Shown here: piece by piece, positions 1 through 64,000 of the stretch
Position numbering within the stretch: position 1 is the first letter of the stretch
How the letters are laid out: each line of letters starts with the position of its first letter
Source of the DNA: an uncultured Gemmatimonadaceae bacterium
GTDB lineage: Bacteria; Gemmatimonadota; Gemmatimonadetes; Gemmatimonadales; Gemmatimonadaceae
Length of the DNA: 64,000 nucleotides
Direction of reading: 5' to 3'
NCBI GenBank assembly: GCA_963781585.1
Contig: CAWAGQ010000004.1
Location: 768,001-832,000 of the forward strand
Translations under genes and position numbers: made by a program
The notes under the pieces: generated by a model
The model's input: only the letters and a program-made list of their open reading frames with translations
Told to the model about the DNA's origin: nothing
Databases searched by the model: none

Positions 1-429
1 ACAGGCCGCATTCTGCTGTCCGCGGGGTCGCTCGCCCTGTTGGCAGCCGTTGCCGGGGCGCAGCCGCCGGTGCGAACGGAATCGCCGGGCCAGGTCGTGA
101 TGATGCCGACCTATGCGACGCTGGTGGCGTCGGTCAACGCCGCTGGTGAGGCGGTGACGAAGATCGACAACCTCGCCGGGCTCACCGCCGACCAGGTCCG
201 CCTGGTCGATGCCCACGAACTCGTTTCCGACGCGAATCAGAGCGAGTTCGACGCCGCAGTGGAAAAGAACGCGGCCTCGCTGACCGCCCTGCGGACGTCA
301 CTGCAGAAGAACGACATCATCGCCAAGGCGATTGCCGAGCATCCGGGGAAACCGGCGATCGACGATGTCGTGGCAGCTGATGTTGGTCCGGACAACGAGT
401 TGACGATCTACTTCCGCAAGAAGGGCTGA
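1..429 (+). CDS. Secreted hypothetical protein, 5' partial
   Basis: Frame is open from base 1 and reads TGRILLSAGSLALLAAVAGAQ, which looks like a signal peptide. Codon usage is typical and the stop is TGA at 427-429. Confidence 0.7.
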   Translation, partial: TGRILLSAGSLALLAAVAGAQPPVRTESPGQVVMMPTYATLVASVNAAGEAVTKIDNLAGLTADQVRLVDAHELVSDANQSEFDAAVEKNAASLTALRTSLQKNDIIAKAIAEHPGKPAIDDVVAADVGPDNELTIYFRKKG

Positions 430-459
430 GGCGCGGAAACCATTCGCCCGTCCGCCGCA

Positions 460-485
460 CGCGACGCCGGGATCCCGGCGTCGCG
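460..485. terminator. Perfect 26-bp palindrome between convergent genes, candidate bidirectional terminator
   Basis: CGCGACGCCGGGATCCCGGCGTCGCG lies between the stops at 429 and 500. There is no U-tract. Confidence 0.45.
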
Positions 486-499
486 CGCGGCGTCGCGAG

Positions 500-1012
500 T
501 CACCCGGTGCTGCCAAAGCCCCCCGCGCCGCGCGCGGTCTCCTCGAGCCTGGCCGCCTCCATCAGGACCGGCGCCTCGTACCGCGCAAACACCAGCTGGG
601 CAATCCGGTCGCCGCGCCGAATCGTGACCGGCCCGGCGCCCGCGTGAAGCAGAATGATCTTCAGTTCGCCGCGATAGTCGGAGTCGATCGTTCCTGGTGC
701 GTTCGGCAGCGTGATGCCGTGCTTCAGAGCGAGTCCGGAGCGTGGTCGCACCTGCATCTCGATTCCGGGCGGAATGGCGAACGCGAGTCCCGTGGCCACC
801 GCCCGCAGCTCCCCGGGCTGCAGCACGAAGTCCGGCTCGGCCGAGGCGACGTCGTAGCCGGCCGCCCCCGGTGTCTGCCGCGCCGGCAGCGGGAGATCGC
901 GATTGTGCGCCAGTCGCCTCACGGCCACGGAGAGGGAATCCAACTGAACGGGCCGGTCGATTCCCCGCTCGTGTGCGCCGATCTGGCTCAACGAGGCGCC
1001 GTGGTCGGTCAT
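500..1012 (-). CDS. dut: dUTP diphosphatase
   Basis: Motifs [29 protein letters not shown] and [10 protein letters not shown]. Start placed at ATG 1012; it could be slightly downstream. Confidence 0.95.
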
Positions 1013-1020
1013 CCGTGTCC

Positions 1021-2136
1021 CTACCGGAGCAGTTCGGCCGGATCGTGGCACGGCAGGCCGAAAGCCTCTGCCACGCCCGGATAGGTCACCTTCCCTGCGG
1101 CGATGTTGAGTCCCTTGAGCAGCGCGGCATTGGACGCGAGCGCCTTCTTCCATCCCTTGGTTGCCAACTGCACCGCGTACGGGTACGTCGCGTTGGTCAG
1201 CGCCAGCGTGGACGTGCGCGGCACCCCGCCGGGCATGTTGGCGACTCCATAATGGATCACGCCGTCCACCACGTAGGTGGGATTCTCGTGCGTCGTGGCG
1301 TGGATCGTCTCCACGCATCCCCCCTGGTCGATGGCGACATCCACGATCACGGCTCCGGCCTTCATCCGTTTGAGGTCCTCGCGGCGTACGAGCTTGGGCG
1401 CCTTGGCTCCGGGAATCAGTACGCCGCCAATAACGAGATCAGCCGTCTCGATGGCGTCGAGGATGTTGTGCCGGTTGGAGTAGATGAGCTGCACGTTCCC
1501 AGGCATCACGTCGGACAGGTAGCGCAGCCGCTCGAGCGACAGATCGAGGATGAGAACCCGGGCTCCCATCCCCGCCGCCATCTTCGCGGCGTTCGTGCCG
1601 ACCACCCCGCCACCAAGCACCACCACCTTGGCCGGTGGCACACCGGGCACGCCGCCCAGCAGCAGCCCGCGGCCACCGTACAGCTTCTCGAGGTACTTTG
1701 CTCCTTCCTGCACCGCCATCCGGCCTGCCACTTCCGACATCGGAGTGAGCAGCGGCAGCTCCCGCGTCGGCAGCTCCACCGTCTCGTACGCAATGCACAC
1801 CGCACCGCTGTCCATATGGGCACGCGTCAGGCGCTCGTCGGCCGCGAAATGGAAGTAGGTGAAGATGACCTGCCCCGATCGCATGCGCTTCCATTCCGGC
1901 TCGATCGGCTCCTTGACTTTCATGATCATGTCGGCGCTCGCCCATACCGCATCGGCATCGGAGGCGATACTGGCGCCGGCCGCCACATACTGCTCGTCTT
2001 CGAATCCACTCCCGACCCCGGCACCCGCTTCGATGAGGATTCGATGTCCGGCGGCCGACAGGTCTTCGGCCGCGGCCGGAACGAGGGCGACCCGGTTCTC
2101 GTTCGTCTTGATCTCTTTTGGCACCCCGATGAGCAT
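1021..2136 (-). CDS. ald: Alanine dehydrogenase
   Basis: [36 protein letters not shown] and [13 protein letters not shown]; 371 aa. Confidence 0.97.
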
Positions 2137-2160
2137 GGTCGTTGATGAGGCAAAGGGTGG

Positions 2161-3432
2161 TCAGGTCGCGTCGTTCGCGCGGCCGAGTGTCACGATGGTC
2201 TGCTGCGAGGGCTGAAAGAACGCGGCACACAACTCGGCGACGTCGTCCGGCGTGATCTGGTCGATCCGCGCCAGAATGGCGTCCAGCGGTTGAAACGGTT
2301 CGCCGTACAACTCGGTCGCCGCCACACGAAACATGCGTGACGCCGACGATTCGAGCGAGAGCGTGAGCTGACCCTTCAGCTGGTTCTTTCCCGCTTCGAT
2401 TTCCGCCTCCGGCAAGCCGTCGCGCGACACGGTTTCCAGTTCGCCCAGAATCTCGTCGAGGGCGCGTGTGGCGGTGTCAGGGGACGTCCCGACATAGATG
2501 CCGTGAATTCCCGAGTCCAGGTGATAGGACTGAAAGGTGTAGACCGAATACGCCAGCCCCAGCTCCTCGCGCACGCGCTGGAACAATCGCGAACTCATGC
2601 CCCCGCCGAGCATCAGGCTCGCCAGCGTCACGGCGTAGCGCCGTGGGTCGCCGTAGCGCACGGTGGGCGCCCCGAGGACGATGTGCGTTTGCGCCCCCTC
2701 GCGTTCGATGTGACGGCGTGACGGGGCCGCGGTCACCGGAGGTGGGACCGCGGGGACCGGTTCGCCGCCCGGCGACCGCTCCATCCAGCCGGTGTCGCGC
2801 AGCACGTCGAGGAGCGCATCGTGGTCCACGCAGCCGGCGGCGGAGATCACAATGTGCTGCGGCTGATAGGCAGCCTGCTGCAGCGCGCTGAGTTCCGCGA
2901 TGCTCATCCCCGAGACGGACTCCCGGGTTCCCAGGATCGTGTACCCGTACGGATGATCGCCCCAGAGGGCGGCGTTGTGCAGTTCGAACACCAGGTCGTC
3001 AGGCATGTCATCGACCATGGCGATTTCCTCCAGCACCACGCGGCGTTCGAGCCGCAGGTCTTCCTCGCGGAGCAGTGGCCGGAAGATCAGATCGCAGAGT
3101 ACGTCGGCCGCCTGGGAGAGGTGCTCGTCCAGCACCCGCGCCTGAAACGACGTGTGCTCACGCGCCGTGAAGGCGTCCAGCGAGCCACCGAGGCTCTCGA
3201 GCGAGAGCGCGATCTCCCGCGCGCTGCGGCGCGCGGTGCCCTTGAACACCATGTGCTCGAGGAGGTGAGACACCCCCATCTGCTGGCGCGTCTCGTGCGC
3301 CGAGGCGCGCCGGATCCACGCCCCCAGCGCAACCGACCGCACACCGGGCATGTTCTCGGTGACGACGGTCAGTCCATTCTCGAGGCCCGTTCGGCGGTAT
3401 TCGCTGACCGCGCCCGAGGCCGTGGTGCTCAC
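2161..3432 (-). CDS. M16 family (pitrilysin-like) zinc peptidase
   Basis: HLLEH (HxxEH) and LGGGMSSRLFQRVRE. Typical position downstream of pnp. Confidence 0.93.
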   Translation of the reverse strand: MSTTASGAVSEYRRTGLENGLTVVTENMPGVRSVALGAWIRRASAHETRQQMGVSHLLEHMVFKGTARRSAREIALSLESLGGSLDAFTAREHTSFQARVLDEHLSQAADVLCDLIFRPLLREEDLRLERRVVLEEIAMVDDMPDDLVFELHNAALWGDHPYGYTILGTRESVSGMSIAELSALQQAAYQPQHIVISAAGCVDHDALLDVLRDTGWMERSPGGEPVPAVPPPVTAAPSRRHIEREGAQTHIVLGAPTVRYGDPRRYAVTLASLMLGGGMSSRLFQRVREELGLAYSVYTFQSYHLDSGIHGIYVGTSPDTATRALDEILGELETVSRDGLPEAEIEAGKNQLKGQLTLSLESSASRMFRVAATELYGEPFQPLDAILARIDQITPDDVAELCAAFFQPSQQTIVTLGRANDAT

Positions 3433-5693
3433 GCCTCCCGGCCCCGCCCTCCGCCGCGGCCGCCACGCCGCGGCCGGCGGCTTCCGCGATCGCCTCCCCG
3501 GCTCCCCTCGCCGCTCCCGCCGCCGCCATGGCCTTCGGCACTGGCGCCGGCCGGCTCGGGTTCGCCCTCACCTTCACCCTCGGGCGCGCCGTTCGTGGCC
3601 GTCCCTTCCGGCTTTGGCTGCAGCGCTTTCATCGACAGGCGCAGGCGTCCGCGCTCGTCGCGCTCGATCAGCTTCACCTTGACGCGATCGCCCTTCTTGA
3701 CCACGTCCTCGGTGCGCTCGGTGCGTCCGTGGCGCATCTCGGAAATGTGCAGCAGCCCTTCGGTGCCCGGGAGAATCTCGATGAACGCGCCGAACGCCGT
3801 GGTGCTCTTGACCGTCCCTTCGTAGGTCTCTCCCACCACCGGGTCCTGGGTGATGGCCTGCACCATCTGCTTCGCTCGTTCCATGCTCTCGCCCCCGACC
3901 GCGGCAATGGTGACCACGCCGGAGTCGTCGACCGTGATCTCGGCGCCGGTCTCGTCCTGAATGCCGCGGATCGTCTTCCCCTTCGGCCCAATGAGATCGC
4001 CGATCTTCTCGGGATTGATGGTGATGGTGACGATGCGGGGCGCATACGGTGAGAGATCCGGGCGGGGCGCCGGAAGCGCCTCACGCATCTTGCCCAGGAT
4101 GTGGAGTCGTCCCTCGAGCGCCTGGGCCAGCGCTTCCTTCATGATCTGGAGATCGAGTCCTTCGATCTTGATGTCCATCTGGATCGACGTGATGCCGCGT
4201 TCGGTTCCCGCCACCTTGAAGTCCATGTCGCCCAGATGGTCTTCGGTGCCGAGAATGTCCGTCAGCACCACGTAGCGGTCCCCTTCCTTGATCAGTCCCA
4301 TGGCGACGCCCGCCACCGCGGCGCGGATCGGGACGCCGGCATCGAACAGGGCCAGCGATCCTCCGCAGACCGACGCCATCGACGACGACCCGTTGGATTC
4401 GAGCACGTCGGACACGATGCGAATGGTATACGGAAACTCCTCGTACGGCGGCAGGATGCCCTGGAGCGCGCGCTCGGCGAGGTTGCCGTGGCCGATCTCG
4501 CGCCGGCTCGTGCCACGCATCGGCCGCACTTCGCCCGTGGAAAACGGCGGGAAGTTGTAGTGCAGCATGAAGGACTTCGTGACTTCCCCCAGATCGTCGA
4601 TCGTATCGAGTCGCTGCACGTCCTCTGCCGTCCCCAGCGTGCAGGCCACCAGCGCCTGCGTCTGACCGCGGGTGAACAGGGCGGACCCATGGGCCCTCGG
4701 CAACACCGGCGCGTCGATGGTAATGGGACGCACCTCCTGCGGTTTGCGACCGTCTACCCGGAGACCGGTATCGAGCACCTGCGCCCGGAGCGCGCCGTAC
4801 TCCAGGTTGCCGAGCAGCTCACCCACGTGCGGAGCCCATTCGGGGTGCTCGGCAACGAGCGCGTCGGACACCTGCGCCTTCACCGCTTCCACAGCCTGGA
4901 TTCGGGTGTGCTTTTCCTTCTGATTGATCGCCTCGACAATGCGCTGTTGCGCATCGCGGGTCACCCGTTCGGTCAGGTCCTGGGGCGGCTCGGAGCGGCT
5001 CCAGGTCATCTTCTGGACCGGGTCCAGACGACCGAGGAGTTCGCGCTCGACCTCGATCAGCTCCCGGATCCCGCGGTGCCCGAGCGCCAGCGCTTCGAGC
5101 ATGTCGGCCTCGTTGACTTCCAGGGCCCCGCCTTCCACCATGACGATGGAGTCGGCTGAGCCGGCGACCACGATTTCCAGGTCACTGTACTGCAGCTGCT
5201 GGAAGGTCGGATTCAGCACCCACTTGCCCTGCACCCGTCCCACGCGCACCCCGGCAATGGGTCCCAGGAAGGGAATCCGCGACGCGTTGAGGGCGCACGA
5301 CGCCGCCACCAGGCCGAGCACATCGGCGTCGTTCTCCTGATCCGCGGAGACGACGTAGACGAAGACCTGCACCTCGTTGCGGAATCCTTCGGGGAAGAGC
5401 GGTCGGATGGAGCGATCGATGATCCGGGCGGAGATGATCTCCGCGTCGTGGGGCCGCCCCTCTCGCTTGATGAAGCCGCCGGGGATCTTGCCGGCGGCAT
5501 AGGTCCGCTCCCGGTACTCGACCAGGAGCGGGAAGAACGGCAGGGCGCTCTCGCGGTCACTGACGGTGACGGCGGCGATGACCATGGTGTCGCCGAACTG
5601 TACGACCGCGCTGCCGGCGGCCTGCTTCGCCATCCGGCCCGATTCGAGTACGAAGCGCCGGCTGGCGAAGTTCCTTTCCACGCGCTGCATCAT
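3429..5693 (-). CDS. pnp: Polyribonucleotide nucleotidyltransferase (PNPase)
   Basis: GKIPGGFIKREGRP, RREIGHGNLAERAL, ESNGSSSMAS, GDMDFKVAGT, plus KH and S1 domains. Start at MMQRVER. Confidence 0.98.
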   Translation of the reverse strand: MMQRVERNFASRRFVLESGRMAKQAAGSAVVQFGDTMVIAAVTVSDRESALPFFPLLVEYRERTYAAGKIPGGFIKREGRPHDAEIISARIIDRSIRPLFPEGFRNEVQVFVYVVSADQENDADVLGLVAASCALNASRIPFLGPIAGVRVGRVQGKWVLNPTFQQLQYSDLEIVVAGSADSIVMVEGGALEVNEADMLEALALGHRGIRELIEVERELLGRLDPVQKMTWSRSEPPQDLTERVTRDAQQRIVEAINQKEKHTRIQAVEAVKAQVSDALVAEHPEWAPHVGELLGNLEYGALRAQVLDTGLRVDGRKPQEVRPITIDAPVLPRAHGSALFTRGQTQALVACTLGTAEDVQRLDTIDDLGEVTKSFMLHYNFPPFSTGEVRPMRGTSRREIGHGNLAERALQGILPPYEEFPYTIRIVSDVLESNGSSSMASVCGGSLALFDAGVPIRAAVAGVAMGLIKEGDRYVVLTDILGTEDHLGDMDFKVAGTERGITSIQMDIKIEGLDLQIMKEALAQALEGRLHILGKMREALPAPRPDLSPYAPRIVTITINPEKIGDLIGPKGKTIRGIQDETGAEITVDDSGVVTIAAVGGESMERAKQMVQAITQDPVVGETYEGTVKSTTAFGAFIEILPGTEGLLHISEMRHGRTERTEDVVKKGDRVKVKLIERDERGRLRLSMKALQPKPEGTATNGAPEGEGEGEPEPAGASAEGHGGGGSGEGSRGGDRGSRRPRRGGRGGGRGREA

Positions 5694-5762
5694 GTCTGTC
5701 AGACCTCTCGATACGCTGCGGGCGGCGACGTGAGGTCGCCGGAGCGTAGATGGGGCATCGTC

Positions 5763-5800
5763 AAACACAAAACGCGCGGGCTCAAGGGCGTGCCCGCGCG
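5763..5800 (-). terminator. Intrinsic terminator after rpsO
   Basis: On the minus strand, a CGCGCGGGC...GCCCGCGCG stem is followed by TTTTGTGTTT. Confidence 0.65.
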
Positions 5801-5821
5801 GTCAGTGATGGACGATGCGAG

Positions 5822-6082
5822 TTAGTGGCGCAGGCCGAGATCACTGATGATCTGGCGGTACCGCTGGACGTCGGTGCGCTTCAGATACTCGAGGAGTCGC
5901 CGACGTTGGCCGACCATCTTGAGGAGTCCACGGCGGCTGTGGAAGTCCTTCACGTGCGCCTTGAAGTGATCCGTGAGGTAATTGATGCGTTCCGTGAGGA
6001 GCGCGATCTGCACCTGCGCCGACCCGGTATCCGCCTCGTGCATCCGGTGCCTGGCGATCGTCGGTGCCTTTTCAAAACCCAT
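5822..6082 (-). CDS. rpsO: 30S ribosomal protein S15
   Basis: [16 protein letters not shown] and [22 protein letters not shown]; lies upstream of pnp. Confidence 0.98.
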
Positions 6083-6140
6083 GATGTATATTCCCCGCGC
6101 GATCTCTGTCGCGCATGCGCTAAGTCCTTTGGAGCAAAGC

Positions 6141-6169
6141 AATTTACTGGCCGACCCCACCCCTGTAAA
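6141..6169 (-). promoter_or_regulatory. sigma70-type promoter for rpsO-pnp
   Basis: TTTACA-17 bp-TAAATT on the minus strand. Confidence 0.6.
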
Positions 6170-6181
6170 GGCGTTACCGGA

Positions 6182-7813
6182 GTGCCTGAACGCTACCTCG
6201 GCCAATCGTTCGGCAAGTACCAGATCGAGAGCCTGATCGGGTCTGGCGGCTTCGCCTGGGTCTTCAAGGGGTATGACCCGGAGCTCGAAATCCCGGTCGC
6301 CATCAAGGTGCTGAAGCCGCAGTTCGCCGGCGATCCCATCCTGGTTGATCGATTCCGGCGCGAGGCATCGACGGCCGCCAAGCTCCGGCACCCGAACATC
6401 ATCAAGATCTACGCGGTGGGCCGGGAGCGGGACGCCGTGTATTTCGTGATGGACTACCTGCCCACGGGGCTCGCCGACAAGCTCGAGGCGACCAGCACCC
6501 TGCCCGAGGATTACGTGGTGCGGGTCGGGATCGATGTGGCGCGGGCACTCGGGTTCGCCCACCGCGAAGGGGTGATTCACCGGGACATCAAGGTGGACAA
6601 CATCCTGTTCGACGCCCACGGCAACGCGGTGGTCGCCGATTTCGGCATCGCCCGCGCGGTGAGCGGCTATACCCAGCACACCGGCACCAACATGGTGGTG
6701 GGGACGCCGCAGTACTTCGCGCCGGAGCAGGCCCGGGCCAAGCCGCTCGATGGCCGGGCGGACATCTACTCGTTAGGCGTCACGTTGTACCGGGCGGCTA
6801 CTGGCCGCCTCCCGTTCGAGGGCGATGACTGGTACGAAATCGCCCGGCAGCACGTGGAGGACCCCCCTCCCCATCCACGCACCATCGTCCCGGATCTGTC
6901 ACCCGAGTTCGAACGCGTGGTGCTGTGGTGCCTTGGCAAGCAGCCTGATGACCGCCCGGCAACCGGCGATGCGCTGGCCGAAGCATTGGAGGCGCTCCGG
7001 GCGGTCCATCGCGACCCGACCCTCGCGCGGACCCTCTCGGTCCCGCTCTCGCTGACTCCCACGCTCGTCGCACCCGTCCCGGCCGTGGCGGTGAGGACCA
7101 GGCCGAAGCGTGGTGTCAACTCCACCACCGTGGCGCTCGCGATCTTTGCGGTGCTCATGGGCGGGGCGTTCATGGCGCCCCGGGTCTACCACTGGATGGC
7201 GACAGGGAGAGGCGCGGGGAGTACCGTGGACACGAGTCTGTTGCAGGCCCCCGTGGTCGTCTCCGATACCGGCGCGCCGGATTCACAGAAGACGGCGGTA
7301 CCCACCGGGCCCGTCGCCCGCGATACGACCGCGTCGCTGGTGCTGACGTCGTATCCGGACGCGACCCTCAGGTTCAACGGCGATACCGTGGGCAGCGGGG
7401 GCACCTGGCGCACCGATACGCAGCGCCCCGGCACCTACGTTGCCGTGGCGACCGTGCCGTCCGCCGCGCCGTGTCCCAGTGCGCGCGACACCGCGGTGGT
7501 GAACCTGCGGGCCGGGGCACCGCCCGTGAAGGTGACGCTCCACCCGCACAGTTGCGGCACCTTGCAGCTCATGGCGCTGGTGCGGAACGCCAACACGAAC
7601 ACCAGCGTCGAGTACGTGCTCACCTCCCTCGATGGGAAGCGGTTCACCGGCCCGGTGACCGTGGGGACGCGACAGGAGATCGTGCTGCCGCCGGGCCAGT
7701 ACCAGCTCGACGTCACGAAGCCGGTCTGCGCGTCCTACCACGAAGCGTCGGTGACAATCAGCTCCAACACCGTGACCAACCTGCCGACGTTCACCATCGA
7801 CTGCGGCGGTTGA
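6182..7813 (+). CDS. Hanks-type Ser/Thr protein kinase with a TM helix and extracytoplasmic beta-rich (PEGA-like) domains
   Basis: [28 protein letters not shown] and [11 protein letters not shown] segment [16 protein letters not shown]. Start at GTG 6182 is inferred. Confidence 0.92.
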
Positions 7814-7907
7814 CGTCGCGGCGGCGCGCTCGCGGTGCCCGACCGCACCGCGGCGATCGAGGCGGATCATTTACCAACGATCTGCAGGGTGTCGGAAGTG
7901 GCGGCCG

Positions 7908-8288
7908 CTATGGTCGTACCACGGCGCCTAACGCGAATCCGACGGCCAGGCCGCCCCAGAAGTAGAGCCGCTTGAACCAGGGGCGCCGGGGCTCCTCGAG
8001 GATGACCCACTGGTCGGTGGTCAGGCGGGTGGTCTGGCCGATGATCAGTGCCGTGGCGACGCCCCGGTCGACGGAGATCACGCGGAGCCGTGCCACGAGC
8101 GCGTCGCGGTGCAACGGGTCCACGGCAAGGCCGGTGAGGTCGCGGTGCACCCAGCCTTCGGTGCCCACGGTGAAGGTGACCGTGGTGTCGCCCACCTGCG
8201 AAATCTCGAACCGGACGCCCTTGACCTGTGCCCCGAGCGTTGCGCCAGACCCGGCGAGCAGTGCCACCGCGAGCAGGAATTGGCGCAT
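7908..8288 (-). CDS. Hypothetical exported protein with a C-terminal TM anchor
   Basis: Signal peptide MRQFLLAVALLAG and a hydrophobic C-terminus LYFWGGLAVGFALGAVV. Confidence 0.75.
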   Translation of the reverse strand: MRQFLLAVALLAGSGATLGAQVKGVRFEISQVGDTTVTFTVGTEGWVHRDLTGLAVDPLHRDALVARLRVISVDRGVATALIIGQTTRLTTDQWVILEEPRRPWFKRLYFWGGLAVGFALGAVVRP

Positions 8289-8444
8289 CGAACGGAGGGG
8301 TTGAAGGCGTACGACGAGGCCGCGTCGGCGGAACGGTCTGCAGGTGGGGGAACGCGTCCAGGTGACAGGGTCAGGGCCGATGGGCCGCGCCGGCCGGCCG
8401 CACCGGTCGCCAGGCCGTGCGCGAAGGGCCGCGCGGGCGATCGA

Positions 8445-9712
8445 TCAGCCGAACAGCTTCACCAGCCCCTTGAGATCATTGAGCATCACGAGCGCGAACA
8501 GCAGCGCGATCGCGACCAGACCGGCCCGAAGAATATACTCGCGCGTGCGAGCGCTGAAGGCACTGCCCTTGATCGCTTCGGCCAGGTTCAGGAGGATCTG
8601 GCCCCCGTCGAGGATCGGGATAGGGAGAAGGTTGAGGATGGCCACGTTGATGCTGAGGAATGCAATGAGCGACAGCAGAGTCTCGAGGCCCGAACGGGCC
8701 GCCTCGACCGACGACCGCGCGATCTGGATCGGGCCGCCCAGCTGGGTGACCGAAACCTGCCCCGACACCAGCCCGACGATCACCTGAACGACACTCCCCC
8801 CCATCGCCACCGTGGCGTGCCAGCCGGCGGCGACCGACGACGCCGGCGTTAGGCGTTCGCTCAGTACCCTGGTGGTCGAGTAGGCGCCGATCTTCGGCAC
8901 CTGCACCGGGCGCCCGGTCACCAGGTTGGTGTCGGGCGCCAGCTGCGGCACCATGTGCAGCGTCACGCGCTCACCACGGCGCATCACGTCCAGCTCGAGG
9001 ACCTTCCCCTGCGACTGCGCGATCTGGGCGGTCACGTCCGACCACCGGCTTCACCGGCAGTCCGTTGACCGCCACGATGCTGTCGGCCGCCATCATGCCG
9101 GCGCGATCGGCCGGGAGTCCGGCCAGCACCGAATCCACCACCGGCGGGCGATATGGTCGACCGTACGCCGCAAAGAGTCCCACCGACACCACCAGCGTGA
9201 GCACCGCGTTCATCGTGACGCCGGCAAACAGAATGATCAGACGCGCCCACAACGGCCTTCGATTCGAACCACCGGTTGGGCGGAACCGGCCGCGGCCCGA
9301 ACGGCACCATGGCGTTGGGGTCCCAGTCCGCACGGGCGCTTCGCTCCCCGGACGCCCTGGGCAGCGCTCGGCCTGGGTCGCGCCGGAGTCCCTGTCTGCG
9401 GACGCCGTCGGGCAGCGCGGTGTAGTCGAGCGCTTCACCCGGGCGGGGCGCCCCCACCTTCACCTCACTCCCGCCTTCGAGAAACGCCATCGCCTCGTCT
9501 TCGCGCGAGGCCATGCGCACGTAGCCGCCGATCGGGAGCCAGCCGATGAGGTACTCGGTCTCGCCGTGGCGCCGCTTCCAGAGCGCGCGACCAAAGCCGA
9601 TGGAGAACCGCGGGGCGTAGACACCCAGCAGCTTGGCGGCCATGAAGTGCCCGAGCTCGTGCACCAGCACCACGAGGCCGAAGACGAGAACCGGCGCGAA
9701 CCAGCTCAGCAT
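8445..9712 (-). CDS. rseP: RIP metalloprotease RseP, apparently frameshifted near 9260 and 9050
   Basis: HELGH, FSIGFG and LPIGGYVRM in one frame; RLIILFAGVTMN and the PDZ start in a second; GGPIQI and NLLPIPILDGG in a third. Confidence 0.9.
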
Positions 9713-10841
9713 GCGACGTGCTCCAGCACGTGTTGCCGGGCTGCCCGGTCGGCGGCCAGGAGTTCGTCGCGCGTGCGTCCCGGCATCGCGCCCAGAGCGC
9801 TCAGCGCCGATTCAATGACGCGGGGGATGTCCATGAATGCGAGCCTCCCTTCGAGAAAGAGCGCGACCGCCTGTTCGTTGGAGGCATTATACACGGCGGG
9901 CGCCGCGCCCCCGGTCCGGCCGGCTTCGATGCCGAGACGCAGCGCCGGAAAGTCCGCGAGACGGACCGTCTCGAACGTCAGTGGGGACGTGCCGACCGGA
10001 TCGAACCGCTGTACACCGCTGTCCGGGATTCGCTCCGGGTGCGTGAGGGCGTACAGCACCGGCAGCTCCATCGACGGCATGCCGAGCTGCGCCAGCACGC
10101 TCCCGTCCACGAATTCCACGAACGAGTGCACGAGGCTCTGCGGATGCACGACCACCTCGATCGCGTCATACGCAAGCCCGAACAGGAAGTGGGCCTCGAT
10201 GACCTCGAGCGCCTTGTTGGCGAGGGTCGCGCTGTCGACGGTGATCTTGCGCCCCATGCGCCAGGTGGGATGGCGCAGCGCCTCCTCTCGCGTGGCGTTG
10301 GCGAGCTGTTCGCGCGTCCAGCCGCGAAACGGGCCACCGGAGGCCGTGAGGATCAGCCGCCGGACCTCGTTGCGCGGGCGGCGGCCCAGGCACTGCAGAA
10401 TGGCGGAGTGCTCGCTGTCCACGGGGACGATCTCGCCCCCGTGACGTTGCGGCCGCGGCGGTGGCGATCTCGCCTGCGACGACCAGCGTCTCCTTGTTTG
10501 CGAGCGCGACGCGCTTCCCCGCCTCCAGCGCGGCCAGCGTGGCGTCCAGTCCCGCTGAGCCCACGACGGCGTTCAGCACGATCGCCGCGTCCGGAAGGGT
10601 CGCGGCTTCGACCAGGCATCCCGGACCACTGTGCCATCCGGTCGGCGAGAGACGCCCTCCGTTCACCAGGCCTGCATAACGAGCGCAGGTCGTCGCGCGC
10701 CTGCTCGGCGAGCAGCTCGGCGTTCGAGTAGGCCGTCAGCGCCGCGATGTGAAAGCGGTCCGTGTGGCGCGCGACCACGCGGAGCGCCGTGGTGCCGATG
10801 GACCCGGTCGATCCCAGGACCGCCACGCCGCGCGTGGTCAT
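9706..10841 (-). CDS. dxr: 1-deoxy-D-xylulose-5-phosphate reductoisomerase, apparently frameshifted near 10680 and 10440
   Basis: [34 protein letters not shown] and [15 protein letters not shown] are spread over three frames. Confidence 0.92.
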
Positions 10842-11698
10842 CGCAGCGCGGGCAGGAGGAATCGCCCGAGGACGAGGTAGGCCACCGGAAAGACGAAGAA
10901 CAGGCTGTCGAGTCGGTCGAGCATGCCCCCGTGTCCCGGAAGAAGGTTGGAGCTGTCCTTGACCCCGGCTTCGCGCTTGAAGAGCGATTCGGCCAGGTCG
11001 CCCGCCTGCGCCGCGATCGCGACGACCAGCCCGAACACCGCCGCCGTCCAGGGCGTGAGCGCCAGTTGGGCGGCCGGCCGCAACACACCGGAGTTGTACG
11101 CGATGCCCACGCCCATGGCAACGATCAATCCGGCGACGGCACCCGCCACGGTCTTGCCGGGGCTCACCGATGGGCATGAGTTTGCGCCGCCCGATCCACC
11201 GCCCCACGAAGAACCCCGCGGTGTCGGTCCCCCAGGTGATGACGAGCGGGTACATCACCAGCGCGCTGCCCGCCGCGGCGCCGACGGCCCAAGGATGATG
11301 GCGCAGCGAATACGCGAACGACAGCGTCCCGCCGCAGTACAGCGCGCCGAACACGGTGACGGCGATCGATTCCAGCGGGCGCTCGTCGGGTCGCCGGCCC
11401 CAGACCGCCAGCCCGGCCAGGGCAACGAGGAGAACGGCCAGAGTGGCGAACGGGCGTCCGATGACGCCCAGCCGCGCCAGGTGCGTGCCGACGCGGCAGC
11501 GCCGCCGCCATGGTCGATGCCGATGCCTGCCAGCGGTCGCACGTCCCGCATCGATGCCAGTTGATACAGCTCGTGCGCGGCCACGGCGGCCAGCGCGCCC
11601 AGGAATAGCGCCAGGGCGAGCTCGCCGGCGTAGAGGAAGAGGAAGGCGAGCGGGATTCCAACCACCGCGACAATGACGCGGCGCGCCAGATTGCTCAT
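10838..11698 (-). CDS. cdsA: Phosphatidate cytidylyltransferase, apparently frameshifted near 11490 and 11170
   Basis: [19 protein letters not shown] and [33 protein letters not shown] across three frames. Confidence 0.9.
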
Positions 11699-11710
11699 GC
11701 GTCAAGCCAC

Positions 11711-12455
11711 TCAGACACTGACGCGTCCGAAGCGACGTTCGCGGCGCTGGAAGTCCCGGATGGCCTCGAACAGGTCGGCGCGGGTGAAATCGGGCCAGAG
11801 TACGGGCGAGATGTAGATCTCGGCGTAGGCGAGCTGCCAGAGCAGGAAGTTCGAGATCCGGCTCTCGCCCGATGTGCGGATGAGCAGATCGGGATCGGGA
11901 ACGCCGGCGGTGTACAGGTGCGCTTCCAGATCGGCGGCGCTCGATCCCGTCCGGATCGAGCGTCCCGTCGCGGGCATCGCGCGCCAGCAGCCGCACTGCG
12001 CGCACCAACTCGTCGCGCGCGCCATACGACACGAACAGGTTGAGCACCAGCTGATGGTTCGCGGCGGTGCGACCGACGACCTCCTTCACCGCCGACGCGG
12101 CCGACGGTGAGAGCCGGGTCAGGTCGCCGAGCACGCGCACCTGCACTCCGCGTGCCTCGAGCTCATCGGCCTCGCGCGCCACATACTCCTCCAGCAGCGA
12201 CATCAGCGCGTTCACTTCACTGGCCGGACGCTCCCAGTTCTCGCGCGAGAACGCAAACAGCGAGAGGTAGCCGAGTCCGGCTTCGGCCGCACCCTCGACG
12301 ACCTCTCGCACCGCGTTCATGCCGGAGCGGTGGCCGAACGTGCGCGGCAACAGGCGCTCGCGCGCCCACCGGCCGTTGCCGTCCATGATGATGGCGACGT
12401 GTCGCGGGACGGCGTCGCTCGCACGAATCTGCGCCAGGAGCTCGTCGGTCGACAT
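11711..12455 (-). CDS. uppS: Undecaprenyl diphosphate synthase, apparently frameshifted near 11940
   Basis: [13 protein letters not shown] and [10 protein letters not shown] in one frame; [21 protein letters not shown] in another. Confidence 0.93.
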
Positions 12456-12480
12456 CGCCCGCACCGGATTCGGCGTCGTC

Positions 12481-13035
12481 TCAGACTTCCATGATTTCTT
12501 GCTCTTTCGCCTTCAGCATCGCGTCGAGCCTGGCGATGTACTCGTCGTGCAACTTCTGCAGGTCCTTCTCGGCGTGCTTGACGTCGTCTTCCGAGACGCC
12601 CTCGAGCTTCTTCAGCCGCTCGCGACTGTCGGTCCGCCAGTGGCGCACCGAGATGCGTCCTTCCTCCGTGAGCTTGTGGACGACCTTGACCAGTTCGCGC
12701 CGCCGCTCCTCGTTCATGGCCGGGAGCGGAACCCGAATGATCCCGGCCTGAGCCGACGGTTCGAGGCCAAGCTCCGAATCGCGAATGGCCTTCTCGATGA
12801 CCTTGATCTGGCCCTTGTCGTACGGCGTGACGATGAGCAGCCGGGGCTCGGGGGCGGCGATGCTGGCCACCTGGTTCAGGATCATCTGGGTTCCGTAGAT
12901 CTCCACCCGGATGGTATCGAGCATGTTCGGCGTCGCCTTGCCGCTGCGGATCGATGTGAACTCGTGCTTTGCGCCCTCGAGCGCCTTGTCCATGTGCGCC
13001 CGCGCATCCTTGAGAATCTGCTGGATTGTGCTCAT
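12481..13035 (-). CDS. frr: Ribosome recycling factor
   Basis: [30 protein letters not shown] and KEQEIMEV. Start at MSTIQQIL. Confidence 0.97.
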
Positions 13036-13758
13036 GAGCGAACGATGGTCCCCACGCGCTCGCCGCGAACGGCCGCCGCGACAGCGCCCTTTCGGTGGAT
13101 GTTGAGTACGATCAGCGGGAGCTGGTTCTCCTTGCACAGCGTCACCGCCGTCTGATCCATCACGCCCAGTTCCTCGAGCATGACGTCGCGGTAACTGATG
13201 ACCTCGTAGAGCTTGGCGTTCGGGTCCTTCTTGGGATCGGCCGAATACACGCCGTCCACGCTGGTGGCCTTGATGATCACGTCGGCCTTGATCTGGATCG
13301 CGCGCAGCGCCGCGGCGGTATCGGTGGAAAAGTACGGATTGCCCGTGCCGCCGGCAAAAATGACCATGCGGCCCTTCTCGAAATGGCGCAACGCGCGCCG
13401 GCGGATATAGGGCTCGGCGAGTTCTTCCATACGGATGGCGGTCATGACACGGGTATCGAGCCCCCGCTTCTCCAGCGCGTCCTGCAGCGCGAGCGCGTTG
13501 ATCACCGTCCCCAGCATCCCCATGTAGTCGGCGGCGACGCGATCCATGCCGAGCTTCGCCAGCAGGGTGCCACGAACGATGTTGCCACCGCCGATGACCA
13601 TCCCGACGCCGACCCCCAGGTCGTAGACGCTCTTGATTTCGTCGCAGAACTGCTCGATGCGATCGAAATCGAAGCCCACGCCCTTCTCGCCGGCGAGCGC
13701 CTCGCCGGAGATCTTCAGCAGAATGCGCTGGTAGGCGACCTGGGGCGGAGCTGGTCAC
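13032..13758 (-). CDS. pyrH: UMP kinase, apparently frameshifted near 13743
   Basis: [23 protein letters not shown] and [17 protein letters not shown]. The only nearby start (GTG overlapping the tsf stop) is out of frame with this sequence. Confidence 0.93.
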
Positions 13759-14642
13759 TCCTCGCCCATCCGGAAGCGCACGAAGCGACGGATCGCCAGC
13801 GCTGCCCCAGCGGCCTTGCTGCGCTCGTCGAGGAGCTGCTGGATCGTCTTCGAGTCGTCGCGCACCCAGGGCTGCTCGAGGAGCGTCACCTCGGCGAAGA
13901 ACTTGCGCAGCTGCCCTTCGACGATCCGCTCGATGATCGCCTCGGGCTTCCCCTCCGCGCGGGCCTTCTCCTCGAAGATGCGCTGTTCGCGCTCGACCAG
14001 CTCGGGGGGAATCTCCCCGCGCCGCACCGCCTGCGGGGCGGTGGGTGAGCCCGCGACATGGAGCGCCACCTCGTTGGCCAGCTCGGTGGCAGTCGCACCG
14101 CGCGGTCCGATCACGTCGACCAGGACGGCCACCCGTCCATTGTGATGCAGATAGCTGCCAATGGTGCCGTCGGTGGCAAACCGGGCGTAGCGGCGCAGCA
14201 CGACGCGCTCGCCGGTCCTGGCCGACGCCTCCGTGACCACATCCTGGACCGTCTTGCCGGGGTCGCGATGGTACGGTCGTCCCGGGAGATCGCCCTCGGC
14301 GCTGTTCGTCACCACGGAATTCACCGATGCGTCGTTCAGCAATTGCTCGGCGAGCGATTGCGCGAGATCGCCGAAATCGGTCGTGCGCGCCACGAAGTCC
14401 GTCTCGGAGTTGATCTCCAGGAGGACACCGGTCTTCCGGTCATCCGTCACGATGCTCGCGAGGCGGCCTTCAGAGGCCGCGCGTCCGGCACGCTTCTCCG
14501 CCTTGGCGATGCCCTTCTTGCGCAGGTTCTCCACCGCCTTGTCCATGTCGCCGGCGGTTTCAATGAGTGCGGACTTGCAGTCCATCATGCCGGCGCCGGT
14601 GCGCTGGCGCAGCTCCTGGACCTCTCTTGCGGTCACTGACAT
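13755..14642 (-). CDS. tsf: Translation elongation factor Ts
   Basis: LRQRTGAGMMDCK, EINSETDFVAR and IRRFVRF. Confidence 0.97.
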   Translation of the reverse strand: MSVTAREVQELRQRTGAGMMDCKSALIETAGDMDKAVENLRKKGIAKAEKRAGRAASEGRLASIVTDDRKTGVLLEINSETDFVARTTDFGDLAQSLAEQLLNDASVNSVVTNSAEGDLPGRPYHRDPGKTVQDVVTEASARTGERVVLRRYARFATDGTIGSYLHHNGRVAVLVDVIGPRGATATELANEVALHVAGSPTAPQAVRRGEIPPELVEREQRIFEEKARAEGKPEAIIERIVEGQLRKFFAEVTLLEQPWVRDDSKTIQQLLDERSKAAGAALAIRRFVRFRMGEE

Positions 14643-15670
14643 TTCGATTCCCGTTGGTGTGCAAACGCCGCCAGCATGAAAACCGGCGGCGCGCGTTTCG
14701 TGAAGCGGCTGCGGACCGATCGGCCGCCGCCGTAGCGCGAATCACTCCGCCGATGTTTCGCCGCCCTCTCCCGCCATCGCCCTCCCCCTCCCCCCTCACC
14801 GCCTTCGACCGATTCCCCGCCTTCTCCTCCGGTCTTGAGGCGGGCGGCGATGGCCTCGGGCTTGGCCCGGCGCCGACGCGGCCGACGGCGTCGCTTCCGC
14901 TCCTCCTCGCCCGGAGCGGCGGTCTCGAGACCGCGATCGGAGCTGTAGGTGCTCTCCTCGCCCTCTTCCTCCACCGCGCGCACCGGCGCCTCGCGCCGCG
15001 CCTCCAGAATGGACTCCGCGATAAAGCGGGTGATCAGCTCGACCGACCGGATCGCATCGTCATTGCCGGCGATCGGGACCGTGATGAGGTCCGGGTCGGC
15101 GTTGGTGTCGACGATTCCGGCAATGGGGATGCCGAGCTTGTTCGCCTCGCTGACCGCGATCCGCTCCTTCTTCGAGTCGATCACGAACAGCAGTCCCGGC
15201 AGGCGCCCCATGTTCTTGATGCCCTCCAGGTACTTCGACAGCTTGTCGCGCTGCCGCGAGAGGAGGAGCTGTTCCTTCTTGGTGTAGTTCTCGAACTCGC
15301 CACCGGCTTCGGTGCCGGCTTCGAGGTCCTTGAGCCGCCGGATCTGCTTCTTGATCGTCTGAAAGTTGGTCAGCAGGCCGCCCAGCCAGCGCTCGGTGAC
15401 GAACAGCGATCCGCTGCGCTCCGCCTCGCCGCGCACGATCGCCGCCACTTGCCGCTTGGTGCAGACGAACAGGATGTTGTCGCCGCGGACGATGACCTCG
15501 CGCACCAGCTTCTGCGCCGCCTCGATCTGCTTCAGCGTCTTCTGCAGATCGATGATATGAATGCCGTTGCGCTCGGCGAAGATGAAGCGGCGCATCTTCG
15601 GGTTCCAGCGACGTGTCTGGTGGCCGAAGTGAACGCCGGCTTCGAGAAGCTGTTCGAGAGTGGGCTGCAT
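14633..15670 (-). CDS. rpsB: 30S ribosomal protein S2; the true stop may be at 14742 if the G-runs are miscalled
   Basis: AGVHFGHQTRRWNPKM, RWLGGLLTNF and DTNADPD...PIAGNDDAIRS, followed by an Arg-rich and acidic tail. Confidence 0.96.
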   Translation of the reverse strand: MQPTLEQLLEAGVHFGHQTRRWNPKMRRFIFAERNGIHIIDLQKTLKQIEAAQKLVREVIVRGDNILFVCTKRQVAAIVRGEAERSGSLFVTERWLGGLLTNFQTIKKQIRRLKDLEAGTEAGGEFENYTKKEQLLLSRQRDKLSKYLEGIKNMGRLPGLLFVIDSKKERIAVSEANKLGIPIAGIVDTNADPDLITVPIAGNDDAIRSVELITRFIAESILEARREAPVRAVEEEGEESTYSSDRGLETAAPGEEERKRRRRPRRRRAKPEAIAARLKTGGEGGESVEGGEGGGGGRWRERAAKHRRSDSRYGGGRSVRSRFTKRAPPVFMLAAFAHQRESKCQ

Positions 15671-15844
15671 GGACCGATGAAGTGTGGAGGGTTGGGATCG
15701 TCCGCGCCCGTCATCGCTCTCGTCAACCGACGAACCGTCGGCACCCTCGAGAGCTCCGGACGCGTGAGTGATGGATTGTCTCGGGAGTCCGGTGGCTCCG
15801 GGAGGCGACCGCCCCCGAGGAGCACCCGCGACTCGCGATCGTCG

Positions 15845-16243
15845 CTACCGCTTGCTGAACTGGAATCGCTTCCTGGCTCCCGGGCGCCCCGGCTTCTTCC
15901 GCTCCACGGTCCGGGCATCGCGGGTGAGGAGGCCGAGGTCGCGCAGCTTGCGCCGATGAACCTCGTCGACAAGCACCAGCGCCCGGGCTGCCGCCAGCCG
16001 CAGCGCGCCCGCCTGTCCGGCCTGTCCCCCGCCCTCCACCCGCGCTTTCACGTCAAACCGTCCGAGCGTGTCGGTGGCGGTGAACGGCTGCTGGATCGCC
16101 GAAACGAGCGCCGGCCGCGGGAAGTAGTCGCCTAACGTGCGACCGTTGATGTCCCACTTGCCCGAACCGGGACGGAGGTACAGACGGCAGACCGACTCCT
16201 TGCGCCGTCCCACGGCGTGAATGGGGGTACTCTCAGGCATCAC
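15845..16243 (-). CDS. rpsI: 30S ribosomal protein S9
   Basis: [17 protein letters not shown] and [19 protein letters not shown]. Confidence 0.98.
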
Positions 16244-16689
16244 GAGTCACTCGGTGCGCCGAAGCTCAGCGCAGTGGGTTTCTGGGCCGCGTGCGGATGG
16301 TCCGCGCCGGCATACACGCGCAACTTCCGTCGCAGCACCTGCCGCGCGAGCGTGGACTTGGGCAGCATGCCGTGCACCGCCTTTTCGATCACCCGCTCGG
16401 GGTGCCGCGCGATCTCCACACTGAACGGGATGAAGCGCTCGTGGCCCATGTAGCCCGTATGCCGGAAGTAGCGCTTCTGCTCGCTCTTGCGACCGGTAAC
16501 GCGGACCTTGGATGCGTTGATCACGATGACGTTGTCACCGGTATCCATGTGCGGCGTGAAGATCGGCTTGTGCTTGCCCCGGAGGATCTTTGCGATTTCC
16601 GAAGCCAGCCGGCCGAGCACCATGCCATCGGCGTCGACGACGAACCACTTCTGGTCGATATCCGCCGGCGTGGCGGAAAACGTTTTCAT
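16240..16689 (-). CDS. rplM: 50S ribosomal protein L13
   Basis: WFVVDA, LGRLAS and [17 protein letters not shown]. Confidence 0.98.
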
Positions 16690-16761
16690 GGCAGCGGGAA
16701 GGAGCGAGCAAACGACGGTGACGGGCGCACGTATCTCGCCCGCCTTTTTTGACAGAACTTC

Positions 16762-16790
16762 AACATAGACAGAGGCTTACGGGGAGTCAA
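16762..16790 (-). promoter_or_regulatory. sigma70-type promoter for rplM-rpsI
   Basis: TTGACT-17 bp-TATGTT on the minus strand. Confidence 0.7.
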
Positions 16791-16857
16791 CTGCGCTCGC
16801 GCCGCCTTTCTCCCACACGCACGCGAAAGCGCACCCTGCAACCCGCATCGCTGCCCT

Positions 16858-17358
16858 CTACTCGATTTCCAGCAGCACCGTCCCCTTCTCCACCGCCACA
16901 CCCGCCTGCGCGTGGACGCGAGTAACGGTTCCGGCGCCCGTGGCGCGCAATTCGTTCTCCATCTTCATCGCCTCCATCACAACCAGAGCCCGCCCCACCT
17001 CCACGGCGTCGCCCGGCTGCACCTCGACTCGTACGATGAGGCCTGGCATCGGGGCAATCAGTCGCAGCGGCCCGGTCCGGTGCCGCCGGTTCGCGTCCAT
17101 ATCGCGCAACCGCTGCGTGTGCTCGTCGGTGGCCTGCGCCACGAGCCGGTGATCGTCGGTGGTGACCGTGTAGTCCCCTCGACCCCCGCCGTGCTCCACA
17201 GCCACCAGATGCCGCGCGGTTCCAACGGCCACTTCAACCATCGGTGTGCCAGCGATCGGGGCGAGGTGCGCGAGGATCGGCTCGCCGTCCACCAGGATCG
17301 CGTCATCGCTGATCTCCACCGAGAAGGTGTCGCCTTCCACGTCCACGACGTACTTCAC
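16858..17358 (-). CDS. Biotin carboxyl carrier protein of an acyl-CoA carboxylase
   Basis: APMPGLIV and the biotinylation motif VMEAMKMENEL. Confidence 0.93.
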   Translation of the reverse strand: MKYVVDVEGDTFSVEISDDAILVDGEPILAHLAPIAGTPMVEVAVGTARHLVAVEHGGGRGDYTVTTDDHRLVAQATDEHTQRLRDMDANRRHRTGPLRLIAPMPGLIVRVEVQPGDAVEVGRALVVMEAMKMENELRATGAGTVTRVHAQAGVAVEKGTVLLEIE

Positions 17359-18581
17359 GGCGACGGTCTGAGTTCGACCAGTGTCTCGACGTGCGCCGTC
17401 TGGGGAAACATGTCCCAGGCCTCCACGAACGTGACGCGATACGCCGGCAGCCGGGCCACGTCTCGCGCGAGCGTTGCCGGATCGCAGCTCACGTAGATCA
17501 GTGTCGCGGGGCGAGGTCCCTGCTCCAGCAGTCGCGTGACCCGCGAGTCGACCCCGGTACGCGGCGGATTCAGGATCACGACGTCGGTCGGCAGCAACTC
17601 GCCCAGAACATCCTCGACGCTCGCCTCGCGCACCGACATCCCCGGACCCGCATGCGCGCGCGCGAAAGCGGCAGCCTCGGCATCACGTTCGACGGCCGTG
17701 ACCGCCACGCCGCGCTCCGCCAGCATTGTGCTCGTGGCGCCGTTGCCGGCGTACGCATCGACGGCGGTGGCCGGGTGCGCGGACGTGACGCGCTGGACGA
17801 TGGCCTCCCGCAGGAGGTCCGCAAGGCGCCGATTCACCTGCTCGAAGGCCGCCGCTGGCAGCCGATCGACGCGACGGTCCACGACCACCCGCGGGGGGGC
17901 GCGATCGGGGGTCCATCGAATGAACTGCAGAGAGGGACAGGCAGCGGCAAAGTCGCGCGCGTTGTCCCAGCGACGACCGCCGTCCAGCAGGAGCGACAGT
18001 GCATCGCCGGTCCGCCGGATGGTCCCACGGAGGGATCCCGCCTGCGGGAGGAGCCCGCTGGCGGCGCGCACGTCGCGCCACGCCCCGACCACCGCCGGGT
18101 CGGTGATGGGACATTCATGGAGCAGGAAGATCGCGGCCGGATTGTCGTACTGATGGAGGCCGATCATCCACGCGGCGCCGTCGTACCGCATGGTGAGAGC
18201 GAGGCGTGAGCGGTACTCCCACTGCAGCGGGCTGGCCACGATCCCGGGCAGTTCGACCGGACGTCGCGCGATACGGACCAGCGCATCCCGGACGATGCGC
18301 CGTTTGACTTCGAGTTGCGCCGGGTAGTCGAGATGCTGGAGCTGGCACCCGCCGCAGCGGTCGCGGAGGTAGTGGTGGCACCGGGGGGCGACCCGTGCCG
18401 CGCCCTCCCGCACCAAGCGGACCACTTCACCGCGGCCGAAGCGGCCGTGGGGCGCGATGCGCACGTCGGCCACGTCGCCGGGCGCGGTGCGAGGGATGAA
18501 GACCGCCATGCCCTCCGCGCGCGCCACACCGTCGCCCCCTGCCGCGATCGACTCCACGGTTACCTGCTCCAGCGCCGCCAT
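17355..18581 (-). CDS. TRAM-domain RNA (uracil-5)-methyltransferase, RlmD/TrmA family
   Basis: N-terminal TRAM domain, the Cys motif C..CGGC, NPPRTG, YVSCDPATLARD and DMFPQTAHVE. Confidence 0.92.
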   Translation of the reverse strand: MAALEQVTVESIAAGGDGVARAEGMAVFIPRTAPGDVADVRIAPHGRFGRGEVVRLVREGAARVAPRCHHYLRDRCGGCQLQHLDYPAQLEVKRRIVRDALVRIARRPVELPGIVASPLQWEYRSRLALTMRYDGAAWMIGLHQYDNPAAIFLLHECPITDPAVVGAWRDVRAASGLLPQAGSLRGTIRRTGDALSLLLDGGRRWDNARDFAAACPSLQFIRWTPDRAPPRVVVDRRVDRLPAAAFEQVNRRLADLLREAIVQRVTSAHPATAVDAYAGNGATSTMLAERGVAVTAVERDAEAAAFARAHAGPGMSVREASVEDVLGELLPTDVVILNPPRTGVDSRVTRLLEQGPRPATLIYVSCDPATLARDVARLPAYRVTFVEAWDMFPQTAHVETLVELRPSP

Positions 18582-18584
18582 TGC

Positions 18585-20084
18585 CTAACGAAGTGCCTCG
18601 CGCCGCGCCGCCTCGCGCCAGGCATCGGCGGCCGGCGCTTCGGCCGGCGCGGCGCCGTTGCCGGTTCCGCGATCGGCGTGCGCGAGAAGTGCCGCTGTCA
18701 GGGCCGCGAGGCGCTTCTCGGCAGTCGGGGCGCCGCCGTCGGCAAAGTCCGGCAGCCGTCGCTCCAGCCACTGGCTGTCGAACGCCCCGCTGCGAAACTC
18801 CGGCGCCTCGAGCACCCGGAGATGAAACTCGCGCGAGCTCTCCACGCCCACGATGCGCAGTTCGCGCAGGGCCCGCTGCATCCGGCGGATCGCCTGATCG
18901 CGGGTGGACGCCCAGGCAATGAGCTTGCCGAGCAGAGAGTCGTAGTGCAGACCGACATGTGTCCCGGTCTCGATCGCGCCATCCCATCGCACCCCCGGCC
19001 CCGCCGGCAGGCGCAGGTACTCGATCTGCCCGGTGGACGGGAGAAATCCGGACCGCGGGTCTTCGGCGGTGATGCGGCATTCGATCGCGCATCCGCGCGG
19101 CTCGAGGGTCGCCGGCAGCGTCACCCGCGCACCCTCGGCAATGCGAATCTGCCATTGCACGAGATCGATGCCGGTCACCATTTCCGTCACCGGATGTTCC
19201 ACCTGGAGACGGGTGTTCATTTCCAGGAAGTAGAACTGGCCCTGCCGGTCGAGCAGGAACTCGCAGGTGCCGGCGTTGACGTAGCCCGCGGCGCGCGCGG
19301 CGGCGACCGCCGTCTCTCCCATCCGGCGCCGGAGCACCGGAGTGACCGCGACGCTCGGCGCCTCCTCCAGCATCTTCTGGTGGCGCCGCTGGAGCGAGCA
19401 CTCGCGTTCACCCAGCGACACCACGCCGCCGTGCCGGTCGGCCAGTATCTGGATCTCCACGTGACGCGGGCCATCCAGGTACTTCTCGACATAGACCGCG
19501 TCGTCGCCGAACGCGTTGCGCGCCTCGCGTCGCGCGGCATCGAGGGCCGGTGGGAGATCGGCGGCTCGTTCGACGAGGCGCATCCCCTTCCCGCCGCCAC
19601 CGGCGGCCGCTTTCAGCAGAACGGGGTAGCCGAAGCGCTCGGCGGCGGACGTCGCGTCGTCGGCGTCACGCACGTTGTGCGTGGTTCCCGGTACCAGCGG
19701 AACGCCGGCCCGTCGGGCGAGCAGTCTCGCAGTCGTCTTGTCGCCCAGGCTGGCGATGGCCTCGGGAGGAGGACCGATCCAGACGATACCGCTGTCCCGC
19801 ACCTGCCGCGCAAAGGCCGCACGCTCCGACAGAAAGCCGTATCCGGGATGAATGGCGTCGGCCTTCGCGGCAAGGGCCGCTTCCACGATCCGATCGCCAC
19901 GAAGGTAGCTCTCGCTCGAAGGCGCCGGCCCGATGTGGACGGCTTCGTCGGCTGCCCGGACATGAGGTGCGGCTGCGTCGGCATCCGAGTATACCGCCAC
20001 CGAGGCGATCCCGAGCTCCCGGCAGGCGCGAATCACCCGCACCGCGATCTCTCCCCGGTTGGCGACCAGGATCTTCCTGAACAT
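18585..20084 (-). CDS. accC: Biotin carboxylase subunit
   Basis: KILVANRGEIA, HPGYGFLSE, GGGGKGMR, ERECSLQRRHQK and EMNTRLQVEHPVTE. Confidence 0.95.
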   Translation of the reverse strand: MFRKILVANRGEIAVRVIRACRELGIASVAVYSDADAAAPHVRAADEAVHIGPAPSSESYLRGDRIVEAALAAKADAIHPGYGFLSERAAFARQVRDSGIVWIGPPPEAIASLGDKTTARLLARRAGVPLVPGTTHNVRDADDATSAAERFGYPVLLKAAAGGGGKGMRLVERAADLPPALDAARREARNAFGDDAVYVEKYLDGPRHVEIQILADRHGGVVSLGERECSLQRRHQKMLEEAPSVAVTPVLRRRMGETAVAAARAAGYVNAGTCEFLLDRQGQFYFLEMNTRLQVEHPVTEMVTGIDLVQWQIRIAEGARVTLPATLEPRGCAIECRITAEDPRSGFLPSTGQIEYLRLPAGPGVRWDGAIETGTHVGLHYDSLLGKLIAWASTRDQAIRRMQRALRELRIVGVESSREFHLRVLEAPEFRSGAFDSQWLERRLPDFADGGAPTAEKRLAALTAALLAHADRGTGNGAAPAEAPAADAWREAARREALR

Positions 20085-20109
20085 TCAGACCGTCGGCGCC
20101 GGCGCGACG

Positions 20110-21660
20110 CTAGAGAGGGATGTTGCCATGCTTCTTGGGCGGATTCCGGTCGCGCTTGCCCTGCAGCATCTCGAGCGCGTCGATGAGACGGGGCCGCGTG
20201 TCACGCGGGTCGATGATGTCGTCCACGTAGCCGCGTGACGCGGCAACGTACGGATTCGCGAACTTGTCCGTGTACTCCGTGACCCGCTCGTCGGTGGCCG
20301 CCTGCGGATCCGCGCTGTCGGCGAGCTCCTTGCGGAAGAGAATCTCCACCGCACCCTTCGGTCCCATCACCGCGATCTCCGCCGAGGGCCAGGCCACATT
20401 GTAGTCCCCCCGGATGTGCTTGGAGCTCATCACGTCGTACGCGCCACCATAGGCCTTGCGGGTGATCACGGTCAGCTTCGGAACCGTGGCCTCGCAGTAG
20501 GCGAACAACAGTTTGGCGCCCTGGCGGATGATGCCGCCGTGTTCCTGCGCCACGCCGGGGAGGAACCCCGGTACATCCTCGAACGTCACCAGCGGAATGT
20601 TGAAGGCGTCGCAGAACCGTACGAAGCGGGCGCCCTTGACCGAGGCGTTGATGTCGAGCACGCCGGCCAGCACTGCCGGCTGATTGGCGATGATCCCGAC
20701 GCTGTGTCCGCCGAGATGGGCGAACCCGCAGATGATGTTGCCGGCGAACTCGCGGTGAATCTCGAAGAACGCACCGTCGTCCACCACCGCCCGGATCACG
20801 TTGTGCATGTCGTACGGCTTGCTGGGATGGTCGGGCACGATGTCGAGCAGTGCGTCATCCCGCCGCGTGCGGGGATCGGTGCCGGGGCCGCGCGGCGGAT
20901 CCCCCAGGTTGTTGGACGGGAGGTAGCGCAGCAGCGCGCGGATCTGCTGCAGGCAGTCCGCCTCCGAGTCGCAGGCCACGTGGGCCACCCCCGACGTGGC
21001 GGCGTGGGTGTCCGCGCCTCCGAGTTGTTCCATCGTGACGTCTTCGTGGGTCACGGTCTTCACCACGTTCGGCCCGGTCACGAACATGTACGAGGTGCCG
21101 CGGACCATGAACACGAAATCGGTGATGGCCGGGGAATAGACCGCGCCGCCGGCGCACGGGCCGAGAATCGCGGAGATCTGGGGTACCACCCCCGACGCCA
21201 GCGTGTTGCGGAGGAAGATGTCGGCATAGCCGCCTAACGAGACGACGCCCTCCTGGATACGCGCTCCACCGGAGTCGTTCAACCCGATCACCGGGGCGCC
21301 CGACCGCACCGCCAGATCCATGACCTTGCAGATCTTCTCCGCGAAGGCCTCGGACAGCGAACCGCCGAAGACGGTGAAGTCCTGGGAGAACGCGAACACC
21401 AGCCGTCCGTCGATGCGCCCATGCCCGGTCACCACCCCGTCGCCATAGTACTTCTGGTCGGCGAGACCGAAGTCGGTGCTGCGATGGGTCACGAACCGGT
21501 CGAGCTCGACGAACGACCCGTCATCGAGCAGGAGATCGAGCCGCTCCCGCGCCGAGAGCTTGCCCTTGCCGTGCTGCGCCGCGACGCGTTCGGGGCCGCC
21601 TCCCTGCTCCGATTCCTCACGCCGCTGTCGCAGCAGATCGAGCTTCTCGCGCATGGTCAT
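20110..21660 (-). CDS. pccB: Acyl-CoA carboxylase carboxyltransferase (propionyl-/methylmalonyl-CoA type beta chain)
   Basis: [38 protein letters not shown] and KKHGNIPL. Confidence 0.92.
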
Positions 21661-21772
21661 GGCGCGGAAAGGTATCCCGCGCCGGGAACCTTCTCCAGCC
21701 GCGCGCCCGGTGGCGTGCCGCTTGCGGGAGACTCGTAATGCGGCGTAGCTTCCGCCGCGAGCCCACCATCGC

Positions 21773-24406
21773 ATGACCGCCGTCTCCTCTCACGAATCGG
21801 GCTCGCCCGCGAGCCGCCTGTTGTCCCCGCTGCGCCTGCGCTTGCTGGGGCTCGTGGCCGTGGCCTCCTTTCCCACCGCGCTGCTGATTGCGCGCCTGGC
21901 GGTCGATGAACGACACGCCAATCTCGTGGGCGCGCGCGAGTCGGCGCTCCGCCTGCTCGATTCGGCCCTGGTGGAGCAGCAGAATCTCCTCCGCGAAGGC
22001 AGGCAGGTCATCCGGTCACTGGCCATGCTGCCCCAGGTGGCGAACGGAAGCCCTGACATGTGTTCGCGTACGCTGACCGTGCTGTTCGCCGCGTTCCCGA
22101 ACTACGAGGCCGCATCCCGCGTCACGCCCGGTCTGCGCGTGGATTGCAGCGCCGTGCCGTTCGCCCGGGGCCTGGCGGACGTGAGCGGGGTGCCGTCGCT
22201 CCAGCTGGCGGAGCGGACGCACCAGGCCGTATTCGGGTTCTATCGCGTGGGGAGCGCATCGCAGCCCCTCGCCACCATTGTCGAGCCGGTGCGCGACTCG
22301 GTGGGCGCACTCCGCTTCTATCTCGCGCTCGAGGTGGAGGTGCCGTGGCTCCCACGCCTGGTCGCAACCCTCGCCACGACTCCGGGGGCGACGGTCACGC
22401 TGTTCGATACCCAGGGCTTCGTCTACGCGCGCATCCCAGACGCAGAGCACTACGCCGGCCGCGCCATGCCGCTCACTCCGACGTTCGCGCAGATGGCCGG
22501 CAACCGCCGCGGGTTCGTGGAAGGGGCCGACCTCCGCAGCGACCGCCGACTGTACGTCTTCCGTCAGCTCCCGGCGGCCAACGAATCGCCGGTGCTGTTG
22601 TCGATCGGACTCCCGTTCGGGGCCGTGTACGGCGATGCCGATCGCAACCTCCGCCGTAATCTGCTGGTAGCCGCATTCACGCTGGTGCTGGCCATGATGA
22701 TGGCGTGGATCGCCGCCGATCTGTTCGTGATCCGGGACGTGCACGCGTTGCTCGGTGCGACGCATCGGATTGCCAGCGGCGACCTCTCGGCGCGGGTCCC
22801 GTCGCGCACGGGCGGCGGGGAGTTGCACAATCTCGCCGACACCTTCAACCACATGGCCGAGCGGCTCGAGGAGCGCCGGCGGGAGTTTCTCGCCCTCGGG
22901 GACGCCTCACCCGACGCCATCGTGCGCCTCGACCGCGACCTGCGGATCGACTGGGCCAACGCCGCGCTCCTCCGCCGGCTGGGGGTGGCGCTCGAGACGC
23001 TCGTGGGCACGCGACTGGACGACGTGCCGGTGGAGACGTCGGCAAAGCCGCTCATCATCCAGCAGGTGCGGGACGTGCTGTCCAGTGGAGAGCGCCGCGA
23101 GGTAGAGCTGCAGGGGAGCGCCAACGGCCGGGATGGCTGGATCGACCTCCGCTTCGTGCCCGAGCGCGACGGATCCGGAACGGTGACCCATGTGATGCTG
23201 ATTGCCCGCGACGTCACCGCGCGCAAACACCTCGAGACGCACCTGGCGCAGGCCGAGCGCCTGGACAGTATCGGCAAGCTGGCGGGGAGCATCTCCCACG
23301 ACTTCAACAATCTCCTCACCGCAATCATCGGCAACACCGAGATCGCGATGCGCGCGCTGGAGCCCGACCACCCGGTGCGGGGCGATCTGACGCAGATACT
23401 GGACGTGGCGCGCCGGGCGTCCGCCTTGACGCGGCAACTGCTGTCGTTCGCGCGGCGGCAGCCCACCGCGCCACGCGTGATCGAGGTGAAGTCGTTCATC
23501 GAGGAGACGGCCACGCTGCTGCGGCGCCTGCTGGGAGAGAACATTACGCTGCGGCTGGAGCTGGATGCGGAGGCGCCGCGGGTCCGCTTCGACCCGACGC
23601 ACCTGGAGCAGGTGCTGGTCAACCTGGTGACGAATGGGAGGGACGCGATGCCGAAAGGCGGGGTCCTCACCATCGCCACCTCACGCGTGCGGGTGGGCGA
23701 AGACGCCACGCGTGCCACCGACGCACCTCCGCCGGGCGAGTATCTCCTGCTCCGGGTTTCCGACAACGGCGTCGGCATGTCGCCGGCGACACGCGAACGG
23801 ATCTTCGAGCCCTTCTTCAGCACCAAGCGCGATCGGGATGGTACCGGACTCGGTCTGGCCGTGACGTACGGCGTGGTGCGGCAGCACGGCGGGTACATCG
23901 AGGTGGAGAGCGTCGAGCGCGTTGGTACGACGTTCCGGATCTACTTCCCCGCGACGCGCGACAGCGCGGATTTCGCCCCGGCGCCGATCGCGCAGGGGGA
24001 GTCGCCGACCGGGGGCGAGCGGATTCTGCTGGTCGAGGATCAGGAGCCCGTGCGGTCGACGGTCGCGAAGGTTCTGCGGACGCATGGGTACACGGTGGTC
24101 GAGGCGCGCGACGGCGTGGATGCGCTCCGGCACGTGGGTTCGCCCGAAGGTCACGCGCTCGGTCTGGTGATCACCGACCTCGTGATGCCGAGGATGGGCG
24201 GCGAGGTGCTTGCCCGGGAGATTCGGCAGGCCTTGCCGGACCTTCCGGTGCTGCTGATCTCGGGATACGACGAGCGCGGGAGCGCGAGCGGGTTGCTCGA
24301 GCGCGGCGAAGCGGCGGCTCTGCTGGAGAAGCCGTTCGAGTCCCAGCCCCTTCTCAGATTGGTGCGCGACCTGCTTGATCGCGCACCGGCGCGCGCCCGC
24401 GCGTAG
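21773..24406 (+). CDS. Hybrid sensor histidine kinase (Cache-HAMP-PAS-HisKA-HATPase-REC)
   Basis: Two TM helices, [37 protein letters not shown] and a receiver domain (LLVED...ITDLVMP...KPF). Confidence 0.93.
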
Positions 24407-24436
24407 ACGAGACGCGCTGGCACGCGCCGGCAGCCG

Positions 24437-26263
24437 TCAGGTCGCCGGTCCCTCGTCCTCGTCCTCGATCGCGAGCGGCGGTTCCTCGCCGGCGGTCTGC
24501 ACGTCCGGCAGCACGTCGCCGTCCTCGGTATGGATCTTGGGCGGGGTTTCGGGCCGCGGCGGCTGGTCCTCGGGAATGTTCACGACCGTGAGTACGATGC
24601 GCCGGTGGATCGGGTCCACCTCGACCACCCGCAGGTCGAGATTCATCCCCTCGTAGCAGACGTCGGCCGGGGAATCGATCGGCGTGTCCGACGGAATGTG
24701 GCTCAGCGGCACGAACCCCTCGATGTCGTTGCCGATGTCCACCACCACTCCCTTGTCCATGAGCCGGACCACGCGACCGCCCAGCTCGGTGCCGACCAGG
24801 TAGGTCTCGCCGATGCGCAGCCACGGATCTTCCGTCGCCTGCTTGAGGCCGAGCGAGATCCGCTTGTTGTCGCTGTCGATGTTGAGGATGATCACGTCGA
24901 CCGTGTCGCCCTTCTTCACCACTTCCGACGGGTGTTGCACGCGCTTCGTCCAGCTCATGTCGGAGATGTGAATCAGTCCGTCGATGCCCGGCTCGATTTC
25001 GACGAAGGCGCCGAAACTGGTGAGGTTGCGGACCTTTCCCGACAGCCTTGTCCCCACCGGGTACTTGAGCGGCAGCACCATCCACGGATCCTGCTCGGTC
25101 TGCTTCATCCCCAGCGAGATCTTCTCCTCGTTGGGATCGACCTTCAGGACCACCGCCTCGATCGTCTCGCCGATGGAGACGATCTTCGACGGATGCCGCA
25201 CGTTGCGCGTCCAGCTCATCTCGCTGATGTGGACCAGCCCCTCGATGCCCGGTTCGAGCTCGATGAACGCGCCGTAGTTGGTGATCGAGACGACCTTGCC
25301 GGTAACCCGCGTTCCGACCGGGTACTTCTCGATCACATCCTTCCAGGGGTACGGCTGGAGCTGCTTGAGGCCTAACGAGATGCGCTCGCGCTCCCAGTCG
25401 ATGTCGAGCACCTTGACCTCGAGCTCCTGCCCGATCTGGACCATCTCGCTGGGATGCGAGATGCGTCCCCACGACATGTCGGTGATGTGAAGCAGGCCGT
25501 CCACACCACCCAGGTCGATGAAGGCGCCGAAATCGGTGATGTTCTTCACCACGCCCATCCGCACCTGATCCTTCTGGAGCTCCTTCATCAGCTTCTCGCG
25601 CTTGCCGGCGCGTTCGGCTTCCAGGATCACGCGGCGCGACACGACGATGTTGCGGCGGCGCTTGTTGAGCTTGATGATCTTGAACTCGAACTTCTGTCCC
25701 AGCAGCTCGTCGATGTTCGGCACGCGTCGCAACGCGATCTGCGAACCGGGGAGGAACGCGTCGACCCCCATCAGGTCCACCACCACCCCGCCCTTGATCT
25801 TCTTCACCAGCGTGCCTTCGACCGGCTGGTCAGTCTCGTAGGCGATGCGGATCTTCTCCCAGACCCGCATGAAGTCGGCCTTCTTCTTCGACAGCACGAC
25901 CGACCCTTCCTGGTCCTCGAGATGCTCGAGGAGCACTTCGACTTCGTCGCCCGGCTTCAGCTCGGGCATGTCCTTGAATTCTTCCAGCGGGATCGTGCCC
26001 TCGGATTTGAATCCGATGTCCAGCACGACCATGTTGTCGCGGATCTCGAGTACCCGGGACTTGACGATCTCGCCTTCGTCGATCGAGGCGAGCGTCCCGT
26101 TGTACAACGCCATCATGCGCTCGTACTCGTCGCTCGAGTATTCGTCCTCGTCGTAGAGTTCGGGGCGCCGGTTGGCAAGCGGTCGCAACTGCCCCTTCTG
26201 CGACTGTCGCTTCTCGGGGATCGCTACGGCCGTGCCGGTTGGGGTGGTCTCGATGTCAGGCAT
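24437..26263 (-). CDS. rpsA: 30S ribosomal protein S1
   Basis: Repeated S1 domains (FGAFIDLGGVDGLLHITDMSW and similar). Start at MPDIETT. Confidence 0.97.
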   Translation of the reverse strand: MPDIETTPTGTAVAIPEKRQSQKGQLRPLANRRPELYDEDEYSSDEYERMMALYNGTLASIDEGEIVKSRVLEIRDNMVVLDIGFKSEGTIPLEEFKDMPELKPGDEVEVLLEHLEDQEGSVVLSKKKADFMRVWEKIRIAYETDQPVEGTLVKKIKGGVVVDLMGVDAFLPGSQIALRRVPNIDELLGQKFEFKIIKLNKRRRNIVVSRRVILEAERAGKREKLMKELQKDQVRMGVVKNITDFGAFIDLGGVDGLLHITDMSWGRISHPSEMVQIGQELEVKVLDIDWERERISLGLKQLQPYPWKDVIEKYPVGTRVTGKVVSITNYGAFIELEPGIEGLVHISEMSWTRNVRHPSKIVSIGETIEAVVLKVDPNEEKISLGMKQTEQDPWMVLPLKYPVGTRLSGKVRNLTSFGAFVEIEPGIDGLIHISDMSWTKRVQHPSEVVKKGDTVDVIILNIDSDNKRISLGLKQATEDPWLRIGETYLVGTELGGRVVRLMDKGVVVDIGNDIEGFVPLSHIPSDTPIDSPADVCYEGMNLDLRVVEVDPIHRRIVLTVVNIPEDQPPRPETPPKIHTEDGDVLPDVQTAGEEPPLAIEDEDEGPAT

Positions 26264-26407
26264 GACTGAACGCAGCTCCGGGTGCGCGGACACGTCTCTC
26301 CGCACAGAGGTAAGGGTGAATGAAGGTGTGGCGGACCTCAGCGACTGCGCCGTCTCCCGCGAGGGCAACGCGCGCGACCCGTGGACGACCGCCGGGCAGA
26401 ACCTGTC

Positions 26408-26436
26408 AAATTAGTCGCGTTGATCCTCATTCTCAA
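26408..26436 (-). promoter_or_regulatory. sigma70-type promoter for rpsA, inside the 3' end of cmk
   Basis: TTGAGA-17 bp-TAATTT on the minus strand. Confidence 0.55.
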
Positions 26437-27142
26437 CCGCTGAAGTGTCCGCCGGACGCTGAGTTACGGCGCGCGCCAGCGCGACGATGCGCTCCACCTG
26501 CTCCGGCTGGGTGAGGTAGGTCGTGTCCACCAGCACCGCGCCGCGCGCCTGCAGCGACTGGGTCGCATCCGTCGCGTCCCGCTGGACCAGCCGGTCGGTC
26601 TCTTCGGCGATCTCCTCGTCGCTGGGCCGGCGCTGCAGGCGCTGCGTGAGCCGGCGTCGCGCGCGTTCCCACGGATCAGCCACCAGATAGACCTTGAGAT
26701 CCGCCTGGGGAAAGACAGCGGTGCCTATATCACGGCCATCCGCCACCACGTCGTACCGCCGCGCCACCGCGCGGATCCGCTCGTTGACCCATTGGCGGAC
26801 CGGCATCATCTGCGCGACACGCGAGACGTGACGTGTCACCTCCGGCGACCGGATCTCCTCGTCGACCCGCTGTCCGCTGATCCGGGGCTCGAACGACAGC
26901 GGCGTCTCGGCCAGGGTCACCTGCTCCGCGGCGTCGAGCACGCGATCGGGGGTCCATGACCCGGCAGCAGAGTCAGTCCGCAGAATCGACGCCGTGGCCG
27001 CGCGGTAGAGCGCCCCCGAATCGACGTGCCGATAGCCGAGGATCCTGGCGACCCACTGCGCCGTGGACGACTTGCCCGACGCGGCCGGCCCGTCGATCGC
27101 GATGACCACCCGCGGATGGCGAACCTCGTCAGGCGATGACAC
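26411..27142 (-). CDS. cmk: Cytidylate kinase
   Basis: IAIDGPAASGKSS, VDSGALYRA and DGRDIGTAVFP; aroA-cmk-rpsA synteny. Confidence 0.95.
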   Translation of the reverse strand: MSSPDEVRHPRVVIAIDGPAASGKSSTAQWVARILGYRHVDSGALYRAATASILRTDSAAGSWTPDRVLDAAEQVTLAETPLSFEPRISGQRVDEEIRSPEVTRHVSRVAQMMPVRQWVNERIRAVARRYDVVADGRDIGTAVFPQADLKVYLVADPWERARRRLTQRLQRRPSDEEIAEETDRLVQRDATDATQSLQARGAVLVDTTYLTQPEQVERIVALARAVTQRPADTSAVENEDQRD

Positions 27143-28412
27143 GCGCCAGGTCCCGCCAGAAATCGGGGTACGACACGCCCACGCATTCGGGATCGTCCAC
27201 GACGATGTCGCAGTTCGCCGAGGCCCCGAGCACGCCGAAGGCCATGGCCAGGCGGTGATCGCCCCGGGTGCGCACCTGTCCGCGCAGCGGCGCACGGGTG
27301 CCCTGGATCCGCATCCCGTCAGGCAGCTCGTCGGCCTCCACGCCAATGGCGCGCAGCCCGGCGACCACCCCGCCGATCCGATCGCTCTCCTTCACGCGCA
27401 GTTCGCCGGCCCCGCGGATGACCGTCTCCCCGTCGGCGCGCGCGGCGACGCACGCCAGCACCGGCAATTCGTCGATCATCGACGCCACGCCGGCGGGGCC
27501 AATCGCGGTGGCCCGCAACGGAGCGGGGCGCACCACCAGGTCGCCGGCCGGTTCGGCCGGGTCGGGCTGCGCCGCGGTCATATCAATGGATGCGCCCATC
27601 CGGCGCAGCACCTCGAGGAATCCCGTGCGCCCGGGGTTCAGGCCGACGTTGCGCAGCACGACCTCGCCGCCGTCGGCCAGTGCGCCTAACGCGGCGAAGA
27701 ACGCCGCGGCCGAGGGATCGCCCGGGACGTCGAGCGTGAACGGTTCCAGTTCGGCTCCCGGCCGGAGCGTGATGCGTCCGGCCACCGCCGATACGTCGGC
27801 ACCGAGCGTCCGCAGGAAACGCTCGGTGTGATCGCGTGTGGGAGACGGTTCGATCACCACCACCTCGACCCCGGCGCAGAAGCCGGCCAGCAGCACCGCG
27901 CTTTTCACCTGGGCGCTGGCGGTCTCCATCCGCCACTCGATGCCACGCAGGGCGCCGCCGTGGATGGTGAGCGGAAGCCCGTCCCAGCCGGACGCGGAGT
28001 CGACCTGCGCGCCCAGCTCCGCCAGCGCCGCGGTCACCCGCCGCATCGGGCGGCGGCTCAGGCTCGCGTCGCCGGTGAAGGTGGACGCGAAGGGCTGCGC
28101 CGCCATCACGCCCATCATCAGACGCGCGGTGGTGCCGCTGTTGCCGCAGTAGAGGTCCGCGTCCGGCGCTCGGAGTCCATGACGGCCCCGGCCCGCGATC
28201 CGGAGGTCCGCGGCCAGCGCCGGAACCTCGACGCCTGACGAGCGGAGCACGCGGGCGGTCGACTCGAGATCGTCGGAGCGGAGCACGTCGCGCACCCGCG
28301 ACGTCCCGTGAGCCAGCGCTGCGAAGATCAGGCTTCGGTGCGAGATCGATTTATCCCCGGGAACGCGAACCTCCCCGCGCACCACCAGCCGGTCGGTCCC
28401 CACCGCCGTCAC
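27129..28412 (-). CDS. aroA: EPSP synthase
   Basis: PGDKSISHR, CGNSGTTAR, SAQVKSA, RDHTE, ELRVKESDR and DHRLAM. Confidence 0.97.
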   Translation of the reverse strand: MTAVGTDRLVVRGEVRVPGDKSISHRSLIFAALAHGTSRVRDVLRSDDLESTARVLRSSGVEVPALAADLRIAGRGRHGLRAPDADLYCGNSGTTARLMMGVMAAQPFASTFTGDASLSRRPMRRVTAALAELGAQVDSASGWDGLPLTIHGGALRGIEWRMETASAQVKSAVLLAGFCAGVEVVVIEPSPTRDHTERFLRTLGADVSAVAGRITLRPGAELEPFTLDVPGDPSAAAFFAALGALADGGEVVLRNVGLNPGRTGFLEVLRRMGASIDMTAAQPDPAEPAGDLVVRPAPLRATAIGPAGVASMIDELPVLACVAARADGETVIRGAGELRVKESDRIGGVVAGLRAIGVEADELPDGMRIQGTRAPLRGQVRTRGDHRLAMAFGVLGASANCDIVVDDPECVGVSYPDFWRDLARVIA

Positions 28413-29284
28413 CGCAGCCACGCTTCGAGCGCGGTGGAGAGATCGGTGCGCTCGTCGCGGTACTTCACGATGACCGGTGTTTGCAGCGACAAGCCCTGGT
28501 CGCGGCCCCATCCCGTGGCCACGGCCCGCGCCCCCGGGACGACCACCGCGCCCTCGGGAATCTCGAGCGGCCGATCATCGCCGGCCCGATACACCGCCTG
28601 ACGCGCGAGGTCGAAGACGGGGGTGCCGCGCGTGAGCACCACGCCGGCCGCGAGCACTGCGCGCTCACGCACCACCGTCCCCTCGTACACGCCGCAGTTG
28701 CCTCCAACCACCACGTCATCCTCGACCACGACCGGCACCGCATTCGCTGGTTCGAGCACCCCGCCGATCTGGGCCGCCGCGCTCACGTGCACGCGCTCGC
28801 CCACCTGGGCGCACGAGCCGATCAGCGCGTGCGAGTCGATCATCGTCCCGGCGCCCACGTGTGCGCCCACGTTCACGTACATGGGCGGCATGCAGACCAC
28901 GCCGGGGGCGAGGTATGCGCCGCGGCGGATGGTCGAGCCGCCGGGCACCACCCGCACTCCCGCCGACAGCGTCACGTCCCGCGTGGTGAAAGGGTGCTTG
29001 TCATAGAAGGCGAATACCGGGTCCGCGTCGCCGTCCGGGCGGGGCGCCGGCATCCGCACGATGTGTCCGGCCCGGAATCCGAGGAGGATCCCCTGCTTCA
29101 CCCACGCCACCGCGTGCCACCTGCCGTCCGCTGCGCGCTCGGCGGCGCGCACCTCGCCGCGCTCCAGCGCGTCGAGGAGCGCGCCGACCAGCGCGTCGAC
29201 GTCGCCGGGTAGCGGCTCCGACGAGGGCGTGGCCCACGCCGCGGCAATGCGCCCCGGAAGCGCGGACTGCGCCACCGCGCTCAT
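28409..29284 (-). CDS. dapD: Tetrahydrodipicolinate N-succinyltransferase
   Basis: WVKQGILLGF, RVVPGG, YVNVGA and IGGVLEP hexapeptide repeats. Confidence 0.93.
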   Translation of the reverse strand: MSAVAQSALPGRIAAAWATPSSEPLPGDVDALVGALLDALERGEVRAAERAADGRWHAVAWVKQGILLGFRAGHIVRMPAPRPDGDADPVFAFYDKHPFTTRDVTLSAGVRVVPGGSTIRRGAYLAPGVVCMPPMYVNVGAHVGAGTMIDSHALIGSCAQVGERVHVSAAAQIGGVLEPANAVPVVVEDDVVVGGNCGVYEGTVVRERAVLAAGVVLTRGTPVFDLARQAVYRAGDDRPLEIPEGAVVVPGARAVATGWGRDQGLSLQTPVIVKYRDERTDLSTALEAWLR

Positions 29285-30174
29285 TCGGTGATGGCGCCGG
29301 CGGCGACGAGGCTGGCGCGCAGCGCGGCCGAGTGCGATTCGGCCAGGGGCACCAGCGGGAGGCGGAGCACGTTCTCGATCCGGCCCATCATCGCCAGCGC
29401 GGCCTTGGCGGGAATCGGATTCGATTCCACGAACGCCGCGGCCATCCAGGGTTGCAGCCGCCGATGCATCACCCGCGCGGCGGCCAGGTCGCCGGCCGCG
29501 CAGGCGTCGGTCAGTTGGGCCATCTGGCGGGGCGCGGCGTTGGCGGTCACCGAGATCACGCCGTCGCCGCCTAACGCCATGACCGGCAGCGTGAGCGCGT
29601 CGTCGCCCGACAGCACCGCGAACCCCGGCGGACGCTCGCGGATGATCTCGGCAATCTGCCCGATCAGCCCCGACGCCTCCTTCACCCCCGCGATGCCCGC
29701 GAACTTCGACAGCTCGATCGTGGTCCGCGCTTCGATGTTGCTGCCGGTGCGGCCGGGCACGTTGTAGACGATGATCGGGAGGTCGATGGCGTCGGCGATG
29801 GCGCGGAAGTGCGCCAGGATGCCGCGCTGGGGCGGCTTGTTGTACATCGGCGAGACGTGCAGGAGATGGGTCGCGCCCACGGCCTTCATTTCCCGCGACA
29901 GCGCGATGGCCCTGGCGGTGTCGTTCGAGCCGGCACCCGCCACGATCGGCACGCGACCGGCCGCCACCTCGACCGTGATCTCGACCACGCGCCGATGCTC
30001 CGCCGGCGTCATGGTGGCCGCTTCACCAGTGGAGCCGCACGGGACCAGAAAGTGCACCCCTTCCCCGATCTGCCACTCCACGAGACGCCGCAGGGCGTCC
30101 TCGTCCACCGAACCGTTGCGCTGGAACGGCGTGACGAGGGCCGTGCCGCATCCCATCAGTTGTCGCGCGCTCAT
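29281..30174 (-). CDS. dapA: 4-hydroxy-tetrahydrodipicolinate synthase
   Basis: GSTGE, YNVPGRT, GVKEAS and ESNPIPAK. Confidence 0.96.
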   Translation of the reverse strand: MSARQLMGCGTALVTPFQRNGSVDEDALRRLVEWQIGEGVHFLVPCGSTGEAATMTPAEHRRVVEITVEVAAGRVPIVAGAGSNDTARAIALSREMKAVGATHLLHVSPMYNKPPQRGILAHFRAIADAIDLPIIVYNVPGRTGSNIEARTTIELSKFAGIAGVKEASGLIGQIAEIIRERPPGFAVLSGDDALTLPVMALGGDGVISVTANAAPRQMAQLTDACAAGDLAAARVMHRRLQPWMAAAFVESNPIPAKAALAMMGRIENVLRLPLVPLAESHSAALRASLVAAGAITE

Positions 30175-30908
30175 GTCGTGGGCTCTCCTGGTGCCCGCAG
30201 TACGTCACGCATGGTGAAGATGCCGCGCCGGCCGCGCAACCACGCGGCGGCCCGCAGCGCCCCGTCGGCGAAGACACGCCGGTCGCGCGCTTCGTGGGTC
30301 AGCCGCAGTTGCTCGAACGGTGCATCGAATACGAGCTCGTGGGTCCCCGGAACGTGCCCCACCCGGACGCTGGTGATCGGAACCGCGCGACCGGTGATGC
30401 GCGCCACCACGTCGGCGAGCGCTGCCGCGGTGCCCGATGGCGCGTCCTTCTTGGTCGCGTGATGCGTCTCCACCAGATGAGTGTCCACGTCATCCGCGTC
30501 GCCGAGCAGCCGCGCGGCCGTCTCGGCTACCGCGGTGAGGACCGCGACGCCGATCGAGAAGTTGGGCGACCACAACATGGCTCCACCCAGACGTTGTACC
30601 TCCGCGATCACCACCGGAAGTTGCGCGTACCACCCCGTGGTCCCGACCACCACCGGCAGCCCCTCGCGCGCACAGGCGAGCACGTTGGCCACCGCCTCCC
30701 CGGGTTCGGTGAACTCGATGGCGACGTCGGGATGCCCGAGACGCTCGCGGGAAATCCCCGATCCGTCGGTGTTGTCGGCGACGCCAAGCATGGTGGTGAC
30801 GACGATGCCGCGCCCTTCGGCGAGGGACGCGACCGCACTCCCCATGCGGCCGTCTCCGATCAGCGCCAGCCGTAGCACGCGATCCCGATCGGGCGTCATT
30901 CCGCTCAC
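30171..30908 (-). CDS. dapB: 4-hydroxy-tetrahydrodipicolinate reductase
   Basis: GDGRMG, VVGTTGW, NFSIGV and ETHHATKKDAPSGTA. Confidence 0.95.
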   Translation of the reverse strand: MSGMTPDRDRVLRLALIGDGRMGSAVASLAEGRGIVVTTMLGVADNTDGSGISRERLGHPDVAIEFTEPGEAVANVLACAREGLPVVVGTTGWYAQLPVVIAEVQRLGGAMLWSPNFSIGVAVLTAVAETAARLLGDADDVDTHLVETHHATKKDAPSGTAAALADVVARITGRAVPITSVRVGHVPGTHELVFDAPFEQLRLTHEARDRRVFADGALRAAAWLRGRRGIFTMRDVLRAPGEPTT

Positions 30909-32263
30909 GCCTCCCCCGCCGGAAAGAAGGTCTGATGCAGCGCCCGCATTGCCGGGACCACCTGATCGCCGTCCACCAGCATCGTGAGGTTGATGCCGCT
31001 CGCGCTCAGCGAGAGCATGTGGACGCGGATGGAGCCCAGCGACGCCAGCGCGCGGGACATGGAGATACTGCTTGCGGCCAAACCGGCGCCGACCAGGGCC
31101 ACAATGCCACGGTTGCGTTCCACGGATACGTCCCCGAGGTGCGACAGATCCACCACCAGTGAGTCAAGATGGCGCGGATCGTCGACGGTGAGGCTCACGC
31201 TGATCTCGGACGTGGCCACCACGTCGACCGACGTACGATGGCGGTCGAAGATCTCGAAGATGCTGCGCAGGAATCCGTGCGCCAGCAGCATCCGGGGCGA
31301 CCGGACTCGGATTACCGTCACACCCTCCTTGCCGGCGATGGCGGTCACCGGTCTCAGCGGCGCGTCGAAGGTGATCAGCGTGCCGCGCCCCGCGGGGTTC
31401 CGGGAATTGAGGACGTACACCGGAATGCCGAGCCGCACGGCCGGCGCGATGGTGCTCGGGTGCAGGACCTTGGCGCCGAACGACGCGAGCTCGCTGGCCT
31501 CGTCGAAACGGATGCGTTCGATCAGACGCGCCCCGTCCACGATCCGGGGGTCGGCGGTGAGCATGCCGTCCACGTCGGTCCAGATCTCGATCGACTCCGC
31601 GCCTAACGCGGCGCCGAGCAGCGAGGCGCTGAAGTCGCTGCCGCCGCGCCCGAGGGTGGTCACCACCTTCTGTTCCGTGCCGCCCACGAACCCGCCGATC
31701 ACCGGCACCCGCCCCTGCGCCACCAGCGGCTGCAGAATGCGCCGCGCCGCCTCGGCGATCTTCTCGGGCCTGGGCTCCGCCTTGCCGAACTCGTCGCCCG
31801 TGATGATCACCGTGCGGGCATCAATCGGATCGGCCGGCACACCCCGTGTCCGGAACGCCGCCACCAGGAGCTCGGTCGACAGCGCTTCCCCCTTGGACGC
31901 GATCGCATCGAGGCTGCGCGGCGTCAGGTGCCCCAGCACCGACAACGCTTCGGCCAGGCTCGCCAGTTCGTCGCAGGTGGCGCGCAGTTCACCGATTACG
32001 TCGCTCGCATCGCGATGGCCGGCCAGCACTTCCTCGGCGACGCCCACGTGACGTTCGCGGAGCCCTTCCACGCCGCGCAACGCCGCGATGAGCTGGCCGT
32101 CGGCGGCCTGGTTGGCGAGGGCCAGCAACGCATTGGTGGTTCCCGACAGCGCCGACACCACGACAATCGGCTGCCGGTCGAGGCGGCCGTGCACGATGTC
32201 GGCGGCCCGGCAGATCGCCTGCGCATCGCCCACCGACGTTCCGCCGAACTTGACGACGATCAT
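30905..32263 (-). CDS. lysC: Aspartate kinase (AKIII-like)
   Basis: KFGGTSV, TTLGRGGSD, WTDVDG, GAKVLHP and ACT domains. Confidence 0.96.
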   Translation of the reverse strand: MIVVKFGGTSVGDAQAICRAADIVHGRLDRQPIVVVSALSGTTNALLALANQAADGQLIAALRGVEGLRERHVGVAEEVLAGHRDASDVIGELRATCDELASLAEALSVLGHLTPRSLDAIASKGEALSTELLVAAFRTRGVPADPIDARTVIITGDEFGKAEPRPEKIAEAARRILQPLVAQGRVPVIGGFVGGTEQKVVTTLGRGGSDFSASLLGAALGAESIEIWTDVDGMLTADPRIVDGARLIERIRFDEASELASFGAKVLHPSTIAPAVRLGIPVYVLNSRNPAGRGTLITFDAPLRPVTAIAGKEGVTVIRVRSPRMLLAHGFLRSIFEIFDRHRTSVDVVATSEISVSLTVDDPRHLDSLVVDLSHLGDVSVERNRGIVALVGAGLAASSISMSRALASLGSIRVHMLSLSASGINLTMLVDGDQVVPAMRALHQTFFPAGEA

Positions 32264-33342
32264 GCCGTGCCGGCGCCACCCCGCGCCACGAGCAGCTCCG
32301 CGTTGAGCACGGACCCGCCCGCCGCGCCCCGGATCGTGTTGTGGCCTAACGCGACCAGCTTTACGTCCATCACCGGGTCGGGGCGGATGCGACCGACGGT
32401 CACGGTCATTCCCCCTCCGGCGTTCACGTCACGACGCGTCTGCGGTCGATCCGGTTCGGAGGTCACCACCAGCGGGCGCTCCGGCGCGCTGGGCAGGCCC
32501 ATCGCGTCCGCGTGCCCGCGCCACGTGCGCAGCGCCCGCTCCACGTCGCCCGCCGACGCCTTGCGGTCGAGGGCCACCGACAGACACACCAGGTGACCGT
32601 GTTCGGTGGGAACACGGTTGGCGTGCGCGCTGACCGCGATCTTCCCGAGGTGCAGTTCCGCCCCCGAAATCGTGCCGAAGATCTTCCCGATCTCCCGCTG
32701 AATCTTCGGTTCTTCGTCACCGATGAACGGAATCACGTTGGCCAGGATGTCGAGCGACGCCACGCCGGGATATCCCGCCCCCGAAATCGATTGCATCGTG
32801 AAGACCACCGCCTGCCGCACGCCGAAGGCCTCCTCCAGCGGCGCCAGGGCCATCGCCGCCACCGTGGTCGCACAATTCGGATTGGTCACGATCCCGCCGG
32901 TCCACCCGCGACCGCGCCGCTGCTCGTCGAGCAGCGTCCGGTGCGGCGCGTTGATCTCGGGTATGATCAACGGCACGTCGGCGTCCATCCGGTGATTCCT
33001 GGCGTTGCTCAGCACCAGCACGCCGGCACGCGCGAACGCCTGCTCCACTTCCCCGGCCACCGTGGCGTCGAGCGCCGAGAAGACGATGCGCGATCGAATG
33101 GCCGAGGGCTCGCACGGCACAACGACCTTTCCGGCGGTGTCCTCGGGCATCGTCCCTTCGAGCCAGTGGCACGCCTCGCGGTAGCGCTGCCCCACCGAAC
33201 GCTCGGACGCACCCAGCTCCGCAATCGTGAACCACGGGTGGCCGGTCAGCCGCCGGATGAATGTCTGTCCCACAGCCCCGGTCGCGCCAAGGATCGCGAC
33301 CGGAATCGGGCGCGGGGGCGCGCCGGCTGCAGCCGCGCTCAT
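32260..33342 (-). CDS. asd: Aspartate-semialdehyde dehydrogenase
   Basis: LGATGAVGQ, NPNCAT, QSISGAGYPG and GHNTIRGAAG. Confidence 0.96.
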   Translation of the reverse strand: MSAAAAGAPPRPIPVAILGATGAVGQTFIRRLTGHPWFTIAELGASERSVGQRYREACHWLEGTMPEDTAGKVVVPCEPSAIRSRIVFSALDATVAGEVEQAFARAGVLVLSNARNHRMDADVPLIIPEINAPHRTLLDEQRRGRGWTGGIVTNPNCATTVAAMALAPLEEAFGVRQAVVFTMQSISGAGYPGVASLDILANVIPFIGDEEPKIQREIGKIFGTISGAELHLGKIAVSAHANRVPTEHGHLVCLSVALDRKASAGDVERALRTWRGHADAMGLPSAPERPLVVTSEPDRPQTRRDVNAGGGMTVTVGRIRPDPVMDVKLVALGHNTIRGAAGGSVLNAELLVARGGAGTA

Positions 33343-34334
33343 GCGCTCAGCACCGCGCGCACCATTCTCTCGTACGCGTCCACCGCGGCGCGCAATTCAT
33401 CCACCGCCACGAATTCATCCGGCGTATGCGCGACGTGGATCGACCCGGGGCCGAACAGCAGCGGCGTTCCCCAGCGATCGAGCAGGGGGATGTCCGATGT
33501 GAACGCGACGGGCGCCGTCTCGAATCCTGGAATGGTGTGGAAGTACTGCAGCGGGATGTGCGACCCATAGGTGATTTCGGCGCGGCCCGCGACCCACGAT
33601 TCCACCATCCGCTTCACCACGTCCACGTCTCCCACCAGCCGGAACATCAACTCCACCTCGCACGATCCCGGAATGATGTTGGCTTCGGTGCCACCACGGA
33701 TGACCCCGATGTTCACCGTGCTCTGCCCCAGTCGCGGATCGGAGGGGAGTTCCAGGGTCTTGAGCGACGGTAGCAACTCGAGCATCGGCTCGATGGCCGA
33801 CTTGCCCAGTTGCGGATAGGCCGAGTGCGCCTCGACGCCCCGCGTGCGCAGCGTGACGCGGAGGGATCCCTTCGCGCCAACCGCCAGTTTGCTCTCGGTG
33901 GGTTCGCCGTTGATGAGAAAGCGACTCGTACACGGCAGGCGATTGGCCGCGCGGGCGCCGTCAGACGCCTTCTCCTCTCCGACCACGAAGAGCAGATCGA
34001 CGCGATTCTCACCCGAGTCGGCCAGGCGGTCTCCTGCCACCAGCATTGCCGCGGCGATTCCCTTGGCATCGCACGCGCCCCGACCATAGAGACGGTCACC
34101 AGCGAGTCGCGCCGGCACGTACGGCGGGACGGTGTCGAGGTGGGTGGACAGCGTCACGCCGCCACCCTCACGCGAGGCCCAGACGTTCCCCCGTCCTGGC
34201 GTGACTTCCTGCACCGTGACGTTCCAGCCTCTGCCGACCAGCCATCGGGATACGAAATCGACGATCCGGCTCTCCGACCCGGACGGCGACTCGATGGCAA
34301 GCAGCTCGGCAGCAAGCGCGACAACATCGACCAT
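33339..34334 (-). CDS. M20 family metallohydrolase (ArgE/DapE-like)
   Basis: THLDTVPP, YGRGACDAKG, VGEE, GEPT and AHTPDE. First gene of the dap run. Confidence 0.9.
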   Translation of the reverse strand: MVDVVALAAELLAIESPSGSESRIVDFVSRWLVGRGWNVTVQEVTPGRGNVWASREGGGVTLSTHLDTVPPYVPARLAGDRLYGRGACDAKGIAAAMLVAGDRLADSGENRVDLLFVVGEEKASDGARAANRLPCTSRFLINGEPTESKLAVGAKGSLRVTLRTRGVEAHSAYPQLGKSAIEPMLELLPSLKTLELPSDPRLGQSTVNIGVIRGGTEANIIPGSCEVELMFRLVGDVDVVKRMVESWVAGRAEITYGSHIPLQYFHTIPGFETAPVAFTSDIPLLDRWGTPLLFGPGSIHVAHTPDEFVAVDELRAAVDAYERMVRAVLSA

Positions 34335-34499
34335 GGCGTCAATTGTAGCGGCGCTCCCACAACGTTGACAGGTGAATGCGCGCGGCGTGCTGTCCGCGTG
34401 ACGGCTTTCGAGTAACTTCTCTGTCGGCTGAAGGGTCGCTCCCCCGTTCACGCCGCACCCGAGCTCCGCCGCAACCCTGACGATCTCCGTTTTCGTGCA

Positions 34500-36836
34500 A
34501 TGCCGCTCGCCGACACCGCGCAGCTGACGGCTGTGATCATCGGAACGGACACGCTGCTCGCGGCGCGTCCGGCCACCGCGATCCAGCTCGCGCGGGCCTG
34601 CATGCGTGCGGGATACGATTTCGTGGCGCCGGTGAGCTGGGGCGAAGAGCTGCTGGCCACTCAGGTGATCGACCAGGTGCGCCGCACCGCGGTCCCCGCG
34701 TCGGTGATCGTGAACTGCCCGTTCGTCGCCGAAGCGCTGCGCGGCGAGACTGCCGCGCTTCCGACGTGCTGGCGAAGCGTGTCGCCTCCGGTGGCGACGG
34801 CGCGCTATCTGCGTTCGGCCTTCCATCCGCACCGCCTTCACATCACGTATGCAGGACGTTGCCCGGGTGCCACGGCGCCCGACATCGATGCCTGCGTGCT
34901 GCCGGACGTGTTCCTCGGGCACCTGCTGGAAGCGGGCTTTGCCCCCGAAGACCAGCCACGGTACTTCGAGGAAATGGTGCCTCCTGATCGGGCACGGTAT
35001 TCGTCGCTGCCCGGCGGCGTACCGGAACCCGCGGCCCTGCGTCTGCACGGCGGCGCCCGGCTGCGCGAGGCCGCGCCGGCCACCGTTGGCACGGTGGCCC
35101 TCTCGTTCGAGTCGCCGGAACCGGTGGTGATCGATCTCGAGTCCGCGTGCGGCTGCATCTGCGCGCGCGATCGCTTCGCCGCGGCCCAGATGGAGCCGCC
35201 GCGCGCCTCGGCGCCCGTGGTGTCAGCCGAAGTGATCGTGGATCTCGCTCCGCACCGTGAGGAGCGGGTGGCCGCCGCGCCATTCCTGACGCGCCGCGCT
35301 GAGGTGCCGGAAGAAGGCGCTGAGGTGCGGACCGGGTCGTCGGCACCGGACCTGGAAGCGGATCTGCCGCCGGATCGACCTGAGCCCCCACTCGAAGCGC
35401 CCATGAGTCACTGGGCCGAGCCTTCGATAACGCGGATGGAATATCAAACGGAATCCTCCGAAGTGCCTGTGGAATCCGGCGAGGACCCGCCCACGAGGCA
35501 GCGGGAGCACGAGGCGGACGGTTCGGACACTGAAGACATCGAGACGGAGACGGCCGTCTCCGAGACGGTCGACTGGTTCCTCGAGTCCCGTGCTGCGGTC
35601 ACGGAGGCGCCCGGTCGCGCGCGCGAAACACCGCCCCACGAGGAAACGCCGTCGGAGTTTCCGTCCGTTCCCACGTTCCCGGACTTCGCGGAGTTCGATG
35701 CCGCCTGGAGCCGGTTGACGGCGGCGATGGCGGACGCCGGCCTTGCGGCGCCCGTTGCGACTGCGAGGAACCGTGGACTTCGGACGGAGCGCACGGATGT
35801 GGAGCGAGTGCTCGCGGTGTCCTCGGAGTCACAGCCGGCGCGGAGCGAGGCCACGGGTGCGTGGAAGACCCCGGTCGATCCCGCTCTCACCGTATCGATC
35901 GAGCCATGGATCGCGCCTCGCCGGGCGCGCCCGGTCGTCACGCCTATCGGTGCGTTGAGCGCAGTCCATGTTGCGCCGCCGCCGGCTCCGACCTTTGCTG
36001 ACTCCGAGGTACCGCGCGTCCCGCAGCGCGCCGACGTGGGTGAAGAGCCTCACTCCCCAGACGAATCCGGCGTCGGGGAGGGCGAAGAAGAGTGGTTGGA
36101 AGCAATGTCCGCCGCAGGCGATTCCGCCGCGGTCGATGAATCCGCGCAAGCATCTGTCGACGCCCCGCAGGTGGTGGAGCGTCCGCGGATCGTCTCACGT
36201 GCGGAGGCAATGCCCGCGGCTCCGTCCATAGTCCCAGACGTCGTTGCCGCTCCCGACGTAGAAGGCGAGCCGGGTGAAGTCGCGTCGACGGTTGTGGGCA
36301 GTGAGGCGCCGGAGCCGAGGGTGCTGGTCAAGTGGACTCCGGAACACGGCATCGCGGCGAATCTCGAGCGGATGGCTGACGAGACAACGGAGCCAGGGCT
36401 CGAAGCAGCTTCGGGGCGCGCGACTGAAGTCACGTCGCCCGAGACGCTCACGCCGCAGTACGCCGCGGCCTCGACCGCGTCCGCCGACGTGTTGCCGCGC
36501 GCCGCCCCCTTCGCCCGCGGACCGAGACGGACTCCCGTCTACGCACCTCTCCGTGCCGCACTGGGCGCCATGGAGCGCGAGGAGAAGCGCGCGCGCCGGG
36601 TCACCTACTTTCGACGAGCCGTCATGATCGTCGGGATCACCGTGCTGGTCGTGGTTGCTTCTGTCTTCGCCGCATCGCTCCTGTCCTCGCACCGCCGCGA
36701 CGCATCGAACTCCGCGCAGGTCGAACCACCGCGACTGGCCCCGGCCCGGGTCGCCCCCGTCTCGGTGGATACCACGGCTCGTCCGGACACGGGCTCGGCG
36801 GCCGGCGCGATGCCGCGCGACACCACTGGGTCCTAG
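34500..36836 (+). CDS. Membrane-anchored protein: N-terminal Cys-containing [FeFe]-hydrogenase/Nar1-like domain, long acidic Pro-rich linker, C-terminal TM
   Basis: 778-aa ORF with motifs IVNCP, VSPP, ITYAGRCP, DIDACV and LESACGCIC; TM segment AVMIVGITVLVVVASVFAASLL. The domain call is by eye. Confidence 0.7.
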   Translation: MPLADTAQLTAVIIGTDTLLAARPATAIQLARACMRAGYDFVAPVSWGEELLATQVIDQVRRTAVPASVIVNCPFVAEALRGETAALPTCWRSVSPPVATARYLRSAFHPHRLHITYAGRCPGATAPDIDACVLPDVFLGHLLEAGFAPEDQPRYFEEMVPPDRARYSSLPGGVPEPAALRLHGGARLREAAPATVGTVALSFESPEPVVIDLESACGCICARDRFAAAQMEPPRASAPVVSAEVIVDLAPHREERVAAAPFLTRRAEVPEEGAEVRTGSSAPDLEADLPPDRPEPPLEAPMSHWAEPSITRMEYQTESSEVPVESGEDPPTRQREHEADGSDTEDIETETAVSETVDWFLESRAAVTEAPGRARETPPHEETPSEFPSVPTFPDFAEFDAAWSRLTAAMADAGLAAPVATARNRGLRTERTDVERVLAVSSESQPARSEATGAWKTPVDPALTVSIEPWIAPRRARPVVTPIGALSAVHVAPPPAPTFADSEVPRVPQRADVGEEPHSPDESGVGEGEEEWLEAMSAAGDSAAVDESAQASVDAPQVVERPRIVSRAEAMPAAPSIVPDVVAAPDVEGEPGEVASTVVGSEAPEPRVLVKWTPEHGIAANLERMADETTEPGLEAASGRATEVTSPETLTPQYAAASTASADVLPRAAPFARGPRRTPVYAPLRAALGAMEREEKRARRVTYFRRAVMIVGITVLVVVASVFAASLLSSHRRDASNSAQVEPPRLAPARVAPVSVDTTARPDTGSAAGAMPRDTTGS

Positions 36837-36917
36837 AATCTGCTCGAAGTGATCGTGCCAACCTGTTCTGCGCGACTCGGTCGCGCCCTCCCCCATCATT
36901 CGACCTGGAGACGCCGT

Positions 36918-38534
36918 ATGCGAAGCTCAGCCATCGCCTGGCGGTCTGTGTTCGCGGCGATGCTCGTCACCGCCGCGCCGGCCGTCGCGCAGCGAACCGC
37001 TGCCCCCGCCGCCGATCCGCGACTGGAGCGGCTGAAGGCCGAGGCGTTGACCAGGGTCGAAGGGCGCGCCACGCTGGTCCAGCAGATCGTCGATCAGATC
37101 TTCTCGTTCGGCGAGCTCGGGATGCAGGAGTTCGAGACGTCGAAGTACCTGATGGGGTTGCTGCGGCAGAACGGTTTCACGGTGGACAGCGGTTTCGCGG
37201 GGATCCCGACCGCGTGGGTGGCCACCTGGGGCTCCGGGAAGCCGGTCATCGCGTTAGGCTCGGACATCGACGACATCCCGCAGGCGAACCAGAAGCCGGG
37301 GGTGGCCTGGCATGACCCGATCATTTCGGGGGCACCGGGACACGGCGAGGGGCACAACTCGGGTCAGGCGGTGAACATCGCGGCCGCCCTCGTCGTGAAG
37401 GAGATCATGGAGCGGGACCACATCCCGGGCACGCTCAAGATCTGGCCCGGGGTGGCTGAGGAGCAGGTGGCGTCGAAGGCGTATTTCGTGCGCGCGGGCC
37501 TGTTCAAGGACGTGGATGTCTGTCTCTTCACCCACGTCGGCAACAACCTCGGCGTCTCCTGGGGGCAGTCGGGGTCGAACGCGCTGCTGTCGGTACTGTT
37601 CAAGTTCCGCGGGCAGACGGCGCACGCGGCGGGGGCGCCGTGGCGCGGCAAGTCGGCGCTCGACGCGGTGATGCTGATGGCGCAGGCGTGGGAGTTCCAC
37701 CGGGAGCACATGGAGATCCCGCAGCGATCGCACTACGTGATTCCCGACGGCGGTGATCAGCCTAACGTGGTGCCGGCCACGGCGTCCGTCTGGTTCTACT
37801 TCCGCGAGCGCGACTACGAGCACACGATGGCGATGTTCGAGGCCGCGAAGAACATGGCCAGGGGGGCCGAGCTGATGACCGGCGCCACGCTCGACAGCAC
37901 CATCATCCTCGGCTCGGCGTGGTCGGGGCACTTCAACAAGACCATCGCCGAGGTGACTTACCGGAACATCCAGCGGGTGGGGCTGCCCAGGTGGGACGAT
38001 GCCGACATCACGCTGGCCAGGGGGATCCAGCACGAGCTGGGGCAGCGCGAGGAGGGACTGGCTACGCACATCGACTCGATCGGCGGGCCGGTGGACATGG
38101 CGCGCTTCACCGGCGGCGGGTCGGACGACATCGGCGACGTGTCGTGGAACGTGCCGACCGTGACGCTGCGCTTTCCGTCGAACATCCCGGGGCTGCCGGG
38201 GCACAACTGGGCGAACGGGATCTCGATGGCGACGCCGCTGGCGCACAAGGGGGCGCTGGCGGGGGCGAAGGTACAGGCGCTGACGCTGCTCGACCTGTTG
38301 CTCACGCCCAGGGACATCGCCGACGCCTGGGACTACTTCAACACCGTGCAGACCAGGGAGCACAAGTACACGCCGTTCATCGGGCCTGACGACAAGCCGG
38401 CCATCTGGCTCAACGCGGACATCATGGCGAAGTACCGGCCCGAGATGCGGAAGTACTATTACGATCCCACGAAGTACAAGTCGTATCTGGAGCAGCTGGG
38501 GATCAAGTATCCGACGGTGAAGGTGATCCAGTAG
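36918..38534 (+). CDS. Secreted M20 amidohydrolase (AbgB-like)
   Basis: Signal peptide, GHGEGHN, GVAEEQ, AHAAGAPWRGKSALDA and GGSDDIGDVSW. GGAG lies upstream of ATG 36918. Confidence 0.9.
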   Translation: MRSSAIAWRSVFAAMLVTAAPAVAQRTAAPAADPRLERLKAEALTRVEGRATLVQQIVDQIFSFGELGMQEFETSKYLMGLLRQNGFTVDSGFAGIPTAWVATWGSGKPVIALGSDIDDIPQANQKPGVAWHDPIISGAPGHGEGHNSGQAVNIAAALVVKEIMERDHIPGTLKIWPGVAEEQVASKAYFVRAGLFKDVDVCLFTHVGNNLGVSWGQSGSNALLSVLFKFRGQTAHAAGAPWRGKSALDAVMLMAQAWEFHREHMEIPQRSHYVIPDGGDQPNVVPATASVWFYFRERDYEHTMAMFEAAKNMARGAELMTGATLDSTIILGSAWSGHFNKTIAEVTYRNIQRVGLPRWDDADITLARGIQHELGQREEGLATHIDSIGGPVDMARFTGGGSDDIGDVSWNVPTVTLRFPSNIPGLPGHNWANGISMATPLAHKGALAGAKVQALTLLDLLLTPRDIADAWDYFNTVQTREHKYTPFIGPDDKPAIWLNADIMAKYRPEMRKYYYDPTKYKSYLEQLGIKYPTVKVIQ

Positions 38535-38646
38535 CCGGGGTGTCGCGACCGAATCCATTCGGTTCAGGAGAGGGGCTCGAACCGGGGCGAGGTGCGTGCA
38601 CCTTTCAGGCATCGATCTTCTGCCTTTGGCTCTGTCGGATTCTCGA

Positions 38647-38997
38647 CTATCCTCTGCAGGCGTTGCCGCGCGCGGACCAGCTTACGATGCGGCTGCTCTG
38701 AGCTGCGACCATGGTCACCTGGCACCAGTACGTAACAGAGCCGGCAGTGACCATGTTCCATACGGCGTTGTAGTTCGCTGTCACCACGGTGTTACCGACC
38801 CACAGCCACGTGTACATCCGCGAGCCGTTCGGCATTTCGAAAGACTGTCCCGGCGGTCCCCATGCCGTCATTAGCCGGTTAACGTCTTGATTCAGCCATG
38901 TATTCATCTTGGACCTGAAGCCGCCAGTTGTTGCGCACGCGAGAAGGGATGTCGCGATGGCAGCGAGACTGGTCAGGAAGCGGAGTGCTCTGGGCAT
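38647..38997 (-). CDS. Small putative lipoprotein in a lower-GC segment
   Basis: AGGAGG before ATG 38997, lipobox LLAC, a WGPP motif and two further Cys; 116 aa. Confidence 0.7.
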   Translation of the reverse strand: MPRALRFLTSLAAIATSLLACATTGGFRSKMNTWLNQDVNRLMTAWGPPGQSFEMPNGSRMYTWLWVGNTVVTANYNAVWNMVTAGSVTYWCQVTMVAAQSSRIVSWSARGNACRG

Positions 38998-39434
38998 CGC
39001 TCCTCCTACGGTCGCCGCTCTTACCTTAGGTGACGGGTGGACTTGATGTAATGCGTCTTTGGATTGCGAAAGCCACCTGGATGCCAAGTCCCGCCGAGAG
39101 CGAATTCGCATGTGTTGCTCCCCTTTGCGCAGAGCCGGTCGCTGCCTTGGCGCGCCCTTTCATCTTGACAGTGGCTCAGCGTTACCGCCGTCGACACGGA
39201 TCGGACGACGGACCTTTAGATCGCTTCAGAGGATTGTAGCGCGCATCCCTCGTGGGGCGCCGCTCGGTGATTTGTTTTTCCCTACTCGACTTCGAGGCTG
39301 GCGTCTGTGGAATGAGTCGGAGGTCCACTGGCCGCTGTCCGAGCCGAACGGGTACAGTTCGGGCACAAGTCAGATTTGCTCTGCGTGCTTGCATGACTTC
39401 CGTTGAAGGTCGCGAACCCTTGTGGCGCAACCGA

Positions 39435-39517
39435 TGCGGAGGCCGGGACTCGAACCCGGATGGCCTTGCGGCCAGGGGATTTTAAGTCCCCTGCGTCTAC
39501 CATTTCGCCACCCCCGC
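39435..39517 (-). tRNA. tRNA-Leu(TAA)
   Basis: GCGGGGGTGGCGAAATGGTAGACGCAGGGGACTTAAAATCCCC...GGTTCGAGTCCCGGCCTCCGCA; long variable arm, no encoded CCA. Confidence 0.96.
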
Positions 39518-39607
39518 AAACACAAAACGGCGGACCGCAATCGATCGAAGCGAAGACACCACGTCGCATCGTCGATCCACCGTCCACCGTTTCCCGTCAC
39601 ACCGAAG

Positions 39608-39680
39608 AGCGGGAAACGGGACTCGAACCCGCGACCCCAACCTTGGCAAGGTTGTGCTCTACCAACTGAGCTATTCCCGC
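39608..39680 (-). tRNA. tRNA-Gly(GCC)
   Basis: GCGGGAATAGCTCAGTTGGTAGAGCACAACCTTGCCAAGGTTG...GGTTCGAGTCCCGTTTCCCGCT. Confidence 0.97.
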
Positions 39681-39689
39681 GTGCGGCCT

Positions 39690-39719
39690 AGTATAGCGGC
39701 TCCCGCTCCGCGCCGACAA
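39690..39719 (-). promoter_or_regulatory. Promoter for the tRNA-Gly/tRNA-Leu pair
   Basis: TTGTCG-18 bp-TATACT, ending 10 bp upstream of tRNA-Gly. Confidence 0.6.
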
Positions 39720-39812
39720 GCGGAAGGAAGCAGCTACCAGCGATCAGCGGTCAGCTCTCGGGTCGCTGGTCACCCCCCGCCGTTTCTTGTACCGCGCCCT
39801 TCCCACCTGGCC

Positions 39813-41021
39813 TCAGCCCGGCCCTTCATCCGACCGCCACTCCACCCCCGCCCCCGCCGCCGCACCCGTGATCCACCACCGCGCCTCGCGCGCGAACCGC
39901 GCCCGATACTCCTCCTCCAGCTCCCCGGCAGCCTCGCGCAGCCCCTCGCCCGTACCGACCGCGATCGCGCACCCGCCCCACCCCGCCCCGGTCAGACGCG
40001 CCCCTATCACCCCGCGCCGTTCGGCTGCCGCCTCCACGAACCAGTCGAGCTCCGGCGTCGAACACTCGTACAGATCGCGCAACGACCGGTGCGATTCGTA
40101 GAGCAACACCCCCGGCAGGTGCCCGGTTGCCAAGAGCGACACGACCGCCTGCTCCACTCGATGGTTCTCCTCGATGACGTGCTGTGCGCGCTGGAGCAAC
40201 GGTGACGGCAGCCCTGCCTCGTGCACCTGCTCCATGGTGGCGTTTGCCAGCCACCTGAGTTCCGGAAACGCTTTCCGCATCAGTTGCAGCGCGGCCTCGC
40301 ACTCCGCGCGGCGAGCCCCATACGCCGACTCCCGCAGGTCACGCGATACGCCGGTATCGAATACCAGCACGCTCTGCGCGAAGGGGAGGTGCACGGTACG
40401 TCCGGTATCGCACTCGAGGTGCAAGGCGTGCCCCGCGCGCGCCAGCGACACCGCGAACTGGTCCATCACGCCGCACGGCACGCCCACGAACTCGACCTCG
40501 GCGCGATGGGCCGCTCCGGCCAGTGCGGCCGCGTCACACGCCGCCGTTCGGTCGCCCCGCTGCACCAGCGGCGCACCGTGCGCTCCCGCTCCGGAACCGG
40601 CGCCTAACGACTCGGCTGCGAACGCGACCGCCACCTCCAGCGCGGCCGACGACGACAATCCGGCACCGGCCGGGACGTCGCTCTCCACGGCGATGTCCAC
40701 CTCGGGCACCGCCATCCCCACGTCTGCCAGCATCGCCAGCGGGCCCGCCACGTAATCAATCCAGGTTCCTGTTCTGGCCGACGCGCCCACGGAGAACCCC
40801 GGCGCGTCGGGCCACTGCGCCGAGACGGCGCGGGACTGCCGGCCGCCCGCCGGGCCCATCGCCACCCACGTCCGCGCTTCGATGGCGATGGGCAGGACGG
40901 CGCCGCCGTTGTAGTCGGTGTGCTCGCCGATCAGGTTCACCCGCCCCGGCGCCGACGCGATGACCGCGGGAGGGCGACCGAACGTCCGCGCGAACGTCGC
41001 GCGGACGCGTTCCACCGTCAC
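39813..41021 (-). CDS. galK: Galactokinase
   Basis: APGRVNLIGEHTDYNGG, PAGAGLSSSAALE, CGVMDQ and GARLTGAGWGG. The GTG start overlaps the upstream stop. Confidence 0.93.
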   Translation of the reverse strand: MTVERVRATFARTFGRPPAVIASAPGRVNLIGEHTDYNGGAVLPIAIEARTWVAMGPAGGRQSRAVSAQWPDAPGFSVGASARTGTWIDYVAGPLAMLADVGMAVPEVDIAVESDVPAGAGLSSSAALEVAVAFAAESLGAGSGAGAHGAPLVQRGDRTAACDAAALAGAAHRAEVEFVGVPCGVMDQFAVSLARAGHALHLECDTGRTVHLPFAQSVLVFDTGVSRDLRESAYGARRAECEAALQLMRKAFPELRWLANATMEQVHEAGLPSPLLQRAQHVIEENHRVEQAVVSLLATGHLPGVLLYESHRSLRDLYECSTPELDWFVEAAAERRGVIGARLTGAGWGGCAIAVGTGEGLREAAGELEEEYRARFAREARWWITGAAAGAGVEWRSDEGPG

Positions 41022-42805
41022 GGGGTCACGCCTAACGCGTGGACCGCATACCAGACCGAGTAGGCCAGCAGTCCGGCCAGCGACGCGTCGGTGCCATTCC
41101 CGGCGGCCCGCCCGTCGGCGTCCACCTCCTCGGCCGCCATCCCCTGGTGGAGCGGCGCCCGCCGCAACCACTCCATCACCGTCCGCGCGTCCGGACCCAT
41201 CAGCCGCGCGCACTGCTGCACCAGATACCGCGGCGACAGGTCCAGCCCCCGTACGGTGCGCCGGTACGCCGAGTCGGAGCGGTCGACCATGTCGTACAGC
41301 GGGAGCCAGAGCACCGACACCAGCGGATCATCGTCGGCTACCGCCTCGCCCGCGAGATTGATGGCCGAGAGAAAGATCTCCTTGCCGTCGCGATCCTTGG
41401 AGAAGTGGCGGCGCAACGCGGCCCGCACCGCCTCGGGGTCCTGCACGTCGCGGGCGGTCTCCTCGTCCAGCGTCCGGCGAAAGACCTCGAGCGCCTGCGC
41501 CACCACGGCGTTGCCGTGCAGTGTGTACGGGAAGGCCGCGGGCCGCCCCGACGGCGTCACCTCCGTGGAGTACAGCGGAATCTGCTCGTTGCGACGCGCG
41601 GTGATGTCTTCCTTCGAGAGATAGAGCGTATCGGCAAGTACCGGCTCTTCGACGATCTGATCGTCTCCGGTCTCGCGGATGTAGCGATCGGTGGCCAGCG
41701 CGTAGGCCGCCGCCCCCTCGATGCAGAAGCCGGGCTCGAACAGCGCCCCGTCGAAATAGCGGACGCCGCTCCCCGGCGCGTAGCCGTGCAGTTCGCACGC
41801 CCGCAGCAACAGCTCGCGCGCCAGCGGCGGGTCTGCCAGCTGGACCGCGGGAATCGTCCAGTTCAGCGCCTCCCACTCGCGCACCGTCACCCCGCGACCG
41901 TGCCACGGCGCGCGCGTGCGCACCACGTAGAAGTGGGCGTCGTCCAGCGCGCGCGCCACGCTGAAGAAGTAGGCCAGCAGCAGATTGCGGTTGATCAGCC
42001 CGTCCAGCGAGTCCTGGCCGCTGCTCTGCTCGAGCGCACGCAGTGCCTCACGAGTGGCCGCGAGCAGGCTCCGCCATCCGCGACGCCGCATGACCGATAC
42101 GGTCGACTCGGCACCGTCACCCTCGGGGCCCACCGCAAGATAGAACGCCGTTTCCGCGCGGCCCCCCGCCCCCGCGCGCATCTGTCGTCGGATGGCGAAC
42201 CGCGGCGGCGCATCCTCGTCCACCGTGATGGTGGAGTCCCCGTCGCTGCCGATCGCGAGCGCCACCAGTCCGGGAAGGGCGCCACCCCGGAGGATCACCG
42301 CGTCCGATTCACCCCGCTGCACGATGTGGGCATCCCCGAACGGACGCGAGGTGCGAACGCGTAGCTGCCGATGGCCGAGCCGCCCCTCGAGGCCGATGGT
42401 CAGCTGGACCTCGCTCGCACCGCGGTTCTCGACCGAGATCGCGTAGACTGCGCCCGCCGTGTCCGCGTCGCGACCGTACGGGGCAAAAACGGTGGCGCGG
42501 ATCGTGAGCGCTCCCACGTTGCACACGAAGGCGGGTATCCATCCCACCACCCGCTCCCATGCCAGTTGCGCCCCGGCCAGAACGATCGGCGTGCCGTCCA
42601 CTTCGATGACCGGACGCGCGAGGGGCGCACCCTTCCCGCTCACGAACTCCGCGTCGCCGGCGAACTCCACCGCCGAACGCGAGCCGCGGTGCAGCACGCC
42701 CACGGCATGGATGGCGCCGTCAGCGGGATGAATGCACGGCAGCGCAATCCAGTGATTGCCGGTGATCTGCCACGGTACGGCCGGTATCGGCGAGGTGGTG
42801 TGCAT
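41018..42805 (-). CDS. Putative (alpha/alpha)6 glycoside hydrolase (GH125/GH15-like), no signal peptide
   Basis: Beta-rich N-terminus and a helical, Trp/Tyr-rich C-terminal half; translationally coupled to galK. The family call is tentative. Confidence 0.55.
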   Translation of the reverse strand: MHTTSPIPAVPWQITGNHWIALPCIHPADGAIHAVGVLHRGSRSAVEFAGDAEFVSGKGAPLARPVIEVDGTPIVLAGAQLAWERVVGWIPAFVCNVGALTIRATVFAPYGRDADTAGAVYAISVENRGASEVQLTIGLEGRLGHRQLRVRTSRPFGDAHIVQRGESDAVILRGGALPGLVALAIGSDGDSTITVDEDAPPRFAIRRQMRAGAGGRAETAFYLAVGPEGDGAESTVSVMRRRGWRSLLAATREALRALEQSSGQDSLDGLINRNLLLAYFFSVARALDDAHFYVVRTRAPWHGRGVTVREWEALNWTIPAVQLADPPLARELLLRACELHGYAPGSGVRYFDGALFEPGFCIEGAAAYALATDRYIRETGDDQIVEEPVLADTLYLSKEDITARRNEQIPLYSTEVTPSGRPAAFPYTLHGNAVVAQALEVFRRTLDEETARDVQDPEAVRAALRRHFSKDRDGKEIFLSAINLAGEAVADDDPLVSVLWLPLYDMVDRSDSAYRRTVRGLDLSPRYLVQQCARLMGPDARTVMEWLRRAPLHQGMAAEEVDADGRAAGNGTDASLAGLLAYSVWYAVHALGVTP

Positions 42806-42843
42806 GCCGTTACTTTCCCAGACGCCCTGTCGGCCGCGGCCGC

Positions 42844-44664
42844 ATGCTGCCGCCATCGCGCGGGCGACGTCGCTACCATCAGCTCGAATCTCCGCAACTT
42901 ACCGTGTTGCCGTCGAAGTACAACGGACGACGGCCGAGCCTGCAGGCGCTCCTCGCGCCCGCCTCTCTCGTCTTCCTCTGCGTCGTCGTTGCCCCCGCCC
43001 CCGCACGTGCGCAGTGGGTCCTGGGGCCGTGGGACGACGCCTCGGTGGCGCCGCGCGGCACGCTGCGCGCGGGCATCTCCACCTCGTGGACCCACGCCAA
43101 CGAACGCTTCCGGCGGTCGGGCACCAATGTCGAGACGCTCGGCGCGGACTTCACCCGCGACAGCCTGGGGCCCGCCGCGATTCCGCTGCTCGGCAGCCTG
43201 CGGACCCCGCTCCAGTCGCTGACCGGGCTTGCCAACCCGCCGCTCTCGCTCGGCCGGTTGCACGTGGACCTCGAGGCCACGGCCTACGTCACGCCCATCA
43301 CTCTGGAGTACGGAGTGACCAGCCGGTTGTCGCTGGGCGTCGTGGTGCCGTACGTCAAGACGCGCGCCGAGATCCTGGCCAATATGAATCCCAACGGTCC
43401 GGAGGGCACGCTGGGGCTCAACCCTGCCTACGCGGTCGTCGGCGCGAGGACCACCAACAGCCAGGTGGTGACGCAGCTCCAGGCGGCGGCGATGCAGGTG
43501 GAGAGCGAGCTGGCGCGGTGCCTGAACGACACCTCGGCGTCGTGCATGGCGATCAACGCGGATCGTCAGGCGGCCGCCGACCTGGCGACGACCGCCACGT
43601 CGACGGCCGGCCTGATCGCTGCGATCTACGGGACGGACGTCGCCAAGGGATCGCCGTTCGCTCCGGTCGGCCACACCGTGCTGCAGACGGCGGTCGAGAC
43701 GCGCCTGACGAATATGGATGCGCAGTTCCTGGCACTGCTGGGCGCTCCGACCGGCGGAGGCGCGGCATGGATCGGTGCGCGGCCGGTTGGCGCGCCGCCA
43801 TTGGCGTACGCCGGCCTGCAGCACATGCTCACCGATTCGGCGGTGGGCATCGCGGGTGTGCCGTTGACCGATATCGAGCGGAGCCACATCGGGGACATCG
43901 AGGTCGGGGGGAAGCTGGTTCTGTTCGACACCTTCGGGTCGGCGTCGGTCGGCGCGCCGCCGCGGGGCCTTGGCGCGCGCGCTGCGATCGCCGCCTCGGT
44001 TCGTCTGGCGACCGCGCAGCACGACACCCCCAACGATTTCGCGGACATCGGGACCGGCGATCGTCAGAACGACGTGGAGGTGCGCGGCTACCTCGACCTG
44101 CTGGCGGGGCACCGGTGGTGGGCGTCGCTGATCGGACGATATGGGGTGCAGCGCCCGGATCGCCTCACGCTGCGGGTACCGGCGGTGGTGGGTGAGCCGT
44201 TCCCGCCGCTCGCGAGCGAGCGCGAGGTGGGTCGCGACCTGGGCGACTACATGGAGGTGGAGGTCGCGCCACGCTGGGCGCCCAACGACGCGCTGTCATT
44301 CAGCGCCGACTACCGGTATCGCAGCAAACAGGCCGACCGCTATACGGGCGCCCCGTTCGACATTCCCGATCTCGCCGGCGGTTCGATCACGCTCCTTCCG
44401 GCGCTGCTCGGCCAGTTCACGGCCCAGAAGGAGCAGCGGGTGGGGGTGGCCCTCACCTTCTCCACCGTGCGGCAATACGAGCTGCACCGGGCGCCCTGGC
44501 CGCTGGAGGTGTCGCTCTTCCACACCCAGGTCCTGGCCGGCCAGGGCGTACCCAAGACCTTCGCGACCGCGGTGTCGCTGCGGCTGTATCATTCCCTGTT
44601 CGGGAGCGACCGGCGCGCGCCTGCACGTCGGGGCGCCGTCGGACTCGCGTCAGGCGGACGCTAG
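42844..44664 (+). CDS. Hypothetical exported, outer-membrane beta-barrel-like protein
   Basis: Signal-like LVFLCVVVAPAPARA and amphipathic beta-strands (LEYGVTSRLSLGVVVPYV, IGDIEVGGK). Start is uncertain. Confidence 0.7.
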   Translation: MLPPSRGRRRYHQLESPQLTVLPSKYNGRRPSLQALLAPASLVFLCVVVAPAPARAQWVLGPWDDASVAPRGTLRAGISTSWTHANERFRRSGTNVETLGADFTRDSLGPAAIPLLGSLRTPLQSLTGLANPPLSLGRLHVDLEATAYVTPITLEYGVTSRLSLGVVVPYVKTRAEILANMNPNGPEGTLGLNPAYAVVGARTTNSQVVTQLQAAAMQVESELARCLNDTSASCMAINADRQAAADLATTATSTAGLIAAIYGTDVAKGSPFAPVGHTVLQTAVETRLTNMDAQFLALLGAPTGGGAAWIGARPVGAPPLAYAGLQHMLTDSAVGIAGVPLTDIERSHIGDIEVGGKLVLFDTFGSASVGAPPRGLGARAAIAASVRLATAQHDTPNDFADIGTGDRQNDVEVRGYLDLLAGHRWWASLIGRYGVQRPDRLTLRVPAVVGEPFPPLASEREVGRDLGDYMEVEVAPRWAPNDALSFSADYRYRSKQADRYTGAPFDIPDLAGGSITLLPALLGQFTAQKEQRVGVALTFSTVRQYELHRAPWPLEVSLFHTQVLAGQGVPKTFATAVSLRLYHSLFGSDRRAPARRGAVGLASGGR

Positions 44665-44724
44665 GCATTCGTCAGGCTGGCGTTAGGCAGTCGTGAGGCG
44701 CTCGTCAGGCGCTCGTCAGGCGGC
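44648..44724 (+). repeat. Seven 11-bp tandem units, consensus CGT(C/T)AGGC-NNN
   Basis: Units start at 44648, 44659, 44670, 44681, 44692, 44703 and 44714. Confidence 0.9.
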
Positions 44725-44800
44725 GCATCCCGCTGGCCGCCGAGGCGGGGTACCCGCAATCCCGGGGGGCTCCCGCCCGGCGAGAACCGGGCGACCGGGC

Positions 44801-46540
44801 TCAGGCGCGGCGCCTGCGCGGACCGCCCGCCGGCCGCGCCCGACCCGGAGCCGGCGGCGGTGCGGGCGTGCGGGGCGCCGACGCGGCATCGAGCAGCTCG
44901 CGCGCGTGCGCCCGGCTCACCGGGCTCCCCGGATCGCCGTCGAGCATTCGTGCCAGTTCCCCGACTCGCGCATCGCCCGACACCACCGCCACGTCGGCCG
45001 CGGTGACCCCCTCCCGCGCCCCCTTCGTCACCGCGATCTGATGGTGCGCGCGGGCCGCGATCTGCGCCAGGTGCGTGATCACCACGACCTGATGGTGCGC
45101 CGACACGTCGCGCAGCGCGCTTCCGACCTGGAGCGCCACCGCGCCCCCGATCCCGGCATCGACTTCGTCGAACACCAGCGTCGGGACCCGGTCCAGCCGC
45201 GCCAGGATCGTCTTGAGCGCCAGCATCACGCGCGACAGCTCGCCACCCGACGCCACCCGCGCCAACGGCCGCTCCTCGTGCCCCACGTTGAGCGCCACGC
45301 GAAACTCCACATCCTCGGCCCCGGTAGACGCAATGGACCCGCGCGGGGAGAGCACCACCGTGAACCGGCCGTCGGGGAGCCCGAGATCGGGGAGCAAGGC
45401 CGTGACCTCGGCCGCCAGACGCGAGGCCCCGGCCGCCCTCCGCCGCGTCAGCTCGGCGGCCGCGTCGCGCAGCGTCCGCTCGGCCTCCTCCTGCCGGGCG
45501 CCTAACGTGCGGAGGTCCAGATCGGCCGTGTCGAGGACATCCAGTTCCGCGCGCGCCTCGGCCAGTGTCTGGAGTACCGCCGCCACCGACCCTCCGTACT
45601 TCCGGGTGACGCGCTGGATGATGTCTCGTCGATCCTCGATCTGTGCCAGGCGATCGGGATCGGCGTCGAGCGACGCCTCGTAGGTGCCAAGTTCCCGCAC
45701 CAGGTCCTCCAGCGACACGAAGGCGCCGTCGAGCCCCTCCTGCAGCCGGAAGAGCGTCGGATCGAGTCGCTGGGCAGTCGCCAGCGACCTGCGCGCCACG
45801 GCCAGACGGGCCAGGACCGACCAGTCCCCGCTCTCCACCGCCCCGCGGATCTCTCCCACCGCGGCGCGCAGATCCTCCACGTGCGCCAGTCGCTGTCCCT
45901 CGTCGGCCAGCCGCTCCGCCTCACCTTCCACCAGCCTGGCGTCGGCGATCTCGCGCGCGACGTGCCGCAGATAATCCGCCCGGCGGTCCGCGGTCTCGCG
46001 CCGCGCGGTGAGCGACACGATCTCGGTGCGGATGGCCGATGCCTGGGCGAACGCATCCAGAACGCGCCGCGAAAGATCCGCGCCGTCGGCAAACGCGTCC
46101 ACCACGGCGCGCTGAGCGTCCGAGTGCAACAACGTCTGCGACTCGTGCTGGCCATGGAGATTCGCGAGCATCCGGCCGGCTTCGGCGAGCACCGCCGTCG
46201 TCACCGCCGACCCGTTGATCCAGGCCCTGCTCCGGCCCCCCGCGGCCACCTCCCGCCGGAGCACGACCAGCCCGTCCTCCACGTCCAGCCCATGGTCGTC
46301 CAGGGTGGTCACCACCTCGGGTACGTCGCGCGCGTCGAACACGCCTTCCACCACCGCCCGGTCGGCGCCGGTGCGCACCACGTCCGCGTTCGCGCGCTCG
46401 CCCAGCAGCAGCCCCAGGGCGCCGACGATAATGGACTTGCCCGCTCCGGTCTCGCCCGACAGCACGTTGAACCCGGATTCCAGCGGAAGCGTCAGCGACT
46501 CGATGATCGCCAGGTTCCGAATCCGCAGTTCCCGCAGCAT
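44801..46540 (-). CDS. recN: DNA repair protein RecN
   Basis: MLRELRIRNLAII, SGETGAGKS, VASGGELSR, FDEVDAGIGG and ITHLAQIA. Confidence 0.96.
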   Translation of the reverse strand: MLRELRIRNLAIIESLTLPLESGFNVLSGETGAGKSIIVGALGLLLGERANADVVRTGADRAVVEGVFDARDVPEVVTTLDDHGLDVEDGLVVLRREVAAGGRSRAWINGSAVTTAVLAEAGRMLANLHGQHESQTLLHSDAQRAVVDAFADGADLSRRVLDAFAQASAIRTEIVSLTARRETADRRADYLRHVAREIADARLVEGEAERLADEGQRLAHVEDLRAAVGEIRGAVESGDWSVLARLAVARRSLATAQRLDPTLFRLQEGLDGAFVSLEDLVRELGTYEASLDADPDRLAQIEDRRDIIQRVTRKYGGSVAAVLQTLAEARAELDVLDTADLDLRTLGARQEEAERTLRDAAAELTRRRAAGASRLAAEVTALLPDLGLPDGRFTVVLSPRGSIASTGAEDVEFRVALNVGHEERPLARVASGGELSRVMLALKTILARLDRVPTLVFDEVDAGIGGAVALQVGSALRDVSAHHQVVVITHLAQIAARAHHQIAVTKGAREGVTAADVAVVSGDARVGELARMLDGDPGSPVSRAHARELLDAASAPRTPAPPPAPGRARPAGGPRRRRA

Positions 46541-47391
46541 CAGTCGCGCACGTCGTCGCCGATGGTCCCCCAGCCCAGCTTGCGCCGCATTCGCGAGAAG
46601 AACGTCACCTCGGGGAAGCGCACCAGCAGTACCGGCCGCGCCGCCTTGCGCACCGTGAGCGATTCGGCTCCGCCTAACGTGGTGCCGACCTGGCCGTCGA
46701 CGGTGACCAGCGAGTCGCTGTCCTCGCCGGCGTGCACCACCACCGTGGCCTGGGGGCCGAGCACCAGCGGGCGGACGGCCAGCGCATGCGCCGAGATCGG
46801 GGTGACGATGATGGAGTCGTGCCCCGGCACCACGATCGGACCGCCTGCCGAGAGGCTGTAGGCGGTGGACCCGGTGGGAGTGGAGAGCACGATCCCGTCG
46901 GCCGCGAATGTCGCGATCGTCTCGCCATCGATCTCCAGCCGCGTGTGCATCACGCGCGCCTTGCCGCCCTTGTGCAGCACCACGTCGTTCAGCGCGTACC
47001 AGCAGCGGGCGGCCTGGGCCACGGACGGAAAGGCCTCGAGCGCCATCCGGGTGTCGGCGCGAAAGTCCCCCGCCACGAAGCGGCGCAGGCCGGTCTCCAT
47101 TTCGTCGCCGCCACAGGAAGTGAGGAATCCCAGCCGGCCGAGATTGATGCCGAGGATGGGGACGCTGCGTCCCGCGAGCAGACGTGCGCCGCGCAGCAGC
47201 GTCCCGTCGCCGCCCAGGGTCATCAGGAGATCGACCTGGTCGGCGTCGAGCAGGGGAGTCGTGGACGTCCCCTGCAGATCGGTCTCGAACGACAGGTTCG
47301 CCCCCACCGCCGGCGCCACGCGCTGCAGCCGGTCGAGGATGGCCGGCAGTCCGGCGTAGTCGCGATTGCCGATGACGCCGATTCGCGTCAC
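46540..47391 (-). CDS. nadK: NAD+ kinase
   Basis: LGGDGTLL, GINLGRLGFL, ALND and STPTGSTAYSLSAGGP. Confidence 0.96.
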   Translation of the reverse strand: MTRIGVIGNRDYAGLPAILDRLQRVAPAVGANLSFETDLQGTSTTPLLDADQVDLLMTLGGDGTLLRGARLLAGRSVPILGINLGRLGFLTSCGGDEMETGLRRFVAGDFRADTRMALEAFPSVAQAARCWYALNDVVLHKGGKARVMHTRLEIDGETIATFAADGIVLSTPTGSTAYSLSAGGPIVVPGHDSIIVTPISAHALAVRPLVLGPQATVVVHAGEDSDSLVTVDGQVGTTLGGAESLTVRKAARPVLLVRFPEVTFFSRMRRKLGWGTIGDDVRD

Positions 47392-49268
47392 CCGGTGAGC
47401 GCCTCGCTCTCGCGCAGCGCGCGCACGCGGTCCGCGATGCCGGCGGCATCGAGACCGGTCGCCGCCAGTTGCCGCGCCCGCGGTGCGGCGGGGATGATCC
47501 GGTCGGGGACCCCGTGCGCCACCACGCGGACCGTGTGGTCGAGCCGCTCCACCTCCGCCGCGATCATCGCCCCGAAGCCGTTCACCACCGTCCCCTCCTC
47601 CACCACCAGCAGCGAACGATGATCGGCCACCAGGGCCGCGAGCGTGAGCGTGTCATACGGCTTCAGGAAGCGGCAGTTGACCACAGTGATGTCGAACCCT
47701 TCCCCAGCCAGGGCCGACGCTGCGTCGAGCGACGGCAGCACCATCGTGCCGACGCCGAGGATGGCGATCTCGCTGCCTTTGCGCAGCACCTCCCAGGTCC
47801 CTTCCGGCACGGCCGGGATCTCCGCCATCGCCGGCGGCACGTCGGGCGCCGCCGCGCGAGGATAGCGGAGCGCGAACGGCCCCCCACGGTGGCGGATCGC
47901 GGTCTTCAGAAGCCCGAGCATCTCGGCCGCGTCCTTCGGGGCGGTCACGGTCATATTCGGCACCGCCAGCATGTACGCGATGTCGTAGAGGCCCATGTGG
48001 GTCTCGCCGTCCTCCCCCACCAGGCCCGCGCGATCGAGACAGAACGTCACGGGCAGCCGCTGGATCGCGACATCGTGAATGATGCTGTCGTAGGCGCGTT
48101 GCAGGAACGTCGAATAGATGGCGGCCACCGGCCGCACGCCACGCGTGGCCAGGCCCGCGGCGAACGTCACCGCGTGCGCCTCGGCGATGCCCACGTCGAA
48201 GAAGCGCGTGGGGTGCTTCTCGGCCACGGCGTCGGTGCCGGTGCCACTCGGCATCGCCGCGGTAATGGCGACCACGTCGCGTTCTTCGTTCATCAACTCC
48301 ACCAGCCCGCGACCGAACACCTTCGTGTAGTTGGGATTCGCGGTCGAGGTCTTGCGCTGCTTGCCGGTGGCCGGGTCGTGACCAGGTGGCAGCGCGTGCC
48401 ACTTCTCCACGTGCTCGCCGGCGGGGAATCCCTTCCCCTTCTGCGTCACCACGTGCACCAGGCGCGGTCCGTGCATCGAGCGGACGGCCGAGAAGGTGTC
48501 CAGCAGCTGATCGATGTCGTGTCCGTCGATCGGTCCGAAGTACCGGAAGCCCAGCTCCTCGAACAGCACCCCCGGCGTCAGAAACGACTTGACGCTCTCC
48601 TCCCACTTCCGCACCAGCGTGCTGAGCGCCGGGCGTCCCTGCACCACCTCGCCGATCCTGGCGCGCACCCGGTTGTAGAGCGGGTTCCGCTGCACCGAGT
48701 TCAGGTACTTGGAGATCGCTCCCACGTTAGGCGCGATCGACATCTCGTTGTCGTTCAACACGACGATGATGTCGCGCCCGGAGTGGCCGGCGTTGTTCAG
48801 CCCTTCGTAGGCGAGCCCGCAGGTCAGGGCGCCGTCCCCGACCACCGCCACCACGCGATACGACTCGCCCAGCACGTCGCGTCCGGCCGCCATCCCCAGG
48901 GCCGCCGAGATGGCCGTCCCGGCGTGTCCCGCGCCGAACGCGTCGTACTCGCTCTCGCTGCGCTTGAGGAAGCCGGAGAGCCCGCCTTCCTGACGCAGCG
49001 ATTCCATGCGCTCGTTGCGGCCGGTCAGGACCTTGTGGGGATACCCCTGGTGGCCCACGTCCCACACCAGCTGGTCGCGCGGCGTGTCGAACGCGGTGTG
49101 GAGCGCGATCGTCAGCTCCACCACACCGAGCCCGGCGCCGATGTGTCCGCCGGTGCGCGAGCAGACATCGATCAGTCGCTGCCGGATCTCCGGCGCCAGC
49201 GCCCGCAGCTCCTCGCGCGTCAGCGCGCGCAGGTCGTCGGCTCCGTGAATGCGATCGAGGATGGGCAT
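47388..49268 (-). CDS. dxs: 1-deoxy-D-xylulose-5-phosphate synthase
   Basis: WDVGHQGYPHK, GDGALT..E.LNN, FDVGIAEAHA and DRAGLVGEDGETH. Confidence 0.97.
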   Translation of the reverse strand: MPILDRIHGADDLRALTREELRALAPEIRQRLIDVCSRTGGHIGAGLGVVELTIALHTAFDTPRDQLVWDVGHQGYPHKVLTGRNERMESLRQEGGLSGFLKRSESEYDAFGAGHAGTAISAALGMAAGRDVLGESYRVVAVVGDGALTCGLAYEGLNNAGHSGRDIIVVLNDNEMSIAPNVGAISKYLNSVQRNPLYNRVRARIGEVVQGRPALSTLVRKWEESVKSFLTPGVLFEELGFRYFGPIDGHDIDQLLDTFSAVRSMHGPRLVHVVTQKGKGFPAGEHVEKWHALPPGHDPATGKQRKTSTANPNYTKVFGRGLVELMNEERDVVAITAAMPSGTGTDAVAEKHPTRFFDVGIAEAHAVTFAAGLATRGVRPVAAIYSTFLQRAYDSIIHDVAIQRLPVTFCLDRAGLVGEDGETHMGLYDIAYMLAVPNMTVTAPKDAAEMLGLLKTAIRHRGGPFALRYPRAAAPDVPPAMAEIPAVPEGTWEVLRKGSEIAILGVGTMVLPSLDAASALAGEGFDITVVNCRFLKPYDTLTLAALVADHRSLLVVEEGTVVNGFGAMIAAEVERLDHTVRVVAHGVPDRIIPAAPRARQLAATGLDAAGIADRVRALRESEALTG

Positions 49269-49313
49269 GGCGGGATGCGAGCGGGGTGCCGTACGAGGGG
49301 CAATCTAGCGGAA

Positions 49314-50210
49314 TTACGAGGTGCGTTCGACGACGTACGAGGCCAGCGCGTCCAGCGCGGGGGTGGAGCGGCCGCCCTGGCGGAGGAAGGCGCAGGCCTC
49401 GCTGGCCAGCGATCGGGCGCGCGCCAGCGCTCCCTCCACCCCGAGCAGCACCGGATAGGTGCTCTTGCGCAGGGCGGCGTCGTGCCCCGCGGTCTTGCCC
49501 AGCTGGTCGGTGGTCGCCGTGACGTCGAGGATGTCGTCGGCGATCTGGAAAGCCAGTCCGAGCGCCTCTCCGTAGCGGGTGAGCACCGCCAGCGTGACAG
49601 CGTCCGCCCCGGCCGCCAATGCCCCAATCCTCGCCGACGCCGTGATGAGCATGCCGGTCTTGGCCCGGTGAACGCGTTCCAGCTCCTCCATCTCCAGGCG
49701 CCGTCCCTCGGCCTCGAGATCGAGCAGCTGGCCGCCGATCATCCCCCCAGCCCCGGCCGCCCGCATCAACTCCGCCACGATCTCCCCCGACCGCTGCGGC
49801 GACAGTCCCAGCGCGCGCCCCGCCTGGTACGCCGCGCGGGCCGCGAGCGGCACCATCGCCACGCCGGCCGCGGTAGCGGTGGGGACGCCGAACACGCGGT
49901 GCACCGTGGGCCGGCCGCGACGGACGCTGTCGTTGTCCATGCACGGGAGGTCGTCGTGGACCAGGGAGTACGCGTGCACGACCTCCACCGCCGCCGCCAG
50001 CCCGCTCGCATCGGCCAGTCCGCCGCCCGCACGGTAGCTCTCGATGACCAGCAGACCGCGCAGCCGCTTTCCCTCGCCGAGCAGGCTGTAGCGGATGGCA
50101 TCGGCCACGTGGGGCGCGGTGCCGCTGAGGTCGCGCGCGCACATGGTCTGCAGGGCGGCGTCGACCAGATCGCGGTCGGCGCCGAGCAGATCCAGTGCCG
50201 CGTCAGGCAT
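49314..50210 (-). CDS. ispA: Polyprenyl (farnesyl) diphosphate synthase
   Basis: GKRLR, SLVHDDLPCMDND..RRG and FQIADDILD. Confidence 0.93.
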   Translation of the reverse strand: MPDAALDLLGADRDLVDAALQTMCARDLSGTAPHVADAIRYSLLGEGKRLRGLLVIESYRAGGGLADASGLAAAVEVVHAYSLVHDDLPCMDNDSVRRGRPTVHRVFGVPTATAAGVAMVPLAARAAYQAGRALGLSPQRSGEIVAELMRAAGAGGMIGGQLLDLEAEGRRLEMEELERVHRAKTGMLITASARIGALAAGADAVTLAVLTRYGEALGLAFQIADDILDVTATTDQLGKTAGHDAALRKSTYPVLLGVEGALARARSLASEACAFLRQGGRSTPALDALASYVVERTS

Positions 50211-50415
50211 TCAGGTCGCGCACCTCGAACACGCCGTCGGCTCGCTCGCGCAGCACCTTCACGGTGGTTTCGGCAGCCGCCAGCGCGGCCGTGGCTTCGC
50301 GAAGGCGTGTCACTCCTTCCTCGAACAGCGCGAGCGCCCGGTCGAGCGCGAGGTCGTCCTCCTCCAGCGACTGCACGATCTCTTCCAGCCGCCGCAGGCT
50401 CGCTTCGAAGCTCAT
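50203..50415 (-). CDS. xseB: Exodeoxyribonuclease VII small subunit
   Basis: [17 protein letters not shown]...LFEEG; lies between xseA and ispA. Confidence 0.93.
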   Translation of the reverse strand: MSFEASLRRLEEIVQSLEEDDLALDRALALFEEGVTRLREATAALAAAETTVKVLRERADGVFEVRDLNA

Positions 50416-51737
50416 GATGATGCTCCCGGCCCCGGCCCCGCCGGCGTGTCGGTTTCGACCCGCTCCGCGCGCGCCGCCACGCGGCCGTCGCGGAGCATCA
50501 CCCCGAAGCGATCGCCGGCGGCCAGCGCGTGCGCCGACGTTACCGTGGCTCCGGTCTCGGAGCTGATTACGGCGAACCCCCGTGCCAGCGTCGCCAGGGG
50601 ACTCAGTACGTGAAGCCGACCGGTGGTGGCCTCGAGTGACGTGCGGCGCCGCTCCACGAAGCGCTCGGCCCCCGACGCGAGCGCCGTCGTCACCGACGAC
50701 AGCGCTCGCGTCGCGTGCGTGATCACCTCGGTTCCGGCCGCCGACAAGGCGCGCCCCGCCGCCGAGACGCGCACCCGCACGTCCTCGAGTTCCGGCACCG
50801 CGGTCTCGGCCGCCGCCGACGGGGTCGGGGCGCGGACATCGGCCACGAGATCGCACAGCGTAATGTCGATCTCGTGACCGATGGCCGCGATGGTAGGCAC
50901 CGGACACGCGGCCAGGGCGCGCGCCACGCGCTCATCGTTGAACGCCCAGAGATCCTCGCGGCCGCCCCCGCCGCGCCCGACGATCACCACGTCACCTCCG
51001 CCCCAGCGCGCGATCTTCTTCAGCGCCGCGAGCAGTGACCTCGGCGCCGATTCTCCCTGCACCGTTGCCGGAACAGCAACGATCTCCACCAGCCGATAGC
51101 GTCGTCGAACCACGGCAATGATGTCCTGCAGCGCGGCGCCGTCGATGCTGGTGACCACGGCGATGCGCTGGGGAAACGCCGGAAGCTTTCGTTTGCGCTC
51201 GGGACGCAACAGGCCGTCGGCTGCGAGACGGGCACGCGTCTCCTCGAATGCCTTGCGCTGGAGTCCGTCGCCCACCCCCTGGAGCGCGACCACGCGGAGC
51301 TGCACGTCGGACTTCGCCACGTAGACCGTGAGCTGTCCGCGGACCAGCACCGCCATGCCCTCGTCCGGCGCAGTCAGCAACCTCCGCACATCGGTGGCCC
51401 ACACCACGCACCGGACCTGCGCCGCGTCATCCTTCAGCGTGAAATACCAGTGGCCGCTGCGGTGACGCTTGAACCCGATGACTTCACCGCGCACCCACAC
51501 CGGTGGGAACGAGCCCTCGATGACGTCCCGGGTGGCTGCGGCCAGCGTACCCACCGAGATGGCGGTGGCCGGCCGTTCGCCGGGCGCGGGAATCATGACG
51601 GGGGCCGTGTCGGACGGGGCGCCGCGCCGCGGGTCCTCCATCTGATCCGGGAAGAGCGACGGCGCGGCTGAGCCCGCGCGCTCCTCGCGCGCGGGTGAGG
51701 CCGCGCGCTCCTCGCGCGCGGGCCGGCGCGAGGTCAC
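50412..51737 (-). CDS. xseA: Exodeoxyribonuclease VII large subunit
   Basis: [29 protein letters not shown] and APTPSAAA. Confidence 0.95.
51674..51722. repeat. 22-bp direct repeat (27-bp period) in the xseA N-terminal extension
   Basis: CCGCGCGCTCCTCGCGCGCGGG at 51674 and 51701; encodes PAREERA twice. Confidence 0.85.
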
Positions 51738-52630
51738 GCACCCGCCTGGCGCGCGGCCCGCACCGTGTTCTTCAGCAGCATGGCGATCGTCATCGGGCCT
51801 ACCCCGCCCGGGACCGGTGTCAGCAGCGATGCGACGCGGCGCGCGCTCTCGAAGTGCACGTCGCCCACGAGCCGATAGCCCTTCGGCGCCGCGGCATCAG
51901 TGACCCGGTTGATGCCCACGTCGATGACGACCGCACCGGGGGAGATCATGTCGCCGGTGATGGCCTCCGGCTTCCCGATCGCCGCGATGAGGATGTCGGC
52001 GCGGGACGTGTGGAATTGGAGGTCGCGGGTGCGGCTGTGGCAGACGGTCACCGTGCAATTTCCTCCCTTGCCACTCTGGATCAGCAGCGCGGCCATGGGC
52101 TTCCCCACGATGTTGCTGCGTCCAACGATCACGGCCTCCTTACCCGAGGTGTCCACGCCATAGCGCAACAGCAGTTCCTGCACTCCGGCGGGCGTACAGG
52201 GGGCGAACCCGTCCTTCTCGCCGATCAGCAGCTTGCCGACGTTCACCGGGTGGAAGCCATCCACGTCCTTGTGGGGCGCGATGCGCCTGACGACGGTATT
52301 CGCGTCCATGTGTCGCGGCAGCGGAGCCTGCACCAGAATGCCGTGTACGCTGGCGTCGGCGTTCAGCCGGTCCACCAGCGCCTCCAGCTCGTCCTGCGGC
52401 ACGGTCGCGGGCAGCCGGATCGTCTCGCCCTTCATGCCGGCTTCGATGCTCGCCTTCTCCTTTGACCGCACGTAGCTCTGGCTGGCCGGATCCTCTCCGA
52501 CGATCACCACCGTCAGGCCGGGCGTGATGCCGTGCGCCTTCAGCTCGGCGGTTTCGCGCGCGACGTCGGCGCGGACTGCCCGCGCCACGGCCACGCCGTC
52601 GATCAGCCGGGCGCCATCCGACGGCGCCAT
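51734..52630 (-). CDS. folD: Bifunctional methylene-THF dehydrogenase/cyclohydrolase
   Basis: [23 protein letters not shown] and [11 protein letters not shown]. Confidence 0.97.
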
Positions 52631-52634
52631 CGTG

Positions 52635-54227
52635 TCAGCGCGCAAATTCCACCGCCCTCGTCTCGCGGATGACGACGATCTTGATCTGACCTGGGTATTG
52701 CAGCTCGCCCTCGATGCGGCGCGCGATCTCGTCGGATAGTGACGTCATCCGGGCGTCATCGACGACCTCGGGGGTCACGATCACCCGCACTTCGCGCCCT
52801 GCCTGGATCGCGTAGACCTTCTCGACTCCGCGATACGCCGACGCGATCCGCTCGATTCCCTCCAGACGCTTCACGTAGGTCTCGAACGCTTCGCGGCGCG
52901 CTCCGGGGCGCGAACCCGAGATCGCGTCCGCCGCCTGCACCAGAACCGACAGCTCGCTCTCGTGCGGGACGTCGCCGTGATGCGCCGCTATGCAGTTCAC
53001 CACCAGCGGGTGCTCGCCATACCTGGTGGCGACTTCCACCCCGAGCTGCACGTGGGTGCCCTCGTGCTCGTGGGTGAGCACCTTGCCGATGTCGTGCAGC
53101 AGCGCGCCGCGCTTGGCCATCGGCACGTCGAGCCCCAGTTCGGCCGCCATGATGCCGGTGAGCCAGGCGACTTCCTTGGAGTGGTCGAGGATGTTCTGCC
53201 CGTAGCTCGTGCGCCACTTCATGCGGCCCACGAGTTTGGTCAGTTCCGCGTGCAGTCCGTGGATGCCGGTCTCGTAGGCCGCCTGCTCGCCGAGCTCCAC
53301 GATCTGCTGGTCCACTTCCTTGCGCGCCTTGGCGACGACCTCCTCGATGCGTCCCGGGTGAATCCGGCCGTCGGTGACGAGCTTCTCCAGCGCCAGACGC
53401 GCCACCTCGCGGCGCACCGGATCGAATGTCGAGACGACCACCGTGTCGGGAGTGTCGTCGATGATGACGTCGACTCCGGTGGCCAGCTCGAATGCCCGGA
53501 TGTTCCGCCCTTCCCGGCCGATGATCCGTCCCTTCATCTCGTCGTTAGGCAGGGACACCGCCGAGACCGTGATCTCGGCCGTGTGCTCGGCGGCCACGCG
53601 CTGCACGGCGAGCGACACGATCTTTCTGGCCTCCCGTTCGGCGTCTCGCTTGGCGCTCTCCCGGATCTCGCGAAGGCGATTGGCCGCGTCCGCCTCCGCT
53701 TCCTTTTCCAGCCGCTGCATCAGCTCCTGCTTGGCCTGTTCCGCCGAGAGCCCCGCCAGCGCCTCCAGCCGCCGGCGTTCATCGGCGATCATGTGGTCGA
53801 GCTCCTGTTCCCGCTCGGCGACCGACTTTTCACGCCGACCGAGATCGCTGGCGCGCTTGCCCAGTTCGCGTTCCCGTTGATCGAGGAGGTCGAACTTCTT
53901 GTCGAGCTGGCCTTCGCGCTCATCGGCGCGGCGCTCCTCGCGCTCGACTTCATCGCGGCGGTGGCGGGCCTCCACCTCCCACGCCTCCCGGAGCTTGATC
54001 AGCTCTTCCTTCCCGGCAATGACGGCGCTCTTGCGCAGTCCTTCAGCCTCGCGCTCGGCATCTCCGACAATGCGGCGGGAGGTCTCTTCGGCGGTGGACT
54101 TGGTGGCGGCCTGGCGCGCGATCTCGGCAGTTCGACCGGCGCGGCGGCCCAGAACAAAGAAAGCCGCGGAGGCGCCGACCGCGAGCGCGCCGAGAACCGC
54201 GGCTACGAGAGTAGCGTTGAGACCCAT
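52635..54227 (-). CDS. rny: Ribonuclease Y
   Basis: N-terminal TM, coiled coil, KH domain ([14 protein letters not shown]), HD domain (LLHDIGK) and [12 protein letters not shown]. Confidence 0.97.
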
Positions 54228-54261
54228 CTATGCTCCAACGCGGCCGGAGGCCGCCAAGCCG

Positions 54262-54388
54262 AGGGGATGCCACGGCGGCGAACGGGTCCTCAGTCGCCAG
54301 CAACGCGTCGGGCCGGCACCGACGAAGGGCGCGAGCCGGGCTGCGCTAACTCAAGCGATCGCTTGGACCTACGCCGCTGCGCAGGATT
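54262..54388 (-). ncRNA. ssrS: 6S RNA-like structured RNA
   Basis: Position between zapA and rny; own promoter TTGCCT-17-TACCTT (54393-54421); 5' GCGGCG..GGTCC pairs with 3' GGACC..CGCCGC. Confidence 0.55.
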
Positions 54389-54421
54389 CGTGAAGGTACG
54401 TCAGCGCGGCAAAAAAGGCAA

Positions 54422-54739
54422 TCAGCCGGAGCTCGGCTCCACAGGCTCCCCGCGCTTCGCCGGCGGCAGCCAGTGTCGTACCTCGGCACCGAGGTCACGA
54501 ATGGAGTCGCCGATCTGCTGCACGGCGGCGCGTTCCCGGAACAGCTCATCGGTGATCTGCAGGGCGGCGAGAATGGCGGCCTTTCCGGGCTCGATACGCG
54601 CCTGTGCATCGAGGACGCCGCGGATATTCTGGTCCAGATATTCGGCGACCGCCCGCGTGTGTTCGGGCGAGACATCGCTCCGAATCGTGTATTCGTCGCC
54701 GACGATGGTGACTTTCACCACGTGTCGCTTCTCGCTCAT
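54422..54739 (-). CDS. zapA: Cell division protein ZapA
   Basis: VKVTIVGDEYTIRS, VAEYLD and AILAALQITDELF; pheT-zapA-rny synteny. Confidence 0.9.
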   Translation of the reverse strand: MSEKRHVVKVTIVGDEYTIRSDVSPEHTRAVAEYLDQNIRGVLDAQARIEPGKAAILAALQITDELFRERAAVQQIGDSIRDLGAEVRHWLPPAKRGEPVEPSSG

Positions 54740-55050
54740 CGTTCGCTCCCGGCGCCGGTGGGGACCTGCGCGGCCTGCTGCCGGAGGAAGCGCACCTGTT
54801 CCAGCGCCGCCCTGGCCCGTTGCGTGGCGAAGGTCAGGCGGGCGCGGAGGTCCACGTTTTCGCGCTCAAGCAGGGCGGCGCGCTGTTCGGCGAACAGGTC
54901 GCCCGACTTGGCGGCGGCGTCGTACGTTCGCAGGCGGGCCTCCGCCTGCAACGCGCGGCGACGGAACATCGCGAGCTCCTCGCCCAGGTGCCTGACGAGT
55001 TGCTCGAGCTGTCGCAGCGCCTGGACTTCAGGCCGTTCGGGGTCGGACAC
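54736..55050 (-). CDS. Small coiled-coil protein in the ZapB-like position
   Basis: 104-aa heptad-rich ORF overlapping both pheT and zapA. Confidence 0.75.
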   Translation of the reverse strand: MSDPERPEVQALRQLEQLVRHLGEELAMFRRRALQAEARLRTYDAAAKSGDLFAEQRAALLERENVDLRARLTFATQRARAALEQVRFLRQQAAQVPTGAGSER

Positions 55051-57472
55051 CCAGTTCGCTCTCGAGATTCCTGAGGATTTTCTGCCGCCGCCCTTCGATT
55101 TCCTTCTCGCGTAGAGTGCGTGCCGGATCGCGGAACGTCAACGTCCAGGCCAGGCTGCGATAGCCGGCCGGCAGTTCGTCGCCGCGGTATTCGTCGAACA
55201 GCATCAGGCGCTCCAGCAGGTCGCCGGCCGCGGCCCGGACCACCCGCTCCACATCCGCGGCGCGGATGCCGGCCGGCAGCAGCAGGGCCAGATCGATCTC
55301 GGCCGGGGGCGTGGTGGGAAGCGGCCGGAATGGTGCGGAGCGGCCGCGCGGGATGCGTTCCGGCCCCGGGCGGTGGGCGTGCGCGCCGGGGCCGGCGACG
55401 AACGCGTTAGGCATCACTCCGAGCGTGACCTCCACGCCGAACGCCGGAGACGCCCACGGCGGACTGTCCAGCACCATCCGCTGCACGCGTCCCAGGGGCC
55501 GCCCATCGGGCCGGCCGGCGATCGTCCACAGGGCGTCGTCGGCGCTCTCGACCAGCTCCGCGCCGCCGGGATGGGCGAGCGCCGCCAGGCGCTCACCCAG
55601 CGCCTTCGCGTCCCACACGTCGAAGGCCGGTGGTGCGGGCTCGGTGAAGTGCGCGGGCCGACGGCTTCCCATGATCAGCGCGCCCACCCGGACCTCCTCG
55701 TGCGGCAGCGCTCCGGCGCCGGGGCGGAACGTCGACCCGATCTCGAAGATGCGCACATTCCCCTGCCTGCGGCTGAGATTGTACTCCGCCCGTCGCGCGA
55801 GGGTCTCGAGCAGCGAGACGCGCAGGTGCGGCTCGTCGTCGGCCAGCGGATTCCGCACCCGCACGTGGGTCCCGTCGCTCCCGCGCACGAATGGCATCGG
55901 GCGCACTTCCACCAGTCCGTCACCGACCAGCGCGTCGCGGATGCGCCGGCCCAGCAGATACAGCGGATGGTCGGGCACGGTGCCGGGGCGGAACGGCTGG
56001 ACCACATCGGACAGCCGGTCGTATCCGCGCAGGCGGGCGACCTCTTCCAGCAGGTCCGCGTCACGAGTGACGTCGTTGCGCCAGCTGGGCGCGTATACTA
56101 CCAGCCGCTCATCGTCCTCGAGCGAGACCTCGAATCCAACCGAGCGCAGGAGCCGCGCCACCTCGTCTCCGCTCACCTGGTCGCCCAGCAACCGCGACAC
56201 GCGGCTGGGCCGCACCACCACCGCCGGCGGGGCGGCCGGCACCGCACCCACGTCGATCGGGGCGCCGTCCACCCGCCCGCCCGCCACCGCCTCCAGCAGT
56301 CGCGCCGCGCTCGCCAGCGCGCCGGGCGGCAGTTCGGGATCGACGCCCCGTTCGAATCGATAGCTCGCATCGGTGGAGATGCCTAACGCCCGCCGCGCGG
56401 CCCGAACGGCGGGCGGCGAGAAACAGGCCACCTCCAGGAACAGGTCGGTGGTCTGCGCGGTCACTTCGCTGTCATGGCCGCCGATGACCCCGGCCACGGC
56501 GATCGCGCGCGCCGCATCCGCTATCACAGTCGTGCGATCGTCGAGCGTGCGCTCCACCCCGTCGAGTGTCACCAGCCGCTCGCCCTGCTGCGCTTTGCGC
56601 ACGATCACCCGCGCCCCCTCGAGCCGACCCAGGTCGAAGGCGTGCATCGGCTGTCCGTATCCGTGCACGAAATAATTGGTCACGTCGACCACGTTGTTGA
56701 TCGACCGCAGACCCACCGATTCGAGGCGCCGCACCAGCCACCCGGGGCTCGGGCCCACCGCGACCCCGCGCAGCACCAGACCCATGTAGCGCGGACATCC
56801 GGCGCGATCGTCCACGCGCACCGTGACGCCGCCGCTCATGCTCTCGCGCTCGTGCAGCACCGGGGCGGGAAGAAGCAACGGCGCCGTGTCTTCCAGCTCG
56901 GGCGGGTCCCGCCGCGGAATCAGCGTCAGCGCCGACAGCTCGCGCGCCATCCCCAGGTGCGAGAGCAGATCGGGGCGATTGGGGAGCACGTCGACATCGA
57001 AGCGCACGTCGCCAACCGCGATCGCCTCCAGGAGCGGCGTACCCGGCGGCACGTCCACCGCCAGCGACATGATCCCGGCGTGGTCCTCTCCCAGCAGCAG
57101 TTCCCGCGCCGAGCACAGCATCCCGTTCGAAACCACGCCGCGGATCTTCCGCTTCTCGATCTTCACGCCGCCGGGAAGCGCGTCGCCCACCCGGGCGAAC
57201 GGATACAGCGCCCCGGCGGTCACGTTCGGCGCCCCGCACACGACTTCGAGCAGGGTCCCGCTTCCGTCATCCACCCGCGTCAGCCAGAGGTGGTCCGACT
57301 GAGGGTGCCGCGCGGCTTCGACCACGCGCGCCACCACCACCGCCGCCAGGTCCTGCCGCAGCCGGTCCATGCGATCCACCGTGGCGACGTGCGCCGAGAG
57401 GAGGTCGCGGACCGCCTCGGGAGAGAGGTCGTGGGGAACGAACGCGCGCAGCCACTCGTGTGAAACGAGCAT
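55028..57472 (-). CDS. pheT: Phenylalanyl-tRNA synthetase beta subunit
   Basis: VVCGAPN, SNGMLCS, PNRPDLLSH, TDASYRFERG, DLLEEVAR and a C-terminal FDX-ACB domain. Confidence 0.97.
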   Translation of the reverse strand: MLVSHEWLRAFVPHDLSPEAVRDLLSAHVATVDRMDRLRQDLAAVVVARVVEAARHPQSDHLWLTRVDDGSGTLLEVVCGAPNVTAGALYPFARVGDALPGGVKIEKRKIRGVVSNGMLCSARELLLGEDHAGIMSLAVDVPPGTPLLEAIAVGDVRFDVDVLPNRPDLLSHLGMARELSALTLIPRRDPPELEDTAPLLLPAPVLHERESMSGGVTVRVDDRAGCPRYMGLVLRGVAVGPSPGWLVRRLESVGLRSINNVVDVTNYFVHGYGQPMHAFDLGRLEGARVIVRKAQQGERLVTLDGVERTLDDRTTVIADAARAIAVAGVIGGHDSEVTAQTTDLFLEVACFSPPAVRAARRALGISTDASYRFERGVDPELPPGALASAARLLEAVAGGRVDGAPIDVGAVPAAPPAVVVRPSRVSRLLGDQVSGDEVARLLRSVGFEVSLEDDERLVVYAPSWRNDVTRDADLLEEVARLRGYDRLSDVVQPFRPGTVPDHPLYLLGRRIRDALVGDGLVEVRPMPFVRGSDGTHVRVRNPLADDEPHLRVSLLETLARRAEYNLSRRQGNVRIFEIGSTFRPGAGALPHEEVRVGALIMGSRRPAHFTEPAPPAFDVWDAKALGERLAALAHPGGAELVESADDALWTIAGRPDGRPLGRVQRMVLDSPPWASPAFGVEVTLGVMPNAFVAGPGAHAHRPGPERIPRGRSAPFRPLPTTPPAEIDLALLLPAGIRAADVERVVRAAAGDLLERLMLFDEYRGDELPAGYRSLAWTLTFRDPARTLREKEIEGRRQKILRNLESELGVRPRTA

Positions 57473-58500
57473 CAGCCGAATTGCGCGAGGAAGCGCAGGT
57501 CGGAGTCGTACAGCAGGCGGATGTCGGGAATCCCGTAGCGCGACATGGCGATCCGGCCGGGCCCCATGCCGAACGCCCACCCCGAATAGCGCTCGCTGTC
57601 GAGGCCCGCGTTTTCGAGCACCGCCGGGTGGACGAGTCCACACCCCAGGATCTCCATCCACCGCGGGCCGGCTCCGTCGCCAAGGTCCACCTCCACTTCC
57701 ATCTGGGCCGAAGGCTCGGTGAACGGGAAATACGACGGGCCGAATCGCGTCCGCGTCCCCGGCCCGTAGAACCGCCGGGCGAACAGCGTCAGCATCGCCT
57801 TCAGGTCGGCGAACGAGATCCCCTCGTCGATCGCCAGTCCCTCCAGCTGCGAGAACACCGGCGCGTGGGTGGCGTCGAAGAAGTCGCGCCGGTACACGTT
57901 GCCCGGAGCGAGGATCCGGATCGGCGGCGCGTACGTCTGCATGGTGCGCATCTGCACCGGCGATGTATGCGTGCGCAGCAGCGTGTCATCGCCGAGGTAG
58001 AGGGTGTCGTGCATGTCCATCGCCGGGTGATCGGCCGGGAAGTTGAGTCCGCCGAAGTTGTACCACTCGTGCTCGGCCTCCGGGCCTAACGCGACGGTGA
58101 AGCCGAGCTCCCGGAACATGTCGCAGATCTCGTCGATCACGATCGAGATCGGGTGCAGCGACCCGCGCCAGGTGGCGCGTCCCGGCATCGTGGGGTCGAT
58201 CTCGTCGCCCGAGGCGGCGCTCGCCAGCAGGCGTGACCGTGCTCCCTCATACGCCGCCTCGAGCGCGGTCCTCACCTGGTTGAAGCGCTGCCCGGCCTCG
58301 CGCCGGTCCGCGGGCGGCAGGCTTCCCAGCTTCGCGCCCAGGTGCGTCAGCGCCCCGCTCGCCCTGCCGAGCAGGGCGACCCGCGCCTCCTCGAGCGCGT
58401 CCAGCGACCCGGCCGCCGGGAAAAGCGCGGTCCCCCGCGACTCGATCTGCTCGAGCGCGTCGGCGAACGCGGGCAGGTTGTGGAGAGGAGCGTCGGTCAC
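57472..58500 (-). CDS. pheS: Phenylalanyl-tRNA synthetase alpha subunit
   Basis: HPAMDMHDT, LRTHTSPVQ, YFPFTEPS and GWAFGMG. Confidence 0.97.
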   Translation of the reverse strand: MTDAPLHNLPAFADALEQIESRGTALFPAAGSLDALEEARVALLGRASGALTHLGAKLGSLPPADRREAGQRFNQVRTALEAAYEGARSRLLASAASGDEIDPTMPGRATWRGSLHPISIVIDEICDMFRELGFTVALGPEAEHEWYNFGGLNFPADHPAMDMHDTLYLGDDTLLRTHTSPVQMRTMQTYAPPIRILAPGNVYRRDFFDATHAPVFSQLEGLAIDEGISFADLKAMLTLFARRFYGPGTRTRFGPSYFPFTEPSAQMEVEVDLGDGAGPRWMEILGCGLVHPAVLENAGLDSERYSGWAFGMGPGRIAMSRYGIPDIRLLYDSDLRFLAQFG

Positions 58501-58634
58501 GGCAGCGGATGACGGCAGGAGAGGCGACGGCGTGGTGGAAAAACGAGACGGCGGCGGTCACGACCGGAGGTCGCGCCGCCGCCGGCCTCGCCGAACGAAA
58601 ACGGGCGCGCGCAGGGTGATGTCGCCGGGCCCGC

Positions 58635-58991
58635 CTACTGCAGCGCGGCGCGCGCCTTGACCGTCAACTCCGTAAATGCGTCGGCGTCGCGCACCGCCAG
58701 GTCGGCCAGCATCTTCCGGTCGATATCGATTCCGGCCTTGCGTAACCCGTTCATGAAGACGCTGTAGCTCATGTCGTTCTGGTGCGCCGCGGCGTTGATG
58801 CGGGTGATCCAGAGACGGCGGAAGTCGCGCTTCTTGTTGCGCCGATCGCGGTACGCGTAGCGCCACCCGCGCTCGACGGTCTCCTTGGCGGGGCGCCAGA
58901 GCTTGCTCCGGGCGCCGAAGGCGCCGCGGGCGAGCTTCATCACCTGCTTCTTGCGCTTGAGGCGTACGACGTTCGACTTGACGCGTGGCAT
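58635..58991 (-). CDS. rplT: 50S ribosomal protein L20
   Basis: [24 protein letters not shown]. Confidence 0.98.
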
Positions 58992-59001
58992 GGTTCGGTC
59001 C

Positions 59002-59199
59002 TCAGCCCTGAAGAAGCCGCTTGATCATGCGAATCTCGCCGTTCGTGGCGACGATCGTCGACCGGCGCAGGTGCCGCTTCCGCTTGGCGTCCTTCTTGGT
59101 GAGGATGTGGCTCTTGTTCGCCTTGAGCCTCCGGAGCTTCCCGGTCCCGGTCACGGTGAAGCGCTTCCTCGCCCCTCTGTGCGATTTCATTTTCGGCAT
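59002..59199 (-). CDS. rpmI: 50S ribosomal protein L35
   Basis: [14 protein letters not shown]...HILTKK. Confidence 0.97.
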
Positions 59200-59210
59200 C
59201 GTCGGTCCGC

Positions 59211-59726
59211 CTATTTCGGCGACAGTATCATCGTCAGTTGTTTGCCTTCCATTTTCGCGGCGCTCTCGATCTTGGCCACGTCCGCGAGCTCCGAGGCGAC
59301 CCGCTCCACCACCGCGTGTCCGAGCTCGGGATGCGCGATCTGCCGGCCGCGGAACATCAGGGTCACCTTCACCTTGTTCTTCTCCTCCAGGAATCGTCGC
59401 GCGTGCCGCGTCTTCGTCACGAAGTCGTGGTCCTCGATTCCCGGTCGATACTTCACCTCCTTCAGGTGAATCACGTGCTGCTTCTTCTTCGCGAGGCGGG
59501 CCTGCTTCGCCTGCTCGAACTTGAACTTGCCGAAGTCCATGATGCGGACCACAGGCGGTCTTGCGGTTGGTGCGACCTCCACCAGATCCAGGCCGTGCTC
59601 GACAGCGAGCGCGAGAGCCCGATCGACTTCCATGATTCCGAGTTGTCCCCCGTCGTGGCCGATGACCCGAACGGGACTGATGCGGATTTGTCGATTGACC
59701 CGAATCCGCTTGGTGGCGTCCTGAAT
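59211..59726 (-). CDS. infC: Translation initiation factor IF-3 with an ATT start
   Basis: [29 protein letters not shown] and [14 protein letters not shown] lies about 9 nt before the in-frame ATT at 59726. Confidence 0.95.
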
Positions 59727-59781
59727 AGCTGTCGCTCCTGAGAAAGGGGATATCGCCGGTCCACCAGACCCGTGATGCGCC

Positions 59782-59936
59782 AAATAGAAACGCGGGCTTC
59801 ACCCGGAGCCCGCGATGCACGTCACGCCGCCGTCGACACCCGGCGCGCAACTTCGCGTGAACTCCTACAGCACCGATCGCCGCACGGCGAGGGGCCGGAG
59901 GGTGAGAGCGAATTCGCTCTGCTTGACCTGATTGAG
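59782..59936 (-). promoter_or_regulatory. L20-leader-like 5' UTR with an intrinsic terminator
   Basis: AAGCAGAGCGAATTCGCTCTCACC hairpin near the 5' end; CGCGGGCT..AGCCCGCG followed by TTTCTATTT at 59782-59814. Confidence 0.6.
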
Positions 59937-59942
59937 GGTAAG

Positions 59943-59971
59943 AAGCTAAGAGGCTTGAAGTTAGAACACAA
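59943..59971 (-). promoter_or_regulatory. sigma70-type promoter for infC-rpmI-rplT
   Basis: TTGTGT-17 bp-TAGCTT on the minus strand. Confidence 0.55.
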
Positions 59972-60013
59972 GCGCCCGGCGCCAGCTGGTGGCGCCTCGA
60001 GACGCCACCCTGG

Positions 60014-60892
60014 CTATTCCGGCCGCCATCCATAGCCCTTGCTGTCCCGCACCACCCGCGCCCATGCCACCTCGGCATCGTGTTCGAAGATGATGAGCCA
60101 CTCCTCGTCCGCCGCGCGCTGCAACACCGACCGTTTCGTCTCGAGCGTGACCAGCGGCTGTACGTCATATCCCATGATCCACGGGAGCGGAATGTGGGCC
60201 GTGGTGGGAATCAGATCGGCGGCGAACAGCGCCCGCTCTCCCTCGGACTCGATGAGAACACTCTGGTGGTGCGGCGTGTGGCCGGGCGTGGGCAGCAGAC
60301 GAAGTCCCGGCAGGATTTCGGTCTCACCATCGACGAGGTCGAACAGCCCTGCTCTGGCGATCGGCTCGATGTTGCGCGGAAAATAGCTGGGCGCGGTACG
60401 CTCGTTCGTGTGGGTGGCAAACTCGTACTCGCCCTTCTGCACCACGTAACGAGCGCGCGAAAACGTCGGACGTACCACGCCATCGCCCTCGACCCGGGTG
60501 TTGCCCCCGGCGTGGTCGAAGTGGAGGTGGGTGTCGATCATGAGCGCGACGTCGTCGGTGGTGTATCCGAGCGCGCCGAGGGCATCTTCGAGTTGCGTGC
60601 GTCCATCTGCGCCTGCGTTCCGCACGTCATAGATGTCGTGAAACTTCTCGTTCTCCTTGTTCCCCGCGCCGTTGTCCACCAGCACCAGGCCGGCATCGTG
60701 TTCGATCAGCAGGCATCGCATTCCGAGCTGGATGCGGTTCCGCTCGTCGGGCGAGATGCGCCGCTCCCAGAGCGGCTTCGGCACCACTCCGAACATCGCG
60801 CCACCGTCCAGCCGCAGCGCGCCGGCGTGGAGCGCGTGGACCCGGATGCGGCCTATTCGCCGTTCGGCAACGTTCGGCGCGGGAACCGTCAT
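60014..60892 (-). CDS. MBL-fold metallohydrolase (YtnP/AHL-lactonase-like)
   Basis: [44 protein letters not shown] and FEHD. Confidence 0.92.
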
Positions 60893-61857
60893 GCCGGGAA
60901 GTCTCCATCGGCGAAGCCGGGGAGTGCCGAGCGACGCCGGCGCCGTCGCGGCCGCCCGGTGGTGAGCATCCGGAGATCCTCGAGCGTGGCGCAGCCACGC
61001 GACTCGGCCTCGTTCAGCAGACGCAACAGGATCTGGGCCGTGGCTACAGCGTCGCCGCCCGCCCGGTGGCGTGCTGTGTTGTTCACACCGTAGTAGCGTG
61101 CCAGGGAGTCGAGCGATCGCCGGCGCAGCTGCGGCAGAAGCGCCCGGGCCAGCCGCACCGTGCAGAGTCGCTCGCCCAGCAGGCGCGCGCCGCTCGCCCG
61201 CTGGAGCTCGGCAGCCAGGAAGCGCCAATCGAACGCCGCATTGTGCGCCACGAACAGATGCCCATCCAGCATGTCCGACACTTCCGCGGCGATGGTCCGG
61301 AATGGCGGCGCGTGCTTCACCATGCTCCACGAGATCCTGGTCAGCGCCGTAATGAATCTCGGGATGCTCCGTTCCGGATTCACCAGCGACTCATAGACGC
61401 TCGCGATCTCGCCGTTCCGAACAGTGACGGCCGCGACCTCCGTGATACGATCCCCGCCGAAGGGCCGTGTGCCGGTGGTCTCGACGTCGACCACCACGTA
61501 CGACAGCGACCCGAGCGCGGGCGGCCGCGCCGGGACCGGAATTCCCCGCCACTCGTGCCCGCCCTGCTGCGCGTTGCGATCGGGAATCCCGCGTCCGCCT
61601 GCCAGGGACCATCGGCCTTCGGAGTCTCGCGCGAAGTCCTTCGACCGCTCGAACAACGCAACCGCCATGTGCTCGGCGACCATGCGCGGCGGGCCCGGAA
61701 GCTGGCAGACGTACGCAATCAGCGCAGTGGCGGGCGCGGGACCGGCGGCCAGGAATGTGCGCGCACGGGCCACGAGCGCCGAATCCGGTACTTCCGTCCG
61801 CACGCCGAGCGGGAGCTCGGTCATTGGTCGATCGGTTCGTGCGATGGTCACGTCCAC
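60889..61857 (-). CDS. DEDDh 3'-5' exonuclease (DnaQ/PolC-epsilon-like); start could be 61851 or 61824
   Basis: VVVDVETTG, FVAHNAAFD and HRAGGDA. Confidence 0.9.
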   Translation of the reverse strand: MDVTIARTDRPMTELPLGVRTEVPDSALVARARTFLAAGPAPATALIAYVCQLPGPPRMVAEHMAVALFERSKDFARDSEGRWSLAGGRGIPDRNAQQGGHEWRGIPVPARPPALGSLSYVVVDVETTGTRPFGGDRITEVAAVTVRNGEIASVYESLVNPERSIPRFITALTRISWSMVKHAPPFRTIAAEVSDMLDGHLFVAHNAAFDWRFLAAELQRASGARLLGERLCTVRLARALLPQLRRRSLDSLARYYGVNNTARHRAGGDAVATAQILLRLLNEAESRGCATLEDLRMLTTGRPRRRRRRSALPGFADGDFPA

Positions 61858-63083
61858 GGATCGTCGCGCTCCACCGGGCAGGTCATGCAGCGCGGTCCAC
61901 CGCCTCCGCGTACCAGTTCGCTCCCCACCACCGTGATTGCAGCGCGGGTTCCTTCGTCGATCTCGTCCTGGGCCGACAGAAAAACGTTGGCGGGGATCAC
62001 TCGAAAGCCCACGCGCTCCAGCTCACGGAGCGTCTCCTCGTTGCGGGAATAGGAGATCACGACGCCGGGCCGCACGGCGACGAAGTTGCATCCCGAGGCC
62101 CACTGTTCGCGCTCCTGGACGATCCGTCGCGTCCCGCCGCAGAAGACCGGCTCCATCGTCAGACCGCACTCCTGCAGCGCGGCGAACACGTTGGGCATCT
62201 CCCGAAGCTGCGATTCTCCCTTGCTCCAGAGCAGGATCGGCAGGCGTTCGGGCCCGATGAAGTGGGGAGGATACACGACGCACAATTCGCGATCGATCTG
62301 CGTGAAGATCATGTCGAGGTGGATCGCGGAGTTCTCCTTCGGCATCACGACCACGATGACCTTCTCGATTGCCGTGTGCGCGAAGAGGAGTCGCGCGAGG
62401 TTGTCGATCGCCGCCGGACTCGATCGCTCGCTGAAGCCGATCATGATCGTGTCGCGACGCAGCGGGTGCACGTCTCCACCCTCGAGCGTATACGACAGCC
62501 GGCGCTCGGCGGAGCCGTCGTACAGCACGCCGCAGTTGCGGAGGATCGGGTGGAACATGAACAGGGCCTTCATGATGAGCTCTTCGCTCCAACGCACCCC
62601 GTAACGCATCGAGCCAATCATGACGTGCTCGTTGATGCCCATCGCCACGTCGCGGGTGAAATACAGATTGGGAAGCGGCGGGAGCTGAAAACCCGTCTCG
62701 TTGAGCGTGGCGCCCAGCGGGCCGGGCGATTCCTCTCGGCCCTCGATGAGGTAGTTGACCAGCGTTTTGGCCGGGAGTTCGTTCAACTCGCGGGCGAGGG
62801 GCTCCGAGGGCACGACGTCCATCGTTTCGCGGATCAGCAGCTCCCGTACCTCGGCGTTCCCCAGCACCTCGGCCAGGAGCGACGGTACGAAGTGGACGTC
62901 GGTGAAACGCTGGAGGACTGCCACGAAGCGGCGGTGCTCGCGACGAGCGGATTCGACGTCGATGATGTCGTCGTAGAGGTAGTCCTCGCGGGTGTCCGGG
63001 GTGACGGCCAGCAGTTCGCGGCCCGGGCTGTGGACGAGCACGGACCGAAGGCGGCCGATCTCGGAGGAGACACTGACGGGCAT
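61848..63083 (-). CDS. arcA: Arginine deiminase
   Basis: SEIGRLRSVLVHSPG, PNLYFTRD, LEGGD, HLD and ELVRGGGGPRCMTCP. Confidence 0.93.
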   Translation of the reverse strand: MPVSVSSEIGRLRSVLVHSPGRELLAVTPDTREDYLYDDIIDVESARREHRRFVAVLQRFTDVHFVPSLLAEVLGNAEVRELLIRETMDVVPSEPLARELNELPAKTLVNYLIEGREESPGPLGATLNETGFQLPPLPNLYFTRDVAMGINEHVMIGSMRYGVRWSEELIMKALFMFHPILRNCGVLYDGSAERRLSYTLEGGDVHPLRRDTIMIGFSERSSPAAIDNLARLLFAHTAIEKVIVVVMPKENSAIHLDMIFTQIDRELCVVYPPHFIGPERLPILLWSKGESQLREMPNVFAALQECGLTMEPVFCGGTRRIVQEREQWASGCNFVAVRPGVVISYSRNEETLRELERVGFRVIPANVFLSAQDEIDEGTRAAITVVGSELVRGGGGPRCMTCPVERDDPWT

Positions 63084-63106
63084 GGTGGCAATCTATGGGA
63101 AGGGCC

Positions 63107-63190
63107 CAGGCCAGAGATCATAGGCCAAAGGTCGTAGGCCAAAGGTGATAGGGCGAAGGGCATGGGCCAACGGTGACAGGCCAAAGGTCA
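63107..63190. repeat. Six degenerate 14-bp tandem units, consensus TAGGCCAAAGGTCA
   Basis: Units start at 63107, 63121, 63135, 63149, 63163 and 63177. Confidence 0.85.
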
Positions 63191-63239
63191 TGGCAGGCCT
63201 GTCCACCATGGGCTTCCCCCTCGGACCCGCTGAGCTAAC

Positions 63240-63257
63240 TTGTGAATGAATTCACAA
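63240..63257. promoter_or_regulatory. Rex operator
   Basis: TTGTGAATGAATTCACAA is a perfect TTGTGAA-N4-TTCACAA, directly upstream of rex. Confidence 0.9.
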
Positions 63258-63269
63258 GCTCGGCCTGCC

Positions 63270-63896
63270 GTGAAGCGTATTGCAGACAGTACGGTGCGCC
63301 GCCTTTCGGCGTACCTCCGTTTCCTCGAGGAAACGGGGCAACGGAACATCCCGACCATTTCCAGCGAAGAGCTGGCCAGACGTGGCGGGACTACGTCCGC
63401 CCAGGTGCGGAAGGACCTCTCCTTCTTCGGGTCCTTTGGGAAACGCGGCCTGGGCTATTCCGTTGCCGAACTCACCGGGAGCCTGCGCGGAATCCTCGGA
63501 CTGCATCGCGAGTGGAACGTGATCATCGTGGGCGCCGGCAAGATCGGCACCGCGCTCGCCCAGTACCATGGATTCGCCCAACGCGGGTTTCGCGTATCAG
63601 CCGCGTACGACACCGATCCGCGCAAGATCGGGTCGCAGTGGGACTCGGTCATTGTCCGCGACGCTGCCGACGTGGAGCGCGACGTCGCGCGGGAGAAGCC
63701 CGACATCGCCGTGCTGGCCGTACCCCCCGACCAGGCGCAGGCGGCCGCCGAGCGTCTGGTGCGTGCCGGCATCAAGGCTATCCTCAATTTCGCCCCAACC
63801 AGCATCCAGGTGCCTAACGACGTCAGCGTGCGCACGGTCAACATGGCCATGGAGCTGGAAGGTCTGAGCTTTACGCTCACCAACCGCGACCGCTGA
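63270..63896 (+). CDS. rex: Redox-sensing transcriptional repressor Rex
   Basis: TVRRLSAY, QVRKDLSFFGSFGKRGLGY, GAGKIG and ILNFAP. Start is GTG 63270 or ATG 63246. Confidence 0.96.
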   Translation: MKRIADSTVRRLSAYLRFLEETGQRNIPTISSEELARRGGTTSAQVRKDLSFFGSFGKRGLGYSVAELTGSLRGILGLHREWNVIIVGAGKIGTALAQYHGFAQRGFRVSAAYDTDPRKIGSQWDSVIVRDAADVERDVAREKPDIAVLAVPPDQAQAAAERLVRAGIKAILNFAPTSIQVPNDVSVRTVNMAMELEGLSFTLTNRDR

Positions 63897-64000
63897 CGAG
63901 TGCCAGCGCCGCCGGGGCGCGTACGCGCGCGCCGGCCGGGGGCCCCTGCGCCTTCCTTCCCCGGGCCATGTCGAGTAGCGTGGTTCCCCGGGACGACTGG

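Follow-up and report, generated by a model that had tools for sequence, protein, structure and literature searches.

The cyanobacterial HIP1 is a highly iterated palindrome (GCGATCGC) that occurs about once per kb in genes and spacers, is lineage-specific with variants, and is conserved beyond codon expectation; we know of no reader for it. Another close comparison for the octamer described here is with the DNA uptake sequences, DUS of the Neisseriaceae (reader: the minor pilin ComP) and USS of the Pasteurellaceae, for which eight features are reported: effect size, both orientations, lack of polarity, filling of permissive places, proteins bent to fit, maintenance, absence from mobile DNA, and dialects (PMC2817400, PMC2346458, PMC3630211). 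Integron recombination sites are also relevant. GCCTAAC is the R'' box of the aadB attC, and the integrase IntI1 binds double-stranded attI1 at four sites (PMC12901181). Likewise, the attC primer HS286 has CGTTAGSC at its 3' end (PMC2669170).

In the window, the whole 64-kb stretch of DNA analysed from an uncultured Gemmatimonadaceae bacterium, the octamer GCCTAACG/CGTTAGGC is present in 24 exact copies, with GCCTAACG lying 17 times on the + strand and seven times on the - strand. This confirms the sequence-only reading, which had listed 24 copies, each of them borne out at its exact position (Table 1). Dinucleotide-preserving shuffles (n = 100) give a mean of 0.95 copies (sd 0.87, largest 3) and reach 24 in 0/100, and an order-3 Markov model expects 0.77. 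Inside called genes, which hold 22 of the copies, the shuffling of synonymous codons with proteins and codon usage kept leaves 0.41 expected (maximum 4 in 1000) and dicodon resampling leaves 1.95 (maximum 6 in 300), the enrichment holding even though the motif copies were counted in when the dicodon pair table was derived from the window. Hence, the enrichment persists under nulls that preserve amino acids and dicodons, 24 copies standing against 0.4-2 expected across nulls. The hexamers TTAGGC, GTTAGG, and CGTTAG occur 24 times each and so all lie inside the octamer, as had been claimed for CCTAAC/GTTAGG. Conservation does not extend to the flanks (C at -1 in 13/24, no G at +1), which makes the unit eight bases. 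All copies are single, with a minimum distance of 428 bp.

Table 1. Octamer copies, phased array, and TTA-decoding tRNA in the window (copies: strand of GCCTAACG; gene strand in brackets)
Feature	Position	Strand	Reading or remark
Copy, Ser/Thr kinase gene 5825-7813 (+)	6771..6778	-	TCG-TTA-GGC (S-L-G)
Copy, unnamed ORF 7908-8288 (-)	7926..7933	+	GCG-TTA-GGC
Copy, rseP fragment 8445-9035 (-)	8847..8854	-	CGC-CTA-ACG
Copy, rpsI (-)	16130..16137	+	ACG-TTA-GGC; ACG-CTC-GGC at that T-L-G in motif-less relatives
Copy, TAG = stop codon of accC-like ORF 18585-20084 (-)	18583..18590	+	
Copy, carboxyltransferase gene 20110-21660 (-)	21232..21239	+	TCG-TTA-GGC; common to L001
Copy, rpsA (-)	25370..25377	+	TCG-TTA-GGC; common to L001, L003, L004
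Copy, aroA (-)	27684..27691	+	GCG-TTA-GGC; A-L-G here
Copy, dapA (-)	29569..29576	+	GCG-TTA-GGC; common to L011, L017
Copy, aspartate kinase gene (-)	31601..31608	+	GCG-TTA-GGC; common to 5 other genomes
Copy, asd (-)	32344..32351	+	GCG-TTA-GGC; common to L011, L017
Copy, amidohydrolase gene 36948-38534 (+)	37252..37259	-	GCG-TTA-GGC
Copy, amidohydrolase gene 36948-38534 (+)	37760..37767	+	CAG-CCT-AAC-GTG; in 6/6 aligned motif-positive genomes
tRNA-Leu(UAA), decoder of TTA used by 16 copies	39433..39518	-	adjoins tRNA-Gly(GCC) 39607-39680
Copy, galK-like gene (-)	40602..40609	+	TCG-TTA-GGC
Copy, unnamed gene 41018-42805 (-)	41030..41037	+	GCG-TTA-GGC
Array, 7 units, exact 11-bp period	44648..44721	-	GCCT-N-ACG + free 3-bp spacer
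Copy, intergenic, in array	44681..44688	-	
Copy, recN (-)	45500..45507	+	ACG-TTA-GGC
Copy, NAD kinase gene (-)	46672..46679	+	ACG-TTA-GGC
Copy, dxs (-)	48725..48732	-	GCG-CCT-AAC-GTG
Copy, rny (-)	53543..53550	-	CTG-CCT-AAC-GAC
Copy, pheT (-)	55405..55412	-	ATG-CCT-AAC-GCG
Copy, pheT (-)	56381..56388	+	GCG-TTA-GGC
Copy, pheS (-)	58084..58091	+	GCG-TTA-GGC
Copy, rex (+)	63812..63819	+	GTG-CCT-AAC-GAC

In our own gene calls, the octamer is read 16 times as NCG-TTA-GGC, five times as CCT-AAC, once as CTA-ACG (rseP fragment), and once as CGT-TAG at the accC-like stop, one copy being intergenic; these four readings had already been described from the sequence, and the gene names then given agree with NCBIfam. 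TTA makes up 17 of the 1866 Leu codons of the window, 16 of these 17 falling in [ASTP]-Leu-Gly. It is used in 16/53 of such contexts and in 1/1813 elsewhere, and is thus practically confined to the octamer.

Thirteen Gemmatimonadaceae MAG loci, assembled independently and drawn from several studies, are similarly enriched. The window and these loci together hold 126 copies in 229 kb, against 5 copies in 246 kb in 15 motif-poor Gemmatimonadota loci, the two sets having been split by the octamer count itself. The finished plasmid 1 of the cultured Gemmatirosa kalamazoonensis KBS708 carries 777 copies in 1,106,233 bp. The octamer is therefore present in independently sequenced relatives, and a subset of the Gemmatimonadaceae genuinely has it as a lineage-specific genomic word. 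It is scarcely credible that it represents a base-calling error at a modified motif, a planted watermark, or a regulatory TTA-GGC dicodon. Frameshift-like breaks interrupt rseP, dxr, cdsA, and uppS in the window, a mark of imperfect sequence quality, and the adjacency of tRNA-Leu(UAA) and tRNA-Gly(GCC) would suit a translational device. However, the artefact and planted readings are refuted by the MAG loci, by the KBS708 replicon, and by the octamer sites themselves, where Leu and Gly are conserved residues and the bases are hence not miscalls. A translational reading needs the non-TTA frames to be absent, yet they are present; the octamer is equally driven as CCT-AAC, in stop codons, and in spacers, and so does not act at the codon level.

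The octamer is driven in both orientations, and filling is strongest in permissive places. In positive sources, the octamer occupies 79/233 [ASTP]LG and 33/45 xPN[AVDEG] contexts vs 1/216 and 1/25 in negatives, and on plasmid 1 it occupies 310/1296 and 187/335, the overall ranges being 24-36% of [ASTP]-Leu-Gly and 50-82% of Pro-Asn contexts. Stop codons on plasmid 1 lie inside the octamer in 53/89 cases for TAA (60%) and 42/178 for TAG. Counted in copies per kb, its density there is 1.68 at positions not fully within a called gene, 0.96 in fully intergenic DNA, and 0.57 in coding DNA other than that of the integron. Proteins are also bent to fit. For example, aroA column 265 goes from A-L-A to A-L-G (window only) and asd column 204 from I-L-G to x-L-G, with further cases at aroA column 315 and cmk column 103. 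At the aroA copy listed in Table 1, an amino acid has been changed to fit the octamer: A-L-A or C-L-A stands at this site in 25 of the other 28 aligned genomes; A-L-G is found in three and V-A-A in one, and L042 is gapped. Among genome pairs near 4-fold saturation (identity ~0.5), 4-6 of 5-9 sites are still common where neutrality predicts ~1; the octamer outlasts synonymous saturation. The earlier claim that selection or drive acts on the DNA and not on the protein survived all three tests named beforehand (coding-preserving nulls, TTA outside the motif, presence in relatives), and its core, a lineage-specific signal imposed at the DNA level, is supported. The earlier assignment to the Gemmatimonadota also proved right.

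The distribution within the family is patchy, with at least three separate positive groups; L016 is positive and its sister L007, with GCCTGACG as its top 8-mer, is not. One-off variants are enriched at the outer positions only (CGTTAGGT, 22 vs 0.9; TGTTAGGC, 10 vs 0), and one-step neighbours changed at inner positions show no enrichment. In three loci (L010, L011, and L017), the flanks are relaxed around an intact GTTAGG core, which reaches 31 per ~11.5 kb in the last two. A HIP1-like bias linked to repair or methylation, such as very-short-patch-type correction toward a methyltransferase site without DNA uptake, is an unlikely source of the word. It would account for an octamer hyper-abundant in coding and non-coding DNA, conserved beyond synonymous expectation, and lineage-specific with variants; the patchiness is in keeping with a mobile enzyme gene being gained and lost, and the unenriched inner neighbours fit action on single mismatches beside an otherwise perfect site. 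Nevertheless, the octamer is not palindromic, no methyltransferase or Vsr-like gene is seen in the window, and the attC identity given below is left unexplained. The proposal names a phenomenon more than a mechanism, and we know of no mechanism for HIP1 itself.

With its eight bases, its frequency in core genes, and its rarity in mobile cassettes, the octamer recalls a Chi- or KOPS-like word that RecBCD/AddAB or FtsK reads on a single strand and that is under selection in the core genome. Moreover, recN and xseAB are present in the window, CGTTAGGC lies on its gene-rich, G-rich strand in 17/24 cases, and the coding-strand word varies with gene orientation across 14 sources (76:21 vs 6:14, p=5e-5, a tally that counts many orthologous positions repeatedly across genomes). 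However, the strand effect is not significant with the coding context fixed (p=0.20 and 0.49 pooled, 0.47 and 1.0 in the window), and the 1.1-Mb plasmid shows none: [ASTP]LG occupancy is 137/572 in + genes and 173/724 in - genes (odds ratio 1.00), and ten region-by-strand cells give chi-square p values of 0.27 and 0.83 for the two contexts. The polarity suggested by the 17:7 imbalance is thus not upheld, plasmid 1 having the same occupancy on both strands and in all regions; rather, the imbalance arises from gene orientation and because Leu-Gly contexts outnumber Pro-Asn contexts. A KOPS-type skew of >80% is not reached, and the filling of 50-82% of cheap contexts and 60% of TAA stops far exceeds any Chi known to us. 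Such a function is very improbable.

The intergenic copy of the window belongs to an 11-bp array of the octamer word family, which is new here and sits between convergent genes, 42904-44664 (+) and recN (-). The array deviates at 1 in 49 fixed octamer positions vs 8 in 18 spacer positions (Fisher p=5e-5). Its fifth base is mostly G, against A genome-wide, and the GTT triplet is altered (GTC, GTG) both in the array and in the L007/L014 dialect. No second such array was found in a scan of the window and 80 related loci. The 11-bp phasing of conserved octamers with free spacers would suit a site bound by an abundant nucleoid-organising protein and maintained at a given density by ordinary selection, as would the long-term conservation of sites and a spacing slightly more even than random (CV 0.73 vs 0.96, p=0.07; plasmid CV 0.88). 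This reading is improbable: per-site selection would be too weak to take codons through two steps to a very rare one at hundreds of sites or to change amino acids, and the array is both single in that scan and deviant in its fifth base.

The octamer had been said to match no known signal. This does not stand, as it equals the canonical integron attC inverse core/core (RYYYAAC/GTTRRRY), an equality that is new here: all seven positions agree with R''=RYYYAAC and R'=GTTRRRY, and the standard attC primer HS286 ends in the same 8 bases when S=G. On Gemmatirosa plasmid 1, the integron integrase (TIGR02249, 423 bits, cut-off 265) is adjoined by ~72 small same-strand ORFs and by at least 16 imperfect palindromes of ~95 nt, which start GGCCTAACG, end CGTTAGGCC, and fold like attC (z=-5.0), the attC array ending in the full octamer. 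The cassette ORFs show the depletion in mobile DNA for which a check had been proposed, with the octamer in 0/34 [ASTP]LG contexts vs 310/1262 elsewhere (p=1.3e-4) and 3 copies in 28 kb against an expected 16. As the cassette ORFs are without the octamer but the attC ends carry it, the ends did not receive it from the genome-wide process acting on cassettes. The 24 copies of the window are not attC sites; they have no partner box, hairpin, or nearby intI, and lie in frame at conserved housekeeping codons. A process acting at the DNA level has thus introduced an octamer identical to the integron core into ordinary genes of one group of soil bacteria, hundreds of times over.

It is unlikely that the octamer is read, as a double-stranded R box, by an integron-integrase/Xer-family tyrosine recombinase or by a DNA-binding protein derived from one; on that view, the copies across the genome would be docking or attG/attI-like sites, and the array would serve as a platform for cooperative binding. 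The R''/R' fit, the HS286 identity, the double-stranded attI1 binding of IntI1, the plasmid 1 intI with its palindromes, the attC ends set against octamer-free cassette ORFs, and the exact helical phasing with free spacers all point this way. Yet no known recombinase activity turns near-matches into matches, and cleavage-type processes tend to remove their own sites. Selection should act against good insertion sites within essential genes; genomic insertion by IntI requires no more than GWT and avoids such genes (bioRxiv 10.1101/2022.09.11.507474). Furthermore, tblastn gave no IntI homologue in the window or the 80 related loci, a small part of each genome, and the array and the L007/L014 dialect alter the GTT triplet, on which IntI depends most.

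We regard an uptake-sequence-like molecular drive as the best mechanism, with a probability of about 0.35. A directional process on double-stranded DNA would write the octamer in either orientation wherever coding allows, that is, at conserved [ASTP]-Leu-Gly (NCG-CTS-GGC to NCG-TTA-GGC), Pro-Asn, stop codons, and spacers, and would keep it there longer than synonymous sites last. A competent cell would preferentially bind and import octamer-bearing DNA, and homologous replacement would then spread octamer-bearing alleles, with protein tolerance as the sole limit. We infer that the many attC repeats in this lineage's large sedentary integrons either gave rise to the preference or have the same reader. 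Of the known mechanisms, only that of DNA uptake sequences gives the whole pattern. Against uptake, no competence gene, pilin, or receptor was seen in the 64-kb window, the 20-kb loci, and two plasmids; a literature search gave no paper linking Gemmatimonas with natural competence; and inverted terminator-type pairs, typical of Neisseria DUS, are not a feature outside the integron. The uptake model alone leaves the identity with the integron R box and the exact 11-bp phasing unexplained; an 8-mer is shorter than known uptake signals, and the word is patchy rather than family-wide in the Gemmatimonadaceae.

Like DUS/USS, the octamer has copies that number in the hundreds to thousands, at ~0.4-2.7 per kb and in either orientation, with preferred reading frames, peptides bent to fit, and higher density in non-coding DNA. 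It is missing from genes without long residence and is common to related genera, with single-base dialects, a strict inner core, and a stop codon within it that restricts frames. The differences are the phylum, the word, its length (8 bases vs 9-12), the patchiness within a family, the lack of terminator-type inverted pairs outside the integron, and the identity of the word with a recombination-site core. With integron attC, it has GCCTAAC and GTTAGGC in common, plus the flanking G/C as in HS286; unlike attC, the window copies are single, at least 428 bp apart, and in frame in housekeeping genes, with no partner box, hairpin, or intI. Similarly to HIP1, it is an octamer iterated at roughly one copy per kb in genes and spacers, lineage-specific with variants, and conserved beyond codon expectation, but it is not a palindrome, belongs to another phylum, and has its word in common with integron sites. 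Finally, as with Chi (RecBCD/AddAB) and KOPS/SRS (FtsK/SpoIIIE), a short non-palindromic word is over-represented in core DNA; unlike them, it shows no polarity once coding context is controlled, and its enrichment and context saturation are far stronger.

The octamer GCCTAACG (reverse complement CGTTAGGC) occurs 24 times in the window, 17 times as GCCTAACG on the + strand and seven times on the - strand; an exact search bears out both the manual count of the sequence-only reading and all of its coordinates. It is by far the most over-represented 8-mer of the window, with an order-3 Markov expectation of 0.77, and 100 dinucleotide-preserving shuffles gave a mean of 0.95 copies and a largest value of 3. 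The hexamers TTAGGC, GTTAGG and CGTTAG are found 24 times each, every one within the octamer. Genes were called with our own codon model (58 ORFs covering 92% of the window, with approximate boundaries), and 22 copies lie within them. The readings and gene names proposed earlier agree with these calls and with NCBIfam, namely 16 copies read as NCG-TTA-GGC, five as CCT-AAC, one as CTA-ACG, one forming the TAG stop of an accC-like gene and one intergenic, with rpsI, rpsA, pheS, pheT, recN, dxs, rny, rex, rseP, accC and others as the genes named. The enrichment also stands against shuffles that preserve proteins and codon usage (n=1000; 0.41 copies, maximum 4) and against dicodon resampling (n=300; 1.95 copies, maximum 6), even though the table of the latter was built on the window without taking the motif copies out. 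TTA makes up 17 of the 1866 leucine codons of the window and is nearly confined to the word, being used in 16/53 [ASTP]-Leu-Gly contexts versus 1/1813 elsewhere. On the - strand, rseP, dxr, cdsA and uppS are in pieces, with in-gene frame switches (GC3 frame plot; out-of-frame ORF ends) and several indels within 3.5 kb of essential genes; this region lies inside the longest motif-free gap and could be a sequence error, a low-coverage patch or a mis-join.

The word is also present in related genomes. Relatives were found by a search with the AroA of the window among one-genome-per-species contigs, a collection from which the window's own genome is absent; they reach at most 62% AroA identity, and the closest are all Gemmatimonadaceae MAGs. 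That the word is a signal of the lineage, as had been supposed, is upheld by strong enrichment in 13 loci of several assemblies, 2.5-21 kb each (copies: L001 7, L002 12, L003 7, L004 4, L005 6, L006 9, L008 9, L009 6, L010 3, L011 15, L012 2, L016 6 and L017 16, where L-numbers denote fetched loci), and other Gemmatimonadota and other phyla have 0-2 copies per fetched locus. Pooled, the 14 positive sources (the window and these loci) hold 126 copies in 229,213 bases versus 5 in 245,863 for 15 motif-poor Gemmatimonadota loci, a split made from the octamer counts themselves, so that the negatives serve mainly as a codon-context null. The cultured isolate Gemmatirosa kalamazoonensis KBS708 was reached by tblastn against plasmids, and its 1.1-Mb replicon (plasmid 1), taken whole, carries 777 octamers in 1,106,233 bases (374 and 403 per strand; 0.70 per kb; 72.7% G+C); likewise, two 50-kb samples of its plasmid 2 hold 20 and 30. 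Conserved Leu-Gly at the sites and the presence of the word in independent assemblies rule out base-calling error or a planted motif. Plasmid 1 also has identical stretches 53,060 bp apart (three motif-context pairs checked) and equal coding totals in its first two 50-kb bins, which suggests a large direct duplication.

The manner in which the word is written into coding DNA could be best seen in ortholog alignments of 31 Gemmatimonadota sources (groups with fewer than four members dropped; locus L040, with G+C below 0.6, left out), which contain 38 distinct motif positions. Most of these fall on [ASTP]-Leu-Gly that is conserved in motif-less relatives and read there as NCG-CTC/CTG-GGC; hence, the word was made by a two-step synonymous change from CTS to TTA. 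Amino acids have also changed. For example, at aroA column 265 the window has A-L-G versus A-L-A or C-L-A in 25 of the 28 other aligned genomes, and asd column 204 is I-L-G in 10/16 aligned genomes (I-L-A in the window and I-I-G in one other), with x-L-G and the word in six; changes of like kind are found at aroA column 315 and cmk column 103. Occupancy of [ASTP]-Leu-Gly by the word is 73/205 and 6/28 in positive sources versus 1/216 in negatives, and that of xPN[AVDEG] (Pro-Asn read CCT-AAC) is 19/28 and 14/17 versus 1/25. On plasmid 1 the corresponding fractions are 310/1296 and 187/335. Of the 402 TTA codons of plasmid 1 outside the cassettes, 310 are within the word. Outside the integron, the word accounts for 53/89 TAA stops and 42/178 TAG stops, and its density per kb is 0.57 in coding DNA, 1.68 where it is not fully inside a called gene and 0.96 in fully intergenic stretches. 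A signal acting at the level of RNA or codons is ruled out, as the word also fills spacers, stop codons and contexts of the opposite orientation, and artefactual and translational readings together retain next to no probability. A longer motif was likewise rejected, the flanks being unconserved in the window and in 172 plasmid 1 copies outside the integron and not fully inside called genes, where C precedes the word in 56% and there is no extended consensus. In the window, tRNA-Leu(UAA) and tRNA-Gly(GCC), which decode TTA and GGC of the word's main reading, adjoin on the - strand. E. coli has a Gly(GCC)-Cys-Leu(UAA) tRNA operon, and hence this pairing may simply be ancestral.

Motif sites are retained over long divergence and are also gained and lost. 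At near-saturated four-fold sites (identity ~0.5; only pairs with >300 such sites), L002 shares 6 of 8-9 motif sites with L006, L008 and L009, and L001 and L003 share 4/5, where the neutral expectation for such pairs is ~1; the patchy sharing of positions between lineages indicates turnover and parallel gain. In an AroA tree (a single gene with weakly supported deep forks; the 38-residue fragment of L042 left out), positive loci form three groups, namely nine including the window, L002 with L006, L008 and L009, and L016. The word is missing from several Gemmatimonadaceae lineages, and dialects are seen. L007, the well-supported sister of L016, is without the octamer, and its top 8-mer is the one-off form GCCTGACG (10 vs 0.8), which is also raised in the window (17 vs 4; four of them in the array treated below) and in L014. 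On plasmid 1 its 132 copies are at background level, and it was rejected as a second form of general occurrence; it hence depends on the lineage and could be either a dialect or a product of decay. One-base variants are enriched at outer positions only (CGTTAGGT 22 vs 0.9; TGTTAGGC 10 vs 0; CGTTAGGG 10 vs 1.9), and the same count found no enrichment of inner-position mutational intermediates. Similarly, in L010, L011 and L017 the GTTAGG core is strict and the flanks are relaxed; L011 and L017 have 31 cores per ~11.5 kb. Words unrelated to the octamer are over-represented in some positive loci, such as CGAATCTC and overlapping words in L016 (11-15 times), GTCTGACC/GTCAGACA in L003 (6-7 times) and AGCGACTAGC-type words in L001 (5 times). 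Three motif-poor Gemmatimonadales loci have short tandem GGTTAGG(G) repeats near aroA.

The single intergenic copy of the window is part of a tandem array. Six of its units have the form GCCT-N-ACG, with G, G, C, A, G and G as N. The other unit, GCCTAGCG, supplies on the + strand the TAG that ends the upstream gene. After every unit comes a 3-bp spacer, which varies from unit to unit. Deviations from the column majority number 1 of 49 at the seven fixed positions of the units versus 8/18 in the spacers (p=5e-5). In the array the octamer is thus constrained where no frame is read, with a period of one helical turn, which is consistent with binding by a protein and equally with slippage on which the same drive then acted. 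A nucleoid protein with the word as its site would be one such binder, a quite unlikely reading. The neighbours of the array are a predicted signal-peptide protein and two proteins without a Pfam or NCBIfam family, none of them a recognisable reader gene, and a scan of the window and 80 related loci found no like array. L002 has a 6.5-copy array of a different 11-bp unit, TGCGTCATAAC-like, with two 13-bp arrays nearby; its last unit is replaced by the word, and it was rejected as a counterpart as it merely ends in the word. Elsewhere in the window, six tandem copies of a 14-bp AGGCCAAAGGTCAT-like unit are followed by the inverted repeat ttgtgaa-n4-ttcacaa, which we take to resemble the Rex operator consensus.

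Orientation bears on readings of the word as a Chi or KOPS site, in which its strand would follow replication. The - strand of the window carries most genes and is the G-rich strand, and CGTTAGGC lies on it in 17/24 copies; over the 14 sources, the word on the coding strand set against gene orientation gives 76:21 vs 6:14 (p=5e-5), a comparison that counts many identical orthologous sites repeatedly across genomes. The strand effect loses significance once context is fixed (p=0.20 and 0.49 pooled; 0.47 and 1.0 in the window alone). Plasmid 1 provides a bigger test that is independent of these sources. On it, [ASTP]-Leu-Gly occupancy is 137/572 in + genes and 173/724 in - genes (odds ratio 1.00), and ten region-by-strand cells are homogeneous (chi-square p 0.27 for [ASTP]-Leu-Gly and 0.83 for Pro-Asn); its GC skew is weak and its replichores are not sharply defined, and still no region or strand departs. 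Replication polarity was thus rejected, the raw skew (17:7) being real but gone with context fixed and absent on plasmid 1. We conclude that the word lacks KOPS-type polarity and that any Chi-like polarity is no more than a side effect of how the genes are oriented; a Chi role is very unlikely.

The word coincides with the core site of integrons. As given in passages of PMC12901181, the attC consensus consists of R'' 5'-RYYYAAC-3' and R' 5'-GTTRRRY-3', the R'' of the aadB attC is GCCTAAC, and IntI1 binds double-stranded attI1 at four places; by inspection, the word conforms to RYYYAAC ... GTTRRRY. The standard attC primers are HS287 TCSGCTKGARCGAMTTGTTAGVC and HS286 GCSGCTKANCTCVRRCGTTAGSC (PMC2669170), and hence HS286, when its S is G, has the octamer as its 3' end. 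Integrons of Gemmatimonadota are already known (PMC8618304). Plasmid 1 has one that is large and sedentary, where inverted word pairs 88-90 bp apart are clustered among ~72 small ORFs on one strand. At least 16 homogeneous imperfect palindromes of ~95 nt start with GGCCTAACG and end with CGTTAGGCC, and one of them, folded as a single strand, has paired ends and a bulged stem (-35.4 kcal/mol, z=-5.0). The intI gene stands at the array end on the strand of the small ORFs (TIGR02249, 423 bits, cut-off 265, E=8e-127). Among cassette ORFs, 9/30 TAA stops are in the attC inverse core, and 0/34 [ASTP]-Leu-Gly contexts bear the word versus 310/1262 elsewhere on plasmid 1 (p=1.3e-4). The depletion in acquired DNA that the sequence-only reading had thought worth looking for is evident, with 3 copies in 28 kb of cassette ORFs where 16 are expected (P=9e-5). 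As cassette ORFs are nearly word-free, the genome-wide process acts on long-resident DNA, and the word at attC ends is present for integron reasons, unlike the genome-wide copies. The window copies were rejected as attC sites: each stands alone, in frame at conserved codons, the closest two are 428 bp from each other, and tblastn found no IntI homologue in the window or 80 related loci.

Coordinates of the features in the window, related loci and Gemmatirosa plasmid 1 (L097, L098, L082 and L083 are pieces of the plasmid)
Source	Feature	Position	Strand	Remark
Window	11-bp array	44721-44648	-	Seven units, exact 11-bp period, between convergent gene 42904-44664 and recN
Window	Broken rseP-dxr-cdsA-uppS region	~9000-12500	-	
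Window	Longest motif-free gap	8855-16129		
Window	tRNA-Leu(UAA)	39433-39518	-	
Window	tRNA-Gly(GCC)	39607-39680	-	
Window	14-bp tandem copies	63108-63191		Between arcA and rex
Window	Inverted repeat	~63240-63257		
L002	Different 11-bp array	12205-12282		Spacer after cmk
L024, L025	GGTTAGG(G) repeats	~11317-11330		Just after aroA (10001-11269)
L042	GGTTAGG(G) repeats	~9117-9130		~870 bases upstream of aroA match (10001-11270)
Plasmid 1	Integron	L097:20900-50000 and L098:1-17800		~810.9-857.8 kb
Plasmid 1	Inverted word pairs	814-847 kb		
Plasmid 1	intI	856827-857786		
Plasmid 1	Identical stretches	~9.6-22 kb and 62.6-75 kb		L082, L083

That the word is identical with the integron R box is too specific to be passed over, and it supports either a reader of the IntI/Xer family or an uptake preference seeded by attC. 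A recombinase as reader is doubtful, since no recombinase activity is known to generate the sites on which it acts, harm should come of having good insertion sites within essential genes, and the GTT triplet is altered both in the array and in the L007 dialect. For genomic insertion mediated by IntI, GWT is sufficient, and essential genes are avoided (bioRxiv 10.1101/2022.09.11.507474). A HIP1-like drive by repair or methylation shares hyper-abundance and conservation beyond codon expectation; HIP1 is a palindromic octamer, whereas GCCTAACG differs from its own reverse complement, and we consider such a drive unlikely. A DNA uptake sequence is put first, with a probability of roughly 0.35, because biased uptake of word-bearing DNA followed by homologous replacement is the only mechanism known to us that would give the whole pattern. 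No competence machinery or sequence-specific receptor genes lie within the 64-kb window, and no literature was found that ties Gemmatimonas to 'natural competence' (supplements outside the search). Should uptake be the mechanism, its preference may have been seeded by attC repeats, as supplied by a large sedentary integron. Rather doubtfully, the genome-wide word and the integron may have one reader or one history, by either of two ways. In way (a), an IntI-family protein would bind thousands of chromosomal R boxes, and the ordinary genome would, if so, be a field of cassette docking sites and a possible source of new cassettes. In way (b), an uptake receptor would have evolved its specificity on whichever self sequence was repeated most, here the attC ends that a large sedentary integron provides, and the genome would then have been rewritten to match the receptor. 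If either is true, a chromosome-wide signal would for the first time be tied to the recombination sites of integrons.

Short genomic words of very high abundance are already known as a kind; the novelty lies in the phylum, in the word itself, in its use of stop codons and of a codon that is almost forbidden, and in its being identical with the core site of integrons. Searches of the literature, with supplements outside them, found no paper with either octamer as a whole word, none joining Gemmatimonadetes and 'DNA uptake sequence', and none among the matches listed linking Gemmatirosa with the octamer. To our knowledge, a word iterated about once per kb is found in few bacterial groups (Neisseriaceae, Pasteurellaceae and cyanobacteria). 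The present word adds a soil phylum to them, with a cultured carrier where the reader can be sought. The effect is strong enough to impose an almost forbidden codon, to decide which stop codon is used and to set some amino acids, and hence offers a clean system to measure drive versus selection; as the word is identical with the attC core, it also suggests that integrons and a genome-wide signal are linked, which can be tested. In addition, PCR surveys with attC primers that end in this word, and attC finders, may catch ordinary Gemmatimonadaceae genes; in one survey, only 19-24% of such amplicons were left after attC filtering (bioRxiv 10.1101/2021.09.08.459516). The octamer could also mark Gemmatimonadaceae genomes for binning and reveal recently acquired DNA.

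Among known systems, attC sites have boxes flanking a bulged imperfect palindrome of ~60-140 nt in a cassette array beside intI; the Gemmatirosa elements have both the palindrome and the array, and the window copies have neither. DUS/USS would be expected to be shared across a family, with dialects that follow its phylogeny; here the distribution is patchy, and the dialects stand against a single-gene tree that is weak at depth. The pattern is that of DNA uptake sequences as PMC2817400, PMC2346458 and PMC3630211 describe them. It includes very strong enrichment to about one copy per kb, above composition and codon nulls; both orientations without replication polarity; cheap contexts filled first, proteins bent and spacers denser than coding DNA; and mobile genes left empty, with long-term maintenance and dialects around a strict core.
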